Origin: a virus
Taxonomy: Duplodnaviria; Heunggongvirae; Uroviricota; Caudoviricetes
IMG/VR virus record: IMGVR_UViG_3300033148_004507
Length of the DNA: 64,000 nucleotides
Reading direction: 5' to 3' (one strand)
A model generated the notes under the pieces. The model had not been told where the DNA came from, did no database searches, and was given only the letters and a program-made list of their open reading frames with translations. The position numbers and the translations under genes were made by a program. Shown here piece by piece: positions 1-64,000 of this stretch (positions are counted from its first letter, which is position 1; every line of letters begins with the position of its first letter).

Positions 1-3000
1 TATTTACAAGGGTGCGAACCAAGACGTGAACGGCTCTGACGGTTTCCGAGATAATTCATATATAACGGGCAGTGCGGGAGCCAGTACAGACCATTATCCG
101 TTCATGGACTGGCCGATTGTAGTTCAAAGAATAAACGCTGATGCGGGGACAGACGATATTGTATATCTAGGGATTCATACATTCGATGGCTCTGGCAGTA
201 ACATAGTAATTGGCAGTATCACAAACTATACCTGGACGTTCACGGACATCGTACCTCAGACTTTGTATGATGTCTCGCCAATATATGATTTTTCGAGCCT
301 TGGGGATTATAATATCATGCTTACAGTAACGGATGGGAATGGTAATTATTCCTTTGATAATGTGACAATTACGGTAGACGATATGATTACTAATGCGGGG
401 CCAGACCAAATTTCCAAGAGGCTTGTTACCTTTGACGGCTCTGGTTCGATGGACGATGGTTCTATACAGAACTATACATGGTCTTGTACAAACTATGTTG
501 GATTTACCGACCTTTGGGGCGTAAATCCATCCTTTGATTTCAATGTGTCTGGGATATATTATGTCATGCTAACATGTGAGGATGATATTGGAAATCTAGG
601 ATATGATAATATGACGGTTACTATTATTATCATATCGCCTGTAGCTGATATGGGCCTCGACCAATCGTGGCTTAGAGAAATACATACTCTCAATGGCTCT
701 AGCTCTTACGATTCAGATGGGGATATTATAAATTATACATGGACTTTCATAGATGTCATACCACAGATATTATATGGCATAAATCCTCAATATGATTTCA
801 CGAATTTAGGTAATTTTGAAATTACGCTGGAGATTACAGATAATGATTGGAGAGTGGATACTGATACGGCATGGTTCAATATAAGTAATCAATTACCTAT
901 GGCTGATGCTGGCCCAGACCAGAATACTAAAAGGCTTGTCACATTTGACGGTTCAGGCTCAGATGATTCGGATGGCTTGATAGCTAATTACACTTGGACT
1001 TTCACCTATGATAGTACTCCGCAGGAACTCTGGGGGGTTTCACCAGTATTCGATTTTAACGTGAGTGGTATATACGATGTGATGTTGACAGTTATGGATA
1101 ATGATGGAGCTATGGCTTTTGATAATGTGACCATTACAATATCCATCTCTCCACCTGTAGCCAATGCAGGCACAGACCAAGGAACCACGAAAGGAACCTA
1201 TGTATTTGATGGTTTGAGTTCAGACGACTCGGATGGTTCAATCGTTAACTACACTTGGACATTCAATTATGACGGCCCCATACAGGAGCTTTGGGGTGTC
1301 TCTCCATCATTCGATTTCGATATTGATGGTATTTATACGGTTATGTTAAAGGTGACGGATGATGATTGGAGGTCAGATTATGATAACATGTCGGTAATAA
1401 TAAATTACGTAAACCCGATAGCTAATGCTGGCATTGACCAGGATACAAAGAGGCTTGTGATATTTGACGGTTCAGGCTCAGACGACCCTGATGGATTGAT
1501 AGCCAATTATACATGGACATTTAATTATGACGGCACTCCACATGAGCTTTGGGGGGTTTCACCTATGTTCGACTTTAACATCAGTGGGGTTTATGGTGTG
1601 GTGTTAATGGTTACAGATGATAATAATCTTATAGATTTTGATGACGTGACAATCACGATAAATATCGTGGAACCCATAGCAAATGCAGGTCTTGACCAAT
1701 CTGGATTTAAGAGGCTGTATTCTCTTGATGGTTCAGGCTCTTCTGATTCGGATGGGTTAATAGTCAATTATACATGGTCATTCATATACGATGGAGTGCC
1801 ACGTACACTCTATGGAATAAATCCGTCCTTTGAATTCAATATAACAGGAGATTATGAGATTACTTTAAATGTAACTGATGATGATTGGAGATGTGATGAT
1901 GATGTTATGTGGGTTCATATAACGAATCTTAATCCAATCGCCGATGCAGGTATGGATTATACTACAAAGAGGCTTGTCACACTTGATGGCTCTGGTTCTT
2001 CAGACCCCGATGGCTGGATTACGAATTACACCTGGAATTTCACATATGATGGTTCATTTGTGGAATTGTGGGGTGAGAATCCTGTATTCGATTTCAATAT
2101 AGGTGGTCTGTACGTTATAGTGCTTACGGTCACAGACAACGATAATTCAACATCATTCCACATCATGAGGCTCACTATCGTGATTCAGACACCCGTTGCC
2201 GATGCAGGTTTAGACCAGGTAGGGTATAAAAGAGAGTATTGGTTGAGTGGTTCAAGCTCATATGACTCTGACGGAATAATTGCGAACTACACCTGGAATT
2301 TCACATACGATGGCTCTCCTGTTGTGCTTGTGGGTATGAGTCCATCTTTCATCTTTAATATAACAGGAACTTATGAAATCACTCTAAATGTAACAGATGA
2401 TGATGGTAGGTATGCTACTGATACTATATTGATTGGTGTTAATAACAAGCTACCTGTTGCTGATGCGGGGCCAGATAGAATTGCGAAGCGTTTTGTAGCA
2501 TTTGATGGTTCAGGCTCTTCCGATTCAGACGGTTCAATAGCAAACTATACTTGGATATTCACATTTGATGGTATGCAGAGGGTACTGTGGGGTATAAGCC
2601 CAATCTTTGATTTCAACATCGGTGGCGTGTATGCTATTACATTACAAGTCACAGATGATGATGGTGATATAAGTGTGGATAGTTCAAAGATAACAACTAA
2701 TATATTATTCCCTTCAGCCAATGCAGGAATTAATCAAACGGGATTCAGTGGCGTGTATTGCCTAAACGGTTCTCTATCGTCAGACCTTGACGGTGTTATT
2801 GTAAATTATACATGGACATTCGATGATGGTGGGGGCAGGGTTCTGTTTGGCATATATCCTCAATACGATTTCCATAACACAGGGAGTCATGAGATTACAT
2901 TAGTTGTCAGAGATGACGATGCCAGGATGTCTGTGGACACGGTATATGTAGATATAATCGATAGGGGATACCCAATTGCTGATGCAGGTCTTAATCAGAC

Positions 3001-3382
3001 AACGAATGGTGTTGCTGTACTGGATGGTACGGGGTCAATAGATTCGGATGGCTCGATAATAAATTATACTTGGGAATTCACATATAATGGAAGCCAGGTT
3101 AACTTATGGGGCATTGCACCTCAGTTCAATTTCGCTATTGACGGCACTTACGATGTTGTACTGACTGTCACAGACAATGATGAACTAATTGGAATTGGCA
3201 ACGTAACCATAACAGCCAATAGCATGATTCCCGATGGTGGTGGGGATGGTGGCGATGGGGATGGCAACACAACGAATACAATTGATAAAACAACCCTGTT
3301 GGCGATATTCGTAATAGTGGTATTGGGTATTCTGGTATTGTTCATAGCCATGAGGAGAAGTGAGGCACGAATGTTGGATTGA
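1..3382 (+). CDS. PKD-repeat cell-surface protein, 5' partial (frame open to window edge), C-terminal TM anchor
   Basis: 1118-aa ORF; ~12 tandem ~86-aa modules each with DGSGSxDxDGxIxNYTWxF...VTDxD signature (PKD/Ig-like); Gly/Asp-rich linker then hydrophobic helix LLAIFVIVVLGILVLFIAM + RR tail; no N-terminal signal peptide at GTG26 so true start likely upstream. Confidence 0.8.
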   Translation, partial: IYKGANQDVNGSDGFRDNSYITGSAGASTDHYPFMDWPIVVQRINADAGTDDIVYLGIHTFDGSGSNIVIGSITNYTWTFTDIVPQTLYDVSPIYDFSSLGDYNIMLTVTDGNGNYSFDNVTITVDDMITNAGPDQISKRLVTFDGSGSMDDGSIQNYTWSCTNYVGFTDLWGVNPSFDFNVSGIYYVMLTCEDDIGNLGYDNMTVTIIIISPVADMGLDQSWLREIHTLNGSSSYDSDGDIINYTWTFIDVIPQILYGINPQYDFTNLGNFEITLEITDNDWRVDTDTAWFNISNQLPMADAGPDQNTKRLVTFDGSGSDDSDGLIANYTWTFTYDSTPQELWGVSPVFDFNVSGIYDVMLTVMDNDGAMAFDNVTITISISPPVANAGTDQGTTKGTYVFDGLSSDDSDGSIVNYTWTFNYDGPIQELWGVSPSFDFDIDGIYTVMLKVTDDDWRSDYDNMSVIINYVNPIANAGIDQDTKRLVIFDGSGSDDPDGLIANYTWTFNYDGTPHELWGVSPMFDFNISGVYGVVLMVTDDNNLIDFDDVTITINIVEPIANAGLDQSGFKRLYSLDGSGSSDSDGLIVNYTWSFIYDGVPRTLYGINPSFEFNITGDYEITLNVTDDDWRCDDDVMWVHITNLNPIADAGMDYTTKRLVTLDGSGSSDPDGWITNYTWNFTYDGSFVELWGENPVFDFNIGGLYVIVLTVTDNDNSTSFHIMRLTIVIQTPVADAGLDQVGYKREYWLSGSSSYDSDGIIANYTWNFTYDGSPVVLVGMSPSFIFNITGTYEITLNVTDDDGRYATDTILIGVNNKLPVADAGPDRIAKRFVAFDGSGSSDSDGSIANYTWIFTFDGMQRVLWGISPIFDFNIGGVYAITLQVTDDDGDISVDSSKITTNILFPSANAGINQTGFSGVYCLNGSLSSDLDGVIVNYTWTFDDGGGRVLFGIYPQYDFHNTGSHEITLVVRDDDARMSVDTVYVDIIDRGYPIADAGLNQTTNGVAVLDGTGSIDSDGSIINYTWEFTYNGSQVNLWGIAPQFNFAIDGTYDVVLTVTDNDELIGIGNVTITANSMIPDGGGDGGDGDGNTTNTIDKTTLLAIFVIVVLGILVLFIAMRRSEARMLD
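390..3230 (+). repeat. in-frame tandem DNA repeats, period ~258 bp, ~11 full units (PKD modules)
   Basis: P[IV]A[DN]AGxDQ ... NYTW ... VTDDD blocks recur at ~258-bp spacing (approx. 397, 643, 900, 1156, 1417, 1675, 1935, 2195, 2455, 2713, 2975). Confidence 0.7.
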
Positions 3383-3388
3383 TAAAAT

Positions 3389-3415
3389 GAGCAAAAACTA
3401 TTTGAGTATAATGGA
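3389..3415 (+). promoter_or_regulatory. BRE/TATA-like promoter variant (GCAAAAACTATTTGAGTATAAT)
   Basis: resembles the recurring GCAAAACTATTTATACT cassette; ~15-40 nt upstream of ATG 3428. Confidence 0.4.
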
Positions 3416-3427
3416 GTATTGAGAAGT

Positions 3428-3760
3428 ATGAAATCTAAAATATTAATCTGGGCGACTGTGGTGGCATCTGTATTTATAATATCGGTGATGCTCCTTCCCG
3501 CAGTCTTAGCAGACCCTACAAATGAAACGGCTGATGTAAATATTACAGACGATGATGATGATTGGTATGATTCGCAATGGGGTGGTGACACTGGCAATGA
3601 TGAATATACGGAGCCGATTGTAGATAATGGGACAAGGAGTGAGCCTGGGTTTTTCGATGACATCTGCGGGTCAACCTTCTGCACTACTTCATTTTTAGGT
3701 GCAGTCTGTATTCCCACATACTATATTCAGAGGAAGAAAAAGAAGGAGAGTAAGCTGTGA
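3428..3760 (+). CDS. small secreted acidic protein (signal peptide)
   Basis: N-terminal hydrophobic signal KILIWATVVASVFIISVMLLPAVLA; ATG 3428 in-frame within track ORF 3419..3760. Confidence 0.55.
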   Translation: MKSKILIWATVVASVFIISVMLLPAVLADPTNETADVNITDDDDDWYDSQWGGDTGNDEYTEPIVDNGTRSEPGFFDDICGSTFCTTSFLGAVCIPTYYIQRKKKKESKL

Positions 3761-4905
3761 GAAAACTCGCCCTGGTCTTAGTAGTTCTTCTAACAATCAA
3801 TCTATTTGCAGGTTTCGCTATGGCCGAGGAGGTCACTGTTAAATCCATATCTCCAAGCCCTTATTATGATAGCCAACCAAAGGTCTGGGGGGATTATGTG
3901 GTTTGGAGGAGGGCAATCAATCAGAATGCTAATGAATACATTGAACTCAAAGAGCCAAGTTGGATAATGATTCATGATTTAACTACTGGTGATACGTGGA
4001 ACATCACTCCAGCAGACACTCAAATCAGTGGCGAGGTTTATCATCACGCTCAATCTCCTGACATATCTAATGGGAAGGTAGTGTACGAAGCCCAGACTGG
4101 TCTGAATTCATTCGACACGGCATTATTCATATACAACATATCTTCAAAGATGACTTGGGAATTGCCGATATTATCTACTGCTTATGCTCATGGGCATTTG
4201 CATTGCATATCTGGTGATTGGGTTGCTTACACCGACATCCAGAACGGTTCACGGCAAGCTTATCTTTATAATTATCAGGATAGAATTTACAGGACAATCA
4301 TGGGTGTAAATAGTGGCAACTCAACTTATGGGATGGTCATGTCAAACAACTATGTGGTGTTGACCGTGAAGAACGAATCGGGTGCGTATGGTATCATCAC
4401 ATACGGTATCGGTACAGGCAAGACTGGTTACATAACAATAGAGGGTGCAGGGGTGTTGATGGCAACCTCTGTCTATAACAGCAAGGTCGGTATAATATCC
4501 AAGCAGGTCGGCGAAGCGGAGTGGTCTGCACAAATATATGTCATCGGGACGGGGTTCATAGATTCTTTTAATGCAAATGGCATATTGGTATGGGATGAGC
4601 AAGTCGCATATTATAACGGTCACAACATATATCTCATGCAGGACGATGCTGATGGTTGGGTAATCATATACGGCCAAAATCAGAGATTAGGTGACTTATA
4701 TAAAAATACGGTTGTCTGGTCTGACAATGAGAATAGCGAGGCACTGTACGGGGATGCCAGAGATGACTACGACATATATATAAGGACAGTAATTACAGAC
4801 GAGGAGATATTTATCGATAGGATGACAATCGTGGGAGTTATTGTGGTAATAATACTTATCGCAATTTTATTAAGAGTAAAGATGTACTCTGGGAATGAGA
4901 AATGA
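3757..4905 (+). CDS. secreted protein with signal peptide and C-terminal TM anchor
   Basis: 382 aa; N-term LALVLVVLLTINLFAGFAMA, C-term IVGVIVVIILIAILLRV; start overlaps upstream stop. Confidence 0.6.
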   Translation: MRKLALVLVVLLTINLFAGFAMAEEVTVKSISPSPYYDSQPKVWGDYVVWRRAINQNANEYIELKEPSWIMIHDLTTGDTWNITPADTQISGEVYHHAQSPDISNGKVVYEAQTGLNSFDTALFIYNISSKMTWELPILSTAYAHGHLHCISGDWVAYTDIQNGSRQAYLYNYQDRIYRTIMGVNSGNSTYGMVMSNNYVVLTVKNESGAYGIITYGIGTGKTGYITIEGAGVLMATSVYNSKVGIISKQVGEAEWSAQIYVIGTGFIDSFNANGILVWDEQVAYYNGHNIYLMQDDADGWVIIYGQNQRLGDLYKNTVVWSDNENSEALYGDARDDYDIYIRTVITDEEIFIDRMTIVGVIVVIILIAILLRVKMYSGNEK

Positions 4906-5636
4906 GCATACTCCGAGATGATTCTAAAACTCATGTATACGAGGATGAGATTAAATACATCCCGAAGAGAATTATCATCAAGAAAGACGATTTATGGGCT
5001 GTAGATTACATCTGGACACGGCCAGAAACATTGAGCAAGAAGGCCACTCGTATTGATGTGGACAGGAGTGTATTGCAGAAGCTCATGGATGTGATGACTG
5101 TCGGTGAGAAGTTAGCTCCTCCAGTGATTTACTTTGACATTAATAAAGGTAGAATTAAAATCAAACACGGCCATCATAAAATAAGAGTTGCAAAATCTCT
5201 AAATATTAAACACATCCCGATTTTAATACTCAACATGAAAGATGGCAAGCCAATAAACCCGTCAGAGGTTGCTCCGAAAGATAGGTATTGGAAGTACGTT
5301 GCATTTGGCGATTATGAGATGGATACACCAGAGAACATATTATTGGATGAGCAGGTCGAGGAGTGGGAGTCCAAGCCAGACTTGATTACCATTAAACAAT
5401 TGATGGCTAATGATGAGTGGCAAAAGGTTATGGGGGTCATGCATGGTCGTTGGAAGATGCATCCTGGGAACAATATTCGAATTTTAAGAAAGTATCTTGA
5501 TGGTGGGCGAGATAGATTGAAGGTCTTGAGGGTGCATATTTATCTAACTGGCATTGGTTTCAAGAACGGTACAATTCAACATTGGAAGATTGATGAATTG
5601 GTGTCTGAGCTTGAGAAGGTAATCTCATCGAAATAG
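4902..5636 (+). CDS. ParB/Sulfiredoxin-like nuclease-domain protein
   Basis: PPVIYFDINKGRIKIKHGHHKIRVAKSLNIKHIPI matches ParBc/Srx core (DGHHR-type motif followed by IP). Confidence 0.55.
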   Translation: MSILRDDSKTHVYEDEIKYIPKRIIIKKDDLWAVDYIWTRPETLSKKATRIDVDRSVLQKLMDVMTVGEKLAPPVIYFDINKGRIKIKHGHHKIRVAKSLNIKHIPILILNMKDGKPINPSEVAPKDRYWKYVAFGDYEMDTPENILLDEQVEEWESKPDLITIKQLMANDEWQKVMGVMHGRWKMHPGNNIRILRKYLDGGRDRLKVLRVHIYLTGIGFKNGTIQHWKIDELVSELEKVISSK

Positions 5637-5666
5637 TTTTATATAAAGACTACATACATACCACCT

Positions 5667-5813
5667 ATGGTAGCAGAAGAGGGTGGCGTAAAACTAAAAT
5701 GTCCACGGAAATTGTGTTTGCACGTTTGGACGTTTCGGGGTAAAGCAAAGTTCTACACATCATGCCCAATTTGTAAGACATCAGTAAGGGTTAATCAGGA
5801 GAGGGTAGGATGA
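5667..5813 (+). CDS. 48-aa zinc-ribbon protein (not in ORF track)
   Basis: ATG 5667...TGA 5811-5813, frame-checked; CPRKLC ... CPICK; TTTTATATAAAG TATA-like box at 5637; stop overlaps HNH start (ATGA). Confidence 0.45.
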   Translation: MVAEEGGVKLKCPRKLCLHVWTFRGKAKFYTSCPICKTSVRVNQERVG

Positions 5814-6223
5814 AAAGGGGGTCGGCCCAATATAAAAAATGGCGAGAATCTGTGTTGATTAGGGATGAATATACTTGTCAACATTGTGGATTTAAACCTC
5901 ATATCTTAGATATTGGTATCGTTGCTCACCATATATTAAATTATAAAACTTACCCTCTATACAGGTATGACTTGAATAATGGGTTAACATTATGTCATAA
6001 ATGTCATAGGAGACAACACCCAACCTGTATGGGTTCTAAATTTATTCTATATAAAAAAGTTATTGAATTTAAGAATGGCAAATGTGGTGTAGATGTACCG
6101 TTGCATTGGGCGGGAAGAAAGATATTGGTGTATAAAGTAGGTAAATATGGTTTAACTCTACCTACAAAAGATGAATGTATAATGATAGATTGCGGAGATA
6201 GTTATCTGGAAGGTGTGGAATGA
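5810..6223 (+). CDS. HNH endonuclease
   Basis: CQHCG...VAHHI...NNGLTLCHKCH: CxxC-HH-N-CxxCH HNH signature. Confidence 0.8.
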   Translation: MKRGSAQYKKWRESVLIRDEYTCQHCGFKPHILDIGIVAHHILNYKTYPLYRYDLNNGLTLCHKCHRRQHPTCMGSKFILYKKVIEFKNGKCGVDVPLHWAGRKILVYKVGKYGLTLPTKDECIMIDCGDSYLEGVE

Positions 6224-6957
6224 TGAAAATCGATACCAAGATAACTAAAATCATCAAGGATTCTGAGGTCATCAGCATCACCAATGTCGGTAGCCACTTA
6301 TGGGGTATGAACCACGAAAACAGTGATGTAGATTATGGTCTTATCTACGTGGCCCCAAGTAGAAACATATTGCGTGGCAATGCCTTCACAGAATCTAAGC
6401 AGGTTGAAATAGGTAATAATGATTGGACAATCCATGAGCTTGGAAAGACTGTGAACATGCTAATGAAAGGCAATGTAAACTATGTCTGGATTGTAACATC
6501 GCCGTTGTCTTTACTATCTACTCTTTATATCGAAGAATTAAAAAAATTATATTTGAATAATATGTCTGCTAACATTTATCACAATATCAAAGGATTGGCA
6601 AAACACAATTACAAGAAATATTTGGTTGAGGGGAGGCTAGCTGATGGTGAACCATATTCGAATCTTGATAAGAAACGAAAGATAATCATTCGCACTCTTA
6701 AATTCGGTATTAATCTACTGGATGGTAATGGGATAATATATGAGCCAGTGGAGGGCGAAGTTAACGATAATCTAGTTAGACAATTCATGGATAATCTGGA
6801 AAATGCATATGAGCATACATCATTGCCAGAGAATCCAGACCGTGAAAAATATTATGATTATTTGGAAGATGTAAGAAGATACTTGTGTCAGCGACCACTC
6901 CGTGACTGGCATTGGTCAGGAGATGACTCTGAGAACTCAGACTCATGCGTTGATTAG
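6220..6957 (+). CDS. Pol-beta superfamily nucleotidyltransferase (minimal-NTase/KNTase-like, 245 aa); last ~25 codons lie inside the IscB-element left end
   Basis: GSHLWGMNHENSDVDYG = GSx9-11DxD NTase motif; size and helical C-terminal half resemble KNTase-type enzymes. Confidence 0.6.
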   Translation: MMKIDTKITKIIKDSEVISITNVGSHLWGMNHENSDVDYGLIYVAPSRNILRGNAFTESKQVEIGNNDWTIHELGKTVNMLMKGNVNYVWIVTSPLSLLSTLYIEELKKLYLNNMSANIYHNIKGLAKHNYKKYLVEGRLADGEPYSNLDKKRKIIIRTLKFGINLLDGNGIIYEPVEGEVNDNLVRQFMDNLENAYEHTSLPENPDREKYYDYLEDVRRYLCQRPLRDWHWSGDDSENSDSCVD

Positions 6958-8339
6958 GAGGCGACAAGAAACATGAAAACTATGCAAAAGTTAGAAGGGC
7001 GAGATACATACACACCTACGGATGCTCCACAAGTCCGTAGCCACTGTGATTCTGTGATTAAACATGACTGCGAGGTAGGTGAAGTGTTACAGGATTTAAA
7101 AACCCTTTCTAACAACTCCGATGTGGACTTACTCCAGCATACAGGAGGGCTTAAGGCCACTGTGTATGCATATGTGCTAAACAAGAACGGGAAACCACTG
7201 ATGCCCTGCAAGCCTGCCAAAGCAAGGCATTTGTTGAAGGAAGGCAGGGCAGAGGTGGTCAATAGGACTCCCTTCACGATTCGCTTATTATGGGATTGTG
7301 AAGATAATGTGAAACCAATAACACTTGGCATCGATGCTGGATATGGCAAAGTTGGTTTTAGTGCCGTATCTGATAAGAAAGAATTGGTGTCTGGGGAACT
7401 GACTTTAAGGAAAGGCATCTCCAAACTGATAGAGCAGAGAAGTAACTATAGAAGGACACGAAGGAACAAACTCTGGCATCGGCCACCTAGATTCCTTAAC
7501 AGAGCTAAACATAAAGGCTGGCTTGCACCTAGCATCCAACACAAGCTTGACAGCCATGTAAGACTTATCGAACAGATGAAATCAATCTTGCCGATAACAA
7601 ATGTTATTGTCGAGGTTGCGAATTTTGACATCCAGAAGATAAAGAATCCAGACATTAAAGGAGTCGAATACCAACAAGGGGAGCAGATGGGCTTTTGGAA
7701 TGTTGGAATGTTCGAGAGTATGTCTTACACAGAGACAACCATACTTGTCAGCACTGTAAGGGTAAAAAGAAAGATAAGATATTACAGGTGCATCACATCA
7801 ATAGCAAGAAAGAGGGTGCTACAGATAGGCCAGAAGAGTTATTGACAGTCTGTAAGACCTGCCATGATGGGCATCATGATGGTATCGATATAATACCAAT
7901 GAAGGAAATCAAGAACTTCAAGCCAGAGACTTTCATGACGATGGTTCACTGGAAGCTCACAGAATTATTGGATTGTGAACACACGTTTGGTTATATCACA
8001 AAAACCAATAGAATTAAGCAAGGTCTTGAAAAGAGCCATGTCAATGATGCATTTATCATTGCGGGTGGGGCAAAGCAGGAACGGTGCTTGCCACATGATG
8101 TCAAGCAAGTAAGACGAAACAATAGGTCAATACAGATGAATCGAAAGGGTTACAAGCTAGCAATAAGAAGAAAAAGATATAAATTACAACCAAATGATTT
8201 AGTAAGGTTTGAGAGGGTCAAACGCCGAGTCAAAGGAGTACACTGTTATGGTTCAAGAGCAATATTAGATAATAAGAAATCAGTTGCAATAACTAAAATA
8301 AAGTTGATATGCTATGGTAAGGGGATATGTTATGTGTAA
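6880..8339 (+). mobile_element. IS200/IS605-type non-autonomous element carrying iscB (copy 1); left boundary approximate
   Basis: ~95 nt upstream of ATG 6973 (TCAxCGACCAC ... TCTGAGxAxTCAGACTxxTGCGTTGATTAGGAGGC) plus the entire ORF are repeated at 13230..14553; homology ends exactly at the stop codons; no tnpA present. Confidence 0.7.
6973..8339 (+). pseudogene. iscB: IscB (OMEGA RNA-guided nuclease, Cas9 ancestor), frameshifted by an 8-bp tandem duplication
   Basis: PLMP domain (NGKPLMPCKPAKARHL); RuvC-I ITLGIDAGYGKVGFSAV; Arg-rich bridge helix RSNYRRTRRNKLWHRPPRF; RuvC-II ITNVIVEVANFD; HNH CQHCKGK...QVHHIN...CKTCHDGHH; RuvC-III HVNDAFIIAGG. TGGAATGT duplicated at 7696-7703/7704-7711 splits the ORF into 6973..7845 and 7695..8339; removing one copy restores ...FWNVREYVLHRDNHTCQHC... 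in frame. Confidence 0.85.
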
Positions 8340-8454
8340 TAATAAGAAAGAAAATATAGAATGCCAAATTCCTCTCTCACCTAACTCAAAAGAGTTCAGG
8401 TCAGAGTATCCTTTGGAGGAATTAGAAAACAAAGATAAATAGGAGATGAATTAA

Positions 8455-8961
8455 ATGTTGAATAGAACAATGAATTTTAATATACCGAACAGGGTGTGCG
8501 AGTATCTTGATGAGCCAAGAGACTGTATCTATAAGGGTAGAGAGAATATACACACCTGTTGCCAGGAAGAGTGTCCCTTGATGGTATTGTCTATGAGAGA
8601 AGGCAATTATATCCGAGAAGTTGGAGTTCTCGGCGGTAGGCTAAGAGAACAAGCTAATAAGATGGGGTTGAAAGAAACGGATTTGGTTTATATAGTGACA
8701 TCATCGACTTCAGGCAATCCGCTTCCTATATATGAATTGGAAAAGGTAGATGGTAGCCCATCAGAGTTTTTGGAGAAGAAGGTATTAGAAACATCGAAGG
8801 CAAAATTATCTCCAGAGGAGAAAAGAAAAAGGGCAATTGCCTTTACAAAAGTTATTGATGATATAATCAATGACCCTGATTTCGAGGATAAGCTTGACCA
8901 AATGCCAAGAGATATGTTCGAGATTTCAGAAGAAGAATTGAAAAGAAGATTTACAATGTAG
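8455..8961 (+). CDS. hypothetical protein (Cys-rich N-term)
   Basis: 168-aa ORF in same-strand array; CQEECPLM. Confidence 0.5.
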   Translation: MLNRTMNFNIPNRVCEYLDEPRDCIYKGRENIHTCCQEECPLMVLSMREGNYIREVGVLGGRLREQANKMGLKETDLVYIVTSSTSGNPLPIYELEKVDGSPSEFLEKKVLETSKAKLSPEEKRKRAIAFTKVIDDIINDPDFEDKLDQMPRDMFEISEEELKRRFTM

Positions 8962-8972
8962 GTGATGAAAAA

Positions 8973-9263
8973 ATGGGCAAGCCAAGTTTGAAGCAGATTG
9001 TGGTCAAAACAATCGGGGATTATGTTGAGATAGAGCAACACGTCAAGGAAAGCATGGCTAATGAGGTGGTTCAAGCTTGCCAGAAATTCCACAACTTCCC
9101 ACCAGTGGAACCATCGCCTAAAGAAGCTCCAGAGGGTGATGAGGATGTGAAAGTCTGTACTCGTTGCCAGGGTAGATTAAAAATGTCTGAAGCAATATTG
9201 GATGCCTATATATGCTCAGTCTGTGGGCAGTATTACAAGGCTGAAGATGTGGAGGATGTCTGA
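8973..9263 (+). CDS. zinc-ribbon protein
   Basis: CTRCQGRLK ... CSVCGQYY. Confidence 0.55.
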   Translation: MGKPSLKQIVVKTIGDYVEIEQHVKESMANEVVQACQKFHNFPPVEPSPKEAPEGDEDVKVCTRCQGRLKMSEAILDAYICSVCGQYYKAEDVEDV

Positions 9264-9264
9264 T

Positions 9265-9555
9265 ATGGATAAAATTAGCAAGAGAACGCAGGTATTGATG
9301 GCTATTAGAGAATTCGAGTTATCTGAGGGCCGTGGAATAGGATTTAATGAACTGGTTGAATATATGGACTTAGACAGAGCATCAATATCACTATCTTTGG
9401 ATTTTCTTGACGATATATGGCTCATTCATCAGATTGATTCAAAGTCTGAATTAATTGTTGGCACATGGGGGAAGTTAATATCGACAAGGGTGGACAAGCA
9501 GGCATTCATAGACGACAGCATAAGAAAGATTAAAGATGATGTGGGGGATGAATAA
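9265..9555 (+). CDS. putative winged-helix DNA-binding protein
   Basis: ATG 9265 in-frame in track ORF 9202..9555; QVLMAIREFELSEGRGIGFNELVEYMDL resembles MarR/ArsR-type wHTH. Confidence 0.45.
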   Translation: MDKISKRTQVLMAIREFELSEGRGIGFNELVEYMDLDRASISLSLDFLDDIWLIHQIDSKSELIVGTWGKLISTRVDKQAFIDDSIRKIKDDVGDE

Positions 9556-9556
9556 T

Positions 9557-10051
9557 ATGGAACATAAGATTACAAAAGACGATGTTGAAACATTGATGGG
9601 GCATGGCAAACTACATCTGCCAAATGACGATTGGTTGATATTCTATTATAATACTATCGAGTGTCCGACCTGCGAGGGTAAGGGTGAAGTTCGGGAAAGG
9701 GATGGCTCACGGTTTCGTGGTGACGGCCATTTACACATGAATAAGTGTAAGCCATGCAACGGCACAGGCCGAGTACCCAAGACCTATCGCATATCATGTC
9801 CCAAGTGCAAGGAAACCAGGGATATGGCCTTTGACGGGAACTGGCAATGTACTGTGTGTGGTTATGAGTTTTCAGGCAATCCTCCACACATGATAAAGGA
9901 AGTACCCAAGCCACATCAATGCGATAAATGTTATTGGATTAGGTCTGAAATAGAAACAATATTGGGCATGGGTTATAATGAGGAAGAGATGATAGAAAGA
10001 TTGAATGTTCTTAAGAATGATATAGCTCCCAAGCCACAGGGGGGGAAATGA
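9557..10051 (+). CDS. DnaJ-type CxxCxGxG zinc-finger protein (paralog 1 of 3)
   Basis: ECPTCEGKGEV ... CKPCNGTGRVPK plus further CxxC pairs; ATG 9557 after GGGGGAT SD; C-term ...APKPQGGK encoded by AAGCCACAGGGGGGG junction. Confidence 0.6.
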   Translation: MEHKITKDDVETLMGHGKLHLPNDDWLIFYYNTIECPTCEGKGEVRERDGSRFRGDGHLHMNKCKPCNGTGRVPKTYRISCPKCKETRDMAFDGNWQCTVCGYEFSGNPPHMIKEVPKPHQCDKCYWIRSEIETILGMGYNEEEMIERLNVLKNDIAPKPQGGK

Positions 10052-10284
10052 TGGACACAATCAGAATCTTCAAATGCTATAAAGAAGTCACGCCAGCAGT
10101 AAAGGTCGGAGATGATTTAGTTAAGGGTCGGGCCGTTCCAGTGAAATCATTGGGCAGGGCAACAATTTCAATGGCGAGAAAGGTTGGGTTGGGTGATAAA
10201 GATTTCGTGATTGTATCTATCAAGAAGCTTGAGAGCAGTCCGATAGATTTCGTCAAGGATAAGTTTCGTACAGGTGGTGAGTAG
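10048..10284 (+). CDS. hypothetical protein
   Basis: 78-aa ORF; ATGATG overlapping upstream stop. Confidence 0.5.
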   Translation: MMDTIRIFKCYKEVTPAVKVGDDLVKGRAVPVKSLGRATISMARKVGLGDKDFVIVSIKKLESSPIDFVKDKFRTGGE

Positions 10285-10474
10285 TATGATGATTGCAGGA
10301 TGTATATTGAGTGGTTGCGATAACATTGTGACTCATGAGTTAGGTGGCCGTGGGCTATGCTGTGAGTGTTATAAGAAGGTAATACTTGAAATGCTGGAGA
10401 AAGCGATGGAAACAACACACGATTATCTGAATCTGGGTAATGAGATTGATACTATTATGGAGGCGATGGAATGA
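10274..10474 (+). CDS. zinc-ribbon mini-protein
   Basis: CILSGC ... CCECY. Confidence 0.45.
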   Translation: MVSSMMIAGCILSGCDNIVTHELGGRGLCCECYKKVILEMLEKAMETTHDYLNLGNEIDTIMEAME

Positions 10475-10477
10475 GTT

Positions 10478-10498
10478 GGAAAGGTCAACGACCTTTCC
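10478..10498 (+). terminator. perfect hairpin GGAAAGGTC-aac-GACCTTTCC
   Basis: 9-bp inverted repeat with 3-nt loop immediately after stop of 10274..10474; no clear T-tract, so terminator/operator role is tentative. Confidence 0.35.
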
Positions 10499-10568
10499 TC
10501 GACCTTAATGGGGTCAAGGGATGTGTTATATATGAGGCAGATTAGATTACAAGCAGAGGTGATGAAAG

Positions 10569-10772
10569 ATGAGAATAGAAAGGCGAGATGATAAGGTGTA
10601 TTTGAAATTCGAGAGTCTGGAAGAGGCCGAATCCAAGATGTATGATGCATTGTCATTATTAATGAAGGTGGGTAAAAGCGGTTTAGATGACTCGCAATTA
10701 TCAGATGAGATTATCGATTTCCTTAACGAGAATGGCTGGCCTGAAGGGGATGTCGAGAGGGAATTAAAATGA
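10569..10772 (+). CDS. hypothetical acidic protein
   Basis: 67-aa ORF after AGAGGTGATGAAAG SD. Confidence 0.45.
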   Translation: MRIERRDDKVYLKFESLEEAESKMYDALSLLMKVGKSGLDDSQLSDEIIDFLNENGWPEGDVERELK

Positions 10773-11044
10773 TGCAATGTATATGTCGCAAAGCAATAGG
10801 CCAAAGTGGTGCTTATGGTTTTCATAAATGCGATGGATGTAATAGAGTATATGGCCTTTCTGAAGGTGGTTGGTCATATCACGGGTTCGATTATATTCCA
10901 AAGGAGATTGATTTACCCTATGTAATAAAAGGAGAAACTGAAACAACCTGTTTGCTAAAAGATGTAATTGGATTGATTAAAAATCACGAACTGGAAACGG
11001 CAATTATAAATTTAGAGAGTATAATAAAAGACATAGAGGTGTAA
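10769..11044 (+). CDS. zinc-ribbon mini-protein
   Basis: CICRK ... CDGCNRVY. Confidence 0.5.
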   Translation: MMQCICRKAIGQSGAYGFHKCDGCNRVYGLSEGGWSYHGFDYIPKEIDLPYVIKGETETTCLLKDVIGLIKNHELETAIINLESIIKDIEV

Positions 11045-11048
11045 TAAG

Positions 11049-11423
11049 ATGGATTGCGCAATAATGAACTGCACAGGCTGTAAGAAGCCGATGATTACAT
11101 TGAAAGGCTCCAATGCACAGTTAGAGGACGTTGAGTACAATGTTACAGAGCAATGGTGTAAGGAATGTTCAATCGATGAGTTAGCAATCAAAAGGAAAGC
11201 ACTCTCGCATTTCTCATGGGCGTTCAAAAGATTCATGGACGGTGGAGATTGTTGGGAGGATGCCTTTGGTAAAGCTGTTGATGAGGTTATGGGAGGCAAG
11301 GCAAAGAGCAAAGAAAAGTACATGACGTATTGTTATGATTGTAATAAGGATGTCGAGGTGGACGTTCCGATACACAGCCCTGTGATATGTGATGATTGTG
11401 CTAAGAAAGATAATGGAGAGTGA
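11049..11423 (+). CDS. multi-zinc-ribbon protein
   Basis: CTGCKK, CKECS, CYDCNK, CDDCAK. Confidence 0.55.
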   Translation: MDCAIMNCTGCKKPMITLKGSNAQLEDVEYNVTEQWCKECSIDELAIKRKALSHFSWAFKRFMDGGDCWEDAFGKAVDEVMGGKAKSKEKYMTYCYDCNKDVEVDVPIHSPVICDDCAKKDNGE

Positions 11424-11427
11424 TTAA

Positions 11428-11625
11428 GTGACTGTAGTGGAGAAGGTTAGAATAGTCAACACGGATGAGGTGTACTGCCCAGACGAGGATGGCTGTGTGT
11501 GGTTTGGTGATGGTACAGAATTGATAATGAGATTCGGCAGGGGTCATTGCCCTGATTGTGGCAAAGTCATATCAATATCTATGTCTGAATTGAACAAGAA
11601 ATATAATTACGGGGGTCTGGCATGA
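11428..11625 (+). CDS. zinc-ribbon mini-protein (GTG start)
   Basis: CPDEDGC ... HCPDCGK. Confidence 0.45.
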   Translation: MTVVEKVRIVNTDEVYCPDEDGCVWFGDGTELIMRFGRGHCPDCGKVISISMSELNKKYNYGGLA

Positions 11626-11768
11626 TGGATAGGGATGACATATGTATACATGCCAGTCTACCAGATATAGACGGGGCAAGGCTATGTGTAAATAATAAAT
11701 CAAACAAAGGCCAGAATAAAATATGTGTTGGCGTTCATGCCTGCTCAGATGGTGAGGTGTAAATATGT

Positions 11769-12230
11769 TTGTTGAAAGAATTCACATTGCGAAAGCGAAT
11801 TAGGTTCGGGACGACTAAGATTCCATATGAAAAAACGTATGGTGAGATACTGGCACTTCTCAGAAAGCATGGTTGTAACAGAATTGCGACCATGATGGAC
11901 GGCGATATGGAGATGATTGCCTTTGAGTTGGATGAAACTCCGTATATGATAAAGATTCCGATTGTTTATATCGGCGACCAACCTGAAGATAAGATAGGGA
12001 TACGATTGGTAAAATACTGGCTTGAGACAATCTTGGAATTATCTAAGCAGAGAATTATTGATATGGAATATCTGATGTTGGGTACAAGGATGGTCAAGGT
12101 TGATGGTAAGAGTATGACTGTCAAGGAAGCCTTTGATAATGTTCCGACCCAAAACCTTCTCGATAGCCTATCTGCGAGGACTAAACAACTTGAGGGTGAT
12201 AAGTTCATTGATGTGGGGGGTAATGAATGA
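11769..12230 (+). CDS. hypothetical protein
   Basis: 153-aa ORF, no recognisable motif. Confidence 0.45.
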   Translation: MLKEFTLRKRIRFGTTKIPYEKTYGEILALLRKHGCNRIATMMDGDMEMIAFELDETPYMIKIPIVYIGDQPEDKIGIRLVKYWLETILELSKQRIIDMEYLMLGTRMVKVDGKSMTVKEAFDNVPTQNLLDSLSARTKQLEGDKFIDVGGNE

Positions 12231-12496
12231 AAACACCAGGGGAGAGGAGAATCGAGGGGGCTACGCCAGTAGTTTTACCAGATGGTGATAGATGGTTCGT
12301 GTATGGTTGCCTTAATCTAACTCTGAAGAGCTTTTGCCCATGTACAAAATGTGGTTATTGGGAAGATGATGAATGTGTTCATCCAAATCCAGAAACACAT
12401 CTGGAGGATTCGATTATCAAGGGTAGGTGGGAGATAATGAAGTTCGACATACCAAAGGAGGAAATAATCTTGGATACCATTCCTGATGTCTGTTGA
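12227..12496 (+). CDS. zinc-binding mini-protein
   Basis: CPCTKCGYWEDDECVH. Confidence 0.5.
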   Translation: MKTPGERRIEGATPVVLPDGDRWFVYGCLNLTLKSFCPCTKCGYWEDDECVHPNPETHLEDSIIKGRWEIMKFDIPKEEIILDTIPDVC

Positions 12497-12663
12497 GAGG
12501 AAAGGCTTTTATGGAAATACAGTGTTATGCTATGTGAAGTGGTGGGTGGATTTTGTTAGACTCTCTTCCCCCCGATTAAGTTTTCTTCTTCGCCTTCCAC
12601 TTCTTCATCATTCTTATACTGGCCTCGCAGATTCCTTTGCGGGGCTTTCTTCTCAGGAATTAT

Positions 12664-12713
12664 GACCGCAAAACTATTTATACTCGGAACCCCTACGATG
12701 TGACGGTGATAAC
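12664..12713 (+). promoter_or_regulatory. recurring promoter/RBS cassette: GACCGCAAAACTATTTATACT...GTGACGGTGATAACATG
   Basis: BRE/TATA-like AAAACTATTTATA ~35 nt upstream of ATG; GGTGAT SD 4 nt before ATG; one of ~8 copies in the window. Confidence 0.6.
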
Positions 12714-12932
12714 ATGACAGAAAATGGAAATAAATGTGAAGAACGATGCCCAACTTGTAATGAACTTTGCGAGATTGCAGAGGACAACCATAAAGTCTGG
12801 GTTGAAAAATACGGCCATGCAAAAGGCAGAACTATGAAAGGCCATTATCATTGGAATGGGACAAAGTTACATGAATGGGTCACATTTCCAGGGTGTGAAA
12901 AGGTGAACCAACAATGCCAAGAAGAAAATTAA
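12714..12932 (+). CDS. zinc-ribbon mini-protein
   Basis: ATG at end of promoter cassette; CEERCPTCNELCE. Confidence 0.55.
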   Translation: MTENGNKCEERCPTCNELCEIAEDNHKVWVEKYGHAKGRTMKGHYHWNGTKLHEWVTFPGCEKVNQQCQEEN

Positions 12933-13120
12933 AGATAACTAAAAAAGAAGCTAAAATGCATGGCATCGACTATAATATTATTAATGGTTGCACTGCTTTT
13001 AGCCTCAAAGACGACACATGGGGTTGTAATCGTTGCTGTCAATTTTGTGGTTGTTATGAAGCAGATTACATAAACTATATGCATGAAACAAGCCAATTAC
13101 CAATGAAGGAGGGTAAATAA
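12914..13120 (+). CDS. Cys-rich mini-protein
   Basis: CNRCCQFCGC. Confidence 0.45.
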   Translation: MPRRKLKITKKEAKMHGIDYNIINGCTAFSLKDDTWGCNRCCQFCGCYEADYINYMHETSQLPMKEGK

Positions 13121-13229
13121 TGAGTTTTGCAGGGTATGGTGTACAACCAGAAGATTTCTGCTATTTATTCACACCGGATGAAGGGATGTATGAGGAGTTA
13201 AAATGAGTCGAGAATTGGTATACATCTGT

Positions 13230-14553
13230 GAGCTTGGTAAGGGTGAGTCAACGACCACACAGAACAGAAATGGTCTGGGGGCGAGTCTGAGCAATCAGAC
13301 TTGTGCGTTGATTAGGAGGCAATGAAAAGAATGAAAACCATGCAGAAGTTAGACGGGAGAGATACATACACACCTACGGATGCTCCACAAGTCCGTAGCA
13401 ACTGTGATTCTGTGATTAAACATGACTGCGAGGTAGGTCAAGTGTTACAGAGTTTGAAAACCCCGTCTAACAACTCCGATGTGGACTTACTCCAGCATAC
13501 AGGAGGGCATAATGCCACTATGTATGCATATGTTATAAATAAGAATGGAAAACCACTGATGCCCTGCAAACCTGCCAAAGCAAGGCATCTATTGAAGCAA
13601 GGTAGAGCCAAAGTAATCAACAGGAAGCCATTTACAATCCGACTATTATGGGATTGTGAAGATAATGTGCAACCGATTACGCTAGGCATCGATGCAGGCT
13701 ATAGCAAAGTTGGTTTCAGTGCCGTGTCTGAGAGTAAGGAATTGATGTCTGGGGAGCTAACATTACGAAAAGGCATCAATAAACTCATCGAGCAGAAAAG
13801 CAACTATAGAAGAACAAGACGGAATAAACTTTGGCATCGCCCACCGAGATTCCTGAACAGAGCCAAACCAAAAGGTCGCCTACCTCCGAGCATCCAACAT
13901 AAGCTCGACAGCCATATTAGGCTTGTCGAACAAATGAAAGCAATCCTGCCGATAACAAATGTTATTGTCGAGGTTGCGAATTTTGACATCCAGAAGATAA
14001 AGAATCCAGACATTAAAGGAGTCGAATACCAACAAGGGGAGCAGATGGGCTTTTGGAATGTAAAACCTGTCATGAAGAGCATCATGCGGGTATTGATATA
14101 ATCTCAGCAGTGGCAATCAAGAACTTCAAGCCAGAAACCTTTATGACGGTGGTTAATTGGAAGCTTACAGAACTATTAAATTGTGAGCATACCTTTGGCT
14201 ACATCACGAAGCATAATAGGATTAAGCAAGGTCTTGCAAAGAGTCATGTAAATGATGCGTTTATAATTGCAAGAGGTCATAGTCAGGGGCGATGCAAATA
14301 TTATGAAGTCAATCAAACGAGGAGAAATAATAGAAGCATACAATTGAATCGAAAAGGCTATAAACCATCTATCAGAAGAAAAAGATATAAGCTCCAATCC
14401 AATGACTTAATTAGAGATTCACAAAACAACACTGTTCTGAGAGCAAAGGGTGTATGCTCATATGGGCGGTCAATAAAATTGGAAGATGGGAGATATACAA
14501 ATGTTAAAAATATAAAATTAATATGTTATGGTAAAGGGATATGCTATATATGA
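13230..14553 (+). mobile_element. IS200/IS605-type iscB element (copy 2), left boundary approximate
   Basis: direct repeat of 6880..8339 (by-eye ~85% identity); preceded by a 200-nt noncoding stretch 13121..13321. Confidence 0.7.
13322..14553 (+). pseudogene. iscB: IscB copy 2, inactivated by ~139-bp out-of-frame deletion removing the N-terminal half of the HNH domain
   Basis: same PLMP/RuvC-I/bridge/RuvC-II as copy 1, then ...FWNV | KTCHEEHH...HVNDAFIIARG; CQHCKGK...QVHHIN segment absent; ORF split into 13322..14101 and 14053..14553 at the same TGGAATGT site as copy 1. Confidence 0.8.
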
Positions 14554-14632
14554 AAAAGACTAAAGTAGATAGAAATGACTGAATGGGAAGAGACTGGTGA
14601 TTTGAAGGTGGACAGATAAAGGAGGAATAAAT

Positions 14633-15052
14633 ATGGATGATTCAAATAATAAAAGTGAGTTAAGGGTTTCAGATAGGAAGTGGACAATTGTAGCCACATT
14701 ATTGGTGGTGATGTCATTGCTTATAATTAATTCATATTGGAATCCCAATCTGGAAGCGGAATACGAAGTGGAAATGGTCGAATATGAGCAAAAGCAGATT
14801 GAGATGGAAATAGAGTATGCAAATATAACCGATGCCTATGGTGAATATAGTTTTGAGGCAGTTACCTATAAGGAAATAATGGATGACGAATTGAATGTCA
14901 AGTCTTTACGTCTATTTATGCAATTGTTCGTGTGGATATTCATTGGTATATTTCTTATTATGATTGCCTATAAACAAGACATGTACTTGATTGATGATTG
15001 CGATGATGAGTTTGGCTTTGAAGATGACGATGATAGGTTGGTGGGGCCTTGA
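14633..15052 (+). CDS. membrane protein with acidic C-terminus
   Basis: two hydrophobic helices (WTIVATLLVVMSLLII; LFVWIFIGIFLIMIAY), DDCDDEFGFEDDDD tail. Confidence 0.5.
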   Translation: MDDSNNKSELRVSDRKWTIVATLLVVMSLLIINSYWNPNLEAEYEVEMVEYEQKQIEMEIEYANITDAYGEYSFEAVTYKEIMDDELNVKSLRLFMQLFVWIFIGIFLIMIAYKQDMYLIDDCDDEFGFEDDDDRLVGP

Positions 15053-15300
15053 AAGGTGTTGAAGCTGTAGTCAAATCCATGCTCTATGCACTGGTTGGTG
15101 TTATGGTAGTTATGGTTGTTATGTCATTCTACTTCATGTATTGCGCATATCGGGCATTTCAAATCGGAACCGATATTGGCAACTTTGTTGGTGGGGCATT
15201 GTTGGTACTGTCTGGGGCCATATTACTTGGGTCAATTGGAATCCAGCAATTTGTGTTCCCGTTGTTGGAGATTAAAACAGATGGTGGTGAAAAAGAATGA
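15049..15300 (+). CDS. small membrane protein
   Basis: 83 aa, 2-3 hydrophobic helices. Confidence 0.5.
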   Translation: MKGVEAVVKSMLYALVGVMVVMVVMSFYFMYCAYRAFQIGTDIGNFVGGALLVLSGAILLGSIGIQQFVFPLLEIKTDGGEKE

Positions 15301-15773
15301 AAATCCCAGATAGAATAAACTATAGTGCCTTGAACTTTCCGATATGTAATTTCGTGGTTCTTGAGGAGGCTGAGAGGTTGATAATACCTGATTACCAGAG
15401 AGATTATATCTGGTCTGATACTCAGAAGGGGTTGTTGATAGATAGCATCTTTAAAAGCATACCGATTGGCAATATATTCCTTAACGAGAGGGGTGGCAGT
15501 CCAGCCTATGAAATTATTGATGGTCAGCAAAGACTTACTACACTATTTAAGTTCATGAATGATGAGTTTGCTTACCAGGATGTGTACTACAGTGAATTGC
15601 CAGATAAGTACACTGCGAGGATAAGTCATTTCGTAGTCCAGACTTATATCACTTACTACACAGATGTTAAGGACATCCTCAGATTGTATTATGTATTGAA
15701 TTGGGCAGGGACACAACATAATGTGGAGGAGATGATTAAGCTTAAGAGGCAGGCGGGTGAAGAGGATGGATGA
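15297..15773 (+). CDS. DUF262 (ParB-like, GmrSD N-terminal-type) domain protein, stand-alone
   Basis: IIPDYQRDYIWSDTQKGLLIDSIFKSIPIGNIFL...EIIDGQQRLTTLFKF: canonical PxYQRxYxW and DGQQR motifs; no DUF1524/HNH nuclease partner domain. Confidence 0.8.
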   Translation: MKIPDRINYSALNFPICNFVVLEEAERLIIPDYQRDYIWSDTQKGLLIDSIFKSIPIGNIFLNERGGSPAYEIIDGQQRLTTLFKFMNDEFAYQDVYYSELPDKYTARISHFVVQTYITYYTDVKDILRLYYVLNWAGTQHNVEEMIKLKRQAGEEDG

Positions 15774-15920
15774 AAAAAGCTATGATGCGACAATTAGAAT
15801 TGTAAACGAAAAGTGCGGTGAAGTCTTTAATTGCCAGGGTGTTACAGGGATATTAGGATTTAACAGAGAGGCTGGAAGCTGTGGAACGTTACATTGATAG
15901 GGATGGCTGACTGAGATTAT

Positions 15921-15970
15921 GATAGCAAAACTATTTATACTGAGAACGCATACAAAGTGACGGTGATAAC
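15921..15970 (+). promoter_or_regulatory. promoter/RBS cassette copy (GATAGCAAAACTATTTATACT...GTGACGGTGATAACATG)
   Basis: same cassette as 12664, 24856, 36584, 42045. Confidence 0.6.
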
Positions 15971-16096
15971 ATGGCAGGAAACAACGAAACAATAAACATT
16001 GGCGACCTTCCCGTAATAATTACGGAGGAAGAGGCTGAAGCAATAATCGGACTGTATGAGCATCATATTAAGGTAGTTATGTCTGGAGGAGTTTGA
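15971..16096 (+). CDS. 41-aa leader ORF (not in ORF track)
   Basis: ATG 15971 at end of promoter cassette; MAGNNETINIGDLPVIITEEEAEAIIGLYEHHIKVVMSGGV; TGA 16094-16096 overlaps ATG 16097. Confidence 0.45.
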   Translation: MAGNNETINIGDLPVIITEEEAEAIIGLYEHHIKVVMSGGV

Positions 16097-18289
16097 ATGA
16101 GCATATATGATGAATTGGGCATTGAGCCAGAGCAGATAGACAAAGAGGCCAAGATTGGGCATCCAACAGAGACAATAGTGAACGGCGAGAGGGTGCTGGA
16201 CTTTCCAGTATCTTATTTCTATAAAGGGAAAGTAAAAAATTTCGAATTGCGAGTAGTTCCAGACAAGCAGATTTCCACAGTTACCGATAAGAAACCAGGG
16301 GACGATGACCTAATGGAAACGGAGATATTAGCTCTTGGTATGACTCATAATGAGATATTGGATTTTTTCCCACCGTACAATGCCAAATCACCATACCCAT
16401 TCACACTGAAAGCGATTATAAGGAGCATAATCTTCGAGGCATTTGTTAACCGAGATGTGAACCATCTGGCTGGCGGTATGGTGAGAGCATTCTGGTATAC
16501 TCATTTGATTCATGTTATAGAGAACATACTTGGTCTTGGAGAAACAGATGTTGTCAAATCGACCATCAACCAGGCTTGGGAGGACTTGATAACCAGTGGT
16601 TTGGTCACATACGATGGGATGAACATCAGGTCAGATAGCGAAGGTTCGACACACTATCGAGTCAAGGACAGTCCTTTCTCCAACTTGATAATTGCGGTTG
16701 AGAAGGATGATAAATTCGAATATATGAAGTGGATGCCTCGGTTGTTTAACTGCACACTGATGACTGCTGGCGGTCAACCTAGTAGAGCGAATGCCAGACG
16801 ATTCATCATGGATATTCGAGATAAGGCCAGGATAAATTTGAACCAAACATTCTATATGTGCGTAATATCTGACTTAGACCCTGCTGGATACTACATCCAG
16901 AGAAGCTTTAAGAACCAGTTGGAGAAGGCTATTCAATATTACGGCGGTACTGGCAAGATAGAAATCAAGAGGTTATTCGTTGGAAAAAACCAAGTCACAC
17001 AATCATTGTTGGAGCATGATGCGATTCCTTGCTATGATAAGGGTAAGTCAGATAAGGCAAAGAAGGCAGAGAATACTAAATGGGATTATTTCTGTGAGCA
17101 GACGAATGGTGGAATCTATAAGAATGTGCCGAGAAGTGTTGCACTGAGTCTTGGGGCTATTGGCCCGAATGAGCATGTTGATTCTGAAACTGTGAGGGTT
17201 CGTGCCAAATTGGAATTGAACGCATTCCCTGACCACATCATCAATGATAGGGTCATCAAGGAGCTTCTGAAAATCATCGAGGAGACATCTGATGAGAGCT
17301 TGATTATGATTCCAGAGATTATGCGAATCTTCGAAGAAGAGAGGGAAAATGCGATGCAGGAGATTTACGAGAGGGAGCATAAGGTCAAGATTGCACCTTT
17401 CATTAGGAATTTCTTAAGGGACATTGACATTGAGCAGATGAGGAAGAGAAATCTTACTAGGGATGAAAGCCAGAAGGTTGAGGATGAGTTTGAGGAACTA
17501 AAAGAAGAGGTCGAGGAGCCATTCAAGGAACGAATTGAGGAACTTGAGGAAGAGGCCGATGAGAGAGTTCCAGACGAGCTTGCAGAGAAGAAACGGTTAG
17601 AGGACTTGATTATAGGGCTTGCAGACAAGCTTGATGATGTTAAAGAGGACATCAGGGAAAAGACCCAAGACCTTCTTGACGACATTGAAGAGCAGGAACG
17701 TGAGATGGAAGCTGAGATGATGCCTCACGAAGCAGAACGGGATGAGAAACTGGAAGATATTCAGAATAAGGGGGAATATAGGCAGGAGGAGCTTGAGAAG
17801 TTCAAGCGAGAGAAGGAGACGTTGTTCAACCCGATAGAGAAAGCGTTGATGAAAACTATTAAGGACTTGGTTAAACAGGATAATCTTGAGTTCTTCTTTG
17901 ACGATTTGGAGGCTGATAGGAAAACCAGGGGTCACATATCCAAATTGATACACGACCCGACTGCTTTGCTGGATGAGGAGATGCCTTGTCTGGAGCATGT
18001 CTATCCAGTATTCAAGGAGAAGGATTTGTTGAGGAAGGCTAGTGACGAGCAGATGGAGAATGTGGAGGCACACAGGCGAGGCTTCACCACAGATTTCTTA
18101 GAGGATATGCGACAATTAGTTCACCAGGGGGTCGAAGATAGAGGTTTCGAATTCGAGGTTCGAGAGATTGGTGAGTTGGAGGACTTTTCTGATGAACTCA
18201 TAGAGCTTGTCGAGCAAATTGAAAAGGACATCGAGAACGGTCTGTATAAGGACGATGATGATGGTGACGAGGGGGCTGGCGAATGGTAA
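16097..18289 (+). CDS. Spo11/TopoVI-A-like (putative 5Y-CAP + Toprim, Mini-A/JetD-type) protein fused to a ~400-aa acidic coiled-coil
   Basis: LIIAVEKDDKFEYMKW...LMTAGGQPSRANARRFIMDI...FYMCVISDLDPAGYYI = VEKD / GxP..RRF / DxDPxGxxI Toprim signature of TopoVI-A/Spo11; upstream VRAFWYTHL is a candidate R-x-h-F/Y-Y catalytic-Tyr motif; residues ~330-730 are E/D/K-rich heptad-like. Confidence 0.6.
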   Translation: MSIYDELGIEPEQIDKEAKIGHPTETIVNGERVLDFPVSYFYKGKVKNFELRVVPDKQISTVTDKKPGDDDLMETEILALGMTHNEILDFFPPYNAKSPYPFTLKAIIRSIIFEAFVNRDVNHLAGGMVRAFWYTHLIHVIENILGLGETDVVKSTINQAWEDLITSGLVTYDGMNIRSDSEGSTHYRVKDSPFSNLIIAVEKDDKFEYMKWMPRLFNCTLMTAGGQPSRANARRFIMDIRDKARINLNQTFYMCVISDLDPAGYYIQRSFKNQLEKAIQYYGGTGKIEIKRLFVGKNQVTQSLLEHDAIPCYDKGKSDKAKKAENTKWDYFCEQTNGGIYKNVPRSVALSLGAIGPNEHVDSETVRVRAKLELNAFPDHIINDRVIKELLKIIEETSDESLIMIPEIMRIFEEERENAMQEIYEREHKVKIAPFIRNFLRDIDIEQMRKRNLTRDESQKVEDEFEELKEEVEEPFKERIEELEEEADERVPDELAEKKRLEDLIIGLADKLDDVKEDIREKTQDLLDDIEEQEREMEAEMMPHEAERDEKLEDIQNKGEYRQEELEKFKREKETLFNPIEKALMKTIKDLVKQDNLEFFFDDLEADRKTRGHISKLIHDPTALLDEEMPCLEHVYPVFKEKDLLRKASDEQMENVEAHRRGFTTDFLEDMRQLVHQGVEDRGFEFEVREIGELEDFSDELIELVEQIEKDIENGLYKDDDDGDEGAGEW

Positions 18290-18474
18290 TCAAGGAAGTT
18301 GATTTTGACGATTGCCCAGAATCTTCTCTGGGGCATGTCTGGTGTCCTGATGAAACTACAGTTAAGATGGATGAATCTCTTGAGTTCGTTGTCGTGGATG
18401 TCAAATGCGAAGCCTGCGGTATGAAAGCCAAGGAAAAGTACGAGCCTACGATACAGTTTGTGGAGGTGGAGTAA
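18283..18474 (+). CDS. zinc-ribbon mini-protein
   Basis: CPESS...HVWCPDE...CEACG. Confidence 0.5.
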   Translation: MVIKEVDFDDCPESSLGHVWCPDETTVKMDESLEFVVVDVKCEACGMKAKEKYEPTIQFVEVE

Positions 18475-18475
18475 T

Positions 18476-18778
18476 ATGGTGGGTGGTAAGGCCGAAATAT
18501 TCAAACACAAACATGCAGATGGAAATGAGCAATTCATAACAATGTCATATGAGAAGTATGGCATAGATAGAATTCTGGATGATATAATCGAGACTGATAA
18601 GCAGGAATTCAAATGTCATTACTGTGGTGATGCTCTGAAACGCAAGGATATTGGTGGAGTATTGCCAGGGGATGCTGATGAAATCATATATCTATGTAGC
18701 TCTTTAATGTGTCTAATTGAATATCATGAGGAATTTATTATAGAAGTGGAAGCTGACGAAGGAGTGGGTGAGTTATGA
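18476..18778 (+). CDS. hypothetical Cys-containing protein
   Basis: ATG 18476 (TAATATG) in-frame in track ORF 18458..18778; CHYCGD. Confidence 0.5.
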   Translation: MVGGKAEIFKHKHADGNEQFITMSYEKYGIDRILDDIIETDKQEFKCHYCGDALKRKDIGGVLPGDADEIIYLCSSLMCLIEYHEEFIIEVEADEGVGEL

Positions 18779-19116
18779 AAAAAATCCATATCCGATGTCC
18801 AGAATGTAGTAGGGGGGCAATAGGAATCATAATCAGAGATGGCGATAAAAGGGACGAATACGGGTTCTGCAATTACTGCTATATGATACCAAATCAAGAA
18901 TGGATTTCCATAGCTATTGAAGGCGGTATTGATTGCATAACAGAAGAAGATGCTCGTTCAGGTGGTAGAAAAGCCTACGAATATGACCGAGATGTAAGGC
19001 CACCTATGCCATATCTCTATAATGTTCAATTATGGCATGACCGATGTAAATATTGTGTAGATATGATGTTCAGAAGGTATAAGCACAATCAAAAATACGG
19101 GGGGGTAAGTGAATGA
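18775..19116 (+). CDS. zinc-ribbon protein
   Basis: CPECSRG, CNYCY, CKYC. Confidence 0.5.
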   Translation: MKKIHIRCPECSRGAIGIIIRDGDKRDEYGFCNYCYMIPNQEWISIAIEGGIDCITEEDARSGGRKAYEYDRDVRPPMPYLYNVQLWHDRCKYCVDMMFRRYKHNQKYGGVSE

Positions 19117-19358
19117 AGATAACAATGCTTGGCGACATAGGGTACGCAGAATCGCAATTAAGGGAGCTTGAGGGTGCATATAATCAAGGTAAGCTCGATA
19201 GAGATGAGTTTATTCGGGAACTCCGCTTGATGCAAGAGGAGGGGCTTATAGACATCAGGGATTTGGATGTCGATGATATGGGGACTATCTTACAAGCCGA
19301 TGGGGACGAGCAGGCATCCAAGATAATGCTAAGAATGAATGGAGATGATGGGCGATGA
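19113..19358 (+). CDS. hypothetical acidic protein
   Basis: 81 aa. Confidence 0.45.
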   Translation: MKITMLGDIGYAESQLRELEGAYNQGKLDRDEFIRELRLMQEEGLIDIRDLDVDDMGTILQADGDEQASKIMLRMNGDDGR

Positions 19359-19849
19359 ATAATGAAGAGAAAGACGGTATTGAGGCAGATGCGACATGGG
19401 ATGAAATTAAATCACATGTTGATACTCAAGCAAAAACGATAGCCAAAGAATTGAGAAACCATCCAGATAGAGGCACACACGAAATGCAACAAAGTGGTTT
19501 TTATCCATACAATTTAAGTGGTAAATTGTCGGCATATCAGGAGATGCAAGTATTTCTAAATCAATTTCAATTAGATACAATCGAGTGTCCGACCTGCAAG
19601 GGTAAGAGGGTGCATAAATCAGACGAACACCCCTTCATTTTTGCCTGTCTATATTGCAAAGGCACAGGCCGAGTACCCAAGCCACAGGGGTGCGAGTGCG
19701 GTTCAGAATCACCGAGCAAAGAATGTAAATGTACAGAGCCAATAGGTCATACTGGCCCACATTACGGATATAATGCCTGTGGTGGAAAGATAGGGTGGGC
19801 TGACAGTCCAGAGCCACCCACTACCGATGACGAGGGGGTGGACAAGTGA
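19355..19849 (+). CDS. DnaJ-type CxxCxGxG zinc-finger protein (paralog 2)
   Basis: ECPTCKGKRVH ... CLYCKGTGRVPKPQGCECG. Confidence 0.6.
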   Translation: MNNEEKDGIEADATWDEIKSHVDTQAKTIAKELRNHPDRGTHEMQQSGFYPYNLSGKLSAYQEMQVFLNQFQLDTIECPTCKGKRVHKSDEHPFIFACLYCKGTGRVPKPQGCECGSESPSKECKCTEPIGHTGPHYGYNACGGKIGWADSPEPPTTDDEGVDK

Positions 19850-20034
19850 ATCATCCAGACAAACCAGTATTTCCATGTACTGATTGTAAACATGATTACA
19901 AAGCACTTGATGAAGTGCCATGTGTAAATTGTAATAGACCAAGACATGATTGTTTCGAACTTGTTAAGGCAGAACCCAAGCCACCATTGAACACAGGGGT
20001 TATTATGGCCAAGCCACAGGAGGGGTCGGATTGA
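19846..20034 (+). CDS. zinc-ribbon mini-protein (GTG start)
   Basis: CTDCKH...CVNCNRPRHDC; ends ...KPQEGSD via AAGCCACAGGAGGGG junction. Confidence 0.5.
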   Translation: MNHPDKPVFPCTDCKHDYKALDEVPCVNCNRPRHDCFELVKAEPKPPLNTGVIMAKPQEGSD

Positions 20035-20441
20035 GCAAGAAAATAACTATCATAGTTTCAGAGAAAGTCGAAGCGACAGCATCACCTTGGTGGTCGATAA
20101 TAGACCCAAAGCAGAATTTCCGAACAGACAACCAGGCATTGCACGATATTGCAGGGATGATTACGGGGCCGTTCTTTTCTAGGGAAGAGGCAGAGGATTA
20201 TCTGAAGGCAACGAGATACAATTTTGGAAAGAACGCAAAGGTGTTCTGTCATTCGGGGCATCACTCAAGGCAATATCGCAATGCTTATGCCAAGCCGAAA
20301 TTGAGAACCTTATATTGTTATTGTGAGTTTTGCCATTGCCAAATAGAAAGGGTCGATGGGGATTTATTCCCAGATTATCCTCAATGTCCATTGGGTGCAT
20401 TGCCGAATTGGGATGAAAAGCCACAGGAGAGGATGGAATGA
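20031..20441 (+). CDS. hypothetical His/Cys-rich protein (TTG start)
   Basis: CHSGHH...CYCEFCHCQ; ends ...KPQERME. Confidence 0.45.
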   Translation: MSKKITIIVSEKVEATASPWWSIIDPKQNFRTDNQALHDIAGMITGPFFSREEAEDYLKATRYNFGKNAKVFCHSGHHSRQYRNAYAKPKLRTLYCYCEFCHCQIERVDGDLFPDYPQCPLGALPNWDEKPQERME

Positions 20442-20629
20442 AAGAATCATTCACAGTAAGAAACAACGAAGTGGACATAGCAATAGTTCTACACCAATAC
20501 AACGGGGTTCATTTCCCAGGATTAATTCTTTTCAAAGGTCATGTTACCTATGTGAACAAACTCCGTGATGGTCTTGGGGATTCAATAGTGACTATAAGAG
20601 ATAGAAAGCCACAGGAGGGGTTTGAATGA
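20438..20629 (+). CDS. hypothetical mini-protein
   Basis: 63 aa; ends ...RKPQEGFE via AAGCCACAGGAGGGG junction. Confidence 0.45.
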   Translation: MKESFTVRNNEVDIAIVLHQYNGVHFPGLILFKGHVTYVNKLRDGLGDSIVTIRDRKPQEGFE

Positions 20630-21033
20630 ACATCGAAGAGAGGCAACTGAGGGTCGATAAGGTCAACGAACTTCTGAAAACAATCGGGTCATGTGGTAGG
20701 AAGTTCTTTCACCACGATGGTAGATTCTCATACTTCACTCTTGGTAAAAAGGGCCGAATCTGGTTTGTGGATAAGTGGACAATGAAGAAGGTATACATGC
20801 ACATCCATCACACAGATAGTTGGTGCAATATAACTGAGGGTGGCACACTCAAATATCTATTGATTGCATTGAAGGACTACATCATGATAGGTAAGCCAGT
20901 AGGTAACAATCATTTCTACTTCCCATCGTGGATATGCGATGGCGACCCTTGGATGTATGGTGAGGACATGGTACAGGTTATAGGCAAGGCTGAATCTTTG
21001 GGTATCTGGATTCCTAGAAAGGAGGGGTCTTAA
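20626..21033 (+). CDS. hypothetical protein
   Basis: 135 aa. Confidence 0.5.
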   Translation: MNIEERQLRVDKVNELLKTIGSCGRKFFHHDGRFSYFTLGKKGRIWFVDKWTMKKVYMHIHHTDSWCNITEGGTLKYLLIALKDYIMIGKPVGNNHFYFPSWICDGDPWMYGEDMVQVIGKAESLGIWIPRKEGS

Positions 21034-21188
21034 TGGAGGGCGATTGCGATGGTTATTTAGATGGGCGATGCACGATACTGGATGTCAAATGCCCGATTCC
21101 GAAGTCTACTCGAACAATGTTTGGTAGAATTGAGATTTGCAAATGGGCTGAAGAGAGGCTGGAGTTGAGGGGGTCTAAGGGTGACTGA
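21033..21188 (+). CDS. 51-aa Cys-rich mini-protein (not in track)
   Basis: TAATG start overlap; CDGYLDGRC ... CPIP ... C; frame-checked to TGA 21186-21188. Confidence 0.35.
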   Translation: MEGDCDGYLDGRCTILDVKCPIPKSTRTMFGRIEICKWAEERLELRGSKGD

Positions 21189-21444
21189 GTTCAAATTTGA
21201 AAGTTATGAGGGTGCGAAACATCAATTGGCAGTATTGCTTCACAAATACAAATTTAGTGAAAGGGATGTTGAATTTGTTATGGATGCCACCAGTTACATT
21301 GGTAAACAGGCATTGAATAAAGAAATAAAAATGAGGCTTACAGAGTGTGAAAGTAACAACTTCTTCGGATATTACACTCATGATGAGGATAAGAACGAGG
21401 GCTGGATTGAAGCTCTGGAATGGCTTCAGGAGTTGACACAATGA
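21181..21444 (+). CDS. hypothetical protein (GTG start)
   Basis: 87-aa ORF; overlaps flanking ORFs by a few nt. Confidence 0.4.
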   Translation: MTEFKFESYEGAKHQLAVLLHKYKFSERDVEFVMDATSYIGKQALNKEIKMRLTECESNNFFGYYTHDEDKNEGWIEALEWLQELTQ

Positions 21445-22553
21445 TGGCTGGAACCAGGCACTCATCGAAATTCTTCAAGCCTACTGAGAAGTTCTTGCAT
21501 TGGTTCAAGGGCTATGTTGGTAACACTCCCGTTACAGATGCAGGCTGTGGTACGGGCCACTTCGCCAAGGCTCTGAATGAAATCGGAGTGATAAAGATTC
21601 TCGGTCTTGAGATTTGGCCGTGTTCGAATCCAGAATACGATACAATCATTGGGCAGGATGCGACAACGTTTGCCTATTCACCAGGCTCTATAGTTACTAT
21701 AGTGCGACCAAATAGGGGTGAATGGATTCATAAGACCATAGAACAAGCCCTCTACACTGCCGAGCAGGTTGTGTACATCGGCTTGCCAAAGCATTGGGAG
21801 GATGACATCAGACCTTTGATTGGCGAATACGACATGTGGGATATTGTCGATAAGTATCTTCATGAACCTGTGGGTGAGGATGGCGAGTATGCTTACATCA
21901 TCAAGAAGAAGTCTGGCAACCCTAAAGAACCGATTATGCAACCTGTTATTGTAGAAGAGCCTGAAGAAACCTATCTGCCTCCAGTGAGGGGGATGATGAG
22001 GAAGAAAGATGCCCCTCCCAAATACATCCGAAAGCCAGCCAGCAAGAAAGGCAAGCCGTGTACTAAGTGTGGTGGTGAAAAATATTACGATGACGATAAT
22101 CCAGACGGCATGTGGTGTTATAACTGTGGTCTTGTAAACGTAACTGGCCTGAATTACAATGAAAAGTTCGATTTCAGTGAATATGAAAACGATGATGACG
22201 ATGGGTATTATTTGATTGGTGGTCGGAAAATCCAAATCCAGACCCTACTTAATTATCTCAGATTCAGAAGAGGGTCTGGGGCAGAACGTGTACTGTATCA
22301 CAAACTTGTACTGCTGGAGGCTGGCTTTGGGGAAAGGCATGGCGATAGCGATTACGATGTAGAAATAAGACGTAATAATAATTGGGTAGATTACTTCGAG
22401 AAGTGGATTGAAGCTTATATGGGCGACCCTCTTGGGGATATTGCATGGGAAAAGGCGAATCTTGATTATTGCTCGAAGTGTAACAAGGAAATTAAATTCG
22501 GGGATGCTAGGATGAACTATCCTTCAGGTGTTGTATGCATGGAGTGTGGATAA
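21420..22553 (+). CDS. class-I SAM-dependent methyltransferase domain fused to Cys-rich zinc-ribbon regions
   Basis: VTDAGCGTGHFAKAL (motif I) ... ILGLEI (motif II acidic); CTKCGGEKYY...CYNCG and CSKCNKE...CMECG; no DPPY/NPPY DNA-MTase motif IV seen. Confidence 0.6.
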   Translation: MASGVDTMMAGTRHSSKFFKPTEKFLHWFKGYVGNTPVTDAGCGTGHFAKALNEIGVIKILGLEIWPCSNPEYDTIIGQDATTFAYSPGSIVTIVRPNRGEWIHKTIEQALYTAEQVVYIGLPKHWEDDIRPLIGEYDMWDIVDKYLHEPVGEDGEYAYIIKKKSGNPKEPIMQPVIVEEPEETYLPPVRGMMRKKDAPPKYIRKPASKKGKPCTKCGGEKYYDDDNPDGMWCYNCGLVNVTGLNYNEKFDFSEYENDDDDGYYLIGGRKIQIQTLLNYLRFRRGSGAERVLYHKLVLLEAGFGERHGDSDYDVEIRRNNNWVDYFEKWIEAYMGDPLGDIAWEKANLDYCSKCNKEIKFGDARMNYPSGVVCMECG

Positions 22554-23224
22554 TGCAGAAATACTCTAAACCTTTGAGGATAAAGCATCATAAAATAAAT
22601 CTCAATCCTAAGAAGAGATACCTGGGTGACTCAGACGTTAAGAAACTACTCTCTGGAAAGGTCTATGTTGAGGAGAAGCTAGATGGCTCTCAGTGTGGGA
22701 TTGCGTTCAAGGGTGGCAAGCCAATCGTGTATACGAGAAATAGTCACTTATCAGAGTATGATAAAAGGGTGGCCTTCAAGGGTCTTTGGGATTGGGTATG
22801 GTCTAACTTAGATAAGGTTGAGAGCATACCGAAGGGATGTAGGCTGTGTGGGGAGTGGCTGTATGTTCAGCATCATGTTGTCTACGATAAGCTCCCAGAC
22901 TACTTTATGGCATTTGATATTCTGGATGAGAGGACTGGTAAACTATTGCCGTATAAGTCTAAGGTTGCCATATTCGAGGCTCTTGGAATTTCATATGCTC
23001 CACTTGTTTTAGAAGGCATGGCTACTAAAGATGATATTTTTGAGGCATCTCAGGGGTTCAGCAATTTCAGTACGGTGGATGCCAGAGAGGGCGTGGTTGT
23101 CAAGTCCGACAAGTCTGATTTCACAGGAAAACTTGTAGCCCAAGAATTTCTGGACGGCATTGAGGATGTCGGGCATTGGACATCTATAGTCACTGCGAGA
23201 TTTAATAAATTAGGGGTGGTATAG
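22553..23224 (+). CDS. minimal nucleotidyltransferase of the ATP-dependent ligase/capping-enzyme superfamily (RNA-ligase-like)
   Basis: motif I EEKLDGSQ (KxDG), motif III/IV region CGEWLY...FMAFDI, motif V EGVVVKSDKS; TAATG start at 22553. Confidence 0.6.
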   Translation: MQKYSKPLRIKHHKINLNPKKRYLGDSDVKKLLSGKVYVEEKLDGSQCGIAFKGGKPIVYTRNSHLSEYDKRVAFKGLWDWVWSNLDKVESIPKGCRLCGEWLYVQHHVVYDKLPDYFMAFDILDERTGKLLPYKSKVAIFEALGISYAPLVLEGMATKDDIFEASQGFSNFSTVDAREGVVVKSDKSDFTGKLVAQEFLDGIEDVGHWTSIVTARFNKLGVV

Positions 23225-23890
23225 GTGGTTGAGCTATCATATCATTATAAGAGCCAGTGGTGGGCGTTTATGCCGATACTATTGATGCTATGGGCCTTTT
23301 CGCTGACGTATGATTCGAATCGCTCTGCTGATTTTATATTTTTATGGTGTGTGGTTGTATTTGGTGTTGCCGTATATGCATACACGGGTCTTAAGGATGC
23401 CATAGTAATAGATTGGACAGATAATGCATCTGAGGTGGTAAAAGAATATTATCACGACAGAAAGAAAGAGATTGATAAGCATTTCTTAAGCCGTAAGACG
23501 AGAGATAAGAATTGGAACCATTCATATGAAACTAAAGTGGGCGTGAGGTATTTAACATTCAGGATAGACAAAGAAGGTAGGATAGATGGTGTGACATCTT
23601 TCAAACGTAGAGAGGATTTCGATGAGGAACTAGAGAAGATGAAGCATAAGCGTGACGAAAAGCTCAATGAAGCATCTAAAAGAGTGGAAGAACTAGGGGT
23701 GGAGTTCGAGGAACGTCAGCAATGGATTATTGACAAGTATGAGACTCCTCTGGAGAAGGAATTGCGTATAAATAAAGAAAATCATAGAATTCGAGTAGAT
23801 TGTGTATCTGGTGAAGATAACAAAAAGATAAATGAGTTGGATAATGAGATTGATGAATTTGAGGAAGAATGGAGGGAAATAAATGGATGA
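23225..23890 (+). CDS. membrane-anchored coiled-coil protein (GTG start)
   Basis: two N-terminal TM helices then K/E-rich helical region. Confidence 0.45.
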   Translation: MVELSYHYKSQWWAFMPILLMLWAFSLTYDSNRSADFIFLWCVVVFGVAVYAYTGLKDAIVIDWTDNASEVVKEYYHDRKKEIDKHFLSRKTRDKNWNHSYETKVGVRYLTFRIDKEGRIDGVTSFKRREDFDEELEKMKHKRDEKLNEASKRVEELGVEFEERQQWIIDKYETPLEKELRINKENHRIRVDCVSGEDNKKINELDNEIDEFEEEWREING

Positions 23891-24653
23891 AGATAAGCAA
23901 GAGGAATTAAAGAGAAATCCTGTGGGCTGTCAGGAATGTCTTGACAGCGAGAGGATGAAAGGAGACTGCACGTTCAACGGACACACATGTTCAGAACTGA
24001 CGAGAGAAGAATGGTTGGATAGGCATGGTCAATTTTTCGAAGATATGGGTGAGGTCGAGTCGTATGTGGGAAGGAATGGTCGGATAAAAGAATACCACTG
24101 CCCTAATTTCAACATTAAGATACCTACACAAGATGATTTAGATAAATGCTATCATGGTTCATTCTGTGAGAATATGTGGGGGTGTCATACATTTAGGCAC
24201 ATCTATGGTTCGAGGATACATGCAAGACACTGCCAAGATAGTTCGGGTTGTCCTGACGGTAAGATGTTACTGCAAGGTGATGGTACGTGGGCGTGTAATT
24301 TATGCCATAGGAGGGAAGGTGACAATGGTGAGGAGGTATTGATGGATGAAGATAAATTAAAAGACAAGCTAATAGACGAGGTATTGGAGAAGATGTGTAA
24401 TGACATCAAAAGTGATGGCAAAGAAGAGATTGGGGAGCTATTGATATTCATTCCGACAAAGCATTTGGTGGCGTACTTACCAGAGGAGAATTGGAATGCG
24501 TTCAAAGCCTTGGTCGAGAGGGAAAATAAATACAAGGGACTGCCTGGTTGGATTGTCAATGGTGTCTGTGAAAAGCTCGAAGAGGCTGTATGCAATCTGG
24601 GGTATGCCTGTGATGGGTGTCCCTACAATCCAGATTATCAACAGAAAGAATAA
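23883..24653 (+). CDS. Cys/His-rich hypothetical protein
   Basis: 256 aa with many Cys/His. Confidence 0.5.
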   Translation: MDEDKQEELKRNPVGCQECLDSERMKGDCTFNGHTCSELTREEWLDRHGQFFEDMGEVESYVGRNGRIKEYHCPNFNIKIPTQDDLDKCYHGSFCENMWGCHTFRHIYGSRIHARHCQDSSGCPDGKMLLQGDGTWACNLCHRREGDNGEEVLMDEDKLKDKLIDEVLEKMCNDIKSDGKEEIGELLIFIPTKHLVAYLPEENWNAFKALVERENKYKGLPGWIVNGVCEKLEEAVCNLGYACDGCPYNPDYQQKE

Positions 24654-24709
24654 ATATAAAGAAAGCCATAATATTTGACTAAGGATGCACTCGCAAATTA
24701 ACATTTACC

Positions 24710-24777
24710 GCCCACAGACGGGGAACAGACTGTTGTGTTATCACCAAATTTCGTAACTTTTTGTTCAGTCTGTGGGC
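24710..24777 (+). terminator. inverted repeat GCCCACAGAC(GGGGAACAGACTG)...CAGTCTGTGGGC; terminator or regulator site
   Basis: 10-bp perfect IR, extendable through second CAGAC copy, 48-nt spacer containing TTTTTGTT; sits between gene-block end 24653 and promoter 24856. Confidence 0.4.
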
Positions 24778-24855
24778 AACCCATCATAGGCACGATGTAA
24801 TTATCCCAAATTCCATCCCATCTGTGCCTATGCGGGTTCCTTTCACTTTGTTTTT

Positions 24856-24905
24856 GACAGCAAAACTATATATACTTTGGATGTATACTATGTGATGGTG
24901 ATAAC
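24856..24905 (+). promoter_or_regulatory. promoter/RBS cassette copy (GACAGCAAAACTATATATACT...GTGATGGTGATAACATG)
   Basis: directly precedes ATG 24906 (MTGDK...). Confidence 0.6.
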
Positions 24906-26213
24906 ATGACAGGCGACAAATTATTTGAATCGGAAAAGACGGAGAACGGATACCTAATCCGCTTCCCGAAGCACAAGCTGGATGACTTTGTGGAAGGTAT
25001 AACTCCTATCCAGAACAAGGCCAAGAAGCTAGGTCTTGGCGAGATAACTTACGAAGTTATTGAAACTTATGATGTAGGCACACCAATTACCATACAGTCT
25101 TGGAAGAGAGATTATGAGATGACTGTCAGGGTCAGGTGGGTTGCAGTTAAAATTATAGGGGAACCGCCAGTTCTTGACGGTTGGAAATTCATCGCATCAA
25201 TGGATGCTTCTGATGAGTTTGGAGTTCTTATTAGGAAGATACCTGACGAGGATGAGGTCATACCTGTCAAATATCTTAAGGACGGTGGAAATCCACGACT
25301 CTGTGAGCAATGCAACAGGAACACGCCACGAAGCAAGTTATACATCGTCAAGAACGTTGAAACAGGGGAATGGAGGCAGGTTGGTTCGACCTGCTTGAAA
25401 GACTTCATAGGTAATGTCACCCCATCCGAGATTGCACAATACTGGCATCTCTTGTATTATGTGGCAGAGGGTTCAAGCGATATGTTTGGTGGCGGGGGAT
25501 TTAGGGAATACGCCAAGCACAATCTTGTGGAATATCTGACTTATGCAAATATGCAGATTCGAAATCACGGATACTTATCAGTCACAAGAGCCGAGGAGCT
25601 TTCAGATATGCTTCGCAGAATCTCGCCGACCTGCGAAATCATTGATTCCATATTACAAACGATACACACAAAGGATAATAATTATGACCATTCAGTGAAT
25701 CCAATCACGATGGACGACTATGTGAAAGCAGAGCAGGTCATCGATTGGGCAATGGAGCTTTCAGATGTGGTGTGCGAGAAGAGTACCTACATGGCAACAA
25801 TTAGGACGATTGCTCAATCTGGCAAAGTACCTTCAAGGCACATGGGGTATGTGGCATCTATGATAAATTCACACACCAAACACCTCTCAGACATGAAGAG
25901 GCTGGACAAAGTTTACGAATATCTGGATGTGGAAGTTGGTGTCAGGTTCGACATTGATGGGGCCGAGGTCATTGGAATCAGGTCATTTGAAAGTCGGTTC
26001 GGAACAACATTCATCTACGACATGGCAAAGGGGAATAACCTCTTTGTCTGGTTCACTGGCAATGAAGGCATGATGGCTCTGGGGGACACGGTATCATTCA
26101 GGGCGACATTGAAGAAGTTCGATGACTATAAGGGCTTGAAGCAGACTGTTGTGACCAGGGCCAAGGTCACGGTGACAAAGGAGGCATTCAAGCTATCTGG
26201 GGGTGAGTCTTAA
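24906..26213 (+). CDS. hypothetical protein, N-terminus MTGDK shared with 36635 and 42095 genes
   Basis: 435 aa; CEQCNRN...GSTC zinc-binding pair. Confidence 0.55.
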   Translation: MTGDKLFESEKTENGYLIRFPKHKLDDFVEGITPIQNKAKKLGLGEITYEVIETYDVGTPITIQSWKRDYEMTVRVRWVAVKIIGEPPVLDGWKFIASMDASDEFGVLIRKIPDEDEVIPVKYLKDGGNPRLCEQCNRNTPRSKLYIVKNVETGEWRQVGSTCLKDFIGNVTPSEIAQYWHLLYYVAEGSSDMFGGGGFREYAKHNLVEYLTYANMQIRNHGYLSVTRAEELSDMLRRISPTCEIIDSILQTIHTKDNNYDHSVNPITMDDYVKAEQVIDWAMELSDVVCEKSTYMATIRTIAQSGKVPSRHMGYVASMINSHTKHLSDMKRLDKVYEYLDVEVGVRFDIDGAEVIGIRSFESRFGTTFIYDMAKGNNLFVWFTGNEGMMALGDTVSFRATLKKFDDYKGLKQTVVTRAKVTVTKEAFKLSGGES

Positions 26214-26410
26214 TGGGGACTTGGAACGATTGTGCTGTATGTGGGAAGGAATTGAAGAAGAAATCCACACTATATGCTGTATCATGTGAGGATTTGGATT
26301 TTTGTCATGGGGATGACTGTGGTTGCTATCTCTATGTTGGTGGTGGATGTGCAAGGGTGTTGAGGAAGAAAGGTATAAAAGTAACTAAGGTGGAGGGGGA
26401 TTCTGCATGA
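26213..26410 (+). CDS. zinc-ribbon mini-protein
   Basis: CAVCGK ... CHGDDCGC. Confidence 0.5.
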   Translation: MGTWNDCAVCGKELKKKSTLYAVSCEDLDFCHGDDCGCYLYVGGGCARVLRKKGIKVTKVEGDSA

Positions 26411-27075
26411 ATGTGGCAATATTGATAACTAACAAGACTGTCTCACTCAATGATGTGTCGGCAGATGACCAACGAGCAATCGTGGAGGCTTATCTGCGAA
26501 CCAAAAGCCCGTTGGGGTGGTCAAGCATCGATGACATCATAAAGTCGAGTAAACTGCCTTCTGAAGCGGTTATACATTGCCTGTCGAACATGGTTCTGCA
26601 CGAAAGGACAGCCAAGGCGACTTGCAACAAGGGTGGAAAGTTCGCATTCATCAAAATTAAGAGGGGAGAGTGCGAGAGTGTCTGCCCAGAGGAGTTCAAG
26701 AAGATGTACTTGCAGGGTAAGGCGTTCTGGATTCCAAAGTCTAAGGAAAGCCATGAGAGGCACTATGGCAGTAATTTCTGCATACTGTACTTGCCGATAA
26801 ACAAGATTGGCTTAAAGGAGGTCAGCAGGAAAAAGACCTCATTTGACAACTCACATCAGACATGGGACGATGTGCTTTATTCTGTGATGGGTGGTGCAGG
26901 ATTCTTCTCGGAGAATCAGAACTACAGAAAATCTGTCCAGAACAAGAAGAATGAGGCAATTCACAAGCTCGTTAACGAGAGCCAATTCAAAAGCATCTCT
27001 TATGAGATTACTCGAAACTTTGACGAACTCAAGAAGCTCATGGATGAAATCCAGGCTATCAAGGGGGGCAAGTAG
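26407..27075 (+). CDS. hypothetical protein
   Basis: 222 aa. Confidence 0.5.
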   Translation: MNVAILITNKTVSLNDVSADDQRAIVEAYLRTKSPLGWSSIDDIIKSSKLPSEAVIHCLSNMVLHERTAKATCNKGGKFAFIKIKRGECESVCPEEFKKMYLQGKAFWIPKSKESHERHYGSNFCILYLPINKIGLKEVSRKKTSFDNSHQTWDDVLYSVMGGAGFFSENQNYRKSVQNKKNEAIHKLVNESQFKSISYEITRNFDELKKLMDEIQAIKGGK

Positions 27076-27465
27076 ATGTGTAATGTCATGAAGAGATATA
27101 TGGTATTTACAGACATTGGTGTAGCCAGGGGTATTACGAGGACATTCGAAGTCATGGCTACAGACATTGGTGATGCCTGGGCTAAAGCCAAAGAGTCTGA
27201 TGTGGTGGAACATGGTGATGTCACAAACGTCATGCTTCATTTTAGTCAGTCGCCAAGTAGGATTCATATTTCAGAAGCAATCGAGGTATCTCATGAGGGT
27301 CGCTGTGGTGAAAAGACGAGATTGGTATGTCCTGGCTGTGCAAGTCATGAGCAGGGCGAACCGTATGATGTGCATGATTGCAAAGTCGTGTTCTTTGACG
27401 ATGCAGGGGATACTCAGGGGCAATGTTGCTGTTATAGTCGAGAGCATGGGATGAGGGGTGACTAG
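27076..27465 (+). CDS. hypothetical Cys-containing protein
   Basis: 129 aa; CPGCASHE. Confidence 0.45.
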   Translation: MCNVMKRYMVFTDIGVARGITRTFEVMATDIGDAWAKAKESDVVEHGDVTNVMLHFSQSPSRIHISEAIEVSHEGRCGEKTRLVCPGCASHEQGEPYDVHDCKVVFFDDAGDTQGQCCCYSREHGMRGD

Positions 27466-27711
27466 ATGGAATTAAACTTAGATGGCAGTCAATATGATAA
27501 GGACGATGTTAAGATGGGGCAACCCCATACAAGACCTATATTGTGGGGTCAGGAGATAACTATAAAAGAGCTTCCAAAAGAAGTGGTTGATGCTCTTAAG
27601 CCATACCTCCCAGATATTGCAAAGCAAGTAGAGGAGATTTCAGGGATAGCTCCTACCATGCTTGACATAGTGCTAAAGATTGAAACTTTCGAGGGCAGGA
27701 GTGTTGATTAA
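27466..27711 (+). CDS. hypothetical protein
   Basis: 81 aa. Confidence 0.45.
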   Translation: MELNLDGSQYDKDDVKMGQPHTRPILWGQEITIKELPKEVVDALKPYLPDIAKQVEEISGIAPTMLDIVLKIETFEGRSVD

Positions 27712-27960
27712 ATGTACGATTACTTGGACTTGGACGGCTGTGTAAAGATGTACGCCCAAATCATCGCATCCGACCTTGATGAAGGTCGTGGAGCAATCCA
27801 TATGAGATTGTGCGAGTTGCTTGATGTTAAGAAAGAGGATTTCAAGCCATTCGAGTGGGATGTTGGCGGTGAGGCAATTGGCAATTATGAACACGCATAT
27901 TGGGTAATCAGAAGAGCAATCATGAGGTTAGAATCAGATAGGAGGAAGGCAGATGAGTAA
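27712..27960 (+). CDS. hypothetical protein
   Basis: 82 aa. Confidence 0.45.
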   Translation: MYDYLDLDGCVKMYAQIIASDLDEGRGAIHMRLCELLDVKKEDFKPFEWDVGGEAIGNYEHAYWVIRRAIMRLESDRRKADE

Positions 27961-28045
27961 AGAGAAATGGGCTAAGATGGAAAAGGAAGATATAGAGCCA
28001 GATAATAAGGAGAGTTTACTATGATTATGTTATCACCTAAGTTGG

Positions 28046-28085
28046 GGGGCAATTCTCGGAAGGGAGATAAAATGAGAATTGCCCC
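28046..28085 (+). terminator. 12-bp perfect inverted repeat GGGGCAATTCTC-16nt-GAGAATTGCCCC
   Basis: in 147-nt gap between 27960 and 28107; followed by ATTTAGC. Confidence 0.4.
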
Positions 28086-28106
28086 ATTTAGCGGGGGTGA
28101 AGCGGG

Positions 28107-28628
28107 ATGAAAACACTGAAGCGGATTCTATTCATCTCAGACGATTTCCCTGGGGATAGGTGGGAAGATAAAAAAGAGGACTGTGAGCCTGGTGATTACT
28201 TCTTTGGCGGTGGCGATGATGAGGCCAACTGGCTTAGATTTGAGTTCCATCTGATTGAGAGTTTTAAAGAACTCACACCAGAGGGGTTCGATGCGGTCTT
28301 AGTGGATTATGGTCTAGTCAATGATGCTAAGAATATGAAGGTATTAGAGAGGATGTGCAAGGATAATATCCCAATCGCCTGGGTCAGCGGTTTTGATAGT
28401 TGGTGCAATGCAGATGCCAAGGATAACTTCCCAGGATTTCCATTATTGTATAATTTGCCGACATCATGCATCGGAGATGATGACATACTGATACTACTAT
28501 ACGAAATATTCAGAGAAAATAAAGATAAAATAGGAGGAATAAAATATGTTGAAGAACGAAAATGGAATAGTGAGCAGGGAGATGAATGCAATGGCAATGG
28601 GGGGGTCAGGCCATGTTTGATGATATGA
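28107..28628 (+). CDS. hypothetical protein
   Basis: 173 aa. Confidence 0.5.
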   Translation: MKTLKRILFISDDFPGDRWEDKKEDCEPGDYFFGGGDDEANWLRFEFHLIESFKELTPEGFDAVLVDYGLVNDAKNMKVLERMCKDNIPIAWVSGFDSWCNADAKDNFPGFPLLYNLPTSCIGDDDILILLYEIFRENKDKIGGIKYVEERKWNSEQGDECNGNGGVRPCLMI

Positions 28629-29500
28629 GTGGCGAGAACAAGACCATCGTGATGATTGTGGCTTTGGTCGTGGTCGTGGCACTGGTCGTAACGTTCTTTA
28701 GCTCCATGATAGTGAACGTGGGGGCTGGACACAAGGCGATTGTCACAGACGGTTTCGATGTTGGTAGAACGTTTCATGAAGGCTGGAATGTGAAGAACCC
28801 GATGTCTGGAGTAACTAAGGTTCGTTATAACACTCAGGAAGTGACCGAGATTATCTCAGTCAGAGCCGAGGATGGCTATAACGTGGATGTTGACTGGACG
28901 ATTCGGTATCATCTACTTGAGTCCGAGGTATCAACTATACAGATTGAGAACCCTGATTATGTGTCTACTACGATTTCTCCAGAACTAAGGAGTATAGCTC
29001 GTAAGGTGGTATCCGATAATAACTGGACTGGTGAGATGCTAAACAGGGAGAAAACATTCTATGAGGATGCAGTCAGTGATATGCTTACAGATAGGCTACT
29101 TGATTACGGCATAGTGGCCGAGGCTATATTGATACGGAACTTGAATTTCCCTGCGACTGTGAATCAAGCATGGCAAGATAGAGCATCTGCTGAAGTTAGT
29201 GTAGAAACCGCAGAATTCAAGCTTACCGAGGCTGACTTGTTAGCACAGCAGGAGATTGTGATTGCCGAATCGGAGGCGAATGCGACTATCGTACTTGCGA
29301 TTGGTCAGGCAGAAGCACTGAGTATATTGGCTGGAGAAACAGACAGTCTCGACAACGGAACGATGAACTATATATTGAGTTTGAAGTACATCCAGATGTT
29401 GCGTGACCCAGAAACCAATGTCGAGTTCGTACTGGTGACGGATGGCACTACCAATCCATTTATACTGGACTTGCCAGAGTTGGGCGAGGAGGCTCCATAG
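28613..29500 (+). CDS. SPFH/band-7 (stomatin/prohibitin-like) membrane protein
   Basis: N-terminal TM (IVMIVALVVVVALVVTFF) then VNVGAGHKAIVTDGFDVG ... Ala/Glu-rich helical tail; ATG 28613 in-frame in track ORF 28586. Confidence 0.6.
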   Translation: MFDDMSGENKTIVMIVALVVVVALVVTFFSSMIVNVGAGHKAIVTDGFDVGRTFHEGWNVKNPMSGVTKVRYNTQEVTEIISVRAEDGYNVDVDWTIRYHLLESEVSTIQIENPDYVSTTISPELRSIARKVVSDNNWTGEMLNREKTFYEDAVSDMLTDRLLDYGIVAEAILIRNLNFPATVNQAWQDRASAEVSVETAEFKLTEADLLAQQEIVIAESEANATIVLAIGQAEALSILAGETDSLDNGTMNYILSLKYIQMLRDPETNVEFVLVTDGTTNPFILDLPELGEEAP

Positions 29501-29566
29501 GCTGAGCAATGAGAGGGTAGGTTTAAGTTCCTGTCCTCTCTCATTTTATTTCTGTGAGGGATTAAG

Positions 29567-29968
29567 TTGTCAGATAAATTCCATGAATACATGCAAGAGG
29601 GGCTGTGGTTCTATATCGGTGTAATCATAGTGGCAATTTCAGTCTTTGCGAATGCCATGTACGTTCCACATCATTGGCTGAAAACACCTGTGTACTTGAG
29701 TATAATTCTGATTATTCTATGGGTGATTATAATCGGACATTATAACGGTACATACCTTTTTGAGACTGCAAAGAAATGCATCAATGCATTGCTCGGAACG
29801 ATGTTGTTTGGCATTTGGTCTATCTCTGCCATCATTGGCACTGTATATTTTGTGTATGGTGGTGACAAACCGCCTCCAGAGGTGGCGATTATAATATTCA
29901 TTGTGGTAATCGGAATCTTCTTATTTTGTACACAATATATGCAGTACGTTTTTGACGGAGTTGATTGA
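29567..29968 (+). CDS. polytopic membrane protein (TTG start)
   Basis: 4 hydrophobic helices. Confidence 0.5.
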   Translation: MSDKFHEYMQEGLWFYIGVIIVAISVFANAMYVPHHWLKTPVYLSIILIILWVIIIGHYNGTYLFETAKKCINALLGTMLFGIWSISAIIGTVYFVYGGDKPPPEVAIIIFIVVIGIFLFCTQYMQYVFDGVD

Positions 29969-29969
29969 A

Positions 29970-30329
29970 ATGGGTGAGGATGATAAGATTGAGAGGGGCG
30001 AAGTGATTCATCTGGTGCTAACGATTGTAGTTGTGATAGTTATGGCATTGGTTACTTGGGGATTCTTCAATTTCATGGAAGATAGGATGGCAGAGCCAGA
30101 ATATACGGAATATGATTTCGCATTAGGTAATACGACAGTAAAATATAATGGCGAGACTCTGAAAATCAAAATCAGAGACGAAGGCTACTATAAGATTTCA
30201 AAAGTTTATGAGAAAACCAATTCTTCAGAACATTGGTCGGGATGGGATTTAGGGGAAGCTCCACTCGATGAAAGAATAAATGGGGTTAATGTCGTTGAGG
30301 GTTACCAACGAGAAGTTAATTGGTACTAA
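29970..30329 (+). CDS. membrane-anchored protein
   Basis: ATG 29970 right after upstream TGA; TM helix VIHLVLTIVVVIVMALVTWGFF. Confidence 0.5.
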   Translation: MGEDDKIERGEVIHLVLTIVVVIVMALVTWGFFNFMEDRMAEPEYTEYDFALGNTTVKYNGETLKIKIRDEGYYKISKVYEKTNSSEHWSGWDLGEAPLDERINGVNVVEGYQREVNWY

Positions 30330-30348
30330 TTAGCTAAAAACTAATTGG
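30317..30348 (+). promoter_or_regulatory. cluster of palindromic CTAATTAG-family sites (TTAATTGG, CTAATTAG, CTAATTGG)
   Basis: at the transition from + strand array to minus-strand island; same motif family at 35745-35865 and 60656-60735. Confidence 0.45.
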
Positions 30349-30355
30349 TAGATAT

Positions 30356-30775
30356 TTATTTTCCGCCCTTGTTTGTGACGATTCTCTTTTTTATGTATGG
30401 ACAGCCCCTATTGATGATATACAAATCATCTCTTCCCCAATAATCATTTTTACATTGAGTATTATACAAAGGTTTGTGTGTGAAAATCAAAAAATTTTCA
30501 ACATCTCTAATTAATAATTTGGTGATTCTTTGATAATCTGATTTCTCAATATACCCTAACCAGAAAGATAATCCTTGTGTATTCATATCAAAATCTCGTA
30601 GGTTATTTTTAATTTCAGCAACCACATCCATGTGGTAGGCAATACCCATGTAGATTATTCCTCGCCCTCTTTGAAAAGCATAGAAATATGCATCCTCATA
30701 TTCTCTCAATTTACTATATGGTACTTTCACCCAATTAAGTGTCATTCCCTTTTTTGGTTTCACTTTTATTTTCAT
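30356..30775 (-). CDS. hypothetical protein (minus strand)
   Basis: start chosen at MKIKVKPKK preceded (in minus sense) by GGTGAGAGGTGG SD; track ORF extends to 30871. Confidence 0.45.
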   Translation of the reverse strand: MKIKVKPKKGMTLNWVKVPYSKLREYEDAYFYAFQRGRGIIYMGIAYHMDVVAEIKNNLRDFDMNTQGLSFWLGYIEKSDYQRITKLLIRDVENFLIFTHKPLYNTQCKNDYWGRDDLYIINRGCPYIKKRIVTNKGGK

Positions 30776-30921
30776 ATTCCACCTCTCACCGATATATGGA
30801 TGAGAAGCGAAAGGCATTTGGGGAAAGAGAATGGCTTGAATAATTAACAATAATAATTCTCCGCCCCTCACTTCTCAACATATGCATAATTTCGCACAAT
30901 ATAAATGTTTTTGACCATTTA

Positions 30922-31680
30922 TTAAGGCAACTCTTTTCTACAGCTCCCACAGAAATTGTAACCATTTGGATTGGTATCTCCGCAATACGGGCAAAACTTG
31001 TCTATCTTATCGTCTCCAGGTACTAAATTATCATTGTCGTCTATCTTATCATCATCGTACTCTTCCTCTGGTAATCCATATTTTGCAATAAGCTCTGCAC
31101 CAACTGAAACAAGAATTCCACCTATGACACATAGCACCCATCCATATCTTAAGCCTAGTATACTCATTGCTTCGCCAAATGAAATGTCATTAGAAAGAGA
31201 AACAATGTAGAATCCATGTATTAAAACACCTTGGGAAATCAAAGCGATTAAGAATCCTCCAAGATATAGCAATCTACACACATAATATTCTCTTACGGAT
31301 AGAACAATCATGAATAGTATGGCACATAATCCTGCAATCATTGGTAAAAAGTCAAGATACCAGATGTCAAAATAAAGACCAATATTCCATCCAGTAATCC
31401 CACCATAAATTCCATTATAAAATGGCTCAGACATCCCTCTAAAGAATAATATGATTCCAAAGAAGCCAACAGCAGTGCCTATCACAAGAAAAATTGGAGT
31501 TTCTCTATCACCAAAAACTATAGTCTCTTCTTTGACAGACTCATCAGATACAATCATTAAAAACCCAAATATACATAAAAGAAATGATATAGGAAAACTA
31601 ATGTCTACCCACCAGAATAAAAGGCATATTACTGCTAATATAAACATGAATGACCCGATTATACCCAGTTTAATCCTCAT
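30922..31680 (-). CDS. polytopic membrane protein with C-terminal zinc ribbon
   Basis: 6-7 TM helices; C-term FCPYCGDTNPNGYNFCGSCRK; GGTGA SD upstream. Confidence 0.6.
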   Translation of the reverse strand: MRIKLGIIGSFMFILAVICLLFWWVDISFPISFLLCIFGFLMIVSDESVKEETIVFGDRETPIFLVIGTAVGFFGIILFFRGMSEPFYNGIYGGITGWNIGLYFDIWYLDFLPMIAGLCAILFMIVLSVREYYVCRLLYLGGFLIALISQGVLIHGFYIVSLSNDISFGEAMSILGLRYGWVLCVIGGILVSVGAELIAKYGLPEEEYDDDKIDDNDNLVPGDDKIDKFCPYCGDTNPNGYNFCGSCRKELP

Positions 31681-31694
31681 CTCTTCACCGTAAC

Positions 31695-32324
31695 CTAGTC
31701 ATCAAACCTCTTATTTCGTTTATTGACTGCATATAATGGAACTATAATTGCAGGTAATATCGCCATAGTACACACTTCCCCACCAGTATCTTCTCCACCA
31801 GTATCTCCACTAGAACCTCCTCCTGTGTCATCTCCTGTAATAACCACAGTATCATCACCGTTATCCACGACAGAATCCTTGATTATCTGGATAGTGTAGG
31901 TGTATTCCTTAGTGGTTGCAATATCCCATTCAGACCACACACCTTCTTCTGATGCAATTACTTCGATTGTAGCTATATGACTTCCAATATCTACTTGGAA
32001 TTCACTAGGCACAGTTACTTCCCAGGAGAAAGTATAGCTATTCCCTGCTTCTACAATAACACTCGTTTGACTGGATGTATAGCCAGTCATAGCTAAATTC
32101 CAATCAAAAAATAGGTGTACTCTCTCAACCCTCAATGATTCAGAATATGTGTTTGTCAGTACGTATTTAAAAGTATACGCATAATTATTCTTGATACCCT
32201 CTGTTGGCTCTAGTGTTCCAGATACTTCCCATTTATCATATCCCTCAACTGGAATGGCTATTATAATCATTCCTAGGATTATTAGCCAAACTACAATGAA
32301 TCCATATTTTCCCACGATTCTCAC
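31695..32324 (-). CDS. secreted/surface-anchored protein (signal peptide, Gly/Asp/Thr linker, C-terminal TM)
   Basis: N-term FIVVWLIILGMIIIAIPV, DTGGGSSGDTGGEDTGG linker, MAILPAIIVPLYAV + NKRNKR tail; GTG start. Confidence 0.55.
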   Translation of the reverse strand: MRIVGKYGFIVVWLIILGMIIIAIPVEGYDKWEVSGTLEPTEGIKNNYAYTFKYVLTNTYSESLRVERVHLFFDWNLAMTGYTSSQTSVIVEAGNSYTFSWEVTVPSEFQVDIGSHIATIEVIASEEGVWSEWDIATTKEYTYTIQIIKDSVVDNGDDTVVITGDDTGGGSSGDTGGEDTGGEVCTMAILPAIIVPLYAVNKRNKRFDD

Positions 32325-32348
32325 CTAATCGCCTAATGCTGGAAAACT

Positions 32349-32372
32349 ATTTTAAAGTATCCATACGGTACG
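32349..32372 (+). promoter_or_regulatory. promoter-cassette variant GGAAAACTATTTTAAAGTAT in divergent intergenic region
   Basis: resembles GCAAAACTATTTATACT; ~45 nt upstream of GTG/ATG 32415-32420. Confidence 0.4.
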
Positions 32373-32414
32373 CATACCACAGAATACCACATATAGAGAA
32401 AGGACAATCTGGAA

Positions 32415-32606
32415 GTGATGCCAAAGGAATCAAAACGCTATAAATACAAAACAGTAACACTTCCAGAGCCACTCATGGAAGAAATCAAACAATTCATTGA
32501 TGACCATCCCGAACTAGGATATGGTAGTGTTACTGAGTTCATTAAAGAGGCATCTCGTGGTCAAATGAAAGAGTATTATCTTATTATGAAGATGAAGATG
32601 AAGTAG
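32415..32606 (+). CDS. ribbon-helix-helix (CopG/Arc-like) DNA-binding protein
   Basis: KRYKYKTVTLPEPLMEEIKQFIDDHPELGYGSVTEFIKEA = beta-strand + two helices typical of RHH regulators. Confidence 0.55.
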   Translation: MMPKESKRYKYKTVTLPEPLMEEIKQFIDDHPELGYGSVTEFIKEASRGQMKEYYLIMKMKMK

Positions 32607-32655
32607 TTTTGACCACAAAATCGATATATAGTCGTAATCGTTTTAGCAAAGCTAT

Positions 32656-33417
32656 ATGGCTGAAGAAAATGAAGAATGGGAAGAAATGAATAATAAAATA
32701 AAAAGAAAATTAAGTAAAGAAAATGAAGCATTAAGAAGAGAGAATAATAATTTAACTAGAGAGAACATGCAATTGAAAAAAGATAATATTGCTTACAGAG
32801 GGCAGTATAATCTTATTGATGATAGATTTTATGAAATTAATAGTCCAGAGTTGGAAGAATCAGTTATTCATAAAATTTCTGAAGAATTGATAGATGCTTT
32901 AATAAAATGCGATAAATTAGATAATGATGAATATCTATCAAGATATATGCAGATGTATATGGATAAGCCAGATGGGGATTATTATGTGTTCAATTGGGAT
33001 AAGGCAAAGAAACCAGAAAGGTTACATCGGGGAGCTTATAAATTTCTTTTATCACAACTGCCAGAGCAATTACATTTCAAGCAAGAGAGAGAATCTTCAT
33101 TGTCACATTTAGGTAAAGGTGAAAGTCCGAATGAAAGTGACATAATAGGAATTTTAACTTATTTAGATGTAGATATTGCAAAGGGAGAAAGGGGAGCATG
33201 GAATGATTTTTGGATTGATATTATATATGCAAATATAGACAATAAATTAGGATTAAAACAATCTGATATGGTTCAGAAAAGCAAAGATAATTCTCATTCA
33301 TGGGGAAAAGAACCTATTAGGCTCGCTGTAAAAACCTTAAAAGAAAATGGCCTGTTGAAGAAAAAAGGAAGTCGTTATATTATTGATAAAACAAATCTAA
33401 AGATAATCTGTAAATAA
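32656..33417 (+). CDS. hypothetical protein with N-terminal coiled coil
   Basis: 253 aa; KENEALRRENNNLTRENMQLKKDN. Confidence 0.5.
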   Translation: MAEENEEWEEMNNKIKRKLSKENEALRRENNNLTRENMQLKKDNIAYRGQYNLIDDRFYEINSPELEESVIHKISEELIDALIKCDKLDNDEYLSRYMQMYMDKPDGDYYVFNWDKAKKPERLHRGAYKFLLSQLPEQLHFKQERESSLSHLGKGESPNESDIIGILTYLDVDIAKGERGAWNDFWIDIIYANIDNKLGLKQSDMVQKSKDNSHSWGKEPIRLAVKTLKENGLLKKKGSRYIIDKTNLKIICK

Positions 33418-33419
33418 GT

Positions 33420-35200
33420 TGGACTCCTCTTCTGAAGTTGGAAAAAAGTTGTTATTTTGTTGGAAAAAAGTTGTTTTTTACACCATAATTTTGAATTATA
33501 TGGAAATAATCTGTAAATTCACATCCAGTTTAAATGCTATAAGTTTCATAAGATTATATCGCAGTCAAGAAGATTGGTGGCCTCTCGGTGAATGTCGTAT
33601 ACTATATCGAGGCTTCTTGACTGCTCTAAATCATTAAGGTGATTCCTGTAAACGAAGATGATGATGATTATGACAGCAAAACCATAAACGGCAAATGGCT
33701 ACGAAAATGTTATGCTTTACCTATTCAAACTCAACGAAAGTTGACAGATTACCAGAATGACTTAAATAATGTCAATCTGCATAGAATTAAAGTGAGGCCA
33801 GATTATTTGCGTAACCTGACCTCTGGAGCTGATAAGATGTGTTCAACAAAGTTATCAACCCCGAAGAAAGCTATGGATGAAGAGACAAATAAAAGTTTCC
33901 ATACGTTAGTCTATATGAATCCAACAGGCTTCGCTGAGGGGGAAAGTGAGCCAGGTATAAGAATGACAGTTGTAGGGAGTGAATACCCTACCTTTTATCA
34001 AAGTTTTTGGACTGAGCCAGACTTTAGTAACCCGACCAATGACAATCCGATGAGAGCATCCGAATTCTTGAGTAAACTGAATTTGGATAACGTATTAGAT
34101 GCCATTGGTCAGAAATATGGAAATAAAAAATGGCATTTCAGGTATCCTCCTGAAGCCATGATTAAGGCTTTGGTGTTCAAGTACATCAAAGGTTTGAGGC
34201 ACGATACACGCCTAGTAAGATACTTAAAAGCCCATCCCGAAGAGGCGAAATTACTAGGATTCATTGAAGTAAAAGGTGAATTGAAAATACCGAGCCAACA
34301 GACATTCAATCATTTTGTCTTGGCGAGGTTGAGGAATGAAGGATTATATGACATATTTGATAGCCTTGTATTAGAACTCAAGGATAAGATGAGTATGCTC
34401 GGTCTGCAACTGGGTAAAACTGTGTCTGTTGATTCAACGCCTTTATCGAGTATGAAGAATGACAAAGATGCTAAATACAATCCGCATTATGACATTAAAG
34501 GATATAAAGTACATAATGTGATAGATGCAGATTTCTTCCTTCCACTTGCCTTAAATTTCACTACTGCGATAGATGGGGATTCGCCACAGTATCTCCCATT
34601 GTTAGACAGATTACACACGATGGGATTTGATTTTGGGACGATTCTTGCAGATGGAGCTTATGCTTCTCTTGAACATTTTGCAATTGTACATCGGTATTAC
34701 AGAGCCAAAGCCATTTTCAAATTGAAGAAAAATAATCGTATAAGAAAAGAAGGAACATTGAAAGGAATTAAGAAGAGATATGAATCATTATGGAAAAAAG
34801 ATGGATACAAGCCAGATGCAGGAATAGATTACATGCTAGCATTCCTTTATTTTCAAGGTGATATTAAAGCGGTTGGAAGCTATTATCATAACAAGCATTT
34901 TGTGGACTGGACAAATAATTACGATGAGAAAAAGAAGGAATTTAATCAAAGGGCAGGAATAGAGGCGTTTCATGGGCATTTAAAGTATCAGATGAACCTT
35001 GAGATATTTCTTGATAAGAAAGGCATTAGAAACGCTGAAATGCACGTTCAATTGACGTATATCTCATTACTGTGCGTGGCTCTGTGCAGAGTTCAGCATG
35101 GAGTTACTGAGGGTCTTGTGAATGTGAAGTGTCTTGTTTAGGCACTTCTTCTTTATTTTTTTAAAAAATGCAAAGATTAAAGAATAGATTAAGTATTTCC
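33420..35200 (+). mobile_element. IS4/IS5-superfamily insertion sequence (boundaries approximate, terminal IRs not confidently identified)
   Basis: single DDE transposase ORF; upstream tandem TTGGAAAAAAGTTGTT x2 at 33447-33485. Confidence 0.5.
33639..35141 (+). CDS. DDE transposase, IS4/IS5 superfamily
   Basis: N-term FRYPPEAMIKALVFKYIKGL; catalytic VSVDSTP (D), ILADGAYAS (D), NQRAGIEAFHGHLK (R-x3-E-x6-K). Confidence 0.8.
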   Translation: MIPVNEDDDDYDSKTINGKWLRKCYALPIQTQRKLTDYQNDLNNVNLHRIKVRPDYLRNLTSGADKMCSTKLSTPKKAMDEETNKSFHTLVYMNPTGFAEGESEPGIRMTVVGSEYPTFYQSFWTEPDFSNPTNDNPMRASEFLSKLNLDNVLDAIGQKYGNKKWHFRYPPEAMIKALVFKYIKGLRHDTRLVRYLKAHPEEAKLLGFIEVKGELKIPSQQTFNHFVLARLRNEGLYDIFDSLVLELKDKMSMLGLQLGKTVSVDSTPLSSMKNDKDAKYNPHYDIKGYKVHNVIDADFFLPLALNFTTAIDGDSPQYLPLLDRLHTMGFDFGTILADGAYASLEHFAIVHRYYRAKAIFKLKKNNRIRKEGTLKGIKKRYESLWKKDGYKPDAGIDYMLAFLYFQGDIKAVGSYYHNKHFVDWTNNYDEKKKEFNQRAGIEAFHGHLKYQMNLEIFLDKKGIRNAEMHVQLTYISLLCVALCRVQHGVTEGLVNVKCLV

Positions 35201-35208
35201 TAATTTCT

Positions 35209-35724
35209 ATGTGCGAAAGAAAGAAAAGGCAATTATTAAATTTAATAGAAGTTCTTCTCGAAGATATTGAGAAAAATAAAGATGAATGGAACTTACCTAC
35301 CGATGATTCAGATACGCGTGAAGTGGAAGCATGGAATAGTGTACTCGCAATCCAAACAAAACAGCTTAATGATATTGTGAATAACGTTAGAAAGATGTAT
35401 GAAAATGATGAAACTTATGAATTATTAGGAGGGGTCAGGGTGCAGGAGATGATGTCATTTACACAACTATATCTCCCTGCACGAAAACTCTATGCTTTTG
35501 TGAAACATGATATTGAATATGAAGAAAACATTGAATTAAAATGGTTAAAAAATAGATATGAAGAATTAGGCATGTGGCAGAAGAAATTAGAGAAAGACAT
35601 CAAAGGTGTGCCAAATCGAGAAGAATGGGATGATTTTACACAGATGATGGAAGCCACCCTTGAGAATATCCAGACAAAAATTAATGAATTGGAAGAACTA
35701 TCTAAGAGAGGACTTGATTTGTAG
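35209..35724 (+). CDS. hypothetical coiled-coil protein
   Basis: 171 aa, helical/acidic. Confidence 0.45.
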   Translation: MCERKKRQLLNLIEVLLEDIEKNKDEWNLPTDDSDTREVEAWNSVLAIQTKQLNDIVNNVRKMYENDETYELLGGVRVQEMMSFTQLYLPARKLYAFVKHDIEYEENIELKWLKNRYEELGMWQKKLEKDIKGVPNREEWDDFTQMMEATLENIQTKINELEELSKRGLDL

Positions 35725-35744
35725 TGTAATTGAAGGTTACTAAT

Positions 35745-35865
35745 TAGCACTGAAATTTCAAGACAAATTCATAAGTTTTATATAGGTTACTAATTAGAGT
35801 CAAATCTATATTGAAATTGATACCTTTTTATAGGCTACTAATTAAAATCTACTAATTGGTAACCC
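35745..35865 (+). promoter_or_regulatory. four CTAATTAG-family sites (GGTTACTAATTAG x2, GGCTACTAATTAA, CTACTAATTGGTAACC) with TTTTATATA boxes
   Basis: CTAATTAG is itself an 8-bp palindrome; sites at 35750, 35790, 35838, 35852; upstream of phosphatase gene. Confidence 0.5.
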
Positions 35866-35958
35866 TCGTCGTTGATGACTATATTGGAAGGTCAATGATA
35901 TATCTAAGATTAGATAGGGTTGACACAGGGGAAGTTGAGTATGTGAGGGTGAATTAAT

Positions 35959-36345
35959 ATGGCAGATGAAATAATACACAATCTCTGGCTAGGAGATTTG
36001 GATGATGCCAACGAGGTTTGCAGGGCCGAGTATGACCATGTAATCAACGTGCTTGGAATCATAGAGCCAGATGACGAGACAGGAAAGGTGGATGTGGATG
36101 TTGTAAATGCAATATCATTCTTAATAAAGAAGATGCTGGACGTGGACAAGAGAATACTTGTGCATTGCGGTGCTGGCATGGAGAGAAGCCCATTGGCTGT
36201 TGCCTGGTATCTCTGGAAGCATGAGGATTTTAAGAGCCTGGACGATGCGTACAGGTTCATAAAATCCAAGAGGCAGTTAATTATGCATTGTGGTCATTGG
36301 GTATCGTGGGGGGATGTGCATGGCAAAATGTTGTCCGAACTGTAA
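35959..36345 (+). CDS. dual-specificity protein phosphatase
   Basis: VHCGAGMERSPLAVAWYL = HCx5R(S) P-loop; N-term NLWLGDL like DUSP. Confidence 0.8.
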   Translation: MADEIIHNLWLGDLDDANEVCRAEYDHVINVLGIIEPDDETGKVDVDVVNAISFLIKKMLDVDKRILVHCGAGMERSPLAVAWYLWKHEDFKSLDDAYRFIKSKRQLIMHCGHWVSWGDVHGKMLSEL

Positions 36346-36583
36346 GGTGTGCTTGACATCTGCTGACGAACCATTTGATGAGAAATGCCCGTATTGCGGT
36401 GGCGATTTAGATGGGTAAGGGCAGGCGTAACGGTAGCCGACACTTGCCAGACATGATGGGCTGTCGTACCAGGGGTCACAGGCCACAGTTGTATTGTGCA
36501 GATTGCGGTGAGAAGGTTGGGTATGATGATAAGCCTTGTTCAGTGTGTCATTCGTCCAGGGTGAAGTGGTGAGATTTAGTTTT

Positions 36584-36634
36584 GATAGCAAAACCATTAT
36601 ATACTGTTGGAGCATACTAAGTGACGGTGATAAC
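36584..36634 (+). promoter_or_regulatory. promoter/RBS cassette copy
   Basis: GATAGCAAAACCATTATATACT...GTGACGGTGATAACATG; 60 nt from ATACTAAGTGACGG through GGAGCAGGC identical to 42045 copy. Confidence 0.6.
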
Positions 36635-36856
36635 ATGACAGGCGACAAGGATTCAACTGGAAATGGAGCAGGCAAGGCGAAGGCAATAAACCATGAAACA
36701 CAGAGAAAGGGCGACCCGAAATTCAAAGTATCTTTTTATGTACATGATGCAGGTGAGGACATGTTGAGAGAATGGATTGCTTCACTACTTGATAAAGAAT
36801 CATCTTTTAGACCAGGGGATACGATGGACAGAATAGAGATAGAAGAGGTGGTCTAA
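36635..36856 (+). CDS. hypothetical protein MTGDKDSTGNGAG..., ends EEVV
   Basis: ATG 36635 at cassette end (track ORF 36536 is an upstream extension). Confidence 0.55.
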   Translation: MTGDKDSTGNGAGKAKAINHETQRKGDPKFKVSFYVHDAGEDMLREWIASLLDKESSFRPGDTMDRIEIEEVV

Positions 36857-37299
36857 TGAGTCCTGAGAAATCAACCGAGAGACTGAACCCGCAACTCGCA
36901 GTCTGCCCACACTGCGAAGCAGAGACATCTGATGAGGTCATTGCGATGTACGAGGGGGTAATAGATGGGATGCCCGTCCAGACGAGGGTTGTTGCAGTTA
37001 TCTGTCCGTTCTGCGGTTACTTGGACAGTTGGGCCGAGACTCCAGAGGACGTGGGATTCAAGACGAAGTATGATGGCTACAGGCCAAACCCTGTGAAGTT
37101 CGTAAACCCAATCCCTCCAGGCAAAGGTAGCCTGAAGTATTACAAGTATTGGGTGATTGGCTTGAGGCCGTTCACCACTAAGAAACAGGTTCTACAGGCA
37201 TTAGAGCTTGAGCAGGTTGTTTACAGGAAGGACAAGCTCCTGAACACAACAGAATCATTCAATTTCAAGACAAACAGGTTCGAGGAGGTGGATGCATGA
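36856..37299 (+). CDS. zinc-ribbon protein
   Basis: CPHCEAE ... CPFCGY. Confidence 0.55.
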   Translation: MSPEKSTERLNPQLAVCPHCEAETSDEVIAMYEGVIDGMPVQTRVVAVICPFCGYLDSWAETPEDVGFKTKYDGYRPNPVKFVNPIPPGKGSLKYYKYWVIGLRPFTTKKQVLQALELEQVVYRKDKLLNTTESFNFKTNRFEEVDA

Positions 37300-37508
37300 G
37301 ACAGCATGGATATATCTCCAAGAAGGATGCAATGGTCATGCTCGATACCATTCGCACCAGATACTTCACAGCAGAGAACCCGCATGATGCAGGGTACTAT
37401 CTGGGTCAGTTGCATATGATTGGGTATTGGTTCTTTTCCAATTCCGATTTCTTCCTGTCTGATGAGTTCATAGAGGCTCACGGCAAGTATGTGGAGGTGG
37501 GTGCATGA
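37296..37508 (+). CDS. hypothetical protein
   Basis: 70 aa. Confidence 0.45.
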   Translation: MRQHGYISKKDAMVMLDTIRTRYFTAENPHDAGYYLGQLHMIGYWFFSNSDFFLSDEFIEAHGKYVEVGA

Positions 37509-37786
37509 GTGACCACAGCGTAGCAGAAGAGATAGTCGCAAGGGTGGAAGCCAGCCAACAGACAGGCTTAGAAGGGGTGGTTATGAAAGCCATTACTGAC
37601 TACATGGAGGAGCTTGACGACAATGGCTACCGAAAGAATATGATGCCTACAAGATGGGAAGCCTCCCTAATGATGTTCTTTGCTAAGAAGAACAACGAGC
37701 ATTGCAGGTCTTGGGGCGAGGCTGGCGATGGTGGTATAGTGACAGAGATGCATTTCAAGACAGGGTGTGTGGAGGCGATAGAATGA
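37505..37786 (+). CDS. hypothetical protein
   Basis: 93 aa. Confidence 0.45.
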   Translation: MSDHSVAEEIVARVEASQQTGLEGVVMKAITDYMEELDDNGYRKNMMPTRWEASLMMFFAKKNNEHCRSWGEAGDGGIVTEMHFKTGCVEAIE

Positions 37787-38082
37787 ATACGCATAAAATA
37801 GAAGCTCTCGAAGGAGCTATGGCCGATGCCTGGGAAACACCAGACAACAAGTGGAGTGGCTTCCTAGACCCAGATAACGTGAAGAAGCAGTATAATTTCG
37901 GCCAGTACGTAAGGCTATCAGTCTTGAATGAGCCGACTAAGGAGGGCTACAAGTTCATAGTCTACTATGGGCCTACAGGCGTTTCCTTCGGCTTCAAGAC
38001 CTACATGGATGCAGAGGCATTCGCAAAGGGTAGGAACTCACATACAAATGCATTCAATGACTTGACGGGGTGGAAAGCATGA
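37783..38082 (+). CDS. hypothetical protein
   Basis: ATGA overlap start at 37783 within track ORF 37702. Confidence 0.45.
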   Translation: MNTHKIEALEGAMADAWETPDNKWSGFLDPDNVKKQYNFGQYVRLSVLNEPTKEGYKFIVYYGPTGVSFGFKTYMDAEAFAKGRNSHTNAFNDLTGWKA

Positions 38083-38444
38083 GCCAGATTGAGTTCATCC
38101 AGACATCTAAGGATAGGGATTACGAATACCAAAGCACATCGTATGAATTTGATGTGCTAATAGATGGCAAATCAATTGGTATGACATTCGATGCGGAATC
38201 GTCTGAGGGTAGGGTCTATGGTGATGTCTACTATATGGGTTCGGGCTACACAATAGATGTGCCAGGGACAATCACCACTGCCAAGAAGTACATCAAGGAG
38301 AATTGGCAAGAAATAATGAAGTTCTTTTCCGAGGAACTGGCACATGATGAATGGTCTGCCAGAGTAAAACTCACGGAAGCCAAGACCAAACTGGCCGAGG
38401 TCAGAGAAGATATGAGAATAATCAAAGAACTCAGGAGGTCATAA
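38070..38444 (+). CDS. hypothetical protein
   Basis: 124 aa. Confidence 0.45.
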   Translation: MESMSQIEFIQTSKDRDYEYQSTSYEFDVLIDGKSIGMTFDAESSEGRVYGDVYYMGSGYTIDVPGTITTAKKYIKENWQEIMKFFSEELAHDEWSARVKLTEAKTKLAEVREDMRIIKELRRS

Positions 38445-38446
38445 TT

Positions 38447-38620
38447 ATGGTAGAATGTCATGATAAAGAATGTACATACAATAGTCGCAATGTCCTGAAT
38501 CATTGCAAACTGGTTTCAGAAGAGGGCGGGACATTGATAATAGATGAGTCTGGGAAGTGCAAGATGAAACTGACAGATGAGAATCTTGCGAAGCTCATGG
38601 GGGGAACACATGATAACTGA
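38447..38620 (+). CDS. Cys-containing mini-protein
   Basis: ATG 38447; CHDKEC...; in-frame in track ORF 38351. Confidence 0.4.
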   Translation: MVECHDKECTYNSRNVLNHCKLVSEEGGTLIIDESGKCKMKLTDENLAKLMGGTHDN

Positions 38621-38909
38621 AGGGATAACTAATGTTGAGGATGCTACGGTCTTGCCGTGTAAGTATCCAGAGAACCCTGACCCGAAATACCTTCGTGCAT
38701 GGGCCGTAGAGGGTCATGGCGGGTACAACGGAGTCAAGACCATAGTGAAGGCTTACTTCGCCACAGACATCACGCAGGAGCTTGTTAAGATGTTCAGAGT
38801 GGGCATGATGCAATGCCCCATTGAAGAAGGGCTGTTCGAGGTCAGAAAAGACACTGAGGATGGCGAGAAGCTATTCACACTCAGAGTCATGGGGGAGGTG
38901 TCGGCATGA
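38610..38909 (+). CDS. hypothetical protein
   Basis: ATG 38610 overlapping upstream stop. Confidence 0.45.
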   Translation: MITEGITNVEDATVLPCKYPENPDPKYLRAWAVEGHGGYNGVKTIVKAYFATDITQELVKMFRVGMMQCPIEEGLFEVRKDTEDGEKLFTLRVMGEVSA

Positions 38910-39076
38910 ATGGCACAGATGATGGCGTGGTGGGGAAGAGAATAAGCTGTATGCTTGCACACCACCAATTGAAGATGAATGCAATAAATAAGGTCAGGGA
39001 TGAATTGCTGTATGAGAGGATAACTCCAGAGAAGGCAATGTTCAAGCTTGACATGATAGCACAGGGGGTAATATAA
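38906..39076 (+). CDS. 56-aa hypothetical (not in track)
   Basis: ATGA start; TAATG end overlap with 39076. Confidence 0.4.
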   Translation: MNGTDDGVVGKRISCMLAHHQLKMNAINKVRDELLYERITPEKAMFKLDMIAQGVI

Positions 39077-39309
39077 TGAAAATAGATTATGATACATCAG
39101 GGAATGAGTTATTTGGGGTTAGATTTGTGACTGAAAGTGAGCTAGATAGGGAAATTCTTGCGAGATTGTTGGAGGGCAACATGTTCCAGAACCATCCCAA
39201 TCTAATAATCGATGGCGAAGATTATGGCTTTTTAAGATTTGAAGGTAAGCCAATTATCGTCAAATCTACGGTTGAAAGACTATCGGTAAGTCGTGAGGAG
39301 GTGGTCTAA
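39076..39309 (+). CDS. hypothetical protein ending EEVV
   Basis: 77 aa; junction GAGGAGGTGGTCTAATG. Confidence 0.45.
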   Translation: MKIDYDTSGNELFGVRFVTESELDREILARLLEGNMFQNHPNLIIDGEDYGFLRFEGKPIIVKSTVERLSVSREEVV

Positions 39310-39656
39310 TGGTTGAACAATATGAGAACTACTGCATATGTCGGGACTGCGGGTATTTGGCGAGAGGTGGTAAATTCCCATCAAAGCCAACCTACGAGTC
39401 AGATGAGACAGCAGACCCCTATTGCCCGAAATGTAATTCTGACATGATATTCGCATCATCTACGAAAGAGGTCATGGATGTCGCACTTCAGAACAGTGAT
39501 ATTGAAGGTTATTATAAACAGAAATACAAGTGTGTTGTCTGTGGCAGAATCCAGATAAAGGCTGAGATGTATAAAGACCCTCTGAGCATGGGGGCGAATA
39601 AGGACACATGTGCAAATCTTACATGTGGGGCTTCAATGTTTGAGGAGGTGGTCTAA
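39309..39656 (+). CDS. multi-zinc-ribbon protein ending EEVV
   Basis: CICRDCGY, CPKCNSD, CVVCGR, CANLTCG. Confidence 0.55.
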   Translation: MVEQYENYCICRDCGYLARGGKFPSKPTYESDETADPYCPKCNSDMIFASSTKEVMDVALQNSDIEGYYKQKYKCVVCGRIQIKAEMYKDPLSMGANKDTCANLTCGASMFEEVV

Positions 39657-39745
39657 TTTCCACTCATAAGCTGACAGTACAACAGTCTGGGACTAATGGG
39701 CTTACTGCCTTTTCCATCCATCTAAAGACGGCAGAGGGCCGTGAG

Positions 39746-40330
39746 ATGGAAGCTGGAATCAATGTGTTCCACGATGGCAAGATGGCTCTATTCGGGATGA
39801 AAGGCAAATCCCACATTTCTCACGATAACCACAATTCAAAGAAGAGAGTAATATCGGCATTCGGTATGCTCGATGAGATTGTCAGGTATGCGGAGGAAGA
39901 AATGGCAACGAGGTATAGTTTCGATGACGAAGAGAGAAGGGAGCTTCAGGTTGCAATGGAAAGAAAGAGGGATGCTCTGATGACGGAGTTCTCTAAGCAG
40001 TCGGCATCTATGCATATCAATGCGGTCAAGTACAAAGCTAAAGAGGTCAAACACGGTGATTGTCCGAGATGTGGAGGGGGCTTATTACCATCAATCTCAG
40101 ACAATAAACGGTTGGGATGTGCTAACTGTGGGTTGTTCCTAGATGAGATGGACAAGCCATTACCTCCCCCGCCACCGATGATTGATTGTCCAACTTGCGG
40201 TGGTACTGGTGAAGAATACTTGGATGATGAGGCCGATTCGTTAATAGTCTGCCCACACCCGCTATGCAAAGGTACGGGGAGAATACCGAAGCCAATTACC
40301 ATTGCAGGCAAGAAGGGGGAGTCGGCATGA
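39746..40330 (+). CDS. DnaJ-type CxxCxGxG zinc-finger protein (paralog 3)
   Basis: DCPTCGGTGEE ... CPHPLCKGTGRIPKPITIAG; also CPRCGGG...CANCG. Confidence 0.6.
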   Translation: MEAGINVFHDGKMALFGMKGKSHISHDNHNSKKRVISAFGMLDEIVRYAEEEMATRYSFDDEERRELQVAMERKRDALMTEFSKQSASMHINAVKYKAKEVKHGDCPRCGGGLLPSISDNKRLGCANCGLFLDEMDKPLPPPPPMIDCPTCGGTGEEYLDDEADSLIVCPHPLCKGTGRIPKPITIAGKKGESA

Positions 40331-40635
40331 ACGAGATAATCCCACTTCAATTCCTTGGTCGGATTTGGCACTTCGGGGATACAACCGAGGTCTACGTTGA
40401 CATGGAAACTGGAAAGACGTACAAGCCTGTGAGCAGTCAGGGACTTTCGATTGAGGAGCTAGAGGCGTTCCGAGATGGCAAGGGTGGTAATAACCACATC
40501 ATCGGTCAGATGGGCGACCACAGGGGGAATAAAATGGTCTATCAACAATACACACTTGCAGACTTCACAAATCAGATATATGAAGCATTGAGGGAAGGCA
40601 TGAACGTCTTTGAGAATATCAAGGGGGTGGCTTGA
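40327..40635 (+). CDS. hypothetical protein
   Basis: ATGA start 40327 in-frame in track ORF 40264. Confidence 0.45.
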   Translation: MNEIIPLQFLGRIWHFGDTTEVYVDMETGKTYKPVSSQGLSIEELEAFRDGKGGNNHIIGQMGDHRGNKMVYQQYTLADFTNQIYEALREGMNVFENIKGVA

Positions 40636-41045
40636 TGAATGACTGCAATAATTCGAAGCAGAATGGTTTAGTATCATTAGGTCGAGGCATGATTATCGGG
40701 GTTATTCTAGCACTTATATTCATCCCTATGATTGGATTACTATTAGAGTATTTATTGACTACATTCAACATTTCTAGAGATGGGATTAGTTTCGGTCTGT
40801 TATTGGTAGGATTATTTGTAATTATAATTTGTAGAACTTCATTTGTATTTATATTAAAGTTGATTGTACCGCCAGATTCAGTAGTTTTTGAGTGTAATAG
40901 ATGTGGTAAAACAATAGAATTCGAGAATAGAAAAGATAGCCATACATTCAGCTATTGGAATTGGAGAAAGATTCTTAAACAGAAAGGATGGAAGATTGAA
41001 TTCGGGAAGCATTTTTGTCAAACATGCAAGAGGGGTGATGCTTGA
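40632..41045 (+). CDS. membrane protein with C-terminal zinc ribbon
   Basis: 2-3 TM helices; CNRCGK...CQTCK. Confidence 0.5.
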   Translation: MMNDCNNSKQNGLVSLGRGMIIGVILALIFIPMIGLLLEYLLTTFNISRDGISFGLLLVGLFVIIICRTSFVFILKLIVPPDSVVFECNRCGKTIEFENRKDSHTFSYWNWRKILKQKGWKIEFGKHFCQTCKRGDA

Positions 41046-41197
41046 TGGAATGCCTCGACCCAGAATGCAAAGGCAAGGCATATATTGAAAGAAGAGAGGG
41101 TGGCAATCCATTCGAAGTCCAGTGTAGGAAATGTAAGAAGTGGTTTACGATGGAGACGAAATTGATGCCATTGGATATAGGGGAGGTTAAAGAATGA
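41045..41197 (+). CDS. 50-aa zinc-ribbon mini-protein (not in track)
   Basis: CLDPEC...CRKCKK; TGATG / ATGA overlaps both sides. Confidence 0.4.
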   Translation: MECLDPECKGKAYIERREGGNPFEVQCRKCKKWFTMETKLMPLDIGEVKE

Positions 41198-41508
41198 TAG
41201 CGAAGAAAGAACTAACAGGGACAGTAATCAAGAAGGAGCTTGGGGCTAGGAGGTGTGTCCAGAGGTGGCACAATAAGAACAAGAGTGGTGGGAATTTCGG
41301 TTTCAACATCTACTTTAGCGAAGAGTTTGACCGAGCCACAGACAAGGAGATAACGGGAGAGTACAATCGGGATGGTGATATAATTAATCTCAGGTTCGGC
41401 ACTCTTTGGCAGTTGGGTGGCTCAGTGCCAGCAGATGCTATTGAGAGCAAGACTGCACTGTTCGATTATATCAGAAAGTACATTGAATCTGAGCAGGGGG
41501 TGAAGTGA
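41194..41508 (+). CDS. hypothetical protein
   Basis: 104 aa. Confidence 0.45.
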   Translation: MIAKKELTGTVIKKELGARRCVQRWHNKNKSGGNFGFNIYFSEEFDRATDKEITGEYNRDGDIINLRFGTLWQLGGSVPADAIESKTALFDYIRKYIESEQGVK

Positions 41509-41847
41509 ATGGAATGTCAAAGAGAAGGATGCGGTGACGAAGCTCTTTATGCGGTTCAACTAATGTCTGCCAGAGGCTATCGTGTAGGTCTATGTAGGGC
41601 TTGTGCTGTGGATGAATTGGCAGAAATAGGGATTGAATCTTCTTTAGATTTATTGGGTTCTACATATTCTCATATTATAATTGATGCAGATTGGTGGAAA
41701 CCACATTTCCATTATGATAGAATAGATGCCGATGTCCTTGACATGTTGCAGAGGGAAGAGGTTGCGAAATTAGTGCCACTTGTCGGTGAAGAGAAGGCGA
41801 TGAAAATATTGAAAGAGATGCAGAAATGGAAAAAGGAGGGTGCATAA
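41509..41847 (+). CDS. Cys-containing hypothetical protein
   Basis: CQREGCGD...CRAC. Confidence 0.45.
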   Translation: MECQREGCGDEALYAVQLMSARGYRVGLCRACAVDELAEIGIESSLDLLGSTYSHIIIDADWWKPHFHYDRIDADVLDMLQREEVAKLVPLVGEEKAMKILKEMQKWKKEGA

Positions 41848-42044
41848 TGCCTACGGTAATATGCGGATACTGTATGTATGTCGGTCAGGGCGAATGTGAA
41901 ACTACAATGTGGCAAGATGCTCAAGTACATGAGTTAGAACACCACATGGAAGAACTTATAGATGAGTATGGGCAAGACCACATTGATTACCTCAAAGAAG
42001 TCTATGAAGAAGAGCTTAAGGTGAAGGCCGACACTAAAGGTTAG
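41847..42044 (+). CDS. hypothetical mini-protein
   Basis: TAATG start 41847; CGYCMYVGQGEC. Confidence 0.45.
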   Translation: MPTVICGYCMYVGQGECETTMWQDAQVHELEHHMEELIDEYGQDHIDYLKEVYEEELKVKADTKG

Positions 42045-42094
42045 GACAGCATAACTATATATACTGCTGATGTATACTAAGTGACGGTGATAAC
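42045..42094 (+). promoter_or_regulatory. promoter/RBS cassette copy
   Basis: GACAGCATAACTATATATACT...GTGACGGTGATAACATG. Confidence 0.6.
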
Positions 42095-43033
42095 ATGACA
42101 GGCGACAAGGATTCAACTGGAAATGGAGCAGGCGAAGGGATAGAAATCAACCCTATAGACATAGTGCCAGGGAAGGCATTCGAGATAATCTCGATAGGCT
42201 GTACTATGGCTACAGTGGACGGCAGTCTTATTGAATTGAGGGTTGGGACGATAATAAAGGCATTGAATAAGACGGTATACCGCATCGTTCACAATATATC
42301 GTGGCCGTCATTTAAGATAAAGGCAACGATGCCTGATGGGAATGTAATATATGGTATGTATTTTGTAAACTATACATCCCCATTTTCAAGATTCTTAAAA
42401 GAGATAGACGACCCAGACTTTGACGATTCGGGGCGTGTTAAATGCCATATATGCTCTCTCATTCCATTACCAGAGCTTGCCTACAAAGTCAAGGGCGGGA
42501 TTGTATGTAATGAATGTATGCACAAGCATACAGAATACGATTATGATAAGAAGGTGGAAATGCTCATCATTCCAGAGCTTAAAGTCAACAAAGAAGCATT
42601 CAATAAAGATGGGGAATACATATTTTCGACTGTGCATGAGCATGCCAATCACTTTGTTGAAGAGTACAAGGGAATTGAGATTCACCTTAAGAGGGATTTC
42701 CTGCCAGAGCAGAGAGTTCGAGGATACGTGGGCGTAAAGGGCAGTTGCAACGTTATGCCTGGTGCTGTTTGGTACAAGAGCATCACGCAGATTAAAGAGG
42801 GTATAGACACCTTCTTGCAAGCTGGCGGTCTTACAGAACACTATGATAACAAGTATTTCTGGGACTTGACCCATAAGGAGTACGCTAAGTACGAAATATG
42901 TGAGGGTTGTGGCAAGATGGTCTACAGAGACAGTCTGGGGCATATCAAAGAGGACATCACAACAGCAGTTCAGAAGAACGTGCATCACACAAAACACCTG
43001 GGTGAGCATAAATGCAAGGGGAAGGTGGCCTAA
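42095..43033 (+). CDS. Cys-rich protein, N-terminus MTGDKDSTGNGAG identical to 36635 gene
   Basis: 312 aa; CHICS...CNECMHKH, CEGCGK. Confidence 0.55.
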   Translation: MTGDKDSTGNGAGEGIEINPIDIVPGKAFEIISIGCTMATVDGSLIELRVGTIIKALNKTVYRIVHNISWPSFKIKATMPDGNVIYGMYFVNYTSPFSRFLKEIDDPDFDDSGRVKCHICSLIPLPELAYKVKGGIVCNECMHKHTEYDYDKKVEMLIIPELKVNKEAFNKDGEYIFSTVHEHANHFVEEYKGIEIHLKRDFLPEQRVRGYVGVKGSCNVMPGAVWYKSITQIKEGIDTFLQAGGLTEHYDNKYFWDLTHKEYAKYEICEGCGKMVYRDSLGHIKEDITTAVQKNVHHTKHLGEHKCKGKVA

Positions 43034-43779
43034 TGACTGACAACCTAGCACATTACACATTGAATGGCGACCTGAATCAGATGAGCATCATGAGACAACG
43101 GCTCAGAGAAGCAGGATTTCCTGTAGTGATGAACGATGTTTACCATGGCTTCAGGTTGGCAGACAAGGATGAATACATCAAGGCACTGCAATTTCTGTTT
43201 GATAACAGGGTGTCTGGGTGGTGGAATCAGAAGGAGAGGCTGTTCAAAGAGGGCATATGCACTTTGGATGAATACGCTATGGCTATTGGCCGAGGGTTTG
43301 ATGCCCATCTTCCAGATTTGAAGCCAACTCTTCAAGAATGTCTTGATGACATCAAGGAATGGACTCATCTCGATGAGTACCGTCATGGTAATAAGATTGT
43401 AGTGAAGAATGCCAGGGTGGAAATCATGACTCAGAACCTCGACCCCAAAGAGACGGATGAGGAGTACAAGAAGATATGGGGACACTATGACTATTGGTAC
43501 AACTATTTCACAGGCGACCTTTCTACGAGGCGGTTTGAATACCTGCTAAAATTATCTGGGAGATGGGACTGTTTTATAACGGTCACACATGAGAGGGGTA
43601 TGCTTGCTTTCAAAATATCTGACGGCACACACGCTGGAGAGAACTTCGAGGGATACCATAAATTATGTGGGAATCCAGTTATGGAAGAAGAAGATGCCTC
43701 TGGGCAGTACACATGTCACAGATGTGGCCGTGTAAACACCAAAGACATTATGCCTTTCAGGGGTGATTGTGATGAATGA
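43033..43779 (+). CDS. hypothetical protein
   Basis: TAATG start 43033; 248 aa. Confidence 0.5.
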   Translation: MTDNLAHYTLNGDLNQMSIMRQRLREAGFPVVMNDVYHGFRLADKDEYIKALQFLFDNRVSGWWNQKERLFKEGICTLDEYAMAIGRGFDAHLPDLKPTLQECLDDIKEWTHLDEYRHGNKIVVKNARVEIMTQNLDPKETDEEYKKIWGHYDYWYNYFTGDLSTRRFEYLLKLSGRWDCFITVTHERGMLAFKISDGTHAGENFEGYHKLCGNPVMEEEDASGQYTCHRCGRVNTKDIMPFRGDCDE

Positions 43780-43999
43780 TAATGAAGCCGATTATGTTGA
43801 CTTCGGAGATGTGTGCAGAGGTCAGCTAGGTATGCAATGCCAGTATGGTATGTATTATGTCGTAGGGCTTGCAGGCTATCCGAATTTGAGCGAGGGAATA
43901 AGACTCGTAGGCAATCCAGATGATTGGCACAGGTTGAAGATTCATAAAGACGATGTTGATGAGTTTGTCAAGCGAGTCAATGAATGGAGGGGGAAATAA
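43772..43999 (+). CDS. hypothetical mini-protein
   Basis: ATG 43772. Confidence 0.4.
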   Translation: MNDNEADYVDFGDVCRGQLGMQCQYGMYYVVGLAGYPNLSEGIRLVGNPDDWHRLKIHKDDVDEFVKRVNEWRGK

Positions 44000-44307
44000 T
44001 GGCTGACAATCTAAGAGAAACATTAACTTGTGAGTATCAAGAATTTAATGATAAATACGCAGTCAAGAACAATGGACTTATACTCAGAACCTTTGATGAT
44101 GAGAGGGATGCAGAAGATTACATGGATGGTCTTGTCAAGAACCATGATTCTCAAGCATCTAAGGGTGCATGTACATTCTGTGGCAGTAATGACCGTGAAG
44201 AGCTTCCTGGCTATTATTCTGGTGGCGATAAAGATTCTGGAGACATGGGTATTTGGAATCCCGACCAATATAAGTGCATGGAGTGTGGCAACATTGACTA
44301 CTGGTGA
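43999..44307 (+). CDS. zinc-ribbon protein
   Basis: CTFCGSND...CMECGN. Confidence 0.5.
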   Translation: MADNLRETLTCEYQEFNDKYAVKNNGLILRTFDDERDAEDYMDGLVKNHDSQASKGACTFCGSNDREELPGYYSGGDKDSGDMGIWNPDQYKCMECGNIDYW

Positions 44308-44403
44308 ATTAGATAGGGTAGAAGAGATGGGCATCCACAGGATATACTGGCGATACGGTATCTGGTTGGGCGATGATGACCGCTTTAGAAGAGGTGAGTC
44401 ACA

Positions 44404-44658
44404 ATGATTGATATAAGCCAGGAACCGTACTGTCACGGTAGCTATGGTTCAAAACATGGATGCAATATAAATTGTTTTCATGTCACCACTTGCCGAAGTA
44501 AAACTACGGGATTGAAGATTCACATGGAGAGTGCAATTAGCAACAAGACTGAGGTTCTATGTGGTATGCCACGAACCGAGGACTCGATATTGGTTTCGAA
44601 TCCATCAGGCAAACCGACTTGTAAGAGATGCTTGAAGATAATTGGGGGTGAGGTATAA
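44404..44658 (+). CDS. Cys-rich mini-protein
   Basis: CHGSYGSKHGCNINCFH...CKRC. Confidence 0.5.
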   Translation: MIDISQEPYCHGSYGSKHGCNINCFHVTTCRSKTTGLKIHMESAISNKTEVLCGMPRTEDSILVSNPSGKPTCKRCLKIIGGEV

Positions 44659-44795
44659 TGACCCGCACTATCGTATCAGAGAGGGAAATCACCAAGATTC
44701 TCAGGGAGTATTTTGGTTGCTCTAACGGGGAGCTTCAGCACATAGATGGTAGCAACGGGGATTTCGTTGAGTTTGTGTGGCGGGAGGAATCCTAA
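44658..44795 (+). CDS. 45-aa hypothetical (not in track)
   Basis: TAATG overlaps at both ends. Confidence 0.35.
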   Translation: MTRTIVSEREITKILREYFGCSNGELQHIDGSNGDFVEFVWREES

Positions 44796-45124
44796 TGACT
44801 GTCATGAAAATACCGATAATCCAATTGGATGAATATTCTCATATTGCGGAATATTTCAGGAGTTTAGGTTGGGAGGAATCTGTTGAAGATACTACTGATG
44901 ACCCAATAAATACTGGCAAATATTGGATATTCAAAGGGAGTATAACAGAGATGTCTAATCTAAGTAATGAGATGACAGACCACCAGAAAGAGAGCATAGA
45001 TAAGGTCAGTGAATTTATGAATCGTGATGATGTGCCAGAGGACATCAAACACGCATACCATCACGGTGTCAGGAGTTGGATGGTCACACTTAGCTATATG
45101 CTTATAAAGAAGGAGGGGGAATAA
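44795..45124 (+). CDS. hypothetical protein
   Basis: ATG 44795 in-frame in track ORF 44777. Confidence 0.45.
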   Translation: MTVMKIPIIQLDEYSHIAEYFRSLGWEESVEDTTDDPINTGKYWIFKGSITEMSNLSNEMTDHQKESIDKVSEFMNRDDVPEDIKHAYHHGVRSWMVTLSYMLIKKEGE

Positions 45125-45606
45125 TGGAAATATTACAGAGGCTATCGAAGGCAAGAAGAATGGTCAGGGAAGGGAAAGACGTATCTGCACTTGCAGAGCT
45201 TGATAAACTGGACGATGAGTTGGAGAAATATATCGTTTATATGGAGAAGCACTGTACTACCTGGGAACCATTCAACGATTATTATCGGCATTTCCCACGC
45301 GGGCCTTGTGAGAATAATTTCCAATGCGGTGGAGCATATGTATGTTCTCTAACCAATGGGCTATGCAACAGTAAATATACGGATATGAGGTGTAAGGATT
45401 ATACCGAGAGGTACGTCACTGACAAGGCGGTATTTGACAAGGTTCACTATTTGCAAATAAAGTCTCCAGAAATAGTTAAGAAATTCGAGAGATGGATAGC
45501 CAAAGAAGGCCATGCAAACACAGTAAAGAACTTTGTGGCATGGCTTGTCACTGTCGAAGTCAAGGAACAGATTCTAGAAAGGGGTGGGGGCAAACAAGAT
45601 GAATAA
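45124..45606 (+). CDS. hypothetical Cys-containing protein
   Basis: 160 aa. Confidence 0.5.
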   Translation: MEILQRLSKARRMVREGKDVSALAELDKLDDELEKYIVYMEKHCTTWEPFNDYYRHFPRGPCENNFQCGGAYVCSLTNGLCNSKYTDMRCKDYTERYVTDKAVFDKVHYLQIKSPEIVKKFERWIAKEGHANTVKNFVAWLVTVEVKEQILERGGGKQDE

Positions 45607-45766
45607 AGTGATTGTGTGTAGTGTCTGCTCATATGGGTTGAGAATATTCTTCGATGAGCAGGGGCGATTGAAAGTCGGGTGCGGGGCTACCAAAGAGGAT
45701 AAACCTGCAATTATGGATGAGGATGATTGTGATAGATTCAAACTATGGGGGGGATGTAAAGAATGA
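45599..45766 (+). CDS. zinc-ribbon mini-protein
   Basis: CSVCSYG...CG...GGCKE. Confidence 0.4.
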   Translation: MNKVIVCSVCSYGLRIFFDEQGRLKVGCGATKEDKPAIMDEDDCDRFKLWGGCKE

Positions 45767-45948
45767 AGGTGTTCAATCTTGACGAACTTATGGATTTCCT
45801 TGCCGATGGCAAGACGATGGTATATCGTGATTGTCAGGATAAAGCCGACAGATGAGAACATCCAAAAACTCACAGAAATGGGCAAGGTTCTCCATACTCG
45901 CCAGATAACTGACCAGATGATACTCGACACTATAGGGGAGAGGGTATA

Positions 45949-46494
45949 ATGGGCAAGAGGTCGCTGAAATTCTTCAGAAAGCATGAGGCGAGGTTGAAAA
46001 AGCATGGGATTCATGTCCAAACGGATGAAGAGATAGTAATGTACAAATTAAAGCGAAAGATGGACTGGAAAGATAAAAAGCCTGTAATTATACACAAAAT
46101 CCTATTAATTGTGATAACTATTGCATTATTTGGTGGGGCTTTGGGAATTAGAGAGCATATGGCAATGGATTTAAGGAATGAATTGGAAGAGCAGAAAGAA
46201 CTAGCTTTGTTAGAATTACCTGTGTACTCTGGGAAAGTAGTAGATGTTGATTATGGTCGGTATAATCTCATTTATCTATATGCAATAATTAGGCTTGAAG
46301 ATGGTCGGTCATTTGCTTTAGAATTTAATTACGATACAAACAAACTCCCAGAAATCATTCATAATAGGACTTATAATTTCTGGCTAATACCTACTGACTC
46401 TGGATTTCTATTAAGAGATGGAGAACAGGATATTGTTAGTCCTGAGAATTTGCCAATGTGGGATGATGCTAAGATTGAGGAGGTCATACCATGA
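45949..46494 (+). CDS. membrane-anchored protein
   Basis: TM helix VIIHKILLIVITIALFGGALGI. Confidence 0.5.
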   Translation: MGKRSLKFFRKHEARLKKHGIHVQTDEEIVMYKLKRKMDWKDKKPVIIHKILLIVITIALFGGALGIREHMAMDLRNELEEQKELALLELPVYSGKVVDVDYGRYNLIYLYAIIRLEDGRSFALEFNYDTNKLPEIIHNRTYNFWLIPTDSGFLLRDGEQDIVSPENLPMWDDAKIEEVIP

Positions 46495-46660
46495 AGAAAA
46501 GCAAGACTCGTAAGGTGATTGACGACATAGACAAGAATCCTGAAAAATATGGCACGACTAAGAAGCACATCAACCAAGTCAACGGATGGGTTGCAGAGGC
46601 AGACGGCTTTAAGAAGCCTAGGAAGAAGAGGGCCAAGAAAGTTGAATCGGGGGACGATTA
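46490..46660 (+). CDS. 56-aa basic protein (not in track)
   Basis: KKPRKKRAKK tail; ATGA start overlap; frame-checked. Confidence 0.4.
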
Positions 46661-46712
46661 GTCTGACACAATTAAGACAGCATAATGTTTATAAGGAAAG
46701 AGGTGATTAGGT

Positions 46713-46973
46713 ATGATTATGTGTATAGAGGACGTAGATTGGGAAAGGCAGGCGAAGCATTTCTTAGAGAAGCATGGTTGGGAATTTGACGAGCATGGAT
46801 TGGGAACGCATGAGTTGTTTCCACTGGCCGAGGACTTCAGTATGGGTCGCTACGTCAGATTTTGTAAATCAATGTATGAGGGGGTTTGGAATTCATACAG
46901 GGCATACATTCATGGCACAGTCATATTAAACGAAATTGAAGAGGTGGACTCAGATGGCGACAGTGATAATTGA
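46713..46973 (+). CDS. hypothetical protein
   Basis: 86 aa. Confidence 0.45.
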   Translation: MIMCIEDVDWERQAKHFLEKHGWEFDEHGLGTHELFPLAEDFSMGRYVRFCKSMYEGVWNSYRAYIHGTVILNEIEEVDSDGDSDN

Positions 46974-47154
46974 GCAAGGAGACGGCAAATCTCTGAACGA
47001 GGGTGTGGTGACATTGCATCCAGGTTGGTTTATAGGCAATGTCTTTACTGAGAAAGCAATAAGTGAGATATTGGACGACCATTTCAAAGATGGTTATGTG
47101 GTGAAGCATGGAACTCCGAATCATTATGTTCTTTACAAGGGTGTGTCTGAATGA
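46954..47154 (+). CDS. hypothetical protein
   Basis: ATG 46954 in-frame in track ORF 46936. Confidence 0.4.
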   Translation: MATVIIEQGDGKSLNEGVVTLHPGWFIGNVFTEKAISEILDDHFKDGYVVKHGTPNHYVLYKGVSE

Positions 47155-47540
47155 TTGAAATTAGATTCAGGATTAGAGGCAAGATGCCAAACGAAGAAGA
47201 TATTGATACATACTATTACACACTTGAGGAGATGATGAACTATGCGATTCCGAGGGGCTTTATTGTTGAAACCGTTGACCAATTTACAGGTAGAAAATAC
47301 GATGACGGTCAGGACATGTATGATAATGACATTGTAAAGGCCATAGAGGAGATTCATCGTTGCAGAGAGTGTGATGATAAGATTTATTATCACATTCTTA
47401 AGATAGAATGGTTTGATGGCGGTAATTGGTGGGCGAGAACCAAGCATGACACAGTGTACGAACTGTATAGGCTGAAGAAGCCAGTGTTCATAGGAACTAT
47501 GCACGACAATCCCGAATTATTTAAGGAGGAATCTGAATGA
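47151..47540 (+). CDS. hypothetical protein
   Basis: 129 aa. Confidence 0.45.
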   Translation: MIEIRFRIRGKMPNEEDIDTYYYTLEEMMNYAIPRGFIVETVDQFTGRKYDDGQDMYDNDIVKAIEEIHRCRECDDKIYYHILKIEWFDGGNWWARTKHDTVYELYRLKKPVFIGTMHDNPELFKEESE

Positions 47541-47737
47541 ATAAATGGATAATCATGTTTATATTAATACTAGCGGTCAACACTATAGAGGAGATTGCAT
47601 TAATGATGGTTGGTATTGATATGCCTTGGTGGTTAGATTTTACATTGGGTGGGATTTATGGGCTAATAATCTATACTTTAGTTACAGCATATTACGATAA
47701 GAAAGTTGAGCAAGTTGAGCAGGAGGAATCAGAATGA
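47537..47737 (+). CDS. small membrane protein
   Basis: 2 TM helices. Confidence 0.45.
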   Translation: MNKWIIMFILILAVNTIEEIALMMVGIDMPWWLDFTLGGIYGLIIYTLVTAYYDKKVEQVEQEESE

Positions 47738-48900
47738 CTGGAAATGAAGAAAGAGAACAGAGAATAGACGATATACTAGATGCGATTGCAAGGGTGAGGG
47801 TGGTCAGGCAGTTTGCCGTTAAGGAGCAGTATAAAAGCATTGCTCAAAGGCTTAAGCTGGACATGGAGACTCTATTGGGTACAGACAGTGTGGTGGAGGC
47901 TACGTACTCTGACTGGAGGAACACAAATATTATAAGGACAGATTACAGGGATGGCCTTAATCTCAATATGGTGGATATTCCAGATATTGACAGGGACAAT
48001 CTCAGAAAGTGTCTAAACGAGATTCTTGACGAAAAGAAGATTACCTTACTGTCTGGCATGAGCTATAGGATTAAAGGCACGTTGCCTGATTCTAATAGGT
48101 TCTTCATCAATGACTTTATAAAGTGGGGCATCAAAAAGCCGACTAACCTAAAAGAGAATAAGGAGATGGCTTTGAACCACATAGCCGAAATCATAGTGGC
48201 GATTTCAATGTGCGAATCACATTACAGGATGCATAATTATCGTTGGGACAAGGAAATCACGGACAGGCTATTTGATTCGATATTCCATCAGATAAAGGCG
48301 TATGTTCTCACTGGTGAACTGAAGCTTGTCAAGCCAGATAAGGTAGACCCAAAGAAGGCTAACGATTTGCCGAAACCGATGGCATTCCTGTCTGATGAGA
48401 GGAATGATTTAGTATGGAAATACTCAAAGTTCTGTTACATATGCGGGTCAAGAACCAATTCTTGTTGGTGTGAGGATGTCGCTGAAACAGTTACAAAAGA
48501 CGATATGTTGGATTGTGTATGCTATGGGTGCTATGAGGAGTCGGTAAAGAGAGCATGGACTGGCAATTTTGATGACAAGTTTATCAAGGCCAACTGTGAT
48601 GACAAGTTATCTGAGTTCATTCAGTATTACATCGAAGAGCTAACGCCAGACATGTACGATGTGAAAGACAGAGAGGGTGCGATGGCTATTATCTTTGATT
48701 GGACAAAGAAGCATGGCGAATATTTCCAGATAGAACTTGTTCAGGAAGAGTATGAGGGTGAGGACATGTTCTCAACCAATATTGGTCATAAAGTAATCTC
48801 TGAGAAGCAGTTCGATAAGATTTACAAGGAGATATACGAGTGGACAGACTTTGACGAGGGAGAAATGCCAGAGAACATGTGTAATTGTCCGACATGGTGA
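47734..48900 (+). CDS. Cys-rich hypothetical protein
   Basis: 388 aa; CYICGSRTNSCWCED...CVCYGC. Confidence 0.5.
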   Translation: MTGNEEREQRIDDILDAIARVRVVRQFAVKEQYKSIAQRLKLDMETLLGTDSVVEATYSDWRNTNIIRTDYRDGLNLNMVDIPDIDRDNLRKCLNEILDEKKITLLSGMSYRIKGTLPDSNRFFINDFIKWGIKKPTNLKENKEMALNHIAEIIVAISMCESHYRMHNYRWDKEITDRLFDSIFHQIKAYVLTGELKLVKPDKVDPKKANDLPKPMAFLSDERNDLVWKYSKFCYICGSRTNSCWCEDVAETVTKDDMLDCVCYGCYEESVKRAWTGNFDDKFIKANCDDKLSEFIQYYIEELTPDMYDVKDREGAMAIIFDWTKKHGEYFQIELVQEEYEGEDMFSTNIGHKVISEKQFDKIYKEIYEWTDFDEGEMPENMCNCPTW

Positions 48901-48911
48901 GGTGGAATGGT

Positions 48912-49403
48912 ATGGGTAATACAGACTTTCAGAAAATCAATATAGGCAACCCGAAGGTATTGCGATGTTACATGAATGGGAAGAATCACACATTGGTGTC
49001 AGAGGCTTTAGGCGATTATATTGGGGTCGGTAAGTGGGGCTTGCACTTCTTATTCAGATTGCCAGGATACACGAAAGATACAAAGCAACATGCGATTGGC
49101 ATTGCAGTGCCAAGGGGTTGTGAAGATATTGAACGGATAAAAGAAGAGCTATTAGCTATAGCCCCTCATCTCTTCTTAACAGAAGATGGATTTGGCCGTA
49201 TAAGAATATCTCATCACACTCGAAATGAATACGGGACTTACACGATACTCTATTATAGAAAAGAAAAGAAGTGGGCAATACAGAAGCATGTGCATTATGT
49301 CGAATCAAAAGAATTCATGTCATTTGATGATTTAGTGGAATTGCTAAGAACAAAACACTATCAATTCGAATGGGACGATGAAGAAGATTCTGAGGGTGGG
49401 TAG
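48912..49403 (+). CDS. hypothetical protein
   Basis: ATG 48912 after GGTGAGGTGG SD; in-frame in track ORF 48885. Confidence 0.45.
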   Translation: MGNTDFQKINIGNPKVLRCYMNGKNHTLVSEALGDYIGVGKWGLHFLFRLPGYTKDTKQHAIGIAVPRGCEDIERIKEELLAIAPHLFLTEDGFGRIRISHHTRNEYGTYTILYYRKEKKWAIQKHVHYVESKEFMSFDDLVELLRTKHYQFEWDDEEDSEGG

Positions 49404-49405
49404 GC

Positions 49406-49735
49406 ATGGGTAATGAAAGGCATAGTGATGAGGAACTGAGGGAGCAGTTCGGGGTGAGGCGTACAGGTACACCAGTGTTTGAACCTCAAGAATGGGGTTA
49501 TCGCTGTCCGAAAGGCCACTCTCATATTGCATGGAGTGAGTTCAAAAAGCATATTTGGTGCTATGTGTGTGAGCTTGATTATCATTATGCAAAAGATTGT
49601 GTATTGATTAAGGACAAATACAATCCGAAAGATTTATCCGAACAACCGAGAATTATAATTGGAATAAGCAATTATACAGAAGATGGGAATGATTTTAATG
49701 ACATTCCGAAAGAGTTATTGGAGGTAAAGACATGA
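49406..49735 (+). CDS. Cys/His-containing hypothetical protein
   Basis: CPKGHSH...CYVCELDYHYAKDC. Confidence 0.45.
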   Translation: MGNERHSDEELREQFGVRRTGTPVFEPQEWGYRCPKGHSHIAWSEFKKHIWCYVCELDYHYAKDCVLIKDKYNPKDLSEQPRIIIGISNYTEDGNDFNDIPKELLEVKT

Positions 49736-50175
49736 TAGACTTGAAAGAAAAATGGAATGACGTGATGGGCCTTTGGGCCAAGATTGAGGCGATGTACAAT
49801 AACAAGGCATTCGTCAAGAAGCTGTCTATAGCGTTCCTCTTCATGGGTTTTACATTACTTGGCATTTCTATAGTGGCATCAACCGTTCCGTTCCTTAGTG
49901 TGCTTTTAAAGGGCATTGCTTACGGCTTTATCGGGCTATTTATGGTGGGCTACCTGATTATGTACTTCGTACACAAGGAGGACTTGCTTGAGGCAATCTT
50001 CAAGATGTTCGATAAGAAGGATAAAAAGAAGAAAAAGGAAATGGAGAAGAAGGATACTGTACAGGTGCATAGATGGTGTTCCAGATGCCATAGAGATAAA
50101 TTAGCTCCATACAAGGACTGGACTTATGATGACGGAGACATCTGCCCAGAATGTCAATTAAAGGAGGGGGCGTAA
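49732..50175 (+). CDS. membrane protein with C-terminal zinc ribbon
   Basis: 2 TM; KKDKKKKKEMEKK linker; CSRCHRD...CPECQ. Confidence 0.5.
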   Translation: MIDLKEKWNDVMGLWAKIEAMYNNKAFVKKLSIAFLFMGFTLLGISIVASTVPFLSVLLKGIAYGFIGLFMVGYLIMYFVHKEDLLEAIFKMFDKKDKKKKKEMEKKDTVQVHRWCSRCHRDKLAPYKDWTYDDGDICPECQLKEGA

Positions 50176-50348
50176 TGACGATTGAAAAAAGCAAAGTAAT
50201 ATTTTGCAACCATGTAGGGTGTCATGAACATTTAGTTTATAGTATAGAATCTTCTGACGAAGCGGTATTAATAGATTCTATAATATTTAATTGGACGAGG
50301 TATTTTGAATTGTCTTGGTGTCCAAAACATTCAAAGGGGGGTGATTAA
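50175..50348 (+). CDS. mini-protein
   Basis: TAATG start; CNHVGCHEH. Confidence 0.4.
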   Translation: MTIEKSKVIFCNHVGCHEHLVYSIESSDEAVLIDSIIFNWTRYFELSWCPKHSKGGD

Positions 50349-50350
50349 AA

Positions 50351-50500
50351 ATGGTCATAATAAAAAGAACATACAGTAGAACTGTGCATGAAGTTCGAGC
50401 AACTGCCAATGGCAGAATACTTGAGATTGAGAATGAAATAGAACTCTGGAATGGTAATAAATTAGAAATCATTATTATAAATAGGGGTGTTGGCAAATGA
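50351..50500 (+). CDS. 49-aa hypothetical (not in track)
   Basis: ATG 50351, TGA overlaps ATG 50497. Confidence 0.35.
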   Translation: MVIIKRTYSRTVHEVRATANGRILEIENEIELWNGNKLEIIIINRGVGK

Positions 50501-50739
50501 GTAATTGTAGGCACTATAATGCTCGACACATCTGGGGAAAGGGGGATGCTGTCCCTTTGGATGTGAAAGGCATTGGGGAATTTGATATAATTCCAACTGC
50601 AAGGCACAGGGCATTAGTGGGTCGTCCGACACCAAGAAAGAAGGTTGCCGAGGTCTATAAGTGGTGTCCTGAATGTGGGGCATTGAAGATAGGTGGCAAA
50701 TGGTTGAAACCGAGTAATAATTCTGGTGAGGTTTTCTAA
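50497..50739 (+). CDS. hypothetical mini-protein
   Basis: 80 aa; CPECG. Confidence 0.45.
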   Translation: MSNCRHYNARHIWGKGDAVPLDVKGIGEFDIIPTARHRALVGRPTPRKKVAEVYKWCPECGALKIGGKWLKPSNNSGEVF

Positions 50740-51122
50740 TGTCACTCCAGAGTAAAATAACAGCATATATTCATAAGAGGCTTGAGAAGGAAATCACGAC
50801 CACTGAGAAATATCTGGAAGATTTGCGTGATTGCTCTGATAACTTGGAAACAAGGCCATTGAGGTTCCATGTATATATCCATAATGCTTGGGGTTCTTAT
50901 CCAAACACATATGATGCAGAAAGTAAAGGGAAGGACTTGTTAAAGACATTGAAAAGGGCGATTGCGAAATTCAAGGAATTGAATAGAAGGTCTGATGTCC
51001 AGGGAGATTTACGCATATCTGCCATAATGAGTAAAGGAGTCAAGTTTTACGTGCCTAATGAATTGCATGATGAGATAACCCGTGAGATGAAAAAGTATAT
51101 TCCAGAGGAGGATTCAGAATGA
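50739..51122 (+). CDS. hypothetical protein
   Basis: 127 aa. Confidence 0.45.
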   Translation: MSLQSKITAYIHKRLEKEITTTEKYLEDLRDCSDNLETRPLRFHVYIHNAWGSYPNTYDAESKGKDLLKTLKRAIAKFKELNRRSDVQGDLRISAIMSKGVKFYVPNELHDEITREMKKYIPEEDSE

Positions 51123-51152
51123 TAATCGAGTTCGAAGATGGGGGGGAATAAT

Positions 51153-51608
51153 ATGGGTAAGGTTGACCCTGGCATGATTGTCCAATGTATGCTGTGTGGC
51201 GATAAGAAATATTATCGTCAGAAGAACAAGAGAAGATGCCCGTACAGGCACACTCATGATTGGGTGGCCGTCTGGGTCAAGGACGGAGATATTCAAATAG
51301 GGGATAATAATATGGATGAATTTGAAATAAAATTAAGCGAGAGCAAACGAGATGGGTGGAAAGAACAAATATCAAAGACTGGTGAGAAAGATTTCATAGG
51401 ACAGCTTGATAAGATAATCGAATCTCATGGGTTCGATACTCATGGTAGTTACAGGGCATCATACATGATAAACGGCGGGTATGGTCGGAACCCTGAGAAT
51501 AGGGCGACATTGAAGATAACCTTTACAGGGAAATTGGGGTCGCTATATGGGATTCTAAAAATACCGACTGATAAGAAAGTTGATAATGCAAAGATAGGAG
51601 TGTTTTGA
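51153..51608 (+). CDS. hypothetical protein with N-terminal zinc ribbon
   Basis: CMLCGDKKYYRQKNKRRCPYRH. Confidence 0.45.
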   Translation: MGKVDPGMIVQCMLCGDKKYYRQKNKRRCPYRHTHDWVAVWVKDGDIQIGDNNMDEFEIKLSESKRDGWKEQISKTGEKDFIGQLDKIIESHGFDTHGSYRASYMINGGYGRNPENRATLKITFTGKLGSLYGILKIPTDKKVDNAKIGVF

Positions 51609-51671
51609 TATGGACAAAGATATTGTAGCGAGGAGTGAAATAATGGATGTAGAAATCACGGGGAGCAAACA

Positions 51672-52016
51672 ATGAAGCATTACACAGCGACACACCCTGG
51701 CAGGGTTGGTATGAAACGTTCTGCACCATTATGTGACCCCGACTTGGATGAAAGCCACATAAACAGCGTTAGTAAAACAGATTGCCCCGCTTGTCTTAAA
51801 ATCATAGCCGAGAACCCTATAATCTGCGAGAGTTGTGGCTGGCCTAATCATGTGCCTCATAAGAAAGATAAAGCTTCAGAAAAGAAGGAATGGTGGTTCT
51901 GTAATAAGAATAGCATGATGGTCTATGACCAGATGTGCTATGATTGTTGCTTCATTGATGAGATTTGGGAGTGCCTTGATGTTCGTGATAAGCCAGAGAA
52001 GAGGGGGGGATTGTGA
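51672..52016 (+). CDS. zinc-ribbon protein
   Basis: CPACLK, CESCGW, CYDCC. Confidence 0.5.
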   Translation: MKHYTATHPGRVGMKRSAPLCDPDLDESHINSVSKTDCPACLKIIAENPIICESCGWPNHVPHKKDKASEKKEWWFCNKNSMMVYDQMCYDCCFIDEIWECLDVRDKPEKRGGL

Positions 52017-52168
52017 TGTACGAGTGTGATTTTTGCGACCATAGGGAAGAGGACATCGACATGATGAAGGAGCATATCAAGGAAAACCACATTGAAGAAT
52101 TCTATGACTATTGCTTTGATGAATGGGCTGACGACTTCATAGCAGAAATTAATGAGGTGGTTGATTAA
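52016..52168 (+). CDS. 50-aa C2H2-type zinc-finger mini-protein (not in track)
   Basis: CDFCDHREEDIDMMKEHIKENH = C-x2-C-x12-H-x5-H. Confidence 0.45.
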   Translation: MYECDFCDHREEDIDMMKEHIKENHIEEFYDYCFDEWADDFIAEINEVVD

Positions 52169-52668
52169 TGTGCCAGTGTCTAGTATGTGGTAAGACATTT
52201 CCCTGCAACGAAGGGGATGGGACACATTGGGATAGGAGGGCCGAATGCTGTGAGAAGCCCATTGTAGTGGGGGAAATAAAGCATTGTGAATGGTGCAATG
52301 TGGAATTAAAAGGTGAGGAAATAGATGCACCGATGATATACAAAGGCGATAAAATATGCGATAGTTGCTATGCTGAGAAATCATTCTCATGCATCCTTTG
52401 TGAAGAGACAATGGATGACCAAAATATAACTCATATAATGGTGAACATAGGGGATGTTGGTGTGAGTAAAGGATATTACGAGGTAATAAATCGGCCATTC
52501 ATAAGCGGGGACTGTTTGGGTATCGACATCAAAGTAATACCGTCATCTGTTAAAAAAGTGAAAGAATTAAATGGAAATGAATCTGAAGGTGCAGATTGTA
52601 TATGTCCAGAATGTTCAAACACGGTGTCGCATACTGGCGTAGGAAACGAGGTGAGGCAGGATGGGTAA
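52168..52668 (+). CDS. multi-zinc-ribbon protein
   Basis: CQCLVCGK, CEWCN, CDSCY, CILCEE, CICPECS. Confidence 0.55.
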   Translation: MCQCLVCGKTFPCNEGDGTHWDRRAECCEKPIVVGEIKHCEWCNVELKGEEIDAPMIYKGDKICDSCYAEKSFSCILCEETMDDQNITHIMVNIGDVGVSKGYYEVINRPFISGDCLGIDIKVIPSSVKKVKELNGNESEGADCICPECSNTVSHTGVGNEVRQDG

Positions 52669-52867
52669 TGAATTTGAGATAAACATTAAGATAATAAAGA
52701 ATAGACGGGATGAATATATTCGTGATGCCTTAGTTTGGATTAAAAAGCCAAAAACACCATATAATGAAGTTGCTGTTGAACTTTACAGGGCAAGGGTGGA
52801 GGAATTAGATTGGGTGTTGGATGTATTGTTAGAGAATGGCGTAGGAACTGAAAAGGGGAGTGATTAA
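52661..52867 (+). CDS. hypothetical mini-protein
   Basis: 68 aa. Confidence 0.45.
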   Translation: MGNEFEINIKIIKNRRDEYIRDALVWIKKPKTPYNEVAVELYRARVEELDWVLDVLLENGVGTEKGSD

Positions 52868-52953
52868 ATGTCAAAAGGTGGATGGAAAATAGATGTGCCA
52901 GGATATATTATATTGTGCGTATGTGCTACAATAATAATATGTGTGTATATCGT

Positions 52954-53691
52954 ATGGGGTTGAATGATTTGAAAGATGAAATATATGAGTGCGAATGCAC
53001 AGTTGATTACTCTGAAAAGGGAATCAGTGGCAGTCCAACATCGTGTCATTATCACGGTTCTGGGGTCTGGCAATGTCCAGAGTGCGGAGAACTCAGGGAT
53101 TTCTCTGACAGAACGCATCTATTAACTCTGGAGTATTTCAAGGAGGGCGATGATGCCGATTATGCCACGCCAGAGGATAACATCCATGTGAGGGCCATAG
53201 ATTTCGAGGATAGATTGAATGATGGAACTAGGGATTCCAATGGTTTGCCAGTCGGGGTAAAATCAATAATGGATGACATTCGTGATGGGGGCGGTTGGGC
53301 CTATGAAGGCATCGGAGGTCATGAGCTTGGTTTTTTCAAGACTGAAGTATATTGGTACTGGTATAGATGCTCGTATGAGTATCAAGAGTACGAGTTGGAT
53401 ATGATGATAATCACTGAGGATAAATTAGATGAAGCCTATTTGAAACTACGCCTTTCAAATATCGAACCAGGGGATTTGGTATTATATTCTGAAAATGAGG
53501 ACACTTGGTTTAATTTCAAGTGCAGGGATGAGGTAAAGCGTGTGCTGTGTCCATTTATACAAGATGGCGAAAGAGCAGACTGTGTTAGCGTATCTCCAAG
53601 GGGTACATTTCAATACTGCCCATCTCTTGTAATTGTTGTTTCTGAGGACACGGTTAAAAATCACATGAGTAAATCGAAGGAGTTGAAATAA
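52954..53691 (+). CDS. hypothetical Cys-containing protein
   Basis: ATG 52954 in-frame in track ORF 52882; a 31-aa TM mini-ORF 52868..52963 may precede it. Confidence 0.45.
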   Translation: MGLNDLKDEIYECECTVDYSEKGISGSPTSCHYHGSGVWQCPECGELRDFSDRTHLLTLEYFKEGDDADYATPEDNIHVRAIDFEDRLNDGTRDSNGLPVGVKSIMDDIRDGGGWAYEGIGGHELGFFKTEVYWYWYRCSYEYQEYELDMMIITEDKLDEAYLKLRLSNIEPGDLVLYSENEDTWFNFKCRDEVKRVLCPFIQDGERADCVSVSPRGTFQYCPSLVIVVSEDTVKNHMSKSKELK

Positions 53692-53963
53692 TGGATATAG
53701 ATAATGTAATCAAAGATATAAACAAGCAACTAATTAATACAGAGGTGAGGGATTCTATATTATTGGGGATGCGATTGAAAGATATTGAGGGGGCAACGGA
53801 AGAGGACATCGAGGTATTGATTAACCACTATACTAATAAAAAATATATGAATATAGAGGTGCAGATAAACAAGGCATTGCACAGCAACATTCCAGCATTC
53901 AGGAGGCTGTGTTGGTGTGAGCATTGCGAGGGTGTATTAGATTGCAAGAGTGACCATAAGTGA
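53691..53963 (+). CDS. hypothetical protein
   Basis: 90 aa; CWCEHCEG. Confidence 0.45.
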   Translation: MDIDNVIKDINKQLINTEVRDSILLGMRLKDIEGATEEDIEVLINHYTNKKYMNIEVQINKALHSNIPAFRRLCWCEHCEGVLDCKSDHK

Positions 53964-53972
53964 GGCGATTAG

Positions 53973-54299
53973 ATGACAACGACATACTATGAGGATATAG
54001 ACGAATTGATTGAGAGCTTGCAGAGGATTAAAGACGAATATGATGGTTGCCATGTGTTGATGACAAACAGTTGGCATGGGGCTTGGAATGTTCCCACGGA
54101 GAAGCATCCCTTCTACAAGATGTCTTTCGGGATGAATGGCGAATTGCTCAAGAAAGATGATGTTAGAAACTTTAGCTGTAATGAATCTGGGGTTATAGTC
54201 TTGGCCTTTGTTCCAAAGGAATTGTTCGATGAGTCACGAATCGAGGATATGCATAAGAGGGATAAGGCAGAGGTCGAAAGGAGACTATCTAATGATTGA
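53973..54299 (+). CDS. hypothetical protein
   Basis: 108 aa. Confidence 0.45.
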   Translation: MTTTYYEDIDELIESLQRIKDEYDGCHVLMTNSWHGAWNVPTEKHPFYKMSFGMNGELLKKDDVRNFSCNESGVIVLAFVPKELFDESRIEDMHKRDKAEVERRLSND

Positions 54300-54504
54300 T
54301 TATGATGACATCTGCGAATGTGTAATAGTTCATACATCTCCATCGGAGGATGCTCTATTAAAGAGTAAGGAATCAGATGGAGGTGTCTATCTGATGGCAT
54401 ATGTGAAGATGCTTTTCACTGATGGCAGACCACATTGCTCTGATGTGGATTGCATTAAATGTGATGGCACAGGAGATAAGAATAACAGAAGGAGGAATAA
54501 TTAA
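54292..54504 (+). CDS. Cys-rich mini-protein
   Basis: ATG 54292; CECVIVH...CSDVDCIKCDGTG. Confidence 0.4.
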   Translation: MIDYDDICECVIVHTSPSEDALLKSKESDGGVYLMAYVKMLFTDGRPHCSDVDCIKCDGTGDKNNRRRNN

Positions 54505-54764
54505 TGATACCAAAATCGGAAGATATGGAACGTCAGTTCGAATGGAGTCGGTGTGCGTGTGGTTGCCACACAACATATGCAGAAAAGAAAGGGGCATTGC
54601 CTTTGAGGTTGCAGGATTTTCAGGATATTCAAGAATGGGCGACAGAGAACATCAATGATATAATCGAGGGGGCAATTAAACATGCCGTCTGTCTTGAGGA
54701 GTTCCCCGATAGTGAGGAATGGGATGAATGCTCATGCGATGAAGAGCCAGAGGAGGGTGATTGA
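54504..54764 (+). CDS. hypothetical acidic protein
   Basis: 86 aa. Confidence 0.45.
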   Translation: MIPKSEDMERQFEWSRCACGCHTTYAEKKGALPLRLQDFQDIQEWATENINDIIEGAIKHAVCLEEFPDSEEWDECSCDEEPEEGD

Positions 54765-54938
54765 ATGGTTGAAATAGACAACGAGGTATTTACCAGGATA
54801 GTATTTTTAGTTGGTGCAGAAACGATACGGCAGATTACACAACAGAAATTTATAAGTTCTGAGATGGAGATGATAAATCAACTATTATCAAAAACACTCG
54901 ATGATTTGCCAGATGAGGGAGATAAAGGAGATGATTAA
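54765..54938 (+). CDS. 57-aa hypothetical (not in track)
   Basis: ATG right after upstream TGA; TAA 54936-54938 then ATG 54939. Confidence 0.35.
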   Translation: MVEIDNEVFTRIVFLVGAETIRQITQQKFISSEMEMINQLLSKTLDDLPDEGDKGDD

Positions 54939-55445
54939 ATGGTGTACAGCGATTATCAGAAGATAGATAGCAGTAAAGAGGATAAGAAATATTGGAAGCA
55001 TCATGAAACCAGGCTTTTAAAGGAAGTCAAGGAATTAGGTCTAAAAGAGGACTTCGACCACAACCAACCGATGAAGAAAGAAGAAAGGATAGGTAGGGAT
55101 GGAAAGATGAGGATTGTAGAAGTCCCATCACCTCACGGGCGGGGTACGAATCCAAATAAGTGGTGGATAGGAAAGACTACATGTTCATTGTACACTCCTG
55201 CCGAGTTCAAGAAAATGAAGGGGTACAGGATAAGACATCCTGGCGATGGAACGAATATGTTTAAGCCCGAAAGTAAGGGTATATCGACATGCTCCCATCT
55301 TGACCATTACAATAAGTTGAAGGGTCGAGTGATAGCACTTGAGAGGGCAATCTGGGACTATTTGAGATGCCCAGAGTGCGAGGTGGAGCATCTTGAAAAG
55401 GGCCACAGTGAAGCACATCTTCCATATATTCTCATGGAGGATTAA
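54939..55445 (+). CDS. hypothetical protein
   Basis: 168 aa; C-terminal CPECEVEH. Confidence 0.5.
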   Translation: MVYSDYQKIDSSKEDKKYWKHHETRLLKEVKELGLKEDFDHNQPMKKEERIGRDGKMRIVEVPSPHGRGTNPNKWWIGKTTCSLYTPAEFKKMKGYRIRHPGDGTNMFKPESKGISTCSHLDHYNKLKGRVIALERAIWDYLRCPECEVEHLEKGHSEAHLPYILMED

Positions 55446-55447
55446 GA

Positions 55448-55579
55448 ATGGGTGAGATATTTAGAACAAGCGAGTATGAGTGTAATAAGTGTGGTTATAA
55501 GTTTTTAGCACAGGAACCGCACCCATGTCCAAAGTGCCAGAAGGAAGAATTTGAGCAATGGAAATCGAAGGAGGAATAA
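55448..55579 (+). CDS. 43-aa zinc-ribbon mini-protein (not in track)
   Basis: CNKCGY...CPKCQ. Confidence 0.4.
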   Translation: MGEIFRTSEYECNKCGYKFLAQEPHPCPKCQKEEFEQWKSKEE

Positions 55580-55581
55580 TC

Positions 55582-56028
55582 ATGGTAGACAAGATTGGAT
55601 TTTATATCAGAAAGAAAGAGTATGGGTTCTTATCGAACTTTCATAGGGCCGAGCAGACGATTGACGGCATTACATATCCTACCAACGAGCATTATTATCA
55701 GTCCATGAAGGCCAAGGATGGGGATGTCAGAAAGTGGATAGCATCCTCTCCGAAGGCGTTCCAGGCTATGAAAGCAGGTCGTTCATTGAGGGACAAAGAG
55801 ATGGTGGATGATTGGGACGGCTACAAGCTCGAAATCATGCAGAAGGGTCTTATGGCTAAGTTCGCTCAGAACTCTGGCTTGGCTCGGATGCTCATAGAGA
55901 CTGGTGATGCGGATTTATTTGAGGATAGTCCAACAGATATGTTTTGGGGTGGTCGGCTTGAGGGTAGTAAAAACTACCTGGGGCATCTGCTCATGATTGT
56001 CCGTGAAGAACTCATGCGTGGTGAGTAA
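55582..56028 (+). CDS. NADAR (YbiA/DUF1768-like) domain protein
   Basis: FYIRKKEYGFLSNFHRAEQTIDGITYPTNEHYYQSMKA closely matches YbiA/NADAR core (GFLSNF ... YPTxEHYFQAxKF). Confidence 0.8.
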   Translation: MVDKIGFYIRKKEYGFLSNFHRAEQTIDGITYPTNEHYYQSMKAKDGDVRKWIASSPKAFQAMKAGRSLRDKEMVDDWDGYKLEIMQKGLMAKFAQNSGLARMLIETGDADLFEDSPTDMFWGGRLEGSKNYLGHLLMIVREELMRGE

Positions 56029-56030
56029 TC

Positions 56031-56153
56031 ATGGAAAGAAACTGGACTGTGGTTTTCGAAGTTATAGAAGCATACAACTGCGAAACTAAAGAAGAGGCTA
56101 TCCAGAAGGTAATCGACCAATATGGTGATGTTGACATAGTGATGGTGTCGTGA
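56031..56153 (+). CDS. 40-aa hypothetical (not in track)
   Basis: ATG 56031 right after TAA; TGA 56151-56153 overlaps next start. Confidence 0.3.
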   Translation: MERNWTVVFEVIEAYNCETKEEAIQKVIDQYGDVDIVMVS

Positions 56154-56770
56154 TGGTGGGTTGTAAATCATCCAACGACTCAATTCGAGAACAGAGATTG
56201 AAGCAACGCAAAAGAGTGGAAATCTACTTGATAATCACGGTTATTATAGTTGCTGTAGTTAGGTATGTAATGAGGGTAGATGATGGATATATGTTCGGCC
56301 TGGTGGATGGGGTGGTAGTCGGGGCAATCTTGGCATTTATATTATCATATCACTCGGATACAAAGAAAGAGATTGAGAACTGTTCAGATGGAGATAAAGA
56401 GGTCGAGAATAAAAGAAAAGATGAAGAGTGGGCTAAAAAATCGTTGGTGAAAAAGGAATATGGTTTCAAAGATTCTCTTTGGGCAATAGGATACTTAAGC
56501 AAAATGCTGATAACCACTAGCTTAGTAGTGATTTTAATATTTGCCCCTATTATTCTTTGGGGTAGTGCCAAACCGCCAAATTCGATATATTATTCAATTA
56601 TAATATTGGTGTTCGCTATTTTAGGGTGCATCCTTATTATCGGTAATTATGTAGTAATGCCAATATGGGAATCCATTGAGAACTGTTGGGGTCAAGAGAG
56701 ATTGGAGATGATTTGGAAAGAGAATCCAATCAAACAAATACGAATGTATGTGCTGGAGTGTAAAACATGA
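56153..56770 (+). CDS. polytopic membrane protein
   Basis: 4 hydrophobic helices; ATG 56153 in-frame in track ORF 56150. Confidence 0.5.
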   Translation: MVGCKSSNDSIREQRLKQRKRVEIYLIITVIIVAVVRYVMRVDDGYMFGLVDGVVVGAILAFILSYHSDTKKEIENCSDGDKEVENKRKDEEWAKKSLVKKEYGFKDSLWAIGYLSKMLITTSLVVILIFAPIILWGSAKPPNSIYYSIIILVFAILGCILIIGNYVVMPIWESIENCWGQERLEMIWKENPIKQIRMYVLECKT

Positions 56771-57168
56771 ATGAGGTGATTATAGCAGGCAAGCGAGGTG
56801 GTAAAATGAACGAAATTATGGAAAAGGCTCTGGAGGAGAAAGAAAAAGGCAATGATGTAACCTTGATATGGGACGAGGCTGGAGTATCTTCTAAGGTAGC
56901 GGGGATAGAGAAACCAATCTTGATAACTAAGGATGATTGCCTGAACTGTGACTTTGTGAAGAAGAAAGTAGCTGACAAGCTTGATGGTGTTGAGGTTGTT
57001 AATGCCGATGAAGTTCAAGGAAAAGTTTACATGGCATATTATCAAATTTATGGTAAGATGGAGATGGACAGCAAGCTTCAATTCCCGTTCCTGATAACTG
57101 AGAAAGAGGACGTGGTTCATGGGACAATTGCCATCAAGAATCACATACTAAAAAGGAGTGATAGGTAA
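56767..57168 (+). CDS. possible thioredoxin/glutaredoxin-fold CxxC protein
   Basis: KPILITKDDCLNCDFVKKKV ... FPFLI resembles Grx/NrdH-like CxxC in beta-alpha context; tentative. Confidence 0.35.
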   Translation: MNEVIIAGKRGGKMNEIMEKALEEKEKGNDVTLIWDEAGVSSKVAGIEKPILITKDDCLNCDFVKKKVADKLDGVEVVNADEVQGKVYMAYYQIYGKMEMDSKLQFPFLITEKEDVVHGTIAIKNHILKRSDR

Positions 57169-57362
57169 TGACAGAATACAATACAATATGCGATTATTGC
57201 GGAGATGAGATAGAAGAAGGTGGCGAGATAGTGACTGTTGAGTGCGGTGTTGCAGAGTTCAACTATATTGGTGGTGATAAGGTACTGCTCAATCAAGGCT
57301 CCGAGATTGATAAAGTGTATCATCTTAACTGTGCCAAGAGGATTACACTGTTAAAACATTAG
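57168..57362 (+). CDS. zinc-ribbon mini-protein
   Basis: CDYCGDE...ECG...CAK. Confidence 0.45.
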   Translation: MTEYNTICDYCGDEIEEGGEIVTVECGVAEFNYIGGDKVLLNQGSEIDKVYHLNCAKRITLLKH

Positions 57363-57420
57363 GATAGCAAAAATTATATATGCTAAAAATGAATATAGGG
57401 TGACGGTGGTGACAATTACT
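57363..57420 (+). promoter_or_regulatory. degenerate promoter-cassette copy (GATAGCAAAAATTATATATGCT...GTGACGGTGGTGACAAT)
   Basis: lacks the ATG fusion; ~80 nt upstream of ATG 57499. Confidence 0.4.
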
Positions 57421-57498
57421 GACAACAAGAAAAGTGAGGTAATGACAGCAAAACCTATTTAAATAAAAACAGTATTATAGATGGTGGAGATATAAAAC

Positions 57499-57786
57499 AT
57501 GAACAAATCAAAACTTGAGGAAAATCTAACAGTCGATATGGGGTATACGAAGTACCTGAAAATCCCAATGCAAATCAAGAAGCATTTTGGGAACCCTGTT
57601 TCTGATGTAAATCCTGATTGGGATTTCGAAGAGATGCCTGATGGTAAATTGAAAATCATCTACATATTTGACAAGTCAGATTTCACCAAAGTTCAAAAGG
57701 CCAAAACGAAGGCCAAGTCCAAGAAGTCCCCGCCAAAGAAGAAAACAAAGAAGCAGGGGACTAAAGATGGGAAAAAAGATAATTGA
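57499..57786 (+). CDS. small protein with strongly basic Lys-rich tail
   Basis: KAKTKAKSKKSPPKKKTKKQGTKDGKKDN; candidate nucleic-acid binder. Confidence 0.5.
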   Translation: MNKSKLEENLTVDMGYTKYLKIPMQIKKHFGNPVSDVNPDWDFEEMPDGKLKIIYIFDKSDFTKVQKAKTKAKSKKSPPKKKTKKQGTKDGKKDN

Positions 57787-58591
57787 GGCAGTGGTATCAC
57801 ATTTTCAGATAGACCTGCCATTTCTAAGGCCAGAGTATGAAGGCTTGTCCAGACTAGGCTCACATGAGAAAGTTACAGAGGGGCTATACAGGTGGACATT
57901 CAAGACTGATAAATTAGGGGATGTTCAGAACATTCTTGGTGGTAAGATAATCCAATACAATAAAGACAATCTTTTAATGGATATTCTACCGCACTGTGAA
58001 CCATTGATGGAAGAGCTTGAAACCAGTGTGCATAAGAAGGGCAAGGGGACGATAGCTGTTGCAGTAGAGGGTGAAGGGTACTATGTAACATGGTATCAAG
58101 CAGGTAAGCCTGTAACACACCTTGTAGCGAAGAGTCTTGTGGAATTAATTTGGAATGAAGTCATCTCAAAGCAACCATATGGTGAGAGGATTCCAACCAG
58201 GGATGTATGTGCAAACATAGTCAAGGCTCTGGAGCTAAATCATTGGAATTATCCTATGTTTGTAGAGGATAAGCAAAATAATTATATGAGGGAGTGTATC
58301 AAGGTCGGCAAATGGAATCATGCCAGGTCGAAGGACTTTAATTTCGCCTATTTCTTTGGTAAGAGAGGCGATTATTTCAAGTTGTTCTACACTCCAATTA
58401 AATGTTTGAAAGGACTTGACTGGATTGACCATACTAAGGACGGAACCATCATCAGACTAAAAGAATCTGACGACTTCTATAAGGGTGTCAGGTTCGATGA
58501 GATTGTCATGATTCAAAAGGAATGTGAAGAAGAACTATGTCGGCCAGAAAACCCTGACGACATATTACAATGGTCGGAGGGGTTCAAGTAA
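57767..58591 (+). CDS. hypothetical protein
   Basis: ATG 57767 in-frame in track ORF 57668 (track N-term reads through basic tail of upstream gene in another frame). Confidence 0.5.
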   Translation: MGKKIIEAVVSHFQIDLPFLRPEYEGLSRLGSHEKVTEGLYRWTFKTDKLGDVQNILGGKIIQYNKDNLLMDILPHCEPLMEELETSVHKKGKGTIAVAVEGEGYYVTWYQAGKPVTHLVAKSLVELIWNEVISKQPYGERIPTRDVCANIVKALELNHWNYPMFVEDKQNNYMRECIKVGKWNHARSKDFNFAYFFGKRGDYFKLFYTPIKCLKGLDWIDHTKDGTIIRLKESDDFYKGVRFDEIVMIQKECEEELCRPENPDDILQWSEGFK

Positions 58592-58692
58592 TACGAAAAT
58601 GCAGGGATAATCAAATCCCCATCCCTGCACTAAATAATATAAGTCATGAAACCTATACCCCTACCACGACATGAAACCAATGAGGAATATAT

Positions 58693-59544
58693 ATGACACA
58701 AGAGAATTTAAATAAGCAAAAGCGAATCGCACTTTTATTCATGGAAAATCCATTGACAAAATTACGGTTTTCAGATGTAAAAAGAATGACTGGATTTAAA
58801 GACAGTGCAATTAAATCATCATTGAGGAGACTATCTAACAAATTAATAATTATGAGGATTCAAGTAGGAAAAAACCATTCTTATGCTTTAAGGGATATGC
58901 ATAAAGCCAAAAGATACATAAATGGGGCTGAAGGTGGGGAGATAGTTGAAAAACAGGGTATGGATTTTTTGGATGGTATTATAAGGCAAGAAAAGCATCA
59001 TAGGTTTTTTCAAATTAAATTAACAGATGAAGAATGGAAAAAGAATGAAATATATTACACAAAACCTAGTGAAAACGACAGAGCTAAAAATTCTATACAT
59101 GAATTAGGCAGTTTTAAAATAATCATAAGCAGAAAGAGTTTAAATGGGACTATATATTTACTAGCTGAAGATTGGGAATCTGAATTGAAGTCCTTATATC
59201 CGAGACTTTATTTCGATGTGAAAAGATTAGAAGAATCGGAATCTGGTCATTTAGGTGTATCTATTGATATGGATGCATGGTCGAAGATTAGATTAAACGC
59301 AGACGATTTAAGGGTAGTATTTGCGAAATCACATTTCTGGAAAGAGATAGATGCCGAAGGTAGCGAGATTTTAGTGAATTCTTTTTTACAAAACATTATA
59401 AAGACATCTTTTGATAAAACTACTACAGAGGTTGTGATTGCAAAATCATTAGAAAGGTTAAATCAGACATTATCAGAGCAGAATTTGTTACTCAATCAAC
59501 TACTTACAAGTATACGTGATTTATCGGAAAAGGAGGATAAATGA
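58693..59544 (+). CDS. wHTH protein, paralog A
   Basis: N-term wHTH-like; central block HHRFFQIKLTDEEW...LNGTIYLL..DW...GHLGVSID...HFWKEID..G.E..VNS.LQNI.KTS shared with 59612 gene. Confidence 0.55.
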   Translation: MTQENLNKQKRIALLFMENPLTKLRFSDVKRMTGFKDSAIKSSLRRLSNKLIIMRIQVGKNHSYALRDMHKAKRYINGAEGGEIVEKQGMDFLDGIIRQEKHHRFFQIKLTDEEWKKNEIYYTKPSENDRAKNSIHELGSFKIIISRKSLNGTIYLLAEDWESELKSLYPRLYFDVKRLEESESGHLGVSIDMDAWSKIRLNADDLRVVFAKSHFWKEIDAEGSEILVNSFLQNIIKTSFDKTTTEVVIAKSLERLNQTLSEQNLLLNQLLTSIRDLSEKEDK

Positions 59545-59557
59545 AGAGTATATCGGT

Positions 59558-59580
59558 GGTTCCCGCATGATACGGGAACC
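59558..59580 (+). terminator. hairpin GGTTCCCG-catgata-CGGGAACC
   Basis: perfect 8-bp IR between the two paralog genes. Confidence 0.4.
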
Positions 59581-59611
59581 ATACAACGAGGGAACTATGG
59601 AGTAATGTTTG

Positions 59612-60613
59612 ATGGCAGATGATGATGTAAAAGATAGGTATAGGAGGCTAGTAGCTATATTCCTAAATTTTCCAACAGATAGTTATCGCCAGAGAGATTT
59701 AATTAAGAACACAGGATTCCCCGATGGGACGATAAAATCATTTTGTCATAAATTTAAAAAGAAAGGAATTATAAGGGGCTTTAGACCAGAAGGCAAGAGA
59801 TATTTTAGATATATGCTAAAAGACCACGACTTAGCTTATAGATATTTGAAAGAGCCATCATTCAACTGTACGAATAAGCGAGGGTATACACCTAGCCCAC
59901 ACCCTAGAGATTATTTGGCGACCATGATTCCGCAGGAAGAGCATCACAAATTTTATCAAATCAAACTTACAGAGCAAGAGTTTGCGAGGACGGAGCATTT
60001 ATTCTCTAAATCAAAACCGAATGATAGGGGGAAGAATAGAACTTATGAGGCGAGAAGTTATAAAATTAACGTTAGCCAGAACACATTAAATGGTGTAATC
60101 TATCTTCTTGACACAGATTGGAAGCAGAGGTTGATGGACACCTACCCAGACCTATGCGATGCTCTTTGTAAAAAGATTGAATTAGAGAATGGTCATCTCG
60201 GCGTATCAATTGATGCTGAGAGTTGGGCAGGCTTTAAATTATCTGATGAATTCTTGACTACAATCTTTGCCTCTTCTCATTATTGGAAGGAGCTTGATTT
60301 CGAGGGCAAAGAAAAGTATGTTAATTCAATGTTGCAAAACATTGTTAAGACCTCGCAAGAAAAGACTACTTTTGAGGCTACAATAAGTATATTGATGAAA
60401 GAGCTTTTAACGAGAACAGACAGGAGCAATGAGCAGTCTGTTGGTATGCTGGCTATCCTTCAACAACTGAGTGACAGGCTCGATAAAGGTAATGACCTAC
60501 AAGAGAGGTCGATTGTGATATTGGAAACTCTTGTGAATGGTAAGAAGAAAGAGGACGAGCCAGACAAGCCAGTTAAGGAACTGGATGAGCATGATTTGAT
60601 AATGTTTGCTTGA
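59612..60613 (+). CDS. wHTH protein, paralog B
   Basis: EHHKFYQIKLTEQEF...LNGVIYLL.TDW...GHLGVSID...HYWKELD.EGKEKYVNSMLQNIVKTS. Confidence 0.55.
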   Translation: MADDDVKDRYRRLVAIFLNFPTDSYRQRDLIKNTGFPDGTIKSFCHKFKKKGIIRGFRPEGKRYFRYMLKDHDLAYRYLKEPSFNCTNKRGYTPSPHPRDYLATMIPQEEHHKFYQIKLTEQEFARTEHLFSKSKPNDRGKNRTYEARSYKINVSQNTLNGVIYLLDTDWKQRLMDTYPDLCDALCKKIELENGHLGVSIDAESWAGFKLSDEFLTTIFASSHYWKELDFEGKEKYVNSMLQNIVKTSQEKTTFEATISILMKELLTRTDRSNEQSVGMLAILQQLSDRLDKGNDLQERSIVILETLVNGKKKEDEPDKPVKELDEHDLIMFA

Positions 60614-60637
60614 AATTGATTATTACTCTATTTCAAT

Positions 60638-60755
60638 ACACTGGCTCTATATTTATGTACAACTAATTAATGGAATATTGAATTAGTTGTACATAAAATT
60701 AGAAATTCAAGCAATTACCTGTACAACCAATTAATCTAAGGTCAAGAGCCAGTGT
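60638..60755 (+). promoter_or_regulatory. nested palindromic array: ACACTGGCTCT ...[TGTACAACTAATTAATGG / AATTAGTTGTACA / TGTACAACCAATTAATC]... AGAGCCAGTGT
   Basis: 11-bp outer IR (60638-60648 / 60745-60755) enclosing a 13-bp IR of the CTAATT family; followed by A-rich iteron-like AAAAAGTCA x2, AAAAAACAGA/AAAAAATCAGA. Confidence 0.5.
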
Positions 60756-60897
60756 TAATAAAAAGTCAAAAAACAGAATAAAAAATCAGAATTGGGAATA
60801 AAAAGTCACAAATTAATTTAAGGGCAACGTTCTTAACGATGGTTTGGCTGTGTGCCACGTCTAGCATACATTATGCATACAACGTTAAACACATTAG

Positions 60898-60920
60898 GAC
60901 AGCAAAAACATTTATATACA
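60898..60920 (+). promoter_or_regulatory. promoter-cassette-like GACAGCAAAAACATTTATATAC without attached ORF
   Basis: same BRE/TATA-like core as the recurring cassette; nearest ORF start 61084 (~160 nt away). Confidence 0.4.
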
Positions 60921-61083
60921 ACAAGGACTTATGCTTTGATTATGTTAAATATGAAAAAAGACCACGACATAAACTGGTGTGATTAGGTTGTGGATGAATT
61001 GTGTAGAAAGTAGTGATACAATTGAGGCTGAGGGCAGTTACAAGCCCCTTCCTGAAAACAATAATGTTTTAGGGGGGGAGTAA

Positions 61084-61752
61084 TTGACGTTAGAAGAGAA
61101 CGAGCAGGGGAGCCAGGATTCTATATTCGCAGAATTGTGGAAATCATTCAAAGATTCGAGTAAGGAGGACAAGAAACTTCTAATTATGGTTATGTATATG
61201 GCATGTATAATTGTTACGTATCTATATCTAATGGATGGATTTAGTTTTAGCACATTCATCATGGTGTCTGCATTCTACGCTGTGGTGGTCTGGGGCATTG
61301 CGATATTCTTATCAATAGAAACTTTTTTAGAACGGCCAGACATTCTAGAATACTGCATAGCTCTTACAATCGCATCATTCGTTCTCTTCTTGATAATATT
61401 AGGTACACCATTGCGTATTGAAAATGCAGAGCTTTACAACTCAGAGGTTAGATTTACATATCTTGAAAGCGTGGATGTTAATTTGGAATTCAATGAATCA
61501 TACTTTGAAATTACATTCTTGAATGAGGGGAATTATAGTATCGAATACAAGAACAGTACGATGAGTGGGGATTTATTGGTTCGGCAATATAGTTCTTTGG
61601 GTATCGAGGAAGCGGTGTTTCATAAGGATGTTAGTGAATTGATATACGCCTCATACAGTAGGCCAGGGTTGTATCTCAAAATTATGGATGAAGATACTGG
61701 CAGTTACAGCGAATTCGATTTTATATTCCATAGGGCGTGGTTCAGTGAATAG
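61084..61752 (+). CDS. polytopic membrane protein (TTG start)
   Basis: 4 TM helices in N-terminal half. Confidence 0.5.
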   Translation: MTLEENEQGSQDSIFAELWKSFKDSSKEDKKLLIMVMYMACIIVTYLYLMDGFSFSTFIMVSAFYAVVVWGIAIFLSIETFLERPDILEYCIALTIASFVLFLIILGTPLRIENAELYNSEVRFTYLESVDVNLEFNESYFEITFLNEGNYSIEYKNSTMSGDLLVRQYSSLGIEEAVFHKDVSELIYASYSRPGLYLKIMDEDTGSYSEFDFIFHRAWFSE

Positions 61753-61908
61753 GTTCAGAAAGTTTGTCAGATGCGGTGATTACCCCCAATCTCAGCCGTG
61801 TCTTTCAAGCCTGAAAAGGCAAATGGTACTCATGGCATCTTTTTATCGAGATGTACTTGTTGGTCGCAAGCAGTTGCCATTTGTCTCTATTTTTTTGGGG
61901 GGAATATA

Positions 61909-62175
61909 ATGCCTACGGATTTCAATGAGATAACAAATCTTGTGTTAAACCCCTATATGTTGTTGGCTCTGGGTTTGTGTATTGCATACTTCATACATGA
62001 ACGGTATAAAAGAGCCATAGATACTGCGACAATGATGGCATCGATTGAGAAGCACAGGGTAGAGAACCACCCGTCAGAGTCATTGAATTACAATCACATG
62101 AAAGAGTGGGCAGTAGAAAACGATAGTGGCTTTAACGAGTTTCTTGAGGGGTTAGAGGAGGAATGCCCCATATGA
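61909..62175 (+). CDS. small membrane protein
   Basis: ATG 61909 in-frame in track ORF 61798; TM LVLNPYMLLALGLCIAYFI. Confidence 0.45.
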   Translation: MPTDFNEITNLVLNPYMLLALGLCIAYFIHERYKRAIDTATMMASIEKHRVENHPSESLNYNHMKEWAVENDSGFNEFLEGLEEECPI

Positions 62176-62232
62176 TAGTTCATAAAGTCATAGAATTAAA
62201 TTCAGAGTCAGATGAGATGGAGGGAATAAATA

Positions 62233-62511
62233 ATGTGTGAATGTTTCGAAGAGATTGGAGAAGAGATGAAGAAGAGAACGGGTGCTGTCGATGTCAAGAT
62301 AATGGGCAAGGGCAGTACCAGTGTGGACTTGCGAGGGTACACGCAGAAGGGAGAACTCAGCAAGGTGTGGAAGCATGAGAGTGTACGATGGAACTTCTGC
62401 CCCATATGTGGTGAAGGTTGGCCCTCAGATGACAGTGATTGGTACAGGCGATTCGCCAAGCTGAAGAATGGCATCAAATACTATTTCTCAGATTATTATC
62501 GGAGGCGGTGA
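62233..62511 (+). CDS. zinc-ribbon mini-protein
   Basis: CECFEE...CPICGE. Confidence 0.5.
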   Translation: MCECFEEIGEEMKKRTGAVDVKIMGKGSTSVDLRGYTQKGELSKVWKHESVRWNFCPICGEGWPSDDSDWYRRFAKLKNGIKYYFSDYYRRR

Positions 62512-62517
62512 TTGGGG

Positions 62518-62925
62518 ATGGGTCATGAGCAAGATTTATTGAAAGAAGGCGACATCATCATGTTACAGATTGGTGATACTGTATTATTTGAGATTCCAGC
62601 CCATTTTCTATATGGTAATAGGGTGGGGGTATTCAACGAGGTTAGCAAGGATGCTGTCGTGATAGGAAACCACAAGGGTCTTAACACAGAGTTCTTAGCG
62701 GGAGAATATGTGGTCATCAAGACTGCTATGGATGGCGGTGGAACTGGACACGGTGACAGTGATTCATATCCAGATGGTCATCATGTGTGGTGTGAAAAGA
62801 TGTTTGATTGGGGTATCGGACACCCTGGCATACTGGTGGATTTCTTTCAGACTGGTTGCTTTACGGCTATGCTGAAGGATAGAAAACCAACAGGAAAAGC
62901 CGAATTGACATGGAAGAAGGTGTAA
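62518..62925 (+). CDS. hypothetical protein
   Basis: ATG 62518 in-frame in track ORF 62512. Confidence 0.5.
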   Translation: MGHEQDLLKEGDIIMLQIGDTVLFEIPAHFLYGNRVGVFNEVSKDAVVIGNHKGLNTEFLAGEYVVIKTAMDGGGTGHGDSDSYPDGHHVWCEKMFDWGIGHPGILVDFFQTGCFTAMLKDRKPTGKAELTWKKV

Positions 62926-62928
62926 TCA

Positions 62929-63153
62929 ATGCCTGAACACATTAAGTCATGCCCCTTCTGTGGGGCGAAAGAAGTCGAGATTGCGAGAACGAATGAGAAT
63001 GCTTGTTGGGTGGAATGTGCTTCATGCGGAGCTTCATCACCATCAACGAAGAAGAGGGAAGATGCGATAGCGATATGGAATGAGAGGCATTTGCCAAGTG
63101 GAATATCTGCGACAATCGTTTATGACATGGATGCAGAGCAAAGGAGTCGATAG
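62929..63153 (+). CDS. zinc-ribbon mini-protein
   Basis: CPFCGAKE...CWVECASCGA. Confidence 0.5.
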   Translation: MPEHIKSCPFCGAKEVEIARTNENACWVECASCGASSPSTKKREDAIAIWNERHLPSGISATIVYDMDAEQRSR

Positions 63154-63154
63154 T

Positions 63155-63331
63155 ATGGATATGAAACGTAAAGTACGTGTGTCAAGAACATACACATACA
63201 CCAGGGAGGAATTAGAAGAAAAATTAGGGCTGGAAGGTAAGGTTGAGCATGTATCTGATAATAACAGACGACACCTACATCGTTCACCGAAGCCTCCATT
63301 CGAGATTACAATAAGAACGACAGGAGAGTGA
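63155..63331 (+). CDS. 58-aa hypothetical
   Basis: ATG 63155 in-frame in track ORF 63080. Confidence 0.35.
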   Translation: MDMKRKVRVSRTYTYTREELEEKLGLEGKVEHVSDNNRRHLHRSPKPPFEITIRTTGE

Positions 63332-63505
63332 ATGGGCATGGGTAAGGAAAGAGAGAGCAAGATGTTCAGAGATTTCAGTACAGACAAATTGAAGGGCATG
63401 TCTGAGAATGCAGGTATTGAGCTAGAGAGAATACAGGCCAATTACGACCACACCAAGAACTACAAGAAGAATCTTGACAAATTGATTGAAAAGAGGTTGA
63501 TTTGA
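63332..63505 (+). CDS. 57-aa hypothetical (not in track)
   Basis: TGAATG junction; TGA 63503-63505 then ATG 63506. Confidence 0.35.
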   Translation: MGMGKERESKMFRDFSTDKLKGMSENAGIELERIQANYDHTKNYKKNLDKLIEKRLI

Positions 63506-63676
63506 ATGCCAACTGCCAATTTCAAGTGTACAGTATGTGGACAAAAAATGGAATGGGAAGTTGATGACCTAAATTTCAAAGAGACTGATGTTCCAGAAGA
63601 TATGTTGGATTGCTCAGTTGTTTCTTGCCAACGTCTTGGGGGAAGAATGAAACTGCTAAATGTTGAGGATGATTAA
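63506..63676 (+). CDS. 56-aa zinc-ribbon mini-protein (not in track)
   Basis: CTVCGQ...CSVVSCQ. Confidence 0.35.
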   Translation: MPTANFKCTVCGQKMEWEVDDLNFKETDVPEDMLDCSVVSCQRLGGRMKLLNVEDD

Positions 63677-63808
63677 ATGGCATTGTGCGAGTGCGGTGGG
63701 ACATATTCAGTGTTAGATGATAAGTGCAATAAGTGTGGTAAGAGAAAGATGGTATGCACGAAGGCTGTGGATGTAGTAAATGAAGTAGGAGATTTCTTAG
63801 GGTTCTAA
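63677..63808 (+). CDS. 43-aa zinc-ribbon mini-protein (not in track)
   Basis: CECGG...CNKCGK. Confidence 0.35.
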   Translation: MALCECGGTYSVLDDKCNKCGKRKMVCTKAVDVVNEVGDFLGF

Positions 63809-63815
63809 AGGAGGT

Positions 63816-64000
63816 ATGAAAATGGGTTGCGGAGCATTAATTGGAAAAGAGATACACGATTATATTGAGAATGGAGAGCCGATGCATAAGTATCGCTGTG
63901 AACACTGTGGTATAGAAGTATTGGTCGAGGGTGAGGATGCCAGAGTGCATTGTGTCCAGTGCAAGGCGAAGTTAGAGTATTGCCCAAGAATGATGAAAGT
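63816..64000 (+). CDS. zinc-ribbon protein, 3' partial at window end
   Basis: GGAGGTATG start; CEHCG...CVQCK; runs off window. Confidence 0.4.
   Translation, partial: MKMGCGALIGKEIHDYIENGEPMHKYRCEHCGIEVLVEGEDARVHCVQCKAKLEYCPRMMK

What the first reader, a model, noticed from the sequence alone, without database searches (positions are those of the whole stretch)
6973..8339. IscB (OMEGA, Cas9-ancestor) gene inactivated by an 8-bp tandem duplication
The ORF pair 6973..7845 and 7695..8339 together gives the full IscB architecture. That is a PLMP domain (KPLMPCKPAKARHL), RuvC-I (LGIDAGYGKVGFSAV), an Arg-rich bridge helix (RRTRRNKLWHRPPRF), RuvC-II (VIVEVANFD), an inserted HNH (CQHC…HH…CKTCH) and RuvC-III (HVNDAFIIAGG). 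The two frames meet exactly where TGGAATGT occurs twice in tandem (7696-7703 and 7704-7711). Deleting one copy gives a continuous …GFWNVREYVLHRDNHTCQHC… reading frame. This is a recently decayed IS200/605-family RNA-guided nuclease inside an archaeal mobile element with a virus-like gene layout.
Basis: partly seen in the sequence, partly recalled or inferred. Interest (0 to 1): 0.75.

Follow-up and report, generated by a model that had tools for sequence, protein, structure and literature searches.

The report
Broken IscB nuclease gene with guide RNA
This is an ordinary mobile-element gene for a small RNA-guided DNA cutter (IscB, a relative of Cas9) that was recently knocked out by an 8-base duplication; its guide-RNA gene still looks intact, and a second copy 6 kb away is broken at exactly the same spot.

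Summary
TGGAATGT occurs twice in tandem at 7696-7711. ORF 6973..7845 and ORF 7695..8339 meet there, and removing one copy gives one continuous frame.

The repaired protein is an IscB:
- Pfam RRXRR 216 bits plus HNH.
- PDB IscB chains at E about 1e-37.
- Predicted fold matches IscB-omegaRNA complexes at E 1e-27.
- Intact relatives (up to 82% identical) carry a single TGGAATGT.

1. An Rfam HEARO/omegaRNA gene lies at 6887-7132. The first 63 "codons" of the ORF are therefore guide-RNA scaffold. The real start is probably GTG 7162, giving 389 aa when repaired.
2. A second omegaRNA-IscB copy lies at 13247-14553. It has lost most of its HNH-coding DNA and is frameshifted at the same nucleotide.
3. 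The 115 nt directly 5' of both lesions are 100% identical, although the copies are old paralogues (dS 0.8-2.6). That is a gene-conversion tract, so the two lesions are linked.

Outside the lesions both copies keep the family's conserved residues, so the decay is recent. No TnpA was found in the window, so the elements are non-autonomous. Archaeal origin is only weakly supported. This is a known kind of element, of low to moderate interest.

The parts
6220..6957 (+). Upstream RlaP-like nucleotidyltransferase gene. Its last ~23 codons and its stop codon lie inside the omegaRNA scaffold. It is the likely source of the read-through transcript that makes the omegaRNA.
   Evidence: Pfam RlaP 51.7 bits. 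Coordinates. The need for read-through transcription in IscB elements is from Meers et al..
6871..6886 (+). Inferred guide segment of omegaRNA copy 1: the 16 nt of flanking DNA directly 5' of the scaffold (GTAAGAAGATACTTGT).
   Evidence: Similarity between the copies and to L001/L003 starts at the scaffold, and the flanks are unrelated. The guide has no other match in the window. The 16-nt length is assumed from known IscB systems.
6887..7132 (+). omegaRNA scaffold (Rfam HEARO, RF02033), copy 1.
   Evidence: 90.3 bits against a gathering score of 83, full model 1-211. The score is comparable to the omegaRNAs next to intact IscB genes, 95.2 and 91.9 bits.
7162..7703 (+). iscB 5' part in its authentic frame, from the probable GTG start: PLMP, RuvC-I, bridge helix, RuvC-II (residues 1-181).
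   Evidence: Pfam RRXRR 216-218 bits. Alignment to OgeuIscB and other solved IscBs begins at residue 2-3. The same codon is ATG in copy 2.
7696..7711 (+). 8-bp tandem duplication TGGAATGT x2, the frameshifting lesion.
   Evidence: Intact relatives have a single copy.
7712..8339 (+). iscB 3' part, now in the -1 frame: HNH, RuvC-III and the beta-rich C-terminal (TID-like) region. The stop codon is at 8337-8339.
   Evidence: Pfam HNH 33 bits. KSHVNDAFIIA aligns to the RuvC-III motif KDHYLDAYCIA of OgeuIscB. C-terminal beta strands appear in the model.
7589..7703 (+). 115-nt tract 100% identical to copy 2 (13947-14061), ending at the lesion. This is a gene-conversion tract.
   Evidence: Flanking identity is 82% (5') and 74% (3'). 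dS between the copies is 0.83-2.6. See also the sliding identity profile.
13231..13246 (+). Inferred guide of omegaRNA copy 2 (AGCTTGGTAAGGGTGA).
13247..13490 (+). omegaRNA scaffold (HEARO), copy 2.
   Evidence: 104.8 bits.
13520..14061 (+). Second iscB copy, 5' part (ATG start; PLMP to RuvC-II), ending at the deletion junction.
   Evidence: tblastn 89.6% aa identity to copy 1. Pfam RRXRR 217 bits.
14059..14553 (+). Second iscB copy, 3' part in the -1 frame (tail of HNH from CKTCH, RuvC-III, C-terminal region). It follows a deletion of 142 nt relative to intact genes, or 150 nt relative to copy 1.

Best explanation
Bases 6887-8339 are a non-autonomous IS200/IS605-type OMEGA element. It has no transposase gene of its own. 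It consists of an omegaRNA gene (scaffold 6887-7132; guide supplied by the 16 nt of flank at 6871-6886) followed by iscB (GTG 7162 to stop at 8339).

In intact relatives, read-through transcription from the co-oriented upstream gene yields the omegaRNA. IscB (PLMP, split RuvC, bridge helix, inserted HNH, C-terminal target-interacting domain) binds it and cuts DNA matching the guide next to a TAM. That target is the empty donor joint left after excision, so the element is copied back. This mechanism is inferred from the characterised family and is not shown here.

In this copy, an 8-bp tandem duplication after codon 181 shifts the frame. Translation from 7162 would give 181 authentic residues plus 46 junk residues and stop at 7845. 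That product lacks HNH, RuvC-III and the C-terminal domain, so the nuclease is dead while the omegaRNA remains structurally intact.

A paralogous element at 13247-14553 is broken at the same nucleotide by loss of most of the HNH-coding DNA, and it is also frameshifted. The two lesions are linked by an ectopic gene-conversion event, seen as a 115-nt perfectly identical tract abutting the break. Both lesions are evolutionarily recent.
For: Identity as IscB:
- Pfam RRXRR 216 bits and HNH 31.6 bits.
- phmmer hits to solved IscBs at E 6e-37 to 2.5e-34. The alignments place GIDAG, VEVA, VHHI and SHVNDA on the RuvC-I, RuvC-II, HNH and RuvC-III motifs of OgeuIscB.
- AlphaFold model (pLDDT 71.6), Foldseek top hits IscB-omegaRNA-DNA complexes at E 1.2e-27, TM 0.51-0.60.

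omegaRNA:
- HEARO matches above the gathering score at 6887-7132 and 13247-13490. Scores resemble those next to intact genes.
- Copies 1 and 2 differ by a compensatory A-U to C-G change in the long stem (read from the alignments).

The lesion is derived:
- The listed best homologues are mostly ~450 aa and cover the query (~8000 candidates scored at E<=1e-10); the nine aligned run uninterrupted through GFWNVREYVLHRDNHTCQHC.
- Their DNA has one TGGAATGT.

The lesion is recent:
- 1 of 103 conserved columns deviates in copy 1, and 1 outside the deletion in copy 2.
- dN/dS is 0.07-0.17 on both sides of the lesion, the same as between intact genes.

Linkage of the two lesions:
- Identical 115-nt run at 7589-7703 = 13947-14061, against 82% and 74% identity in the flanks.

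Non-autonomous and mobile:
- No Y1 transposase among 80 ORFs scanned.
- In the related contig L003, an intact IscB sits between two genes that are adjacent in the window.
- Element architecture and dependence on upstream transcription follow Meers et al. 2023.
Against: - Raw reads cannot be inspected. The duplication could be an assembly error or a minority variant.
- No expression or activity data exist for the RNA or the protein fragments.
- Exact transposon ends and the TAM are not defined. Boundaries rest only on where similarity between copies starts and stops.
- The order of events (duplication, conversion, deletion) is not resolved.
- A TnpA or an intact IscB could lie outside the 64-kb window.
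Confidence: 0.8

Rival explanations
1. The gene is intact in the real genome. The 8-bp duplication would then be an assembly or consensus artefact, or a minority variant.
For: It is the only defect in an otherwise pristine gene. The exact ORF products are not on record in the public gene collection, so no independent assembly confirms it.
Against: An 8-bp non-homopolymer tandem duplication is not a typical sequencing error (general knowledge). Other long ORFs in the window are uninterrupted, for example 1118 aa and 730 aa. The second copy carries a different lesion at the same nucleotide, with a conversion tract abutting it, which is hard to produce by mis-assembly.
Confidence: 0.1
2. Full-length IscB is still made by programmed -1 ribosomal frameshifting, or by transcriptional slippage, near 7690-7704.
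For: Both copies need the same -1 shift. In both, the -1 frame opens just upstream, at 7659 and 14017.
Against: There is no X XXY YYZ slippery heptamer in either overlap zone. The region has no significant local structure (z -1.4 and -1.7). Copy 2 would still lack the HNH catalytic core. No protein in 5.8 billion shares the frameshifted tail, so this is not a conserved arrangement. Intact relatives need no shift.
Confidence: 0.02
3. This is a naturally split IscB. ORF1 (PLMP to RuvC-II) and ORF2 (from TTG 7695: HNH, RuvC-III, C-terminal domain) would be translated separately and reassemble on the omegaRNA.
For: ORF2 begins upstream of the whole HNH domain. An SD-like GGGGAG (7678-7683) lies 11 nt before TTG 7695. 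Both halves retain all conserved residues. Engineered split Cas9 can reassemble on its guide RNA (own knowledge).
Against: The SD-like sequence and TTG are simply part of the conserved coding sequence, present in intact genes too. ORF1 would carry 46 junk residues. No comparable split or frameshifted relative exists in the databases. Retention of conserved residues is fully explained by the lesion being recent.
Confidence: 0.04
4. The two co-located lesions are scars of site-specific DNA breakage at the RuvC-II/HNH junction, for example cleavage by a competing RNA-guided or homing nuclease, followed by end-joining or microhomology repair. On this view they are not random mutations spread by conversion.
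For: The breakpoint is the same in both paralogues. The scars look like break repair: a tandem duplication with TT microhomology and a deletion with TGT microhomology. The conversion tract lies on one side of the break. An unrelated MAG copy (L086) has a stop codon and a T-rich patch two codons downstream.
Against: The two omegaRNA guides do not match the site. The window has no CRISPR array and the site has no hairpin. One mutation plus gene conversion plus a later deletion explains the data without a nuclease. The L086 coincidence has roughly a 1-in-10 chance, given 5 stops in 164 loci.
Confidence: 0.1

Closest known systems
IscB-omegaRNA (OMEGA) systems of IS200/IS605-family elements, e.g. 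OgeuIscB (PDB 7utn, 7xht, 8csz)
   Same: It has the same domain order: PLMP, RuvC-I, Arg-rich bridge helix, RuvC-II, HNH, RuvC-III, beta-rich C-terminus. The catalytic motifs align to OgeuIscB. A HEARO/omegaRNA lies directly upstream and overlaps the annotated ORF start. The upstream gene is co-oriented and there is no nearby TnpA, as in most IscB loci.
   Different: The gene is interrupted by an 8-bp duplication. The protein is compact (about 389 aa against 496 aa) and only about 20% identical to OgeuIscB in the structural alignment. It resides in an uncharacterised virus-like element.
Intact metagenomic homologues P0001-P0003 (78-82% identical), carried on virus-like contigs L001 and L003
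   Same: They share the same omegaRNA (92-97% nt identity over most of the scaffold in 60-nt windows), the same length and the same conserved residues. L003 also shares four flanking genes with the window.
   Different: They have a single TGGAATGT and an open frame. They sit at different insertion sites.
IsrB (the HNH-less relative of IscB, e.g. DtIsrB, PDB 8dmb)
   Same: Copy 2 (13520-14553) has lost most of the HNH domain, which superficially resembles IsrB. The model also matches IsrB (TM 0.71 normalised to the target).
   Different: The deletion in copy 2 is out of frame and leaves the CKTCH..HH tail of HNH. It is a broken IscB, not an IsrB.
Phage- and virus-borne IscB genes (e.g. Clostridium phage c-st; at least 463 IMG/VR loci)
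   Same: These are IscB genes inside viral genomes, sometimes with two copies per contig.
   Different: The best identity is only 45-55%. All 80 best viral loci are uninterrupted.

Membership tests
IscB (OMEGA RNA-guided nuclease) | N-terminal PLMP/RRXRR region with RuvC-I and an Arg-rich bridge helix | tested here: met
   PF14239 RRXRR at 216-218 bits (cutoff 25), covering the full model 2-174. It aligns to residues 4-120 of solved IscBs.
IscB (OMEGA RNA-guided nuclease) | Split RuvC with catalytic Asp (RuvC-I), Glu (RuvC-II) and His/Asp (RuvC-III) | tested here: met
These columns are invariant or nearly invariant in 61 homologues. That these are the catalytic residues is from memory of the OgeuIscB literature.
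IscB (OMEGA RNA-guided nuclease) | HNH domain inserted between RuvC-II and RuvC-III | tested here: met
   PF01844 at 31.6-33 bits (cutoff 21.4) at repaired residues 193-237. VHHI aligns to YHHV of OgeuIscB.
IscB (OMEGA RNA-guided nuclease) | C-terminal beta-rich target/TAM-interacting domain | tested here: inconclusive
   The model shows beta strands at 372-451 with pLDDT 82-93, and whole-chain fold matches to IscB. The sequence alignment to solved IscBs stops at about residue 321, and I did not superpose this domain on its own.
IscB (OMEGA RNA-guided nuclease) | Cognate omegaRNA (HEARO) encoded directly upstream on the same strand | tested here: met
   RF02033 at 90.3 bits (6887-7132) and 104.8 bits (13247-13490), gathering score 83.
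IscB (OMEGA RNA-guided nuclease) | Uninterrupted reading frame (a functional gene) | tested here: not met
   The 8-bp duplication shifts the frame after codon 181. Copy 2 has a 142/150-nt deletion plus a frameshift. The locus is therefore filed as a decayed member.
IscB (OMEGA RNA-guided nuclease) | omegaRNA-guided, TAM-dependent double-strand DNA cleavage | not testable with these tools
   This needs biochemistry with the repaired protein.
IS200/IS605-family transposon | TnpA (Y1 HUH transposase) in the element or nearby | tested here: not met
   No Y1_Tnp hit among 80 window ORFs and no Y1 N-terminal motif by regex. Most IscB loci lack TnpA, so this indicates a non-autonomous element rather than non-membership.
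IS200/IS605-family transposon | Defined ends with subterminal hairpins and a transposon-adjacent motif | tested here: inconclusive
   Similarity among four elements starts at the omegaRNA scaffold and ends at or just after the stop codon. No hairpin or TAM consensus could be extracted.
IS200/IS605-family transposon | Evidence of mobility (occupied versus empty sites) | tested here: met
   This holds at gene-order level only. In L003 an intact omegaRNA-IscB lies between the PKD gene and the homologue of window ORF 3419..3760. In the window these genes are adjacent. The DNA is too diverged for a nucleotide-exact empty site.
Programmed -1 frameshift gene | Slippery heptamer plus a downstream structure in the overlap zone | tested here: not met
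   No X XXY YYZ motif in 7600-7845 or 13960-14101. Folding z-scores are -1.4 and -1.7.
IsrB (for copy 2) | In-frame absence of the HNH domain with RuvC intact | tested here: not met
   The deletion is 142 nt relative to intact genes, so it is out of frame, and it leaves part of HNH.

The most novel reading that the evidence does not exclude
The RuvC-II/HNH junction of this IscB clade may be a recurrent, site-specific breakpoint. Two old paralogues in one genome are broken there, and an unrelated MAG copy carries a stop codon two codons away. This could reflect either targeted cleavage of iscB genes by a competing nuclease or defence system, or a functional split or HNH-less derivative that still uses the intact omegaRNAs. 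On this reading the decay is not random.
Probability: 0.07. Interest if true: 0.6.

Novelty: new member of a known kind. Interest (0 to 1): 0.22.

Why it matters
The locus mainly serves as a clean, well-annotated example. It is a compact (about 389 aa) IscB with its omegaRNA in a dark-matter, virus-like element, caught just after inactivation.

It has three practical uses:
2. It shows how gene callers, and a sequence-only reader, absorb the omegaRNA into the ORF.
3. The pair of paralogues documents ectopic gene conversion between OMEGA elements within one genome, with lesions co-located at the conversion boundary. This bears on how such elements decay or homogenise.

None of this changes current understanding of OMEGA systems.

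Tried and rejected
- **Programmed frameshift.** No slippery site and no local structure. Rejected.
- **Self-targeting by the elements' own guides.** The 16- and 20-nt flanks have no significant second match. A 5-mismatch match of the copy-2 flank at 7746 is at chance level.
- **CRISPR arrays or tandem repeats.** Nothing relevant in the window.
- **Footprint of the window's DDE transposon (33639..35141).** No terminal inverted repeats or target duplication could be defined, so its TSD length is unknown. Not informative.
- **Finding the source contig or the same allele elsewhere.**
  - Exact-product look-ups for ORF1, ORF2 and copy-2 ORF1: none on record.
  - Exact DNA pattern in IMG/VR: 0 matches.
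  - Frameshifted tail against 5.8 billion proteins: nothing.
- **Nucleotide-exact empty site.**
  - Flanking genes have no relatives in IMG/VR.
  - Only one weak relative in the metagenome collection.
  - L003 flanks are too diverged at DNA level.
- **Host assignment.**
  - The phrog_2319-like protein gives only 25% matches to bacterial jumbo phages.
  - The nearest genome-borne IscB relatives are mostly, but not only, in archaeal MAGs.
  - The look-up of the Thorarchaeota homologue's contig failed.
Full report
**1. Observation**

The sequence reads ...ATGGGCTTT TGGAATGT TGGAATGT TCGAGAG..., with the two 8-mers at 7696-7703 and 7704-7711. ORF 6973..7845 (290 aa) and ORF 7695..8339 (214 aa) overlap there, in frames that differ by -1. 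Removing one 8-mer gives a single ORF of 452 aa counted from ATG 6973.

About one tandem 8-mer is expected by chance in 64 kb, and three loci are seen. The repeat alone is therefore not significant. Its position at the frame junction, and its absence from relatives, are what make it meaningful.

**2. Identity of the gene**

- The repaired protein hits Pfam RRXRR (PF14239, 216 bits, whole model) and HNH (PF01844, 31.6 bits).
- phmmer against PDB finds only IscB, IsrB and Cas9 chains. The best are TbaIscB, OgeuIscB and others at E 6e-37 to 2.5e-34.
- Those alignments place LGIDAG, IVEVANF, VHHI and KSHVNDAF on the RuvC-I, RuvC-II, HNH and RuvC-III motifs of OgeuIscB.
- An AlphaFold model built on 62 sequences has mean pLDDT 71.6. 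It matches IscB-omegaRNA-DNA complexes first, at Foldseek E 1.2e-27 and TM 0.51-0.60. IsrB follows, then compact Cas9d and other Cas9s.
- The protein database holds about 8000 relatives. The closest, P0001-P0003, are 78-82% identical and intact, with G-F-W-N invariant across the lesion site.
- The DNA of those genes (L001-L004) has one CTGGAATGT(T/A)CGAGAG. The duplication is therefore a derived lesion.

**3.

Rfam finds two full-length HEARO (RF02033) matches, at 6887-7132 (90.3 bits) and 13247-13490 (104.8 bits). The gathering score is 83. HEARO is the IscB omegaRNA (Meers et al. 2023, read). The omegaRNAs next to the intact genes in L001 and L003 score 95.2 and 91.9 bits, so copy 1's RNA is as good as theirs.

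Comparing the two window copies in the cmscan alignment shows a compensatory change in the long stem. Copy 1 has GAAGGG...CCCUUUC and copy 2 has GACGGG...CCCCGUC. The RNAs have therefore been under structural constraint.

It follows that the first 63 codons of ORF 6973..7845 are omegaRNA scaffold read as protein:
- AlphaFold gives them pLDDT of about 30 and no secondary structure.
- Solved IscB chains align from residue 2-3 of a protein starting at GTG 7162.
- That codon is ATG in the second copy.

The real IscB is thus about 389 aa (7162..8339 when repaired).

The upstream RlaP-like gene (6220..6957) runs about 23 codons into the scaffold. This fits the published rule that IscB omegaRNAs are made by read-through from a co-oriented upstream gene, with the guide lying in the flank. 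On that basis the inferred guide is 6871-6886.

**4. A second copy, broken at the same nucleotide**

ORFs 13322..14101 and 14053..14553 form a second IscB, with its own omegaRNA. The DNA alignment shows that similarity between the copies starts at the scaffold's first bases and stops at the stop codon. Each element is therefore about 1.3-1.45 kb: 6887-8339 and 13247-14553.

Copy 2 lacks the 150 nt that correspond to 7701-7850 of copy 1. That is 142 nt relative to an intact gene, and the junction has TGT microhomology. The deletion removes most of HNH and shifts the frame by -1.

The copies are old paralogues:
- dS is 0.83 in the 5' part and 2.6 in the 3' part.
- omega is 0.07-0.09, the same as between the intact genes of L001 and L003.
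- Each copy is about as far from the other as from copies on other contigs.

Yet the 115 nt immediately 5' of the break are identical (7589-7703 = 13947-14061). Identity is 82% in the next 300 nt upstream and 74% downstream of the deletion. Even at 90% local identity such a run has a probability of about 5e-6 (my arithmetic). This is a gene-conversion tract ending at the lesion, so the two lesions are linked.

The most economical history has three steps: one duplication, its transfer to the other paralogue by conversion, then a 150-nt deletion in copy 2. That length is a multiple of three relative to the duplication-bearing state. A break at this site repaired from the other copy is an alternative. 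I cannot resolve the order of events. The tract is slightly closer to L003, as copy 2's flanks are, which weakly suggests copy 2 was the donor.

**5. Age and functional state**

At 103 columns that are at least 95% conserved among 112 full-length homologues, copy 1 deviates once. Copy 2 also deviates once outside its deletion. Intact homologues have a median of 1 deviation. Together with the low dN/dS on both sides of the lesion, this shows both inactivations are recent.

Translation from 7162 would yield 181 authentic residues plus 46 out-of-frame residues. HNH, RuvC-III and the C-terminal domain would be missing. Since the RuvC active site needs all three segments, the product should be inactive (inference).

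- Programmed -1 frameshifting is rejected. There is no slippery heptamer and no significant structure.
- A split two-polypeptide enzyme cannot be excluded formally, because an SD-like GGGGAG lies 11 nt before TTG 7695. That sequence is simply conserved coding sequence, and no comparable frameshifted protein exists among 5.8 billion.
- An assembly artefact cannot be excluded without reads.

**6. Context**

- 88 of 107 non-overlapping ORFs of at least 70 aa are on the + strand.
- Only 6 Pfam families are hit among 80 ORFs: NADAR, RNA_ligase, GmrSD_N, DSPc, YopX and a phosphatase domain (Tc-R-P, polymorphic-toxin DSP-PTPase). No Y1 transposase is present.
- Elsewhere in the window there are a PKD-repeat protein, an SPFH protein, a DDE transposase, and a phrog_2319-like protein found in jumbo phages.
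- The window contains no tRNA genes.

The layout is virus-like, but no hallmark capsid or terminase gene was recognised.

Contig L003 is a relative of this element, sharing four genes at 52-64% identity. It carries an intact IscB between two genes that are adjacent in the window. This gives gene-order evidence that the IscB family moves within this lineage.

IscB genes are common in viral contigs. There are at least 463 IMG/VR loci and 39 GenBank phage records. The 80 best viral loci are all uninterrupted.

The nearest named relatives (66-70%) are in MAGs of Thorarchaeota, Thermoplasmata/Thermoplasmatota and Micrarchaeota, plus one Bacteroidota. 'Archaeal' is therefore plausible but not shown.

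**7. An unexplained coincidence**

Among 164 related loci, five carry in-frame stops. One of them, L086 from a Micrarchaeota MAG, has its stop at E183, two codons after the duplication site, within a T-rich replaced patch. With so few events this could be chance, roughly 1 in 10. It keeps alive the idea that the RuvC-II/HNH junction is a preferred breakpoint.

**8. Verdict**

The finding is real and the core interpretation is right. This is a recently inactivated member of a well-known family (IscB/OMEGA, IS200/IS605). The corrections are:
- the first 63 codons of the ORF are the omegaRNA scaffold;
- the protein is about 389 aa;
- there is a second copy;
- the two lesions are linked by gene conversion;
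- the host domain is unproven.

Novelty: a new member of a known kind. Interest is low to moderate (0.22).

Noticed in passing
window 6973-7161 (and 13322-13519): The reading frame through the omegaRNA scaffold is open in both window copies and in nearly all ~450-aa database homologues. A conserved AGGAGG plus ATG lies inside the scaffold, so gene callers routinely add about 63 spurious N-terminal residues. AlphaFold predicts these residues as disordered (pLDDT ~30).
   Followed up: partly
window 5810-6223: A stand-alone 137-aa HNH-motif ORF (weak PF01844; 38% identity to the IscB HNH region) lies two genes upstream of the IscB element.
   Followed up: no
window 33639-35141: A 500-aa DDE_Tnp_1 (IS4/IS5-like) transposase ORF with a DUF772 domain. 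No terminal inverted repeats or target-site duplication could be defined.
   Followed up: partly
window 7044-7059 and 13402-13417: A perfect tandem CTGTGATT x2 lies inside both omegaRNAs. It is conserved in relatives and forms part of the HEARO stems. It is not a lesion.
   Followed up: partly
L003 6620-8063 versus window 3382-3419: The related contig L003 shares the PKD protein and three other genes with the window. It has an intact omegaRNA-IscB between two genes that are adjacent in the window, an insertion polymorphism at gene-order level. L003 also carries an 86-aa Cas12f1-like_TNB (TnpB) fragment.
   Followed up: partly
L086 1545-1560: The IscB in a Micrarchaeota MAG contig has an in-frame TAA at the position of E183, followed by a T-rich patch (TAATTTTTTATT). 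This is two codons 3' of the window's duplication site.
   Followed up: partly
L008 and L081 (one IMG/VR contig); P0029 and P0038 (one 97-kb contig labelled Thorarchaeota): Two IscB copies on a single virus-like or MAG contig recur in relatives, as in this window.
   Followed up: no
window 15297-15773: A 158-aa ORF with a DGQQR motif. It is probably the GmrSD_N/DUF262 hit of the Pfam sweep, and would be a truncated or stand-alone defence-type domain just downstream of IscB copy 2.
   Followed up: no
window 30356-32324: A block of three minus-strand ORFs (171-252 aa) lies in an otherwise almost entirely plus-strand, purine-rich window (A+G 58%).
   Followed up: no
window 26-3382: A 1118-aa protein made of at least 12 PKD repeats. 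Its homologue in L003 is the gene whose 3' end runs into that contig's omegaRNA.
   Followed up: no

Follow-up and report, generated by a model that had tools for sequence, protein, structure and literature searches.

The window (the whole 64,000-nt stretch of DNA analysed here) raises the question of whether tightly packed genes for small Cys-rich proteins, lying together without a recognisable viral hallmark gene, belong to a virus, to another mobile element or to a chromosome. A sequence-only reading had assigned positions 8455–64000 to an uncharacterised mobile element or virus-like replicon of archaea. The gene packing, coupling, cysteine enrichment and lack of hallmark genes that it noted were borne out, but its number of zinc-type proteins, its host and the scope of its ORFan claim were not. 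On balance, we favour the view that the window is most of the Cys-rich, non-structural "accessory" arm of a ~126-kb dsDNA virus-like extrachromosomal element of an undescribed family, with an archaeon as the most likely host (Table 1).

Gene packing, cysteine content and transcription units

Our plus-strand tiling, which agreed closely with JGI's gene calls for this DNA, gave 150 genes at 96% coding density in the 64 kb. The nearly single-stranded layout was confirmed, with 147 genes on the plus strand and three on the minus strand (30356–32324), and so were the coupled small ORFs: median gene length was 100 aa, 34 genes encoded fewer than 60 aa, and 40 ATGA-type 4-nt and 22 TAATG-type 1-nt overlaps were counted. 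A strong ribosome-binding site (GGAGGTGA) was found upstream of the genes, with the purine-rich Shine-Dalgarno motif at −12 to −8; GGAGG was present in 31 of 147 upstream regions (~2 expected) and GGTG in 53 (8.5 expected). Such a motif does not discriminate between archaea and bacteria.

Cysteine made up 2.67% of residues in 8455–64000, and 92 CxxC motifs were present compared to 18.3 ± 4.1 (maximum 32) in within-protein shuffles. Two or more Cx2-4C pairs were found in 29 of 140 proteins by a strict count (8.3 ± 2.3 in shuffles) and two or more Cys pairs in 43 by a loose one (at least two knuckles, His allowed, at least three Cys), so that the earlier figure of roughly 50 ORFs with at least two CxxC pairs was too high. 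The Cys-rich arm continues past the window to ~84.8 kb (window-equivalent coordinates), with ~190 short co-directional genes from 8.5 kb onwards and a Cys content of 2.8–3.1%. This enrichment is not a composition artefact, because a surface-protein module (1.1%) and a paralog array (0.19%) on the same element are Cys-poor. Judged by their motifs and Cys-pair counts, a fifth to a third of the arm products resemble zinc-binding proteins of one or two domains, including zinc ribbons, DnaJ-type CxxCxGxG fingers and one C2H2 finger, the last already recognised in the earlier reading. Two motif proteins (19355–19849 and 39746–40330) were shown by BLAST to be paralogs of the DnaJ-type protein. Haloarchaeal viruses commonly encode small CxxC proteins, most of them outside the assembly module (PMC7911831).

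A ~50-nt module consisting of an A-rich BRE-like element, a TATWTATA box, ~22 nt and GTGACGGTGATAAC-ATG was found repeatedly, its core motif occurring 7 times compared to 1.36 expected. It divides the gene run from 8.5 to 84.8 kb into several transcription units, inside which genes are linked by strong Shine-Dalgarno sites and the ATGA/TAATG overlaps. The true start codon following copy 4 is probably at 36635. In the assembly of sample 3300033153, the DNA is broken into two contigs at copy 5. Neither sigma-70-like promoters (60 versus 51 ± 7 in shuffles) nor intrinsic terminators (12 versus 10.6 ± 3.2) were above chance. Of the archaeal expression signals claimed earlier, the promoters have a counterpart in the repeated BRE/TATA-like module, but the Shine-Dalgarno motif is undiagnostic. 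Other readings of the module are conceivable, namely a T4-late-like TATAAATA element or a promoter used by an RNA polymerase of the virus itself; with transcription starting where an archaeal promoter would predict, the leader would be only ~8–12 nt long, which counts against the archaeal promoter reading.

Table 1. Features of the window, with the match or reading on which each assignment is based.
Feature	Position	Strand	Basis or remark
1118-aa surface protein, 12 PKD repeats	26..3382	+	Pfam PKD_4 1.5e-126, 12 stretches
RlaP-type nucleotidyltransferase, RNA repair pathway	6220..6957	+	Pfam RlaP 1.2e-13; phrog_388
IscB unit 1	6887..8339	+	HEARO RNA 6887–7132 (Rfam 90 bits); RRXRR 1e-64
Cys-rich small-gene arm	8455..64000	+	~140 genes, median 99 aa, Cys 2.7%
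DnaJ-type CxxCxGxG zinc-finger protein	9548..10051	+	five CxxC; Pfam DnaJ_CXXCXGXG and Anti-TRAP, weak
Promoter-leader copy 1	12657..12735	+	GAYAGCAAAAC-TATWTATAC, ~22 nt, GTGACGGTGATAAC-ATG; repeat family D5
IscB unit 2	13247..14553	+	HEARO RNA 13247–13490 (Rfam 105 bits)
GmrSD_N-like (DUF262) domain protein	15297..15773	+	precomputed JGI Pfam match; phrog_1583 7.6e-33
Promoter-leader copy 2	15914..15992	+	upstream of 41-aa ORF and 730-aa gene
730-aa Topo VI-A/Spo11-like protein	16097..18289	+	5Y-CAP and Toprim domains, long C-terminal coiled coil
RNA ligase	22544..23224	+	Pfam RNA_ligase 4.8e-26; phrog_24030
Promoter-leader copy 3	24849..24927	+	upstream of 435-aa phrog_2319 gene
435-aa protein, PHROG family 2319 (function unknown)	24906..26213	+	PHROG E = 1.2e-54, full length
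SPFH/Band 7 membrane protein	28625..29500	+	Pfam Band_7 6.5e-15; phrog_200
Low-GC island (0.34–0.36), probably inserted DNA	30356..36400		GC and skew reversal
DDE transposase	33639–35141		within low-GC island; DDE_Tnp_1 4e-15, DUF772
Dual-specificity phosphatase-like protein	35959..36345	+	phrog_10650 2.2e-5
Promoter-leader copy 4	36578..36692	+	plus duplicated N-terminal coding stretch MTGDKDSTGNGAG; repeat families D5, D9
Promoter-leader copy 5	42038..42152	+	88% identity with copy 4 across 95 nt
50-aa C2H2-type zinc-finger pattern protein	52016..52168	+	YECDFCDHREEDIDMMKEHIKENH = C-x2-C-x12-H-x4-H, direct sequence reading
NADAR-domain protein	55582..56028	+	phrog_1017 6.6e-33
Lar-like restriction alleviation zinc-ribbon protein	62929..63153	+	phrog_599 8.5e-10

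Enzymes and mobile-element genes in the window

Roughly 16 of the 140 arm proteins matched a Pfam or PHROG family. The description of most genes as ORFans therefore holds against annotated libraries, but not for the 730-aa protein, for which 91 metagenomic homologs were found on contigs of up to 231,725 bp. This protein is encoded by the largest gene in 8455–64000 and is also the largest unannotated protein there. Fold prediction, proposed earlier for the larger ORFans, gave an AlphaFold2 model (mean pLDDT 85.8) with the Topo VI A subunit 1d3y_B as its best Foldseek match in the PDB (probability 0.99). Within the family R130, W133, Y134 and D259 were invariant, and E202 and D261 nearly so.

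Besides, the element carries phage-typical accessory families (HNH, Lar-like, DUF5131, YoqU, NADAR, RNA ligase with RlaP, and phrog_2319). Several accessory families have known homologs in bacterial jumbo phages; for the phrog_2319 protein these were ~25% identical proteins in SCTP-2 (Salicola) and the KVP40 group (Vibrio). The nearest NCBIfam model to the RNA ligase, with a score below the cut-off, was TIGR01209, which we take to be the archaeal Pab1020 group.

As the sequence-only reading had stated, Pfam and PHROGs searches of the whole window gave no match to capsid, terminase, portal, DNA polymerase or integrase families; the window nonetheless holds a DDE transposase and two disrupted IscB/HEARO units. 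In unit 1, the reading frame of the IscB gene shifts where RuvC-II meets HNH (close to residue 243 by tblastn), and the gene of unit 2 has a ~38-aa deletion and a frameshift at the HNH boundary. The low-GC island contains the three minus-strand genes (membrane and zinc-ribbon proteins), the transposase and neighbouring genes; clear terminal inverted repeats were not found at it. No host link was obtained from the transposase, with zero relatives among GTDB species genomes, or from IscB, with relatives scattered across bacteria and a few archaea. A methanogen-type host had been suggested from PKD surface proteins, but PKD is unspecific for methanogens and the PKD gene, with periodic repeats of 258–261 and 519 nt, lies outside 8455–64000. 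Its product may belong to a surface/adsorption module if the genome is circular.

Extent of the element and its probable archaeal affinity

The longest contig containing the window was 126,219 bp, of which ~113.8 kb was read, the remaining 12.8 kb lying outside this reading. Element DNA was present in two JGI samples, and two independent assemblies shared an identical left end. The element was absent from the IMG/VR and phage records searched, and those of its proteins that were checked formed 90%-identity clusters of singletons or near-identical copies only. GC content was ~0.40. The ~113.8 kb yielded no recognisable gene for a major capsid protein, portal, terminase, known type of packaging ATPase, DNA polymerase, primase or helicase. 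Ribosomal or housekeeping genes, which would have marked the contig as chromosomal, were not found there either, and the earlier view of a mobile element or virus-like replicon is supported. Orc1/Cdc6, partition, conjugation and relaxase genes were not found on the element, and metabolic or host-like genes were almost absent.

Beyond the Cys-rich arm, the element carries its own tRNA-Gln, which is intact and lies inside the element with further element genes to either side, an AT-rich 0.9-kb gap, and a small tyrosine recombinase (weak match) ~2 kb upstream of the tRNA gene. A putative origin adjoins a P-loop ATPase in which a mini-intein (C...KN) interrupts Walker A between GGTG and SGKS. The best match of this ATPase in phage records was the DnaA-like protein of Haloferax lemon-shaped virus LSV-48N (E = 1e-20), and it also matched phrog_5484; this ATPase type is conserved in fuselloviruses as well. 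A Cys-poor, AT-rich module encodes membrane proteins and secreted, C-terminally anchored proteins rich in N-x-S/T sequons, and we take it to serve the particle or the cell surface. Next comes an array of at least 12 paralogs with a common N-terminal GWxGESxRHxxAxxG motif. One paralog matched DUF2240 (33.1 bits, Pfam cut-off 22.3), a family conserved in archaea, and one had a C-terminal domain with matches in Caulobacter and Brevundimonas jumbo phages. This organization can be likened to that of large ANME-1 viruses, in which a structural arm is separate from an enzymatic one (PMC9894754).

The tRNA-Gln has an A1-U72 pair and A73. A1-U72 was reported for M. thermautotrophicus tRNA-Gln, read by the archaeal GatDE, while U1-A72 is the pair discussed for bacterial GatCAB (PMC2811023, PMC2943598). 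Taken with the ATPase, DUF2240 and the BRE/TATA-like module without sigma-70 or terminator enrichment, these sequence features make an archaeal affinity most likely. The RNA ligase and the sequon-rich anchored proteins were counted as further pointers.

Nature of the element and of its family

Since no capsid, packaging or replication hallmark was recognised in the ~113.8 kb, virion formation is something that we only infer. The same lack fits a plasmid-like or Borg/Methanoperedens-ECE-like archaeal element that forms no particles and whose anchored proteins decorate the host surface, a reading that we consider unlikely. Methanoperedens circular elements of 53–535 kb and 38–42% GC likewise contain no capsid and relaxase genes (PMC13444090), and the GC content found here, the PKD and sequon-rich surface proteins, the many membrane proteins and the accumulated insertion sequences and IscB elements would suit such an element. 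However, ~62% of the proteins of the published elements match Methanoperedens (PMC13444090), whereas host-like genes are all but absent here, and Orc1/Cdc6, partition, conjugation and relaxase functions are missing. In addition, phage-type accessory families and small zinc proteins of the viral type predominate in the gene content, and the ATPase is of the Haloferax lemon-shaped virus type. Borgs have pervasive repeats, compared to only four short tandem repeats in the 64-kb window.

A large or jumbo bacterial phage, with the window as its early/accessory region and head and tail genes located in the remaining 12.8 kb or too divergent to score, appears more doubtful still. The phrog_2319 and paralog matches to phages, the Lar, YoqU, DUF5131 and HNH families and the Shine-Dalgarno-led, tightly coupled operons, which suit bacteria equally, agree with it, as do two 730-aa homologs on short contigs (2 and 7 kb) in bacterial bins (Cloacimonadota and Zixibacteria) and a bacterial-type (LigA-type) NAD-dependent DNA ligase on the contig of one relative. 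Against this stand the DUF2240 match, the ATPase, whose nearest counterpart is in a haloarchaeal spindle-shaped virus, the sequon-rich surface proteins, sigma-70 promoters and intrinsic terminators at chance level, absence from IMG/VR, and a tRNA-Gln with A1-U72 and A73 rather than the bacterial U1-A72 (PMC2811023). TerL, portal and HK97 capsid proteins, moreover, went unmatched in 113.8 kb (PHROGs, Pfam). In bacterial phages, these three usually score. Integration into a cellular chromosome, as a provirus or genomic island, is highly improbable: the recombinase near the tRNA gene and relatives on a 231-kb contig would allow it, but housekeeping genes are lacking in 113.8 kb of the 126.2-kb contig, the tRNA is intact within the element, and both assemblies end at the same left position.

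The element is thus probably an undescribed archaeal virus-like element. Its undescribed family is represented by metagenome contigs of up to 97–231 kb. For the 793-aa protein and for the 1074-aa protein, 18 relatives each were found, the longest contig with one being 166 kb; relatives of both occur together on contigs of 97, 100 and 166 kb, and an 11-kb module of the element is syntenic with a 97-kb Logan contig. In such an element, long polycistronic early/middle transcripts from archaeal TBP/TFB-type promoters would express the mini-proteins, which may act as DNA-, RNA- or protein-binding regulators or as host-takeover or anti-defence factors. The enzymes encoded among them (Spo11-like protein, RNA ligase and RlaP, HNH nucleases, GmrSD_N-like, NADAR and Lar-like proteins, dual-specificity phosphatase and IscB/HEARO elements) are of a class typical of virus-host conflict and nucleic-acid handling, and the second arm comprises the tRNA-Gln, putative origin, DnaA-like ATPase, recombinase, presumed particle or cell-surface module and paralog array.

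Gene packing, cysteine-rich mini-proteins and putative promoter module

The + strand of the window was tiled with a simple dynamic-programming gene caller, which agreed closely with the JGI gene calls on identical DNA. This tiling gave 150 genes in 64 kb with a coding density of 96%. In agreement with the sequence-only reading, which had placed nearly all genes on one strand, 147 of the 150 genes were found on the + strand, and the ATGA/TAATG coupling that it described was seen as 40 ATGA-type and 22 TAATG-type overlaps between adjacent + strand genes. The genes were short (median 100 aa; 34 below 60 aa), and a strong purine motif was present at −12 to −8 upstream of starts, with GGAGG in 31 of the 147 upstream regions (~2 expected) and GGTG in 53 (8.5 expected). 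GC skew was positive across the window except for the low-GC island at 30–36 kb. An alternative genetic code as cause of the small ORFs was dropped, since the standard code already gives this coding density, all three stops are used (77 TGA, 51 TAA, and 19 TAG), and there are Shine-Dalgarno sites before the starts.

Within 8455–64000, cysteine made up 2.67% of residues, and 92 CxxC motifs were found compared to 18.3 ± 4.1 after shuffling within proteins. At least two Cx2-4C pairs were present in 29 of 140 proteins (8.3 ± 2.3 expected), and 43 proteins were counted by a looser criterion admitting His ligands. The very strong enrichment reported from sequence was thus confirmed, and so was its C2H2 pattern (Table), while its figure of roughly 50 ORFs with at least two CxxC pairs was shown to be an overcount. 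The four-ligand two-knuckle arrangement (CxxC ... CxxC) of zinc-ribbon/treble-clef mini-proteins was found, with weak Pfam matches to DZR, Zn_Ribbon_1, Zn_ribbon_IS1595, and DnaJ_CXXCXGXG, and a fifth to a third of the products of this arm look like zinc-binding mini-proteins as judged by Cys-pair counts. They do not form a single paralog family, as kinship was detectable among just three DnaJ-type CxxCxGxG proteins, and roughly 16 of the 140 proteins matched any Pfam/PHROG family.

A module of ~50 nt was found repeated at 12.7, 15.9, 24.9, 36.6, and 42.0 kb, and less exact copies lie around 46.7, 57.4, and 60.9 kb. Its sequence is GAYAGCAAAAC, TATWTATAC, ~22 nt, GTGACGGTGATAAC, and ATG, and it looks like a BRE/TATA promoter followed by a short leader bearing a Shine-Dalgarno site. 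In archaeal promoters, a purine-/A-rich BRE stands directly before an 8-nt TATA box, which is ~25 nt upstream of the transcription start. A sequence pattern of this kind is repeated here; the module could also be a phage-specific or T4-late-like element. In two genes that are otherwise unrelated, a 95-nt stretch comprising a copy of the module and roughly the 13 initial codons (MTGDKDSTGNGAG) is duplicated, and its second copy coincides with the break between two contigs of sample 3300033153. The longest stretch of the window without a confident gene also contains a palindromic TGTACAACTAATTAAT...ATTAGTTGTACA element and may be a regulatory or binding region.

The contig and the arm beyond the window

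The window was placed by exact-protein look-ups on JGI metagenome contigs of samples 3300033153 and 3300033149, and the longest contig containing it was 126,219 bp. In one assembly the same DNA was present as two contigs (42.5 and 84.2 kb), with the break at ~42.1 kb of the window. A walk along the 84-kb contig brought the DNA read to ~113.8 kb out of 126.2 kb. The contig was absent from the JGI metagenome_contigs collection, and a literature search gave no paper mentioning the sample identifiers.

Features of the element in order along it. Coordinates are those of the window unless prefixed by L009 or L094 (pieces of the element beyond the window) or L011 (the contig of a relative); kb values are window-equivalent, i.e., window coordinates extended past 64 kb along the same element.
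Feature	Coordinates	Remarks
PKD protein, 1118 aa	26–3382	12 PKD repeats from DNA repeats of 258–261 and 519 nt
IscB unit	6887–8339	HEARO RNA retained
IscB unit	13247–14553	HEARO RNA retained
730-aa protein	16097–18289	Largest unannotated gene; assigned by fold and motifs
Low-GC island	30356–36400	GC 0.34–0.36; DDE (IS4/IS5-like) transposase and the three minus-strand genes, the sole ones (30356–32324)
95-nt duplication	36598–36692; 42058–42152	88% identical
C2H2 pattern	52016–52168
Adjacent paralogs	58693–59544; 59612–60613	38% identical over 285 aa
Longest stretch without a confident gene	60613–61083	~470 nt; 226-nt intergenic gap, then two doubtful short ORFs; 20-nt tandem repeat (60757–60812, 2.8 copies)
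HNH_3 protein
Weak tyrosine recombinase, 184 aa		Pfam 2e-6
DUF4326 protein
tRNA-Gln(UUG)	L009:11837–11907	Cloverleaf fold
AT-rich non-coding DNA	L009:11909–12790	~0.9 kb; just upstream of the ATPase operon
DnaA-like/Zot-like P-loop ATPase, 543 aa	L009:13462–15093 (~86.4–88.0 kb)	C-terminal helix-turn-helix domain
GNAT acetyltransferase
Third IscB, 453 aa	L009:17186–18634	Intact, with HEARO RNA; outside the window
AT-rich module of multi-pass membrane proteins		GC 0.33
793-aa and 1074-aa proteins	L094:7575–13225; L011:10001–15597	Similar glycine-rich membrane helices end both
Anchored protein, 193 aa		Sequon-rich; 219 aa in L011
Paralog array	L094:14761–23225 (~105–113 kb); L011:17067–21285	At least 12 consecutive paralogs with N-terminal motif

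The Cys-rich arm of small genes was shown to extend to ~84.8 kb window-equivalent (Cys 3.1% in 64–84.8 kb) and comprises ~190 genes in total. Cysteine then drops to 1.1% in the surface/membrane module and to 0.19% in the paralog array, which is the pattern expected of intracellular zinc proteins in one arm and secreted or structural proteins in the other. The 793-aa and the 1074-aa protein both start with a hydrophobic, signal-like segment and have membrane helices at the C-terminus; the ectodomain of the 793-aa family is beta-rich, and N-x-S/T sequons are abundant in the 1074-aa protein and in the anchored protein downstream. These large and small anchored proteins are candidate glycosylated surface or spike proteins. 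The array paralogs have a common N-terminal G-W-x-G-E-S-x-R-H-x-x-A-x-x-G-(I/Y)-x-T followed by unrelated C-terminal domains, one of which is DUF2240 and another of which resembles proteins of Caulobacter jumbo phages; the shared motif may be a targeting or packaging tag. A 348-aa protein downstream in the relative was considered as a capsid protein, and this was rejected as it is a charged coiled-coil member of the same array. At the other end of the element, the 382-aa protein (hydrophobic N- and C-terminal segments) and the 244-aa protein downstream of the PKD gene gave no family match, and, should the genome be circular, they and the PKD protein may be part of the surface module.

Topoisomerase-like protein, ATPase and mobile-element genes

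The 730-aa protein gave no sequence match in Pfam or PDB, and a profile search of its family against PDB sequences returned coiled-coil noise only. The motifs R-x-F-W-Y, VEK, and SDLDPAGYYI were kept across 50 homologs, in which R130, W133, Y134, and D259 were invariant and E202 (in VEK) and D261 (with D259 in DLDPAG) nearly so. An AlphaFold2 model (mean pLDDT 85.8) had as best Foldseek match in PDB the A subunit of Topo VI (1d3y_B, M. jannaschii Top6A; probability 0.99), followed by type IIA Toprim domains, and features of both the 5Y-CAP (catalytic Tyr) and the Toprim domain (conserved Glu, DxD) were present. From these motifs and the fold search, the protein was assigned as Top6A/Spo11-like; it stands alone and has a long, acidic coiled-coil tail. 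Stand-alone Topo VI-A relatives are known from mobile elements as 'Mini-A', Topo VIII A-like, and JetD-type Toprim proteins. The protein resembles these and Topo VI-A/Spo11 in R-x-x-W-Y (5Y-CAP-like), Toprim E...DxDPxG and fold, but differs by a unique ~300-aa acidic coiled coil and by having no Top6B-like ATPase nearby; no Pfam/PHROG match to a Topo VI B partner (a GHKL ATPase that also has a transducer domain) was found anywhere in the ~113.8 kb read.

The 543-aa protein is a DnaA-like AAA+/P-loop ATPase, which is a core gene of spindle-shaped archaeal viruses (Fuselloviridae, Halspiviridae, LSV-48N-like). Its only real match in phage records was the DnaA-like protein of the Haloferax lemon-shaped virus LSV-48N (30.8% identity over ~200 aa; E = 1e-20 by tblastn and 1.2e-26 by BLASTP), and its best PHROG was phrog_5484, 'DnaA-like replication initiation protein' (3e-9). 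A mini-intein of ~140 aa lies inside the Walker A motif (GGTG|CQPK...ITKN|SGKS), which is restored when the mini-intein is taken out of the sequence. The AT-rich stretch upstream is a candidate replication origin or attachment region.

Three IscB/HEARO (omega-RNA) units are present on the element. The 453-aa copy combines RuvC (RRXRR) and HNH in one protein with HEARO upstream, as in IscB/OMEGA systems. The two copies in the window are ~86–89% identical to it in the RuvC part, and each is interrupted where RuvC-II meets HNH, by a frameshift in one case and by a 38-aa deletion and a frameshift in the other; in a different assembly (L001) the breaks were found at slightly different positions. 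The DDE transposase of the low-GC island showed no clear terminal inverted repeats. Its annotated ORF (33639 onward) has a promoter-like motif, TTATGACAGCAAAACCAT, within the first codons, and the true start is therefore probably downstream. In the first of the two adjacent paralogs, the N-terminus weakly resembles a winged helix or a transcription regulator (phrog_633, 7e-4).

Relatives, host domain and nature of the element

All 90%-identity clusters checked were singletons or held near-identical copies only. For the 730-aa protein, 91 homologs (28–79% identical) were found on contigs of up to 231,725 bp, and for the 793-aa and 1074-aa proteins 18 relatives each on contigs of up to 166 kb, with relatives of both encoded on contigs of 97, 100, and 166 kb. 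An 11-kb module of the 97-kb Logan contig was syntenic with the element, and the N-terminal-motif array was found there too. The largest contig, from a distant relative (GCA_044344285.1, contig JAZHCH014395326.1), encodes besides its homolog of the 730-aa protein a LigA-type NAD-dependent DNA ligase, a PAPS-reductase-like protein, DUF5131, an 891-aa CARDB-like protein, and a 1111-aa SNF2/ResIII helicase, and larger family members thus have more recognisable enzymes. The family is present on at least 90 metagenome contigs, and searches of viral collections (IMG/VR, INPHARED) found no member; scans of IMG/VR with the 730-aa, the 435-aa (phrog_2319), and the DUF5131 protein gave no relatives. Matches in phage records were limited to scattered accessory proteins, e.g., phrog_2319 in jumbo phages and one paralog domain in Caulobacter jumbo phages. 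The element represents a new, unannotated lineage.

An archaeal affinity of the element is probable. Its tRNA-Gln has A1–U72 as first pair and A73. The tRNA-Gln of M. thermautotrophicus has A1–U72, the pair recognised by archaeal GatDE, and bacterial GatCAB work centres on U1–A72 (PMC2811023, PMC2943598). DUF2240, described as conserved in archaea, was matched above gathering score by one array paralog, and further weak matches were toward archaeal families of unknown function and CPxCG zinc fingers. The nearest model to the RNA ligase was TIGR01209 (the archaeal Pab1020 group), at a score below its cut-off. The LSV-48N match of the ATPase and the BRE/TATA-like module also speak for an archaeal host. 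Sigma-70 promoters and intrinsic terminators were not above shuffled expectation. Against an archaeal host, two short homolog-bearing contigs were in bacterial genome bins, one relative encodes the LigA-type ligase, and the known homologs of several accessory families sit in bacterial phages. Partial matches of the tRNA in phage records were uninformative, and the transposase had no relative in GTDB species genomes. The 186 relatives of IscB (40–54% identity) were scattered over many bacterial phyla and a few archaea and are therefore uninformative on the host.

As the sequence-only reading had it, no capsid, portal, terminase, polymerase, or integrase was recognisable in the whole window by Pfam/PHROGs, including JGI precomputed Pfam hits, and most proteins matched no annotated family; fold prediction covered two proteins. 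That the element forms virions is inferred from its phage-like accessory content (HNH, Lar-like, YoqU, DUF5131, NADAR, GmrSD_N-like, an RNA ligase with RlaP, a tRNA, and an intein), the polarised layout of an accessory arm versus a surface or membrane arm, and the haloarchaeal precedent for CxxC proteins. A non-viral element is a serious rival. Like Borgs and Methanoperedens circular elements (PMC13444090), the element is large, probably archaeal, and without capsid or plasmid hallmark genes, and its GC is similar to that of the circular elements. However, the circular elements carry Orc1, chromosome-type replication genes, and mostly proteins best matching Methanoperedens (Shi et al., 2026), whereas neither Orc1/Cdc6 nor another replication-protein family was found here by Pfam/PHROGs in 113.8 kb; the element also differs in lacking a metabolic or host-derived load (no host-like metabolic genes in the DNA read), in few tandem repeats (four short ones in 64 kb), in a much smaller mean gene size and in its phage-type accessory genes.

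Another serious rival is a divergent tailed phage with its hallmark genes in the remaining 12.8 kb of the contig; no Pfam/PHROG match to the Caudoviricetes set (HK97-fold major capsid, portal, large terminase) was obtained in the ~113.8 kb read. Small CxxC proteins are enriched outside the assembly module in haloarchaeal viruses (PMC7911831; for the Hardycor1/HF1 group also PMC7230728), and the element resembles these tailed viruses in having such proteins in the replication/accessory region and in its co-directional, tightly spaced genes. Hardycor1, however, has ~10 CxxC proteins out of 53 and clear TerL, portal, and capsid genes, compared to at least 29–43 such proteins in the window, more beyond it, and no hallmark set. 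The Cys-pair trait is a known signature of archaeal viruses and is seen here on an unusual scale. With early regions of bacterial jumbo phages (T4/KVP40-like, SCTP-2, CcrColossus-like) the element has in common extended series of small genes that point the same way and have no known function, phrog_2319, Lar, HNH, and one paralog C-terminal domain, but tRNA identity, promoter type, ATPase affinity, and the absent Caudoviricetes hallmarks argue against membership. Borg genomes are linear, measure 0.6–1.1 Mb, end in long inverted repeats, and contain Methanoperedens-like genes and pervasive tandem repeats. Membership was rejected on size (126 kb), gene content, and tandem repeats; the window had no inverted repeats of at least 40 nt.

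Among archaeal viruses, large ANME-1 viruses have a structural arm and an enzymatic/accessory arm (Laso-Perez et al., 2023; PMC9894754). The element is like Itzamnaviridae, Tepeuviridae, and Ekchuahviridae in its large dsDNA genome with polarised halves, its variable singleton-rich accessory arm, and structural proteins invisible to standard profiles, but these viruses encode HK97, double jelly-roll, or hydrophobic spindle-type capsids and family B polymerases, none of which were found here, and a search of phage and virus records gave no sequence relative. Fuselloviridae and LSV-48N have a DnaA-like ATPase, a tyrosine recombinase, and large secreted or anchored proteins (824 and 904 aa in LSV-48N) as well, but the genome of the element is 5–8 times larger than those of spindle-/lemon-shaped viruses and homology is limited to the ATPase. 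Small zinc-finger proteins, C2H2 types among them, are likewise numerous in fuselloviruses. For the small, highly hydrophobic, alpha-helical major capsid protein of spindle-shaped viruses, no homolog was recognised; several 80–150-aa proteins with two hydrophobic helices (e.g., 15049–15300, and window-equivalent 88705–88986) showed no similarity to LSV-48N proteins or PHROG capsid families.

The genes form several co-directional transcription units, with the conserved module at the head of each and translational coupling inside. From polycistronic early or middle transcripts, the element would express its many zinc-ribbon and other mini-proteins, whose putative targets are nucleic acids or host proteins; they would serve regulation, host takeover, and anti-defence beside RNA-repair, nuclease, and ADP-ribose-processing enzymes; replication would begin at the AT-rich region adjoining the ATPase, and membrane and surface components would come from the Cys-poor arm. 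It is doubtful, taken as a whole, that the element and its relatives are a new high-rank lineage of large archaeal viruses with particle proteins outside known capsid fold classes, built around the conserved AT-rich module with its membrane proteins and anchored, sequon-rich glycoproteins, with at least 12 cargo proteins recruited via GWxGESxRHxxAxxG and the largest known zinc-ribbon mini-protein battery for host takeover. Should the element prove to be a tailed phage of a divergent kind, the finding would be ordinary.

Few genetic elements are as little known as the large viruses and extrachromosomal elements of archaea, and the lack of pipeline hallmark genes may be the reason why this family is absent from viral collections. 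The stand-alone Spo11/Top6A-like enzyme, the three IscB/omega-RNA units on a virus-like genome, and the P-loop intein are of independent interest. Defining the family would give the Top6A-like protein, the 793-aa and 1074-aa surface proteins, and the N-terminal-motif array as markers, and the ~190-gene arm offers a concentrated test set for the roles of zinc mini-proteins in virus-host conflict.

Follow-up and report, generated by a model that had tools for sequence, protein, structure and literature searches.

A recurring cassette with the layout of an archaeal core promoter heads gene blocks in a large mobile element

A repeated unit in the gaps of a plus-strand gene array

The window, by which we mean the whole 64-kb stretch of DNA analysed here, belongs to an element of at least 126 kb, of which about 94 kb of sequence was examined; scans for protein families covered the window. 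Its plus-strand genes otherwise overlap by 4 nt, and the rare gaps in this array are occupied by a recurring unit of about 53 bases. Five copies are intact and all lie on the plus strand (Table 1). Their consensus is GAYAGCAWAAC-TATWTATACT-N9-TAC-N3-GTGAYGGTGATAAC-ATG, and in each the terminal ATG opens an ORF that leads a multi-gene run. For example, the 41-aa ORF behind cassette 2 is followed by a 730-aa ORF and then by an unbroken run of plus-strand genes that extends for about 8.5 kb. Four of the five first genes had no family match, and the 435-aa product matched only phrog_2319 (function unknown).

Table 1. Copies of the cassette, the ORFs that they head, and adjacent structures
Feature	Coordinates	Strand	Remarks
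Terminator-like hairpin, T-rich tail	12621..12656	+	just upstream of cassette 1
Intact cassette 1, subfamily A	12664..12716	+	predicted transcription start 12702-12705
ORF headed by cassette 1	12714-12932	+	72-aa zinc-ribbon
Intact cassette 2, subfamily A	15921..15973	+	heads 41-aa ORF 15971-16096
Two strong hairpins (24710-24777, 24779-24837)	24710..24855	+	followed by TTTGTTTTT, abutting cassette 3
Intact cassette 3, subfamily B	24856..24920	+	includes shared codons MTGDK (first five)
ORF headed by cassette 3	24906-26213	+	435 aa
Weak relative (GACCACAAAATC-GATATATA)	32611..32658	+	TATA box 33 nt before ATG; ORF without Shine-Dalgarno
Intact cassette 4, subfamily B	36584..36673	+	extra base in TATA region; 13 shared codons MTGDKDSTGNGAG
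ORF headed by cassette 4	36635-36856	+	73 aa
Intact cassette 5, mosaic	42045..42133	+	heads 312-aa ORF 42095-43033
Promoter-half copy (GACAGCATAATG-TTTATAAG)	46676..46721	+	invariant T-G within TGATTATG
Decayed full-length cassette	57363..57417	+	both halves kept, promoter half intact; reads GGTGGTGACAATT
Promoter-half copy (GACAGCAAAACC-TATTTAAA)	57444..57501	+	own leader GGTGGAG; heads ORF 57499-57786
Promoter-half copy (GACAGCAAAAAC-ATTTATATA)	60898..60944	+	TGATTATG again, giving a 4-nt leader, then 14-codon ORF

The recurrence far exceeds chance. A scan with the upstream half, GAYAGCAAAACTATTTATACT, allowing up to three mismatches returned 12664, 15921, 24856, and 42045 where 0.01 sites were expected; 36584 was absent solely because of the extra base in its TATA region. 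The downstream half, TAYTAAGTGACGGTGATAACATG, was found at 12694, 15951, 24886, 36615, and 42075 (expected 0.00). A position matrix derived from these copies gave them 73-88 bits; no other site exceeded -0.8, and 30 shuffles reached at most -8.4. In addition, the 10-mer GAYAGCAWAA occurs ten times on the plus strand and never on the minus strand (expected 0.87), and at all of these sites except 9514 and 33672 it is intergenic with a TATA box after it. Finally, a matrix for the 16-nt upstream box found ten sites above 19 bits, all on the coding strand, against a shuffle maximum of 16.9.

The upstream half occurs at more sites than the whole unit. The alignment of this half takes in ten sites, and at least five sites have it alone: 46676, 57444, 60898, the weak 32611, and one outside the window (L044:17050, coordinate ~69567). 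Four of these (all but 60898) were missed in the first-pass annotation, which had also listed six full copies and three degenerate ones. Five of the six proved intact. In the sixth, at 57363, the Shine-Dalgarno sequence reads GGTGGT, ATT replaces the ATG, and stops come after what is left of the N-terminal codons, so that no ORF remains. Among the degenerate candidates, 60898 does carry the upstream half; 3389 and 32349 were rejected as merely weak BRE/TATA-like look-alikes. The two halves, put at about 18 nt apart, are separated by 9 nt.

Promoter-like anatomy and the probable host

The conserved blocks fit an archaeal core promoter, and their promoter function is our reading of that fit. Pairwise identity among intact copies is 9-11/11 in GAYAGCAWAAC, 7-10/10 in the TATA block, 3/3 in TAC, and 13-14/14 in GTGAYGGTGATAAC. 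Sequence in the intervening spacers is random (1-6/9 in N9), and codons 6-13 are at random level for every pair but one; ATGRCAGR, at the first codons, is common to all five. The 8-bp A/T-rich TATA box reads TATTTATA, TATATATA, or ATTATATA in the full copies, TATA-like octamers stand in the other five aligned copies, and the A-rich BRE, GCAWAAC, abuts the box in every copy. T30, T37, and G38 do not vary among the ten. In archaeal core promoters transcription begins some 22-27 nt past the TATA box at a pyrimidine/purine step, and two such steps could mark the start here. The T37-G38 step, which may be the initiator, is invariant, but it places the TATA centre at -23.5, 3 nt nearer than the usual -26/-27. 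The Y40-G41 step restores canonical spacing but is conserved in full copies only. The resulting leader of 9-12 nt is essentially the Shine-Dalgarno sequence GGTGAT, and with either start this motif lies at the extreme 5' end, which makes its role in translation uncertain. At 46676 and 60898 the ATG follows the invariant T-G by 4 nt, like in leaderless archaeal mRNAs. For 46676, this placement of T-G predicts a nearly leaderless transcript translated from the second ATG (46719). For 60898, which the first-pass annotation had suggested may drive an ncRNA, the predicted transcript would run on past the 14-codon ORF through a structured 140-nt leader (z = -4.1) into the gene at 61084. The layout of 32611 likewise has leaderless geometry. 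Hairpins with T-rich tails precede two copies, and the fold before cassette 3 has z = -3.4.

This anatomy is close to the established architecture of archaeal promoters, for which one study reports a TATA box of 8 bp located between -30 and -20 with an A-rich BRE immediately before it, a pyrimidine at -1 and a purine at +1, the Shine-Dalgarno motif GGDGRD, and short leaders (PMC5316973). Specifically, promoters mapped across the genome of Thermococcus onnurineus share with the cassette the TATA octamer, the adjoining A-rich BRE, and the -1/+1 step; they also have GGDGRD near the 5' end, which GGTGAT fits, and leaderless variants (PMC5316973). Generic archaeal promoters differ from the cassette in that they are not identical over 50 nt and lack any conserved box ahead of the BRE.

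We consider it fairly likely that the cassette is a class of strong archaeal-type core promoter joined to a very short ribosome-binding leader, that it leads gene blocks of a mobile element, either a virus or a plasmid, whose host is probably an archaeon, and that its copies arose by duplication and conversion. Under such a mechanism, host TBP would bind TATWTATA and host TFB the A-rich GCAWAAC directly upstream. RNA polymerase would initiate 20-23 nt past the TATA box at the invariant T-G (e.g., 12702), or alternatively at the Y-G three bases on (12705). The mRNA would then begin GACGGUGAUAAC-AUG or GGUGAUAAC-AUG, with GGUGAU, five bases ahead of the AUG, able to pair with the 16S rRNA 3' end. 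The first-pass annotation had described a promoter, a Shine-Dalgarno sequence, and a start codon; the BRE, TATA, and initiator blocks, their position in gene gaps, and the hairpins before two copies fit that reading, from which promoter function is predicted.

An argument can be made that the element is instead a bacterial jumbo phage, in which case the motif would be a phage-class promoter: TATACT would serve as a -10-like element for a sigma factor that the phage modifies or encodes, and a leader of about 22 nt with a Shine-Dalgarno sequence would follow. TATACT is similar to TATAAT. The protein encoded at 24906 has full-length homologues (~25% identity), all free of functional assignment, in bacterial jumbo phages only (Salicola phage SCTP-2 and KVP40-like Vibrio phages), and Pfam matches in the element include families typical of phages (YoqU, Lar, DUF5131, RlaP, and RNA ligase). 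Yet GAYAGC lies 9 nt from TATACT rather than the 16-18 nt (17) of a -35/-10 pair, sigma-70-like sites are at background (41 versus 36 expected), and scans of the window returned no sigma factor or RNA polymerase domain. Furthermore, an A-run joined to an 8-bp A/T box is the archaeal pattern, and at 32611, 46676, and 60898 the ATG lies about 30-33 nt past the TATA start with no usable Shine-Dalgarno sequence.

The indirect evidence on the host leans the same way. The element's tRNA-Gln carries A1-U72, as does that of the archaeon M. thermautotrophicus; in bacteria the pair in this tRNA is U1-A72 (PMC2811023). Two proteins of the element, its insertion sequence (IS) transposase and IscB, have relatives (60% and 71% identity, respectively) on chromosomal contigs with archaeal markers, one with LSM and an HVO-type HTH and the other with PolD DP2, ADP-PFK, and AFOR, although the named IscB matches are of mixed lineage and include bacterial MAGs. 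The host is probably an archaeon, on this indirect evidence, and we regard the jumbo-phage explanation as unlikely. The same contigs give a hint that the host is a euryarchaeon and not a member of the Sulfolobales.

Mosaic copies and a proposed origin by duplication and conversion

The copies fall into two subfamilies, {12664, 15921} and {24856, 36584, 42045}. Between 36614-36673 and 42074-42133 the alignment is identical at 60 of 60 positions, confirming an earlier observation; the tract comprises 21 nt before the ATG and 13 codons. The ORFs at 36635 and 42095 accordingly begin with the same MTGDKDSTGNGAG and that at 24906 with MTGDK, as had been reported. The 42045 copy is a mosaic, with a promoter half closest to 24856 and a leader and 13 codons identical to 36584, even though the proteins of the 36584/42045 pair show no relationship after about residue 19. 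Similarity between copies has ragged edges, which vary from pair to pair. The subfamilies, the mosaic copy, and the 60-nt patch point to duplication and gene conversion. On this reading the copies would descend from one another by duplication and be partly homogenised by conversion tracts that sometimes reach into the first 5-13 codons. The proposal that the unit spread by recombination therefore held up, with the patch on unrelated proteins and the codon remnants of the decayed copy in its favour. By comparison, "leader peptide" was an over-reading; 13 codons are common to two genes only and 5 to one more, and this resembles the uneven ends of conversion tracts.

Alternatively, the copies could be what is left of the 5' ends in an old family of paralogous genes, each duplicated together with its promoter and then altered past recognition in its coding part, with no dynamics of the cassette's own. 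The subfamilies and the extension of likeness into ATGRCAGR in all five copies would suit such a history. However, the five downstream proteins (41, 72, 73, 312, and 435 aa) have no similarity past about residue 19, the copy at 42045 combines two others, and the remnants at 57363 persist without a gene. In addition, co-divergence would keep the constrained promoter more similar, and in the 36584/42045 pair it is the promoter half that is more diverged and the leader with its codons that is identical, indicating a recent conversion patch. We give this explanation little weight.

A still less probable possibility is that the unit acts at the RNA level, serving in long polycistronic messages for processing or as a translation-restart or enhancer module, and is no site of transcription initiation. 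It could be argued from GTGAYGGTGATAAC-ATG being the best conserved contiguous block, and from 42045 and 57363, each of which abuts the stop codon of the preceding gene with no terminator between. But the part common to all ten copies is the BRE/TATA-like half, joined to five different leaders; the A/T-rich octamer, the A-run, and the fixed distance to T-G have no obvious role in RNA; conserved RNA structure is not evident; and the sole anti-Shine-Dalgarno complement found (24737) is buried in a local hairpin. The first-pass annotation had also called the cassette mobile, and a small non-autonomous element or insertion-sequence end with an outward-facing promoter would fit the many dispersed copies and the IS and IscB elements active in the same DNA, but this is very improbable given that in all five copies the ends lack terminal inverted repeats, every copy is oriented as the genes are, the ragged edges differ by pair, no transposase adjoins any copy except for the TATA-less box at 33672, and near-identical contigs from three samples show no empty/filled sites with precise boundaries.

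Comparison with known promoter classes and a putative regulator box

Scans with exact patterns of the cassette found no match among 185,579 reference genomes, in the JGI metagenome collection, or in IMG/VR; for the reference genomes the pattern was that of the cassette and not of its promoter half by itself. The idea that it is specific to this element stands as far as such scans reach, the host chromosome lying outside them. The motif is also absent from L057 (11 kb), the sole relative of the element recovered, and with no motif-bearing relative found the promoter reading gains no comparative support.

Multiple near-identical promoters are familiar from bacterial phages. The class II/III promoters of T7 and the late promoters of T4 (TATAAATA) likewise define transcription units and temporal classes through many copies, and they are contiguous motifs recognised by an RNA polymerase or sigma factor of the phage. 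The blocks described here instead match host-type archaeal TBP and TFB.

Among known systems, the strong-promoter motif specific to individual archaeal viruses comes closest (PMC11065993). In SIRV2 and 56 others, virus-specific conserved regulatory sequences surround a strong BRE/TATA core and make up an early or anti-defence motif (PMC11065993). As in our element, that motif spans 30-100 bp, recurs many times per genome, and has a near-identical TATA box with an A/G-rich BRE core. Its virus-specific flanks are conserved as well, and in those viruses they are thought to be bound by a virus-encoded regulator (Aca8-like); the downstream genes are mutually unrelated, mostly small hypotheticals, and are described as single, poorly conserved, and expressed immediately after infection (PMC11065993). 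Our element has five intact, one decayed, and at least five partial copies, with a conserved TTAnGAYAG flank. It differs in that the conserved unit adds a Shine-Dalgarno sequence, an ATG, and in places 5-13 codons, that long operons, not single genes, stand behind it, and that the element is far larger. Because virus-specific promoter motifs are already known, the cassette is useful for mapping and is not new in kind.

The extra conserved box upstream of the BRE, TTAnGAYAG, lies outside the generic promoter and is a putative regulator site; a regulator acting there would make the cassette promoters one co-regulated class. Searches of the window's proteins against Pfam, PHROG, and NCBIfam returned no DNA-binding regulator. 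We offer more tentatively, as possible but doubtful, that the box defines a regulon under an element-encoded regulator (e.g., of immediate-early genes, including anti-defence genes) and that the whole unit is a portable expression module copied by conversion before newly acquired genes. If so, unrelated proteins would come to carry chimeric N-termini of the kind seen in MTGDKDSTGNGAG. Other promoters of the element (5637 and 10525 in the window, and in the L059 region) have no GAYAGC box, so the box marks one class of promoter and not every promoter.

Architecture of a repeated putative promoter and ribosome-binding cassette

The repeated cassette claimed by the first-pass annotation is real, but its copy number and spacing needed correcting. 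Site reading together with a repeat finder (family D5) yielded five intact copies of ~53 nt, all on the + strand (5/5), while a further copy at 57363 is decayed. The intact cassettes share the order GAYAGCAWAAC, TATWTATACT, N9, TAC, N3, GTGAYGGTGATAAC, and ATG, so that the variable gap is 9 nt rather than the ~18 nt originally proposed. In a pattern scan of the window, the upstream half (GAYAGCAAAACTATTTATACT) had four matches compared to 0.01 expected, and the downstream half (TAYTAAGTGACGGTGATAACATG) had five compared to 0.00 expected. Furthermore, the five copies score 73-88 bits against a matrix derived from them, with the next site at -0.8 and shuffled sequences at or below -8.4. The shared beginnings of the encoded proteins were also borne out. 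Specifically, MTGDKDSTGNGAG is the N-terminus common to ORFs 36635 and 42095, MTGDK also opens 24906, and 36614-36673 is identical to 42074-42133 over 60 nt.

Coordinates of promoter copies and other features (without prefix, window positions; L044, contig running past the window end; L059, further 21-kb stretch of the same element)
Feature	Coordinates	Details
Intact cassette	12664	opens 72-aa ORF; one base off GAYAGCAWAA
Intact cassette	15921	opens 41-aa ORF
Intact cassette (cassette 3)	24856	opens 435-aa ORF, 24906-26213
Intact cassette	36584	opens 73-aa ORF; TATA region one base longer
Intact cassette	42045	opens 312-aa ORF
Decayed copy	57363	Shine-Dalgarno GGTGGT; ATG to ATT, then stops
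Family sites	46676, 57444, 60898
Additional copy	L044:17050	same contig, 5.6 kb beyond the window end
Weak copy	32611	TATA box 33 nt upstream of ATG; no Shine-Dalgarno at that ATG
Upstream box	33672-33687	ATTATGACAGCAAAAC; 25.5 bits; without TATA box
PKD-repeat protein	26-3382	1118 aa; 11 Pfam PKD_4 matches; C-terminal membrane anchor
IscB plus HEARO (omega RNA)	6887-8339, 13247-14553	ORFs split; ~84-88% mutual identity
IscB plus HEARO (omega RNA)	L059:9914-11362	outside window; intact, 453 aa
Low-GC island	30356-36345	GC 0.34-0.36 vs ~0.42
ORF in island	32415-32606	63 aa; RHH-like by eye only, no family match
IS in island	33639-35141	DDE_Tnp_1 + DUF772
Repeat in island	35727-35857	GG(T/C)TACTAATTA, three to four times
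Noncoding stretch	60614-61095	280 nt noncoding; dense in TGTACAAC(T/C)AATTAAT, both orientations
Predicted leader	60939-61095	strongly structured, z = -4.1
Junction repeat	20011, 20418, 20606	AAGCCACAGGAGGGG
27-nt repeats	9755, 19655, 40265
tRNA-Gln(UUG)	L059:4565-4635	~20 kb past the window end

Conservation was unevenly distributed along the cassette. Among the five copies, pairwise identity was 9-11/11 in the upstream box, 7-10/10 in the TATA box, 1-6/9 in the N9 spacer, 3/3 in TAC, 13-14/14 in GTGAYGGTGATAAC, and 8-15/15 over codons 1-5, while codons 6-13 were at random level except in one pair (24/24). Judged from sequence, this is the footprint of selection acting on separate blocks and not that of a uniformly young repeat. 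When ten copies were aligned, the invariant columns were T(-4), GA, GC, and A of the upstream box, along with parts of the TATA box, the T-G step, and a T eight bases ahead of T-G.

These blocks match the mapped promoter architecture of Thermococcus onnurineus, where an 8-bp TATA box lies between -30 and -20 with an A-rich BRE just upstream, starts have a pyrimidine at -1 and a purine at +1 with an A/T element near -10, and the Shine-Dalgarno motif GGDGRD is near the 5' end (PMC5316973). Two predicted transcription starts, at cassette offsets G38 and G41, are compatible with this anatomy. Initiation at G38, which follows a T that is invariant in 10/10 copies, would leave a 12-nt leader, and the TATA box would then span -27 to -20. 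Initiation at G41, following C/T, would shorten the leader to 9 nt; the TATA box would then span -30 to -23, and position -10 would be the A of TAC. In the intact copies, the predicted starts fall at 12702-12705, 15959-15962, 24894-24897, 36623-36626, and 42083-42086. At the start-site position, TGATTATG is present in both 46676 and 60898, which predicts 4-nt leaders and thus leaderless-type mRNA. We infer the start site, the promoter strength, and the role of a Shine-Dalgarno at the extreme 5' end. In short, the promoter reading is well supported by the anatomy of the cassette, yet unproven.

Other regulatory readings did not hold. Long-range masking of the 24906 Shine-Dalgarno was suggested by a 17-nt segment (24730-24746) that is 88% complementary to the Shine-Dalgarno/start region of cassette 3 (24896-24912), 149 nt upstream of it. 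This arm folds within a strong local hairpin, however, and masking in cassette 3 read-through transcripts is not predicted. A sigma-70 reading was rejected because sigma-70-like sites occurred at background level in a scan of the window, and inspection found likeness to T4 late promoters or MotA boxes on the wrong strand only.

Origin of the copies and the wider promoter-like family

On the basis of first codons, spacers, and upstream flanks, the five cassettes fall into two subfamilies, {12664, 15921} and {24856, 36584, 42045}. Copy 42045 is mosaic, combining a promoter half nearest to 24856 (10/11, 10/10, and 6/9 in the spacer) with a leader and 13 codons identical to those of 36584. Copies 36584 and 42045 are more alike in the 60-nt patch than in their constrained promoter halves, which points to a recent conversion tract. 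The proteins headed by cassettes are unrelated past about residue 19, and decayed copy 57363, where the gene is absent, has kept codon remnants and can be aligned through the first-codon region. Taken together, duplication and gene conversion would explain this pattern better than transposition. We set aside a transposing unit because the edges of similarity are ragged and there are no terminal repeats flanking any copy examined. The first-pass idea of a mobile cassette is supported as regards spread by recombination, for which the mosaic and the 60-nt patch speak, but not as regards mobility. Likewise, the edges of conversion tracts account best for the shared N-termini, and the functional leader peptide that had been suggested is not supported.

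Sites resembling the upstream half extend the family beyond the cassettes. With 0.87 occurrences expected, the 10-mer GAYAGCAWAA has 10 on the + strand and none on the - strand. Eight of the 10 sites are intergenic with an A/T octamer 0-2 nt downstream: the four exactly matching intact cassettes along with 46676, 57363, 57444, and 60898. A 16-nt upstream-box matrix gave family sites >19 bits and shuffled sequences ≤16.9. The top scorer in the window (33672-33687) is ~135 nt upstream of the probable true start of an IS transposase, and may be a promoter copy that was disrupted or captured by the IS.

A putative regulatory class, its distribution, and the host

The TTAnGAYAG box lies upstream of the TFB contact region. 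Other promoters of the element, including those at 5637, 10525, and in the L059 region, do not have it, and the box therefore marks one promoter class. It is a candidate regulator site, and no cognate regulator was identified among the family-scanned proteins of the 64-kb window. Many archaeal viruses contain a virus-specific conserved regulatory sequence in several copies per genome (Bhoobalan-Chitty et al., PMC11065993). This sequence surrounds a near-identical strong BRE/TATA core upstream of otherwise unrelated early or anti-defense genes; virus regulators have been proposed as binding partners of its flanks, and highly expressed host genes share the core (PMC11065993). The cassette is of the same kind and therefore belongs to an already known type of virus-specific regulatory motif, but the element that carries it differs greatly and is much larger, the conserved unit of the cassette includes the Shine-Dalgarno, start codon, and some codons, and the copies head operons.

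The motif provides a first transcription-unit map for an element of at least 126 kb whose genes are nearly all of unknown function. Genes behind one promoter class are candidates for co-regulated, possibly early or anti-defense, functions, a logic for picking out genes that has succeeded in viruses of the Sulfolobales. Once the host lineage has been identified, the cassette could also serve there as a compact module that combines a probably strong promoter with a ribosome-binding site. The mosaic copies are a record of gene conversion exchanging promoters inside one element, while the current understanding of archaeal transcription is unchanged by our findings.

The full pattern had no match in 185,579 reference genomes or in the JGI metagenome collection. 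In the metagenome collection, the promoter half had six matches, none with the downstream half, and exact-pattern scans of IMG/VR for each half gave only chance matches with the other half missing; scans for the promoter half by itself covered these two collections. As a positive control, the pattern recovers four sites in the window itself, so the source samples are evidently not in that metagenome collection. We followed the element for ~10 kb past the window and for 21 kb reached via an IscB paralogue; the 21-kb part has no cassette. Nor was there a copy in two other mobile-element contigs. One of these, an 11-kb relative found in ENA and another JGI sample, has a PKD protein, an IscB that is 88% identical, and a 382-aa ORF equal in length to window ORF 3757-4905. 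The alternative of a generic host promoter is answered in part: no cassette appeared in the exact-pattern scans or in host-like contigs, which at 37 kb in all are too little DNA to exclude host origin.

Archaea are favored as hosts, although indirectly. The acceptor stem of the element's tRNA-Gln(UUG) starts with A1-U72 and has A73; bacterial tRNA-Gln has U1-A72, while that of the archaeon M. thermautotrophicus has A1-U72 (PMC2811023). The nearest relative of the IS transposase (60%) is from the same sample series, on a contig with an Sm-like protein and a Haloferax-type HTH regulator. In addition, an IscB relative (71%) is on a contig with a PolD large subunit, an ADP-dependent sugar kinase, and AFOR. 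Yet the only full-length homologues of the 24906 protein (~25% identity; all homologues ≤28%) belong to bacterial jumbo phages, and named IscB matches come from mixed lineages. In protein-based searches, no relative turned up for the 24906 protein (IMG/VR) or for the IS transposase (reference genomes).

Gene setting of the element

The window comes from a metagenomic element. Contigs of 42.5, 84, and 126 kb (JGI samples 3300033141, 3300033149, and 3300033153) encode the same proteins and are 98.7-100% identical to the window. Nearly all genes are on the + strand, overlapping mostly by 4 nt, and most are preceded by a Shine-Dalgarno-like sequence of the AGGAGGTGAT family. Promoter-like copies are placed in the rare real gaps between genes; a hairpin with a T-rich tail is upstream of two copies, and two others directly adjoin the upstream stop codon. 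Nearly every protein in the 64-kb window lacks a family assignment. Matches were to PKD repeats, two IscB/RRXRR, RlaP, GmrSD_N, RNA ligase, Band 7, an IS transposase, a phosphatase, and NADAR. A Toprim guess for a 730-aa protein was not backed by Pfam or PDB sequence searches. The 24906 protein is a member of phrog_2319 (function not assigned) with homologues in jumbo phages KVP40 and SCTP-2. In its AlphaFold model (pLDDT 71), the C-terminal domain (~345-425) resembles OB-fold single-stranded-DNA-binding proteins, with Foldseek E-values of only 2e-3 to 5e-2.

Several other features were observed. The surface-type PKD protein is 938 aa on a sister contig (sample 3300033141), so repeat number differs between populations, and the first IscB copy has a 32-nt indel between the window and a sister contig. 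The low-GC island, probably a later insertion, holds the sole minus-strand operon and a dual-specificity phosphatase. On the 21-kb stretch, GC is lower (0.35) and there are no GAYAGC promoters; its tRNA gene is in a 790-nt AT-rich noncoding region, and ~1.8 kb upstream of the tRNA gene is a short ORF that weakly matches an integrase family.

The stretch at 60614-61095 looks like an operator or origin. It follows two paralogous proteins at 58693-59544 and 59609-60613 (wHTH-like by eye only, no family match), precedes promoter copy 60898, and contains a 23-nt inverted repeat among its repeated sites along with 20-nt direct repeats. In the predicted leader, a hairpin covers the Shine-Dalgarno of the 61084 gene. 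Elsewhere, the junction repeat occurs at three consecutive junctions of paralogous small genes. The 27-nt repeats are 96% identical in two zinc-ribbon genes and 74% in a third, and one of the two 96% genes has a weak DnaJ CXXCXGXG match.
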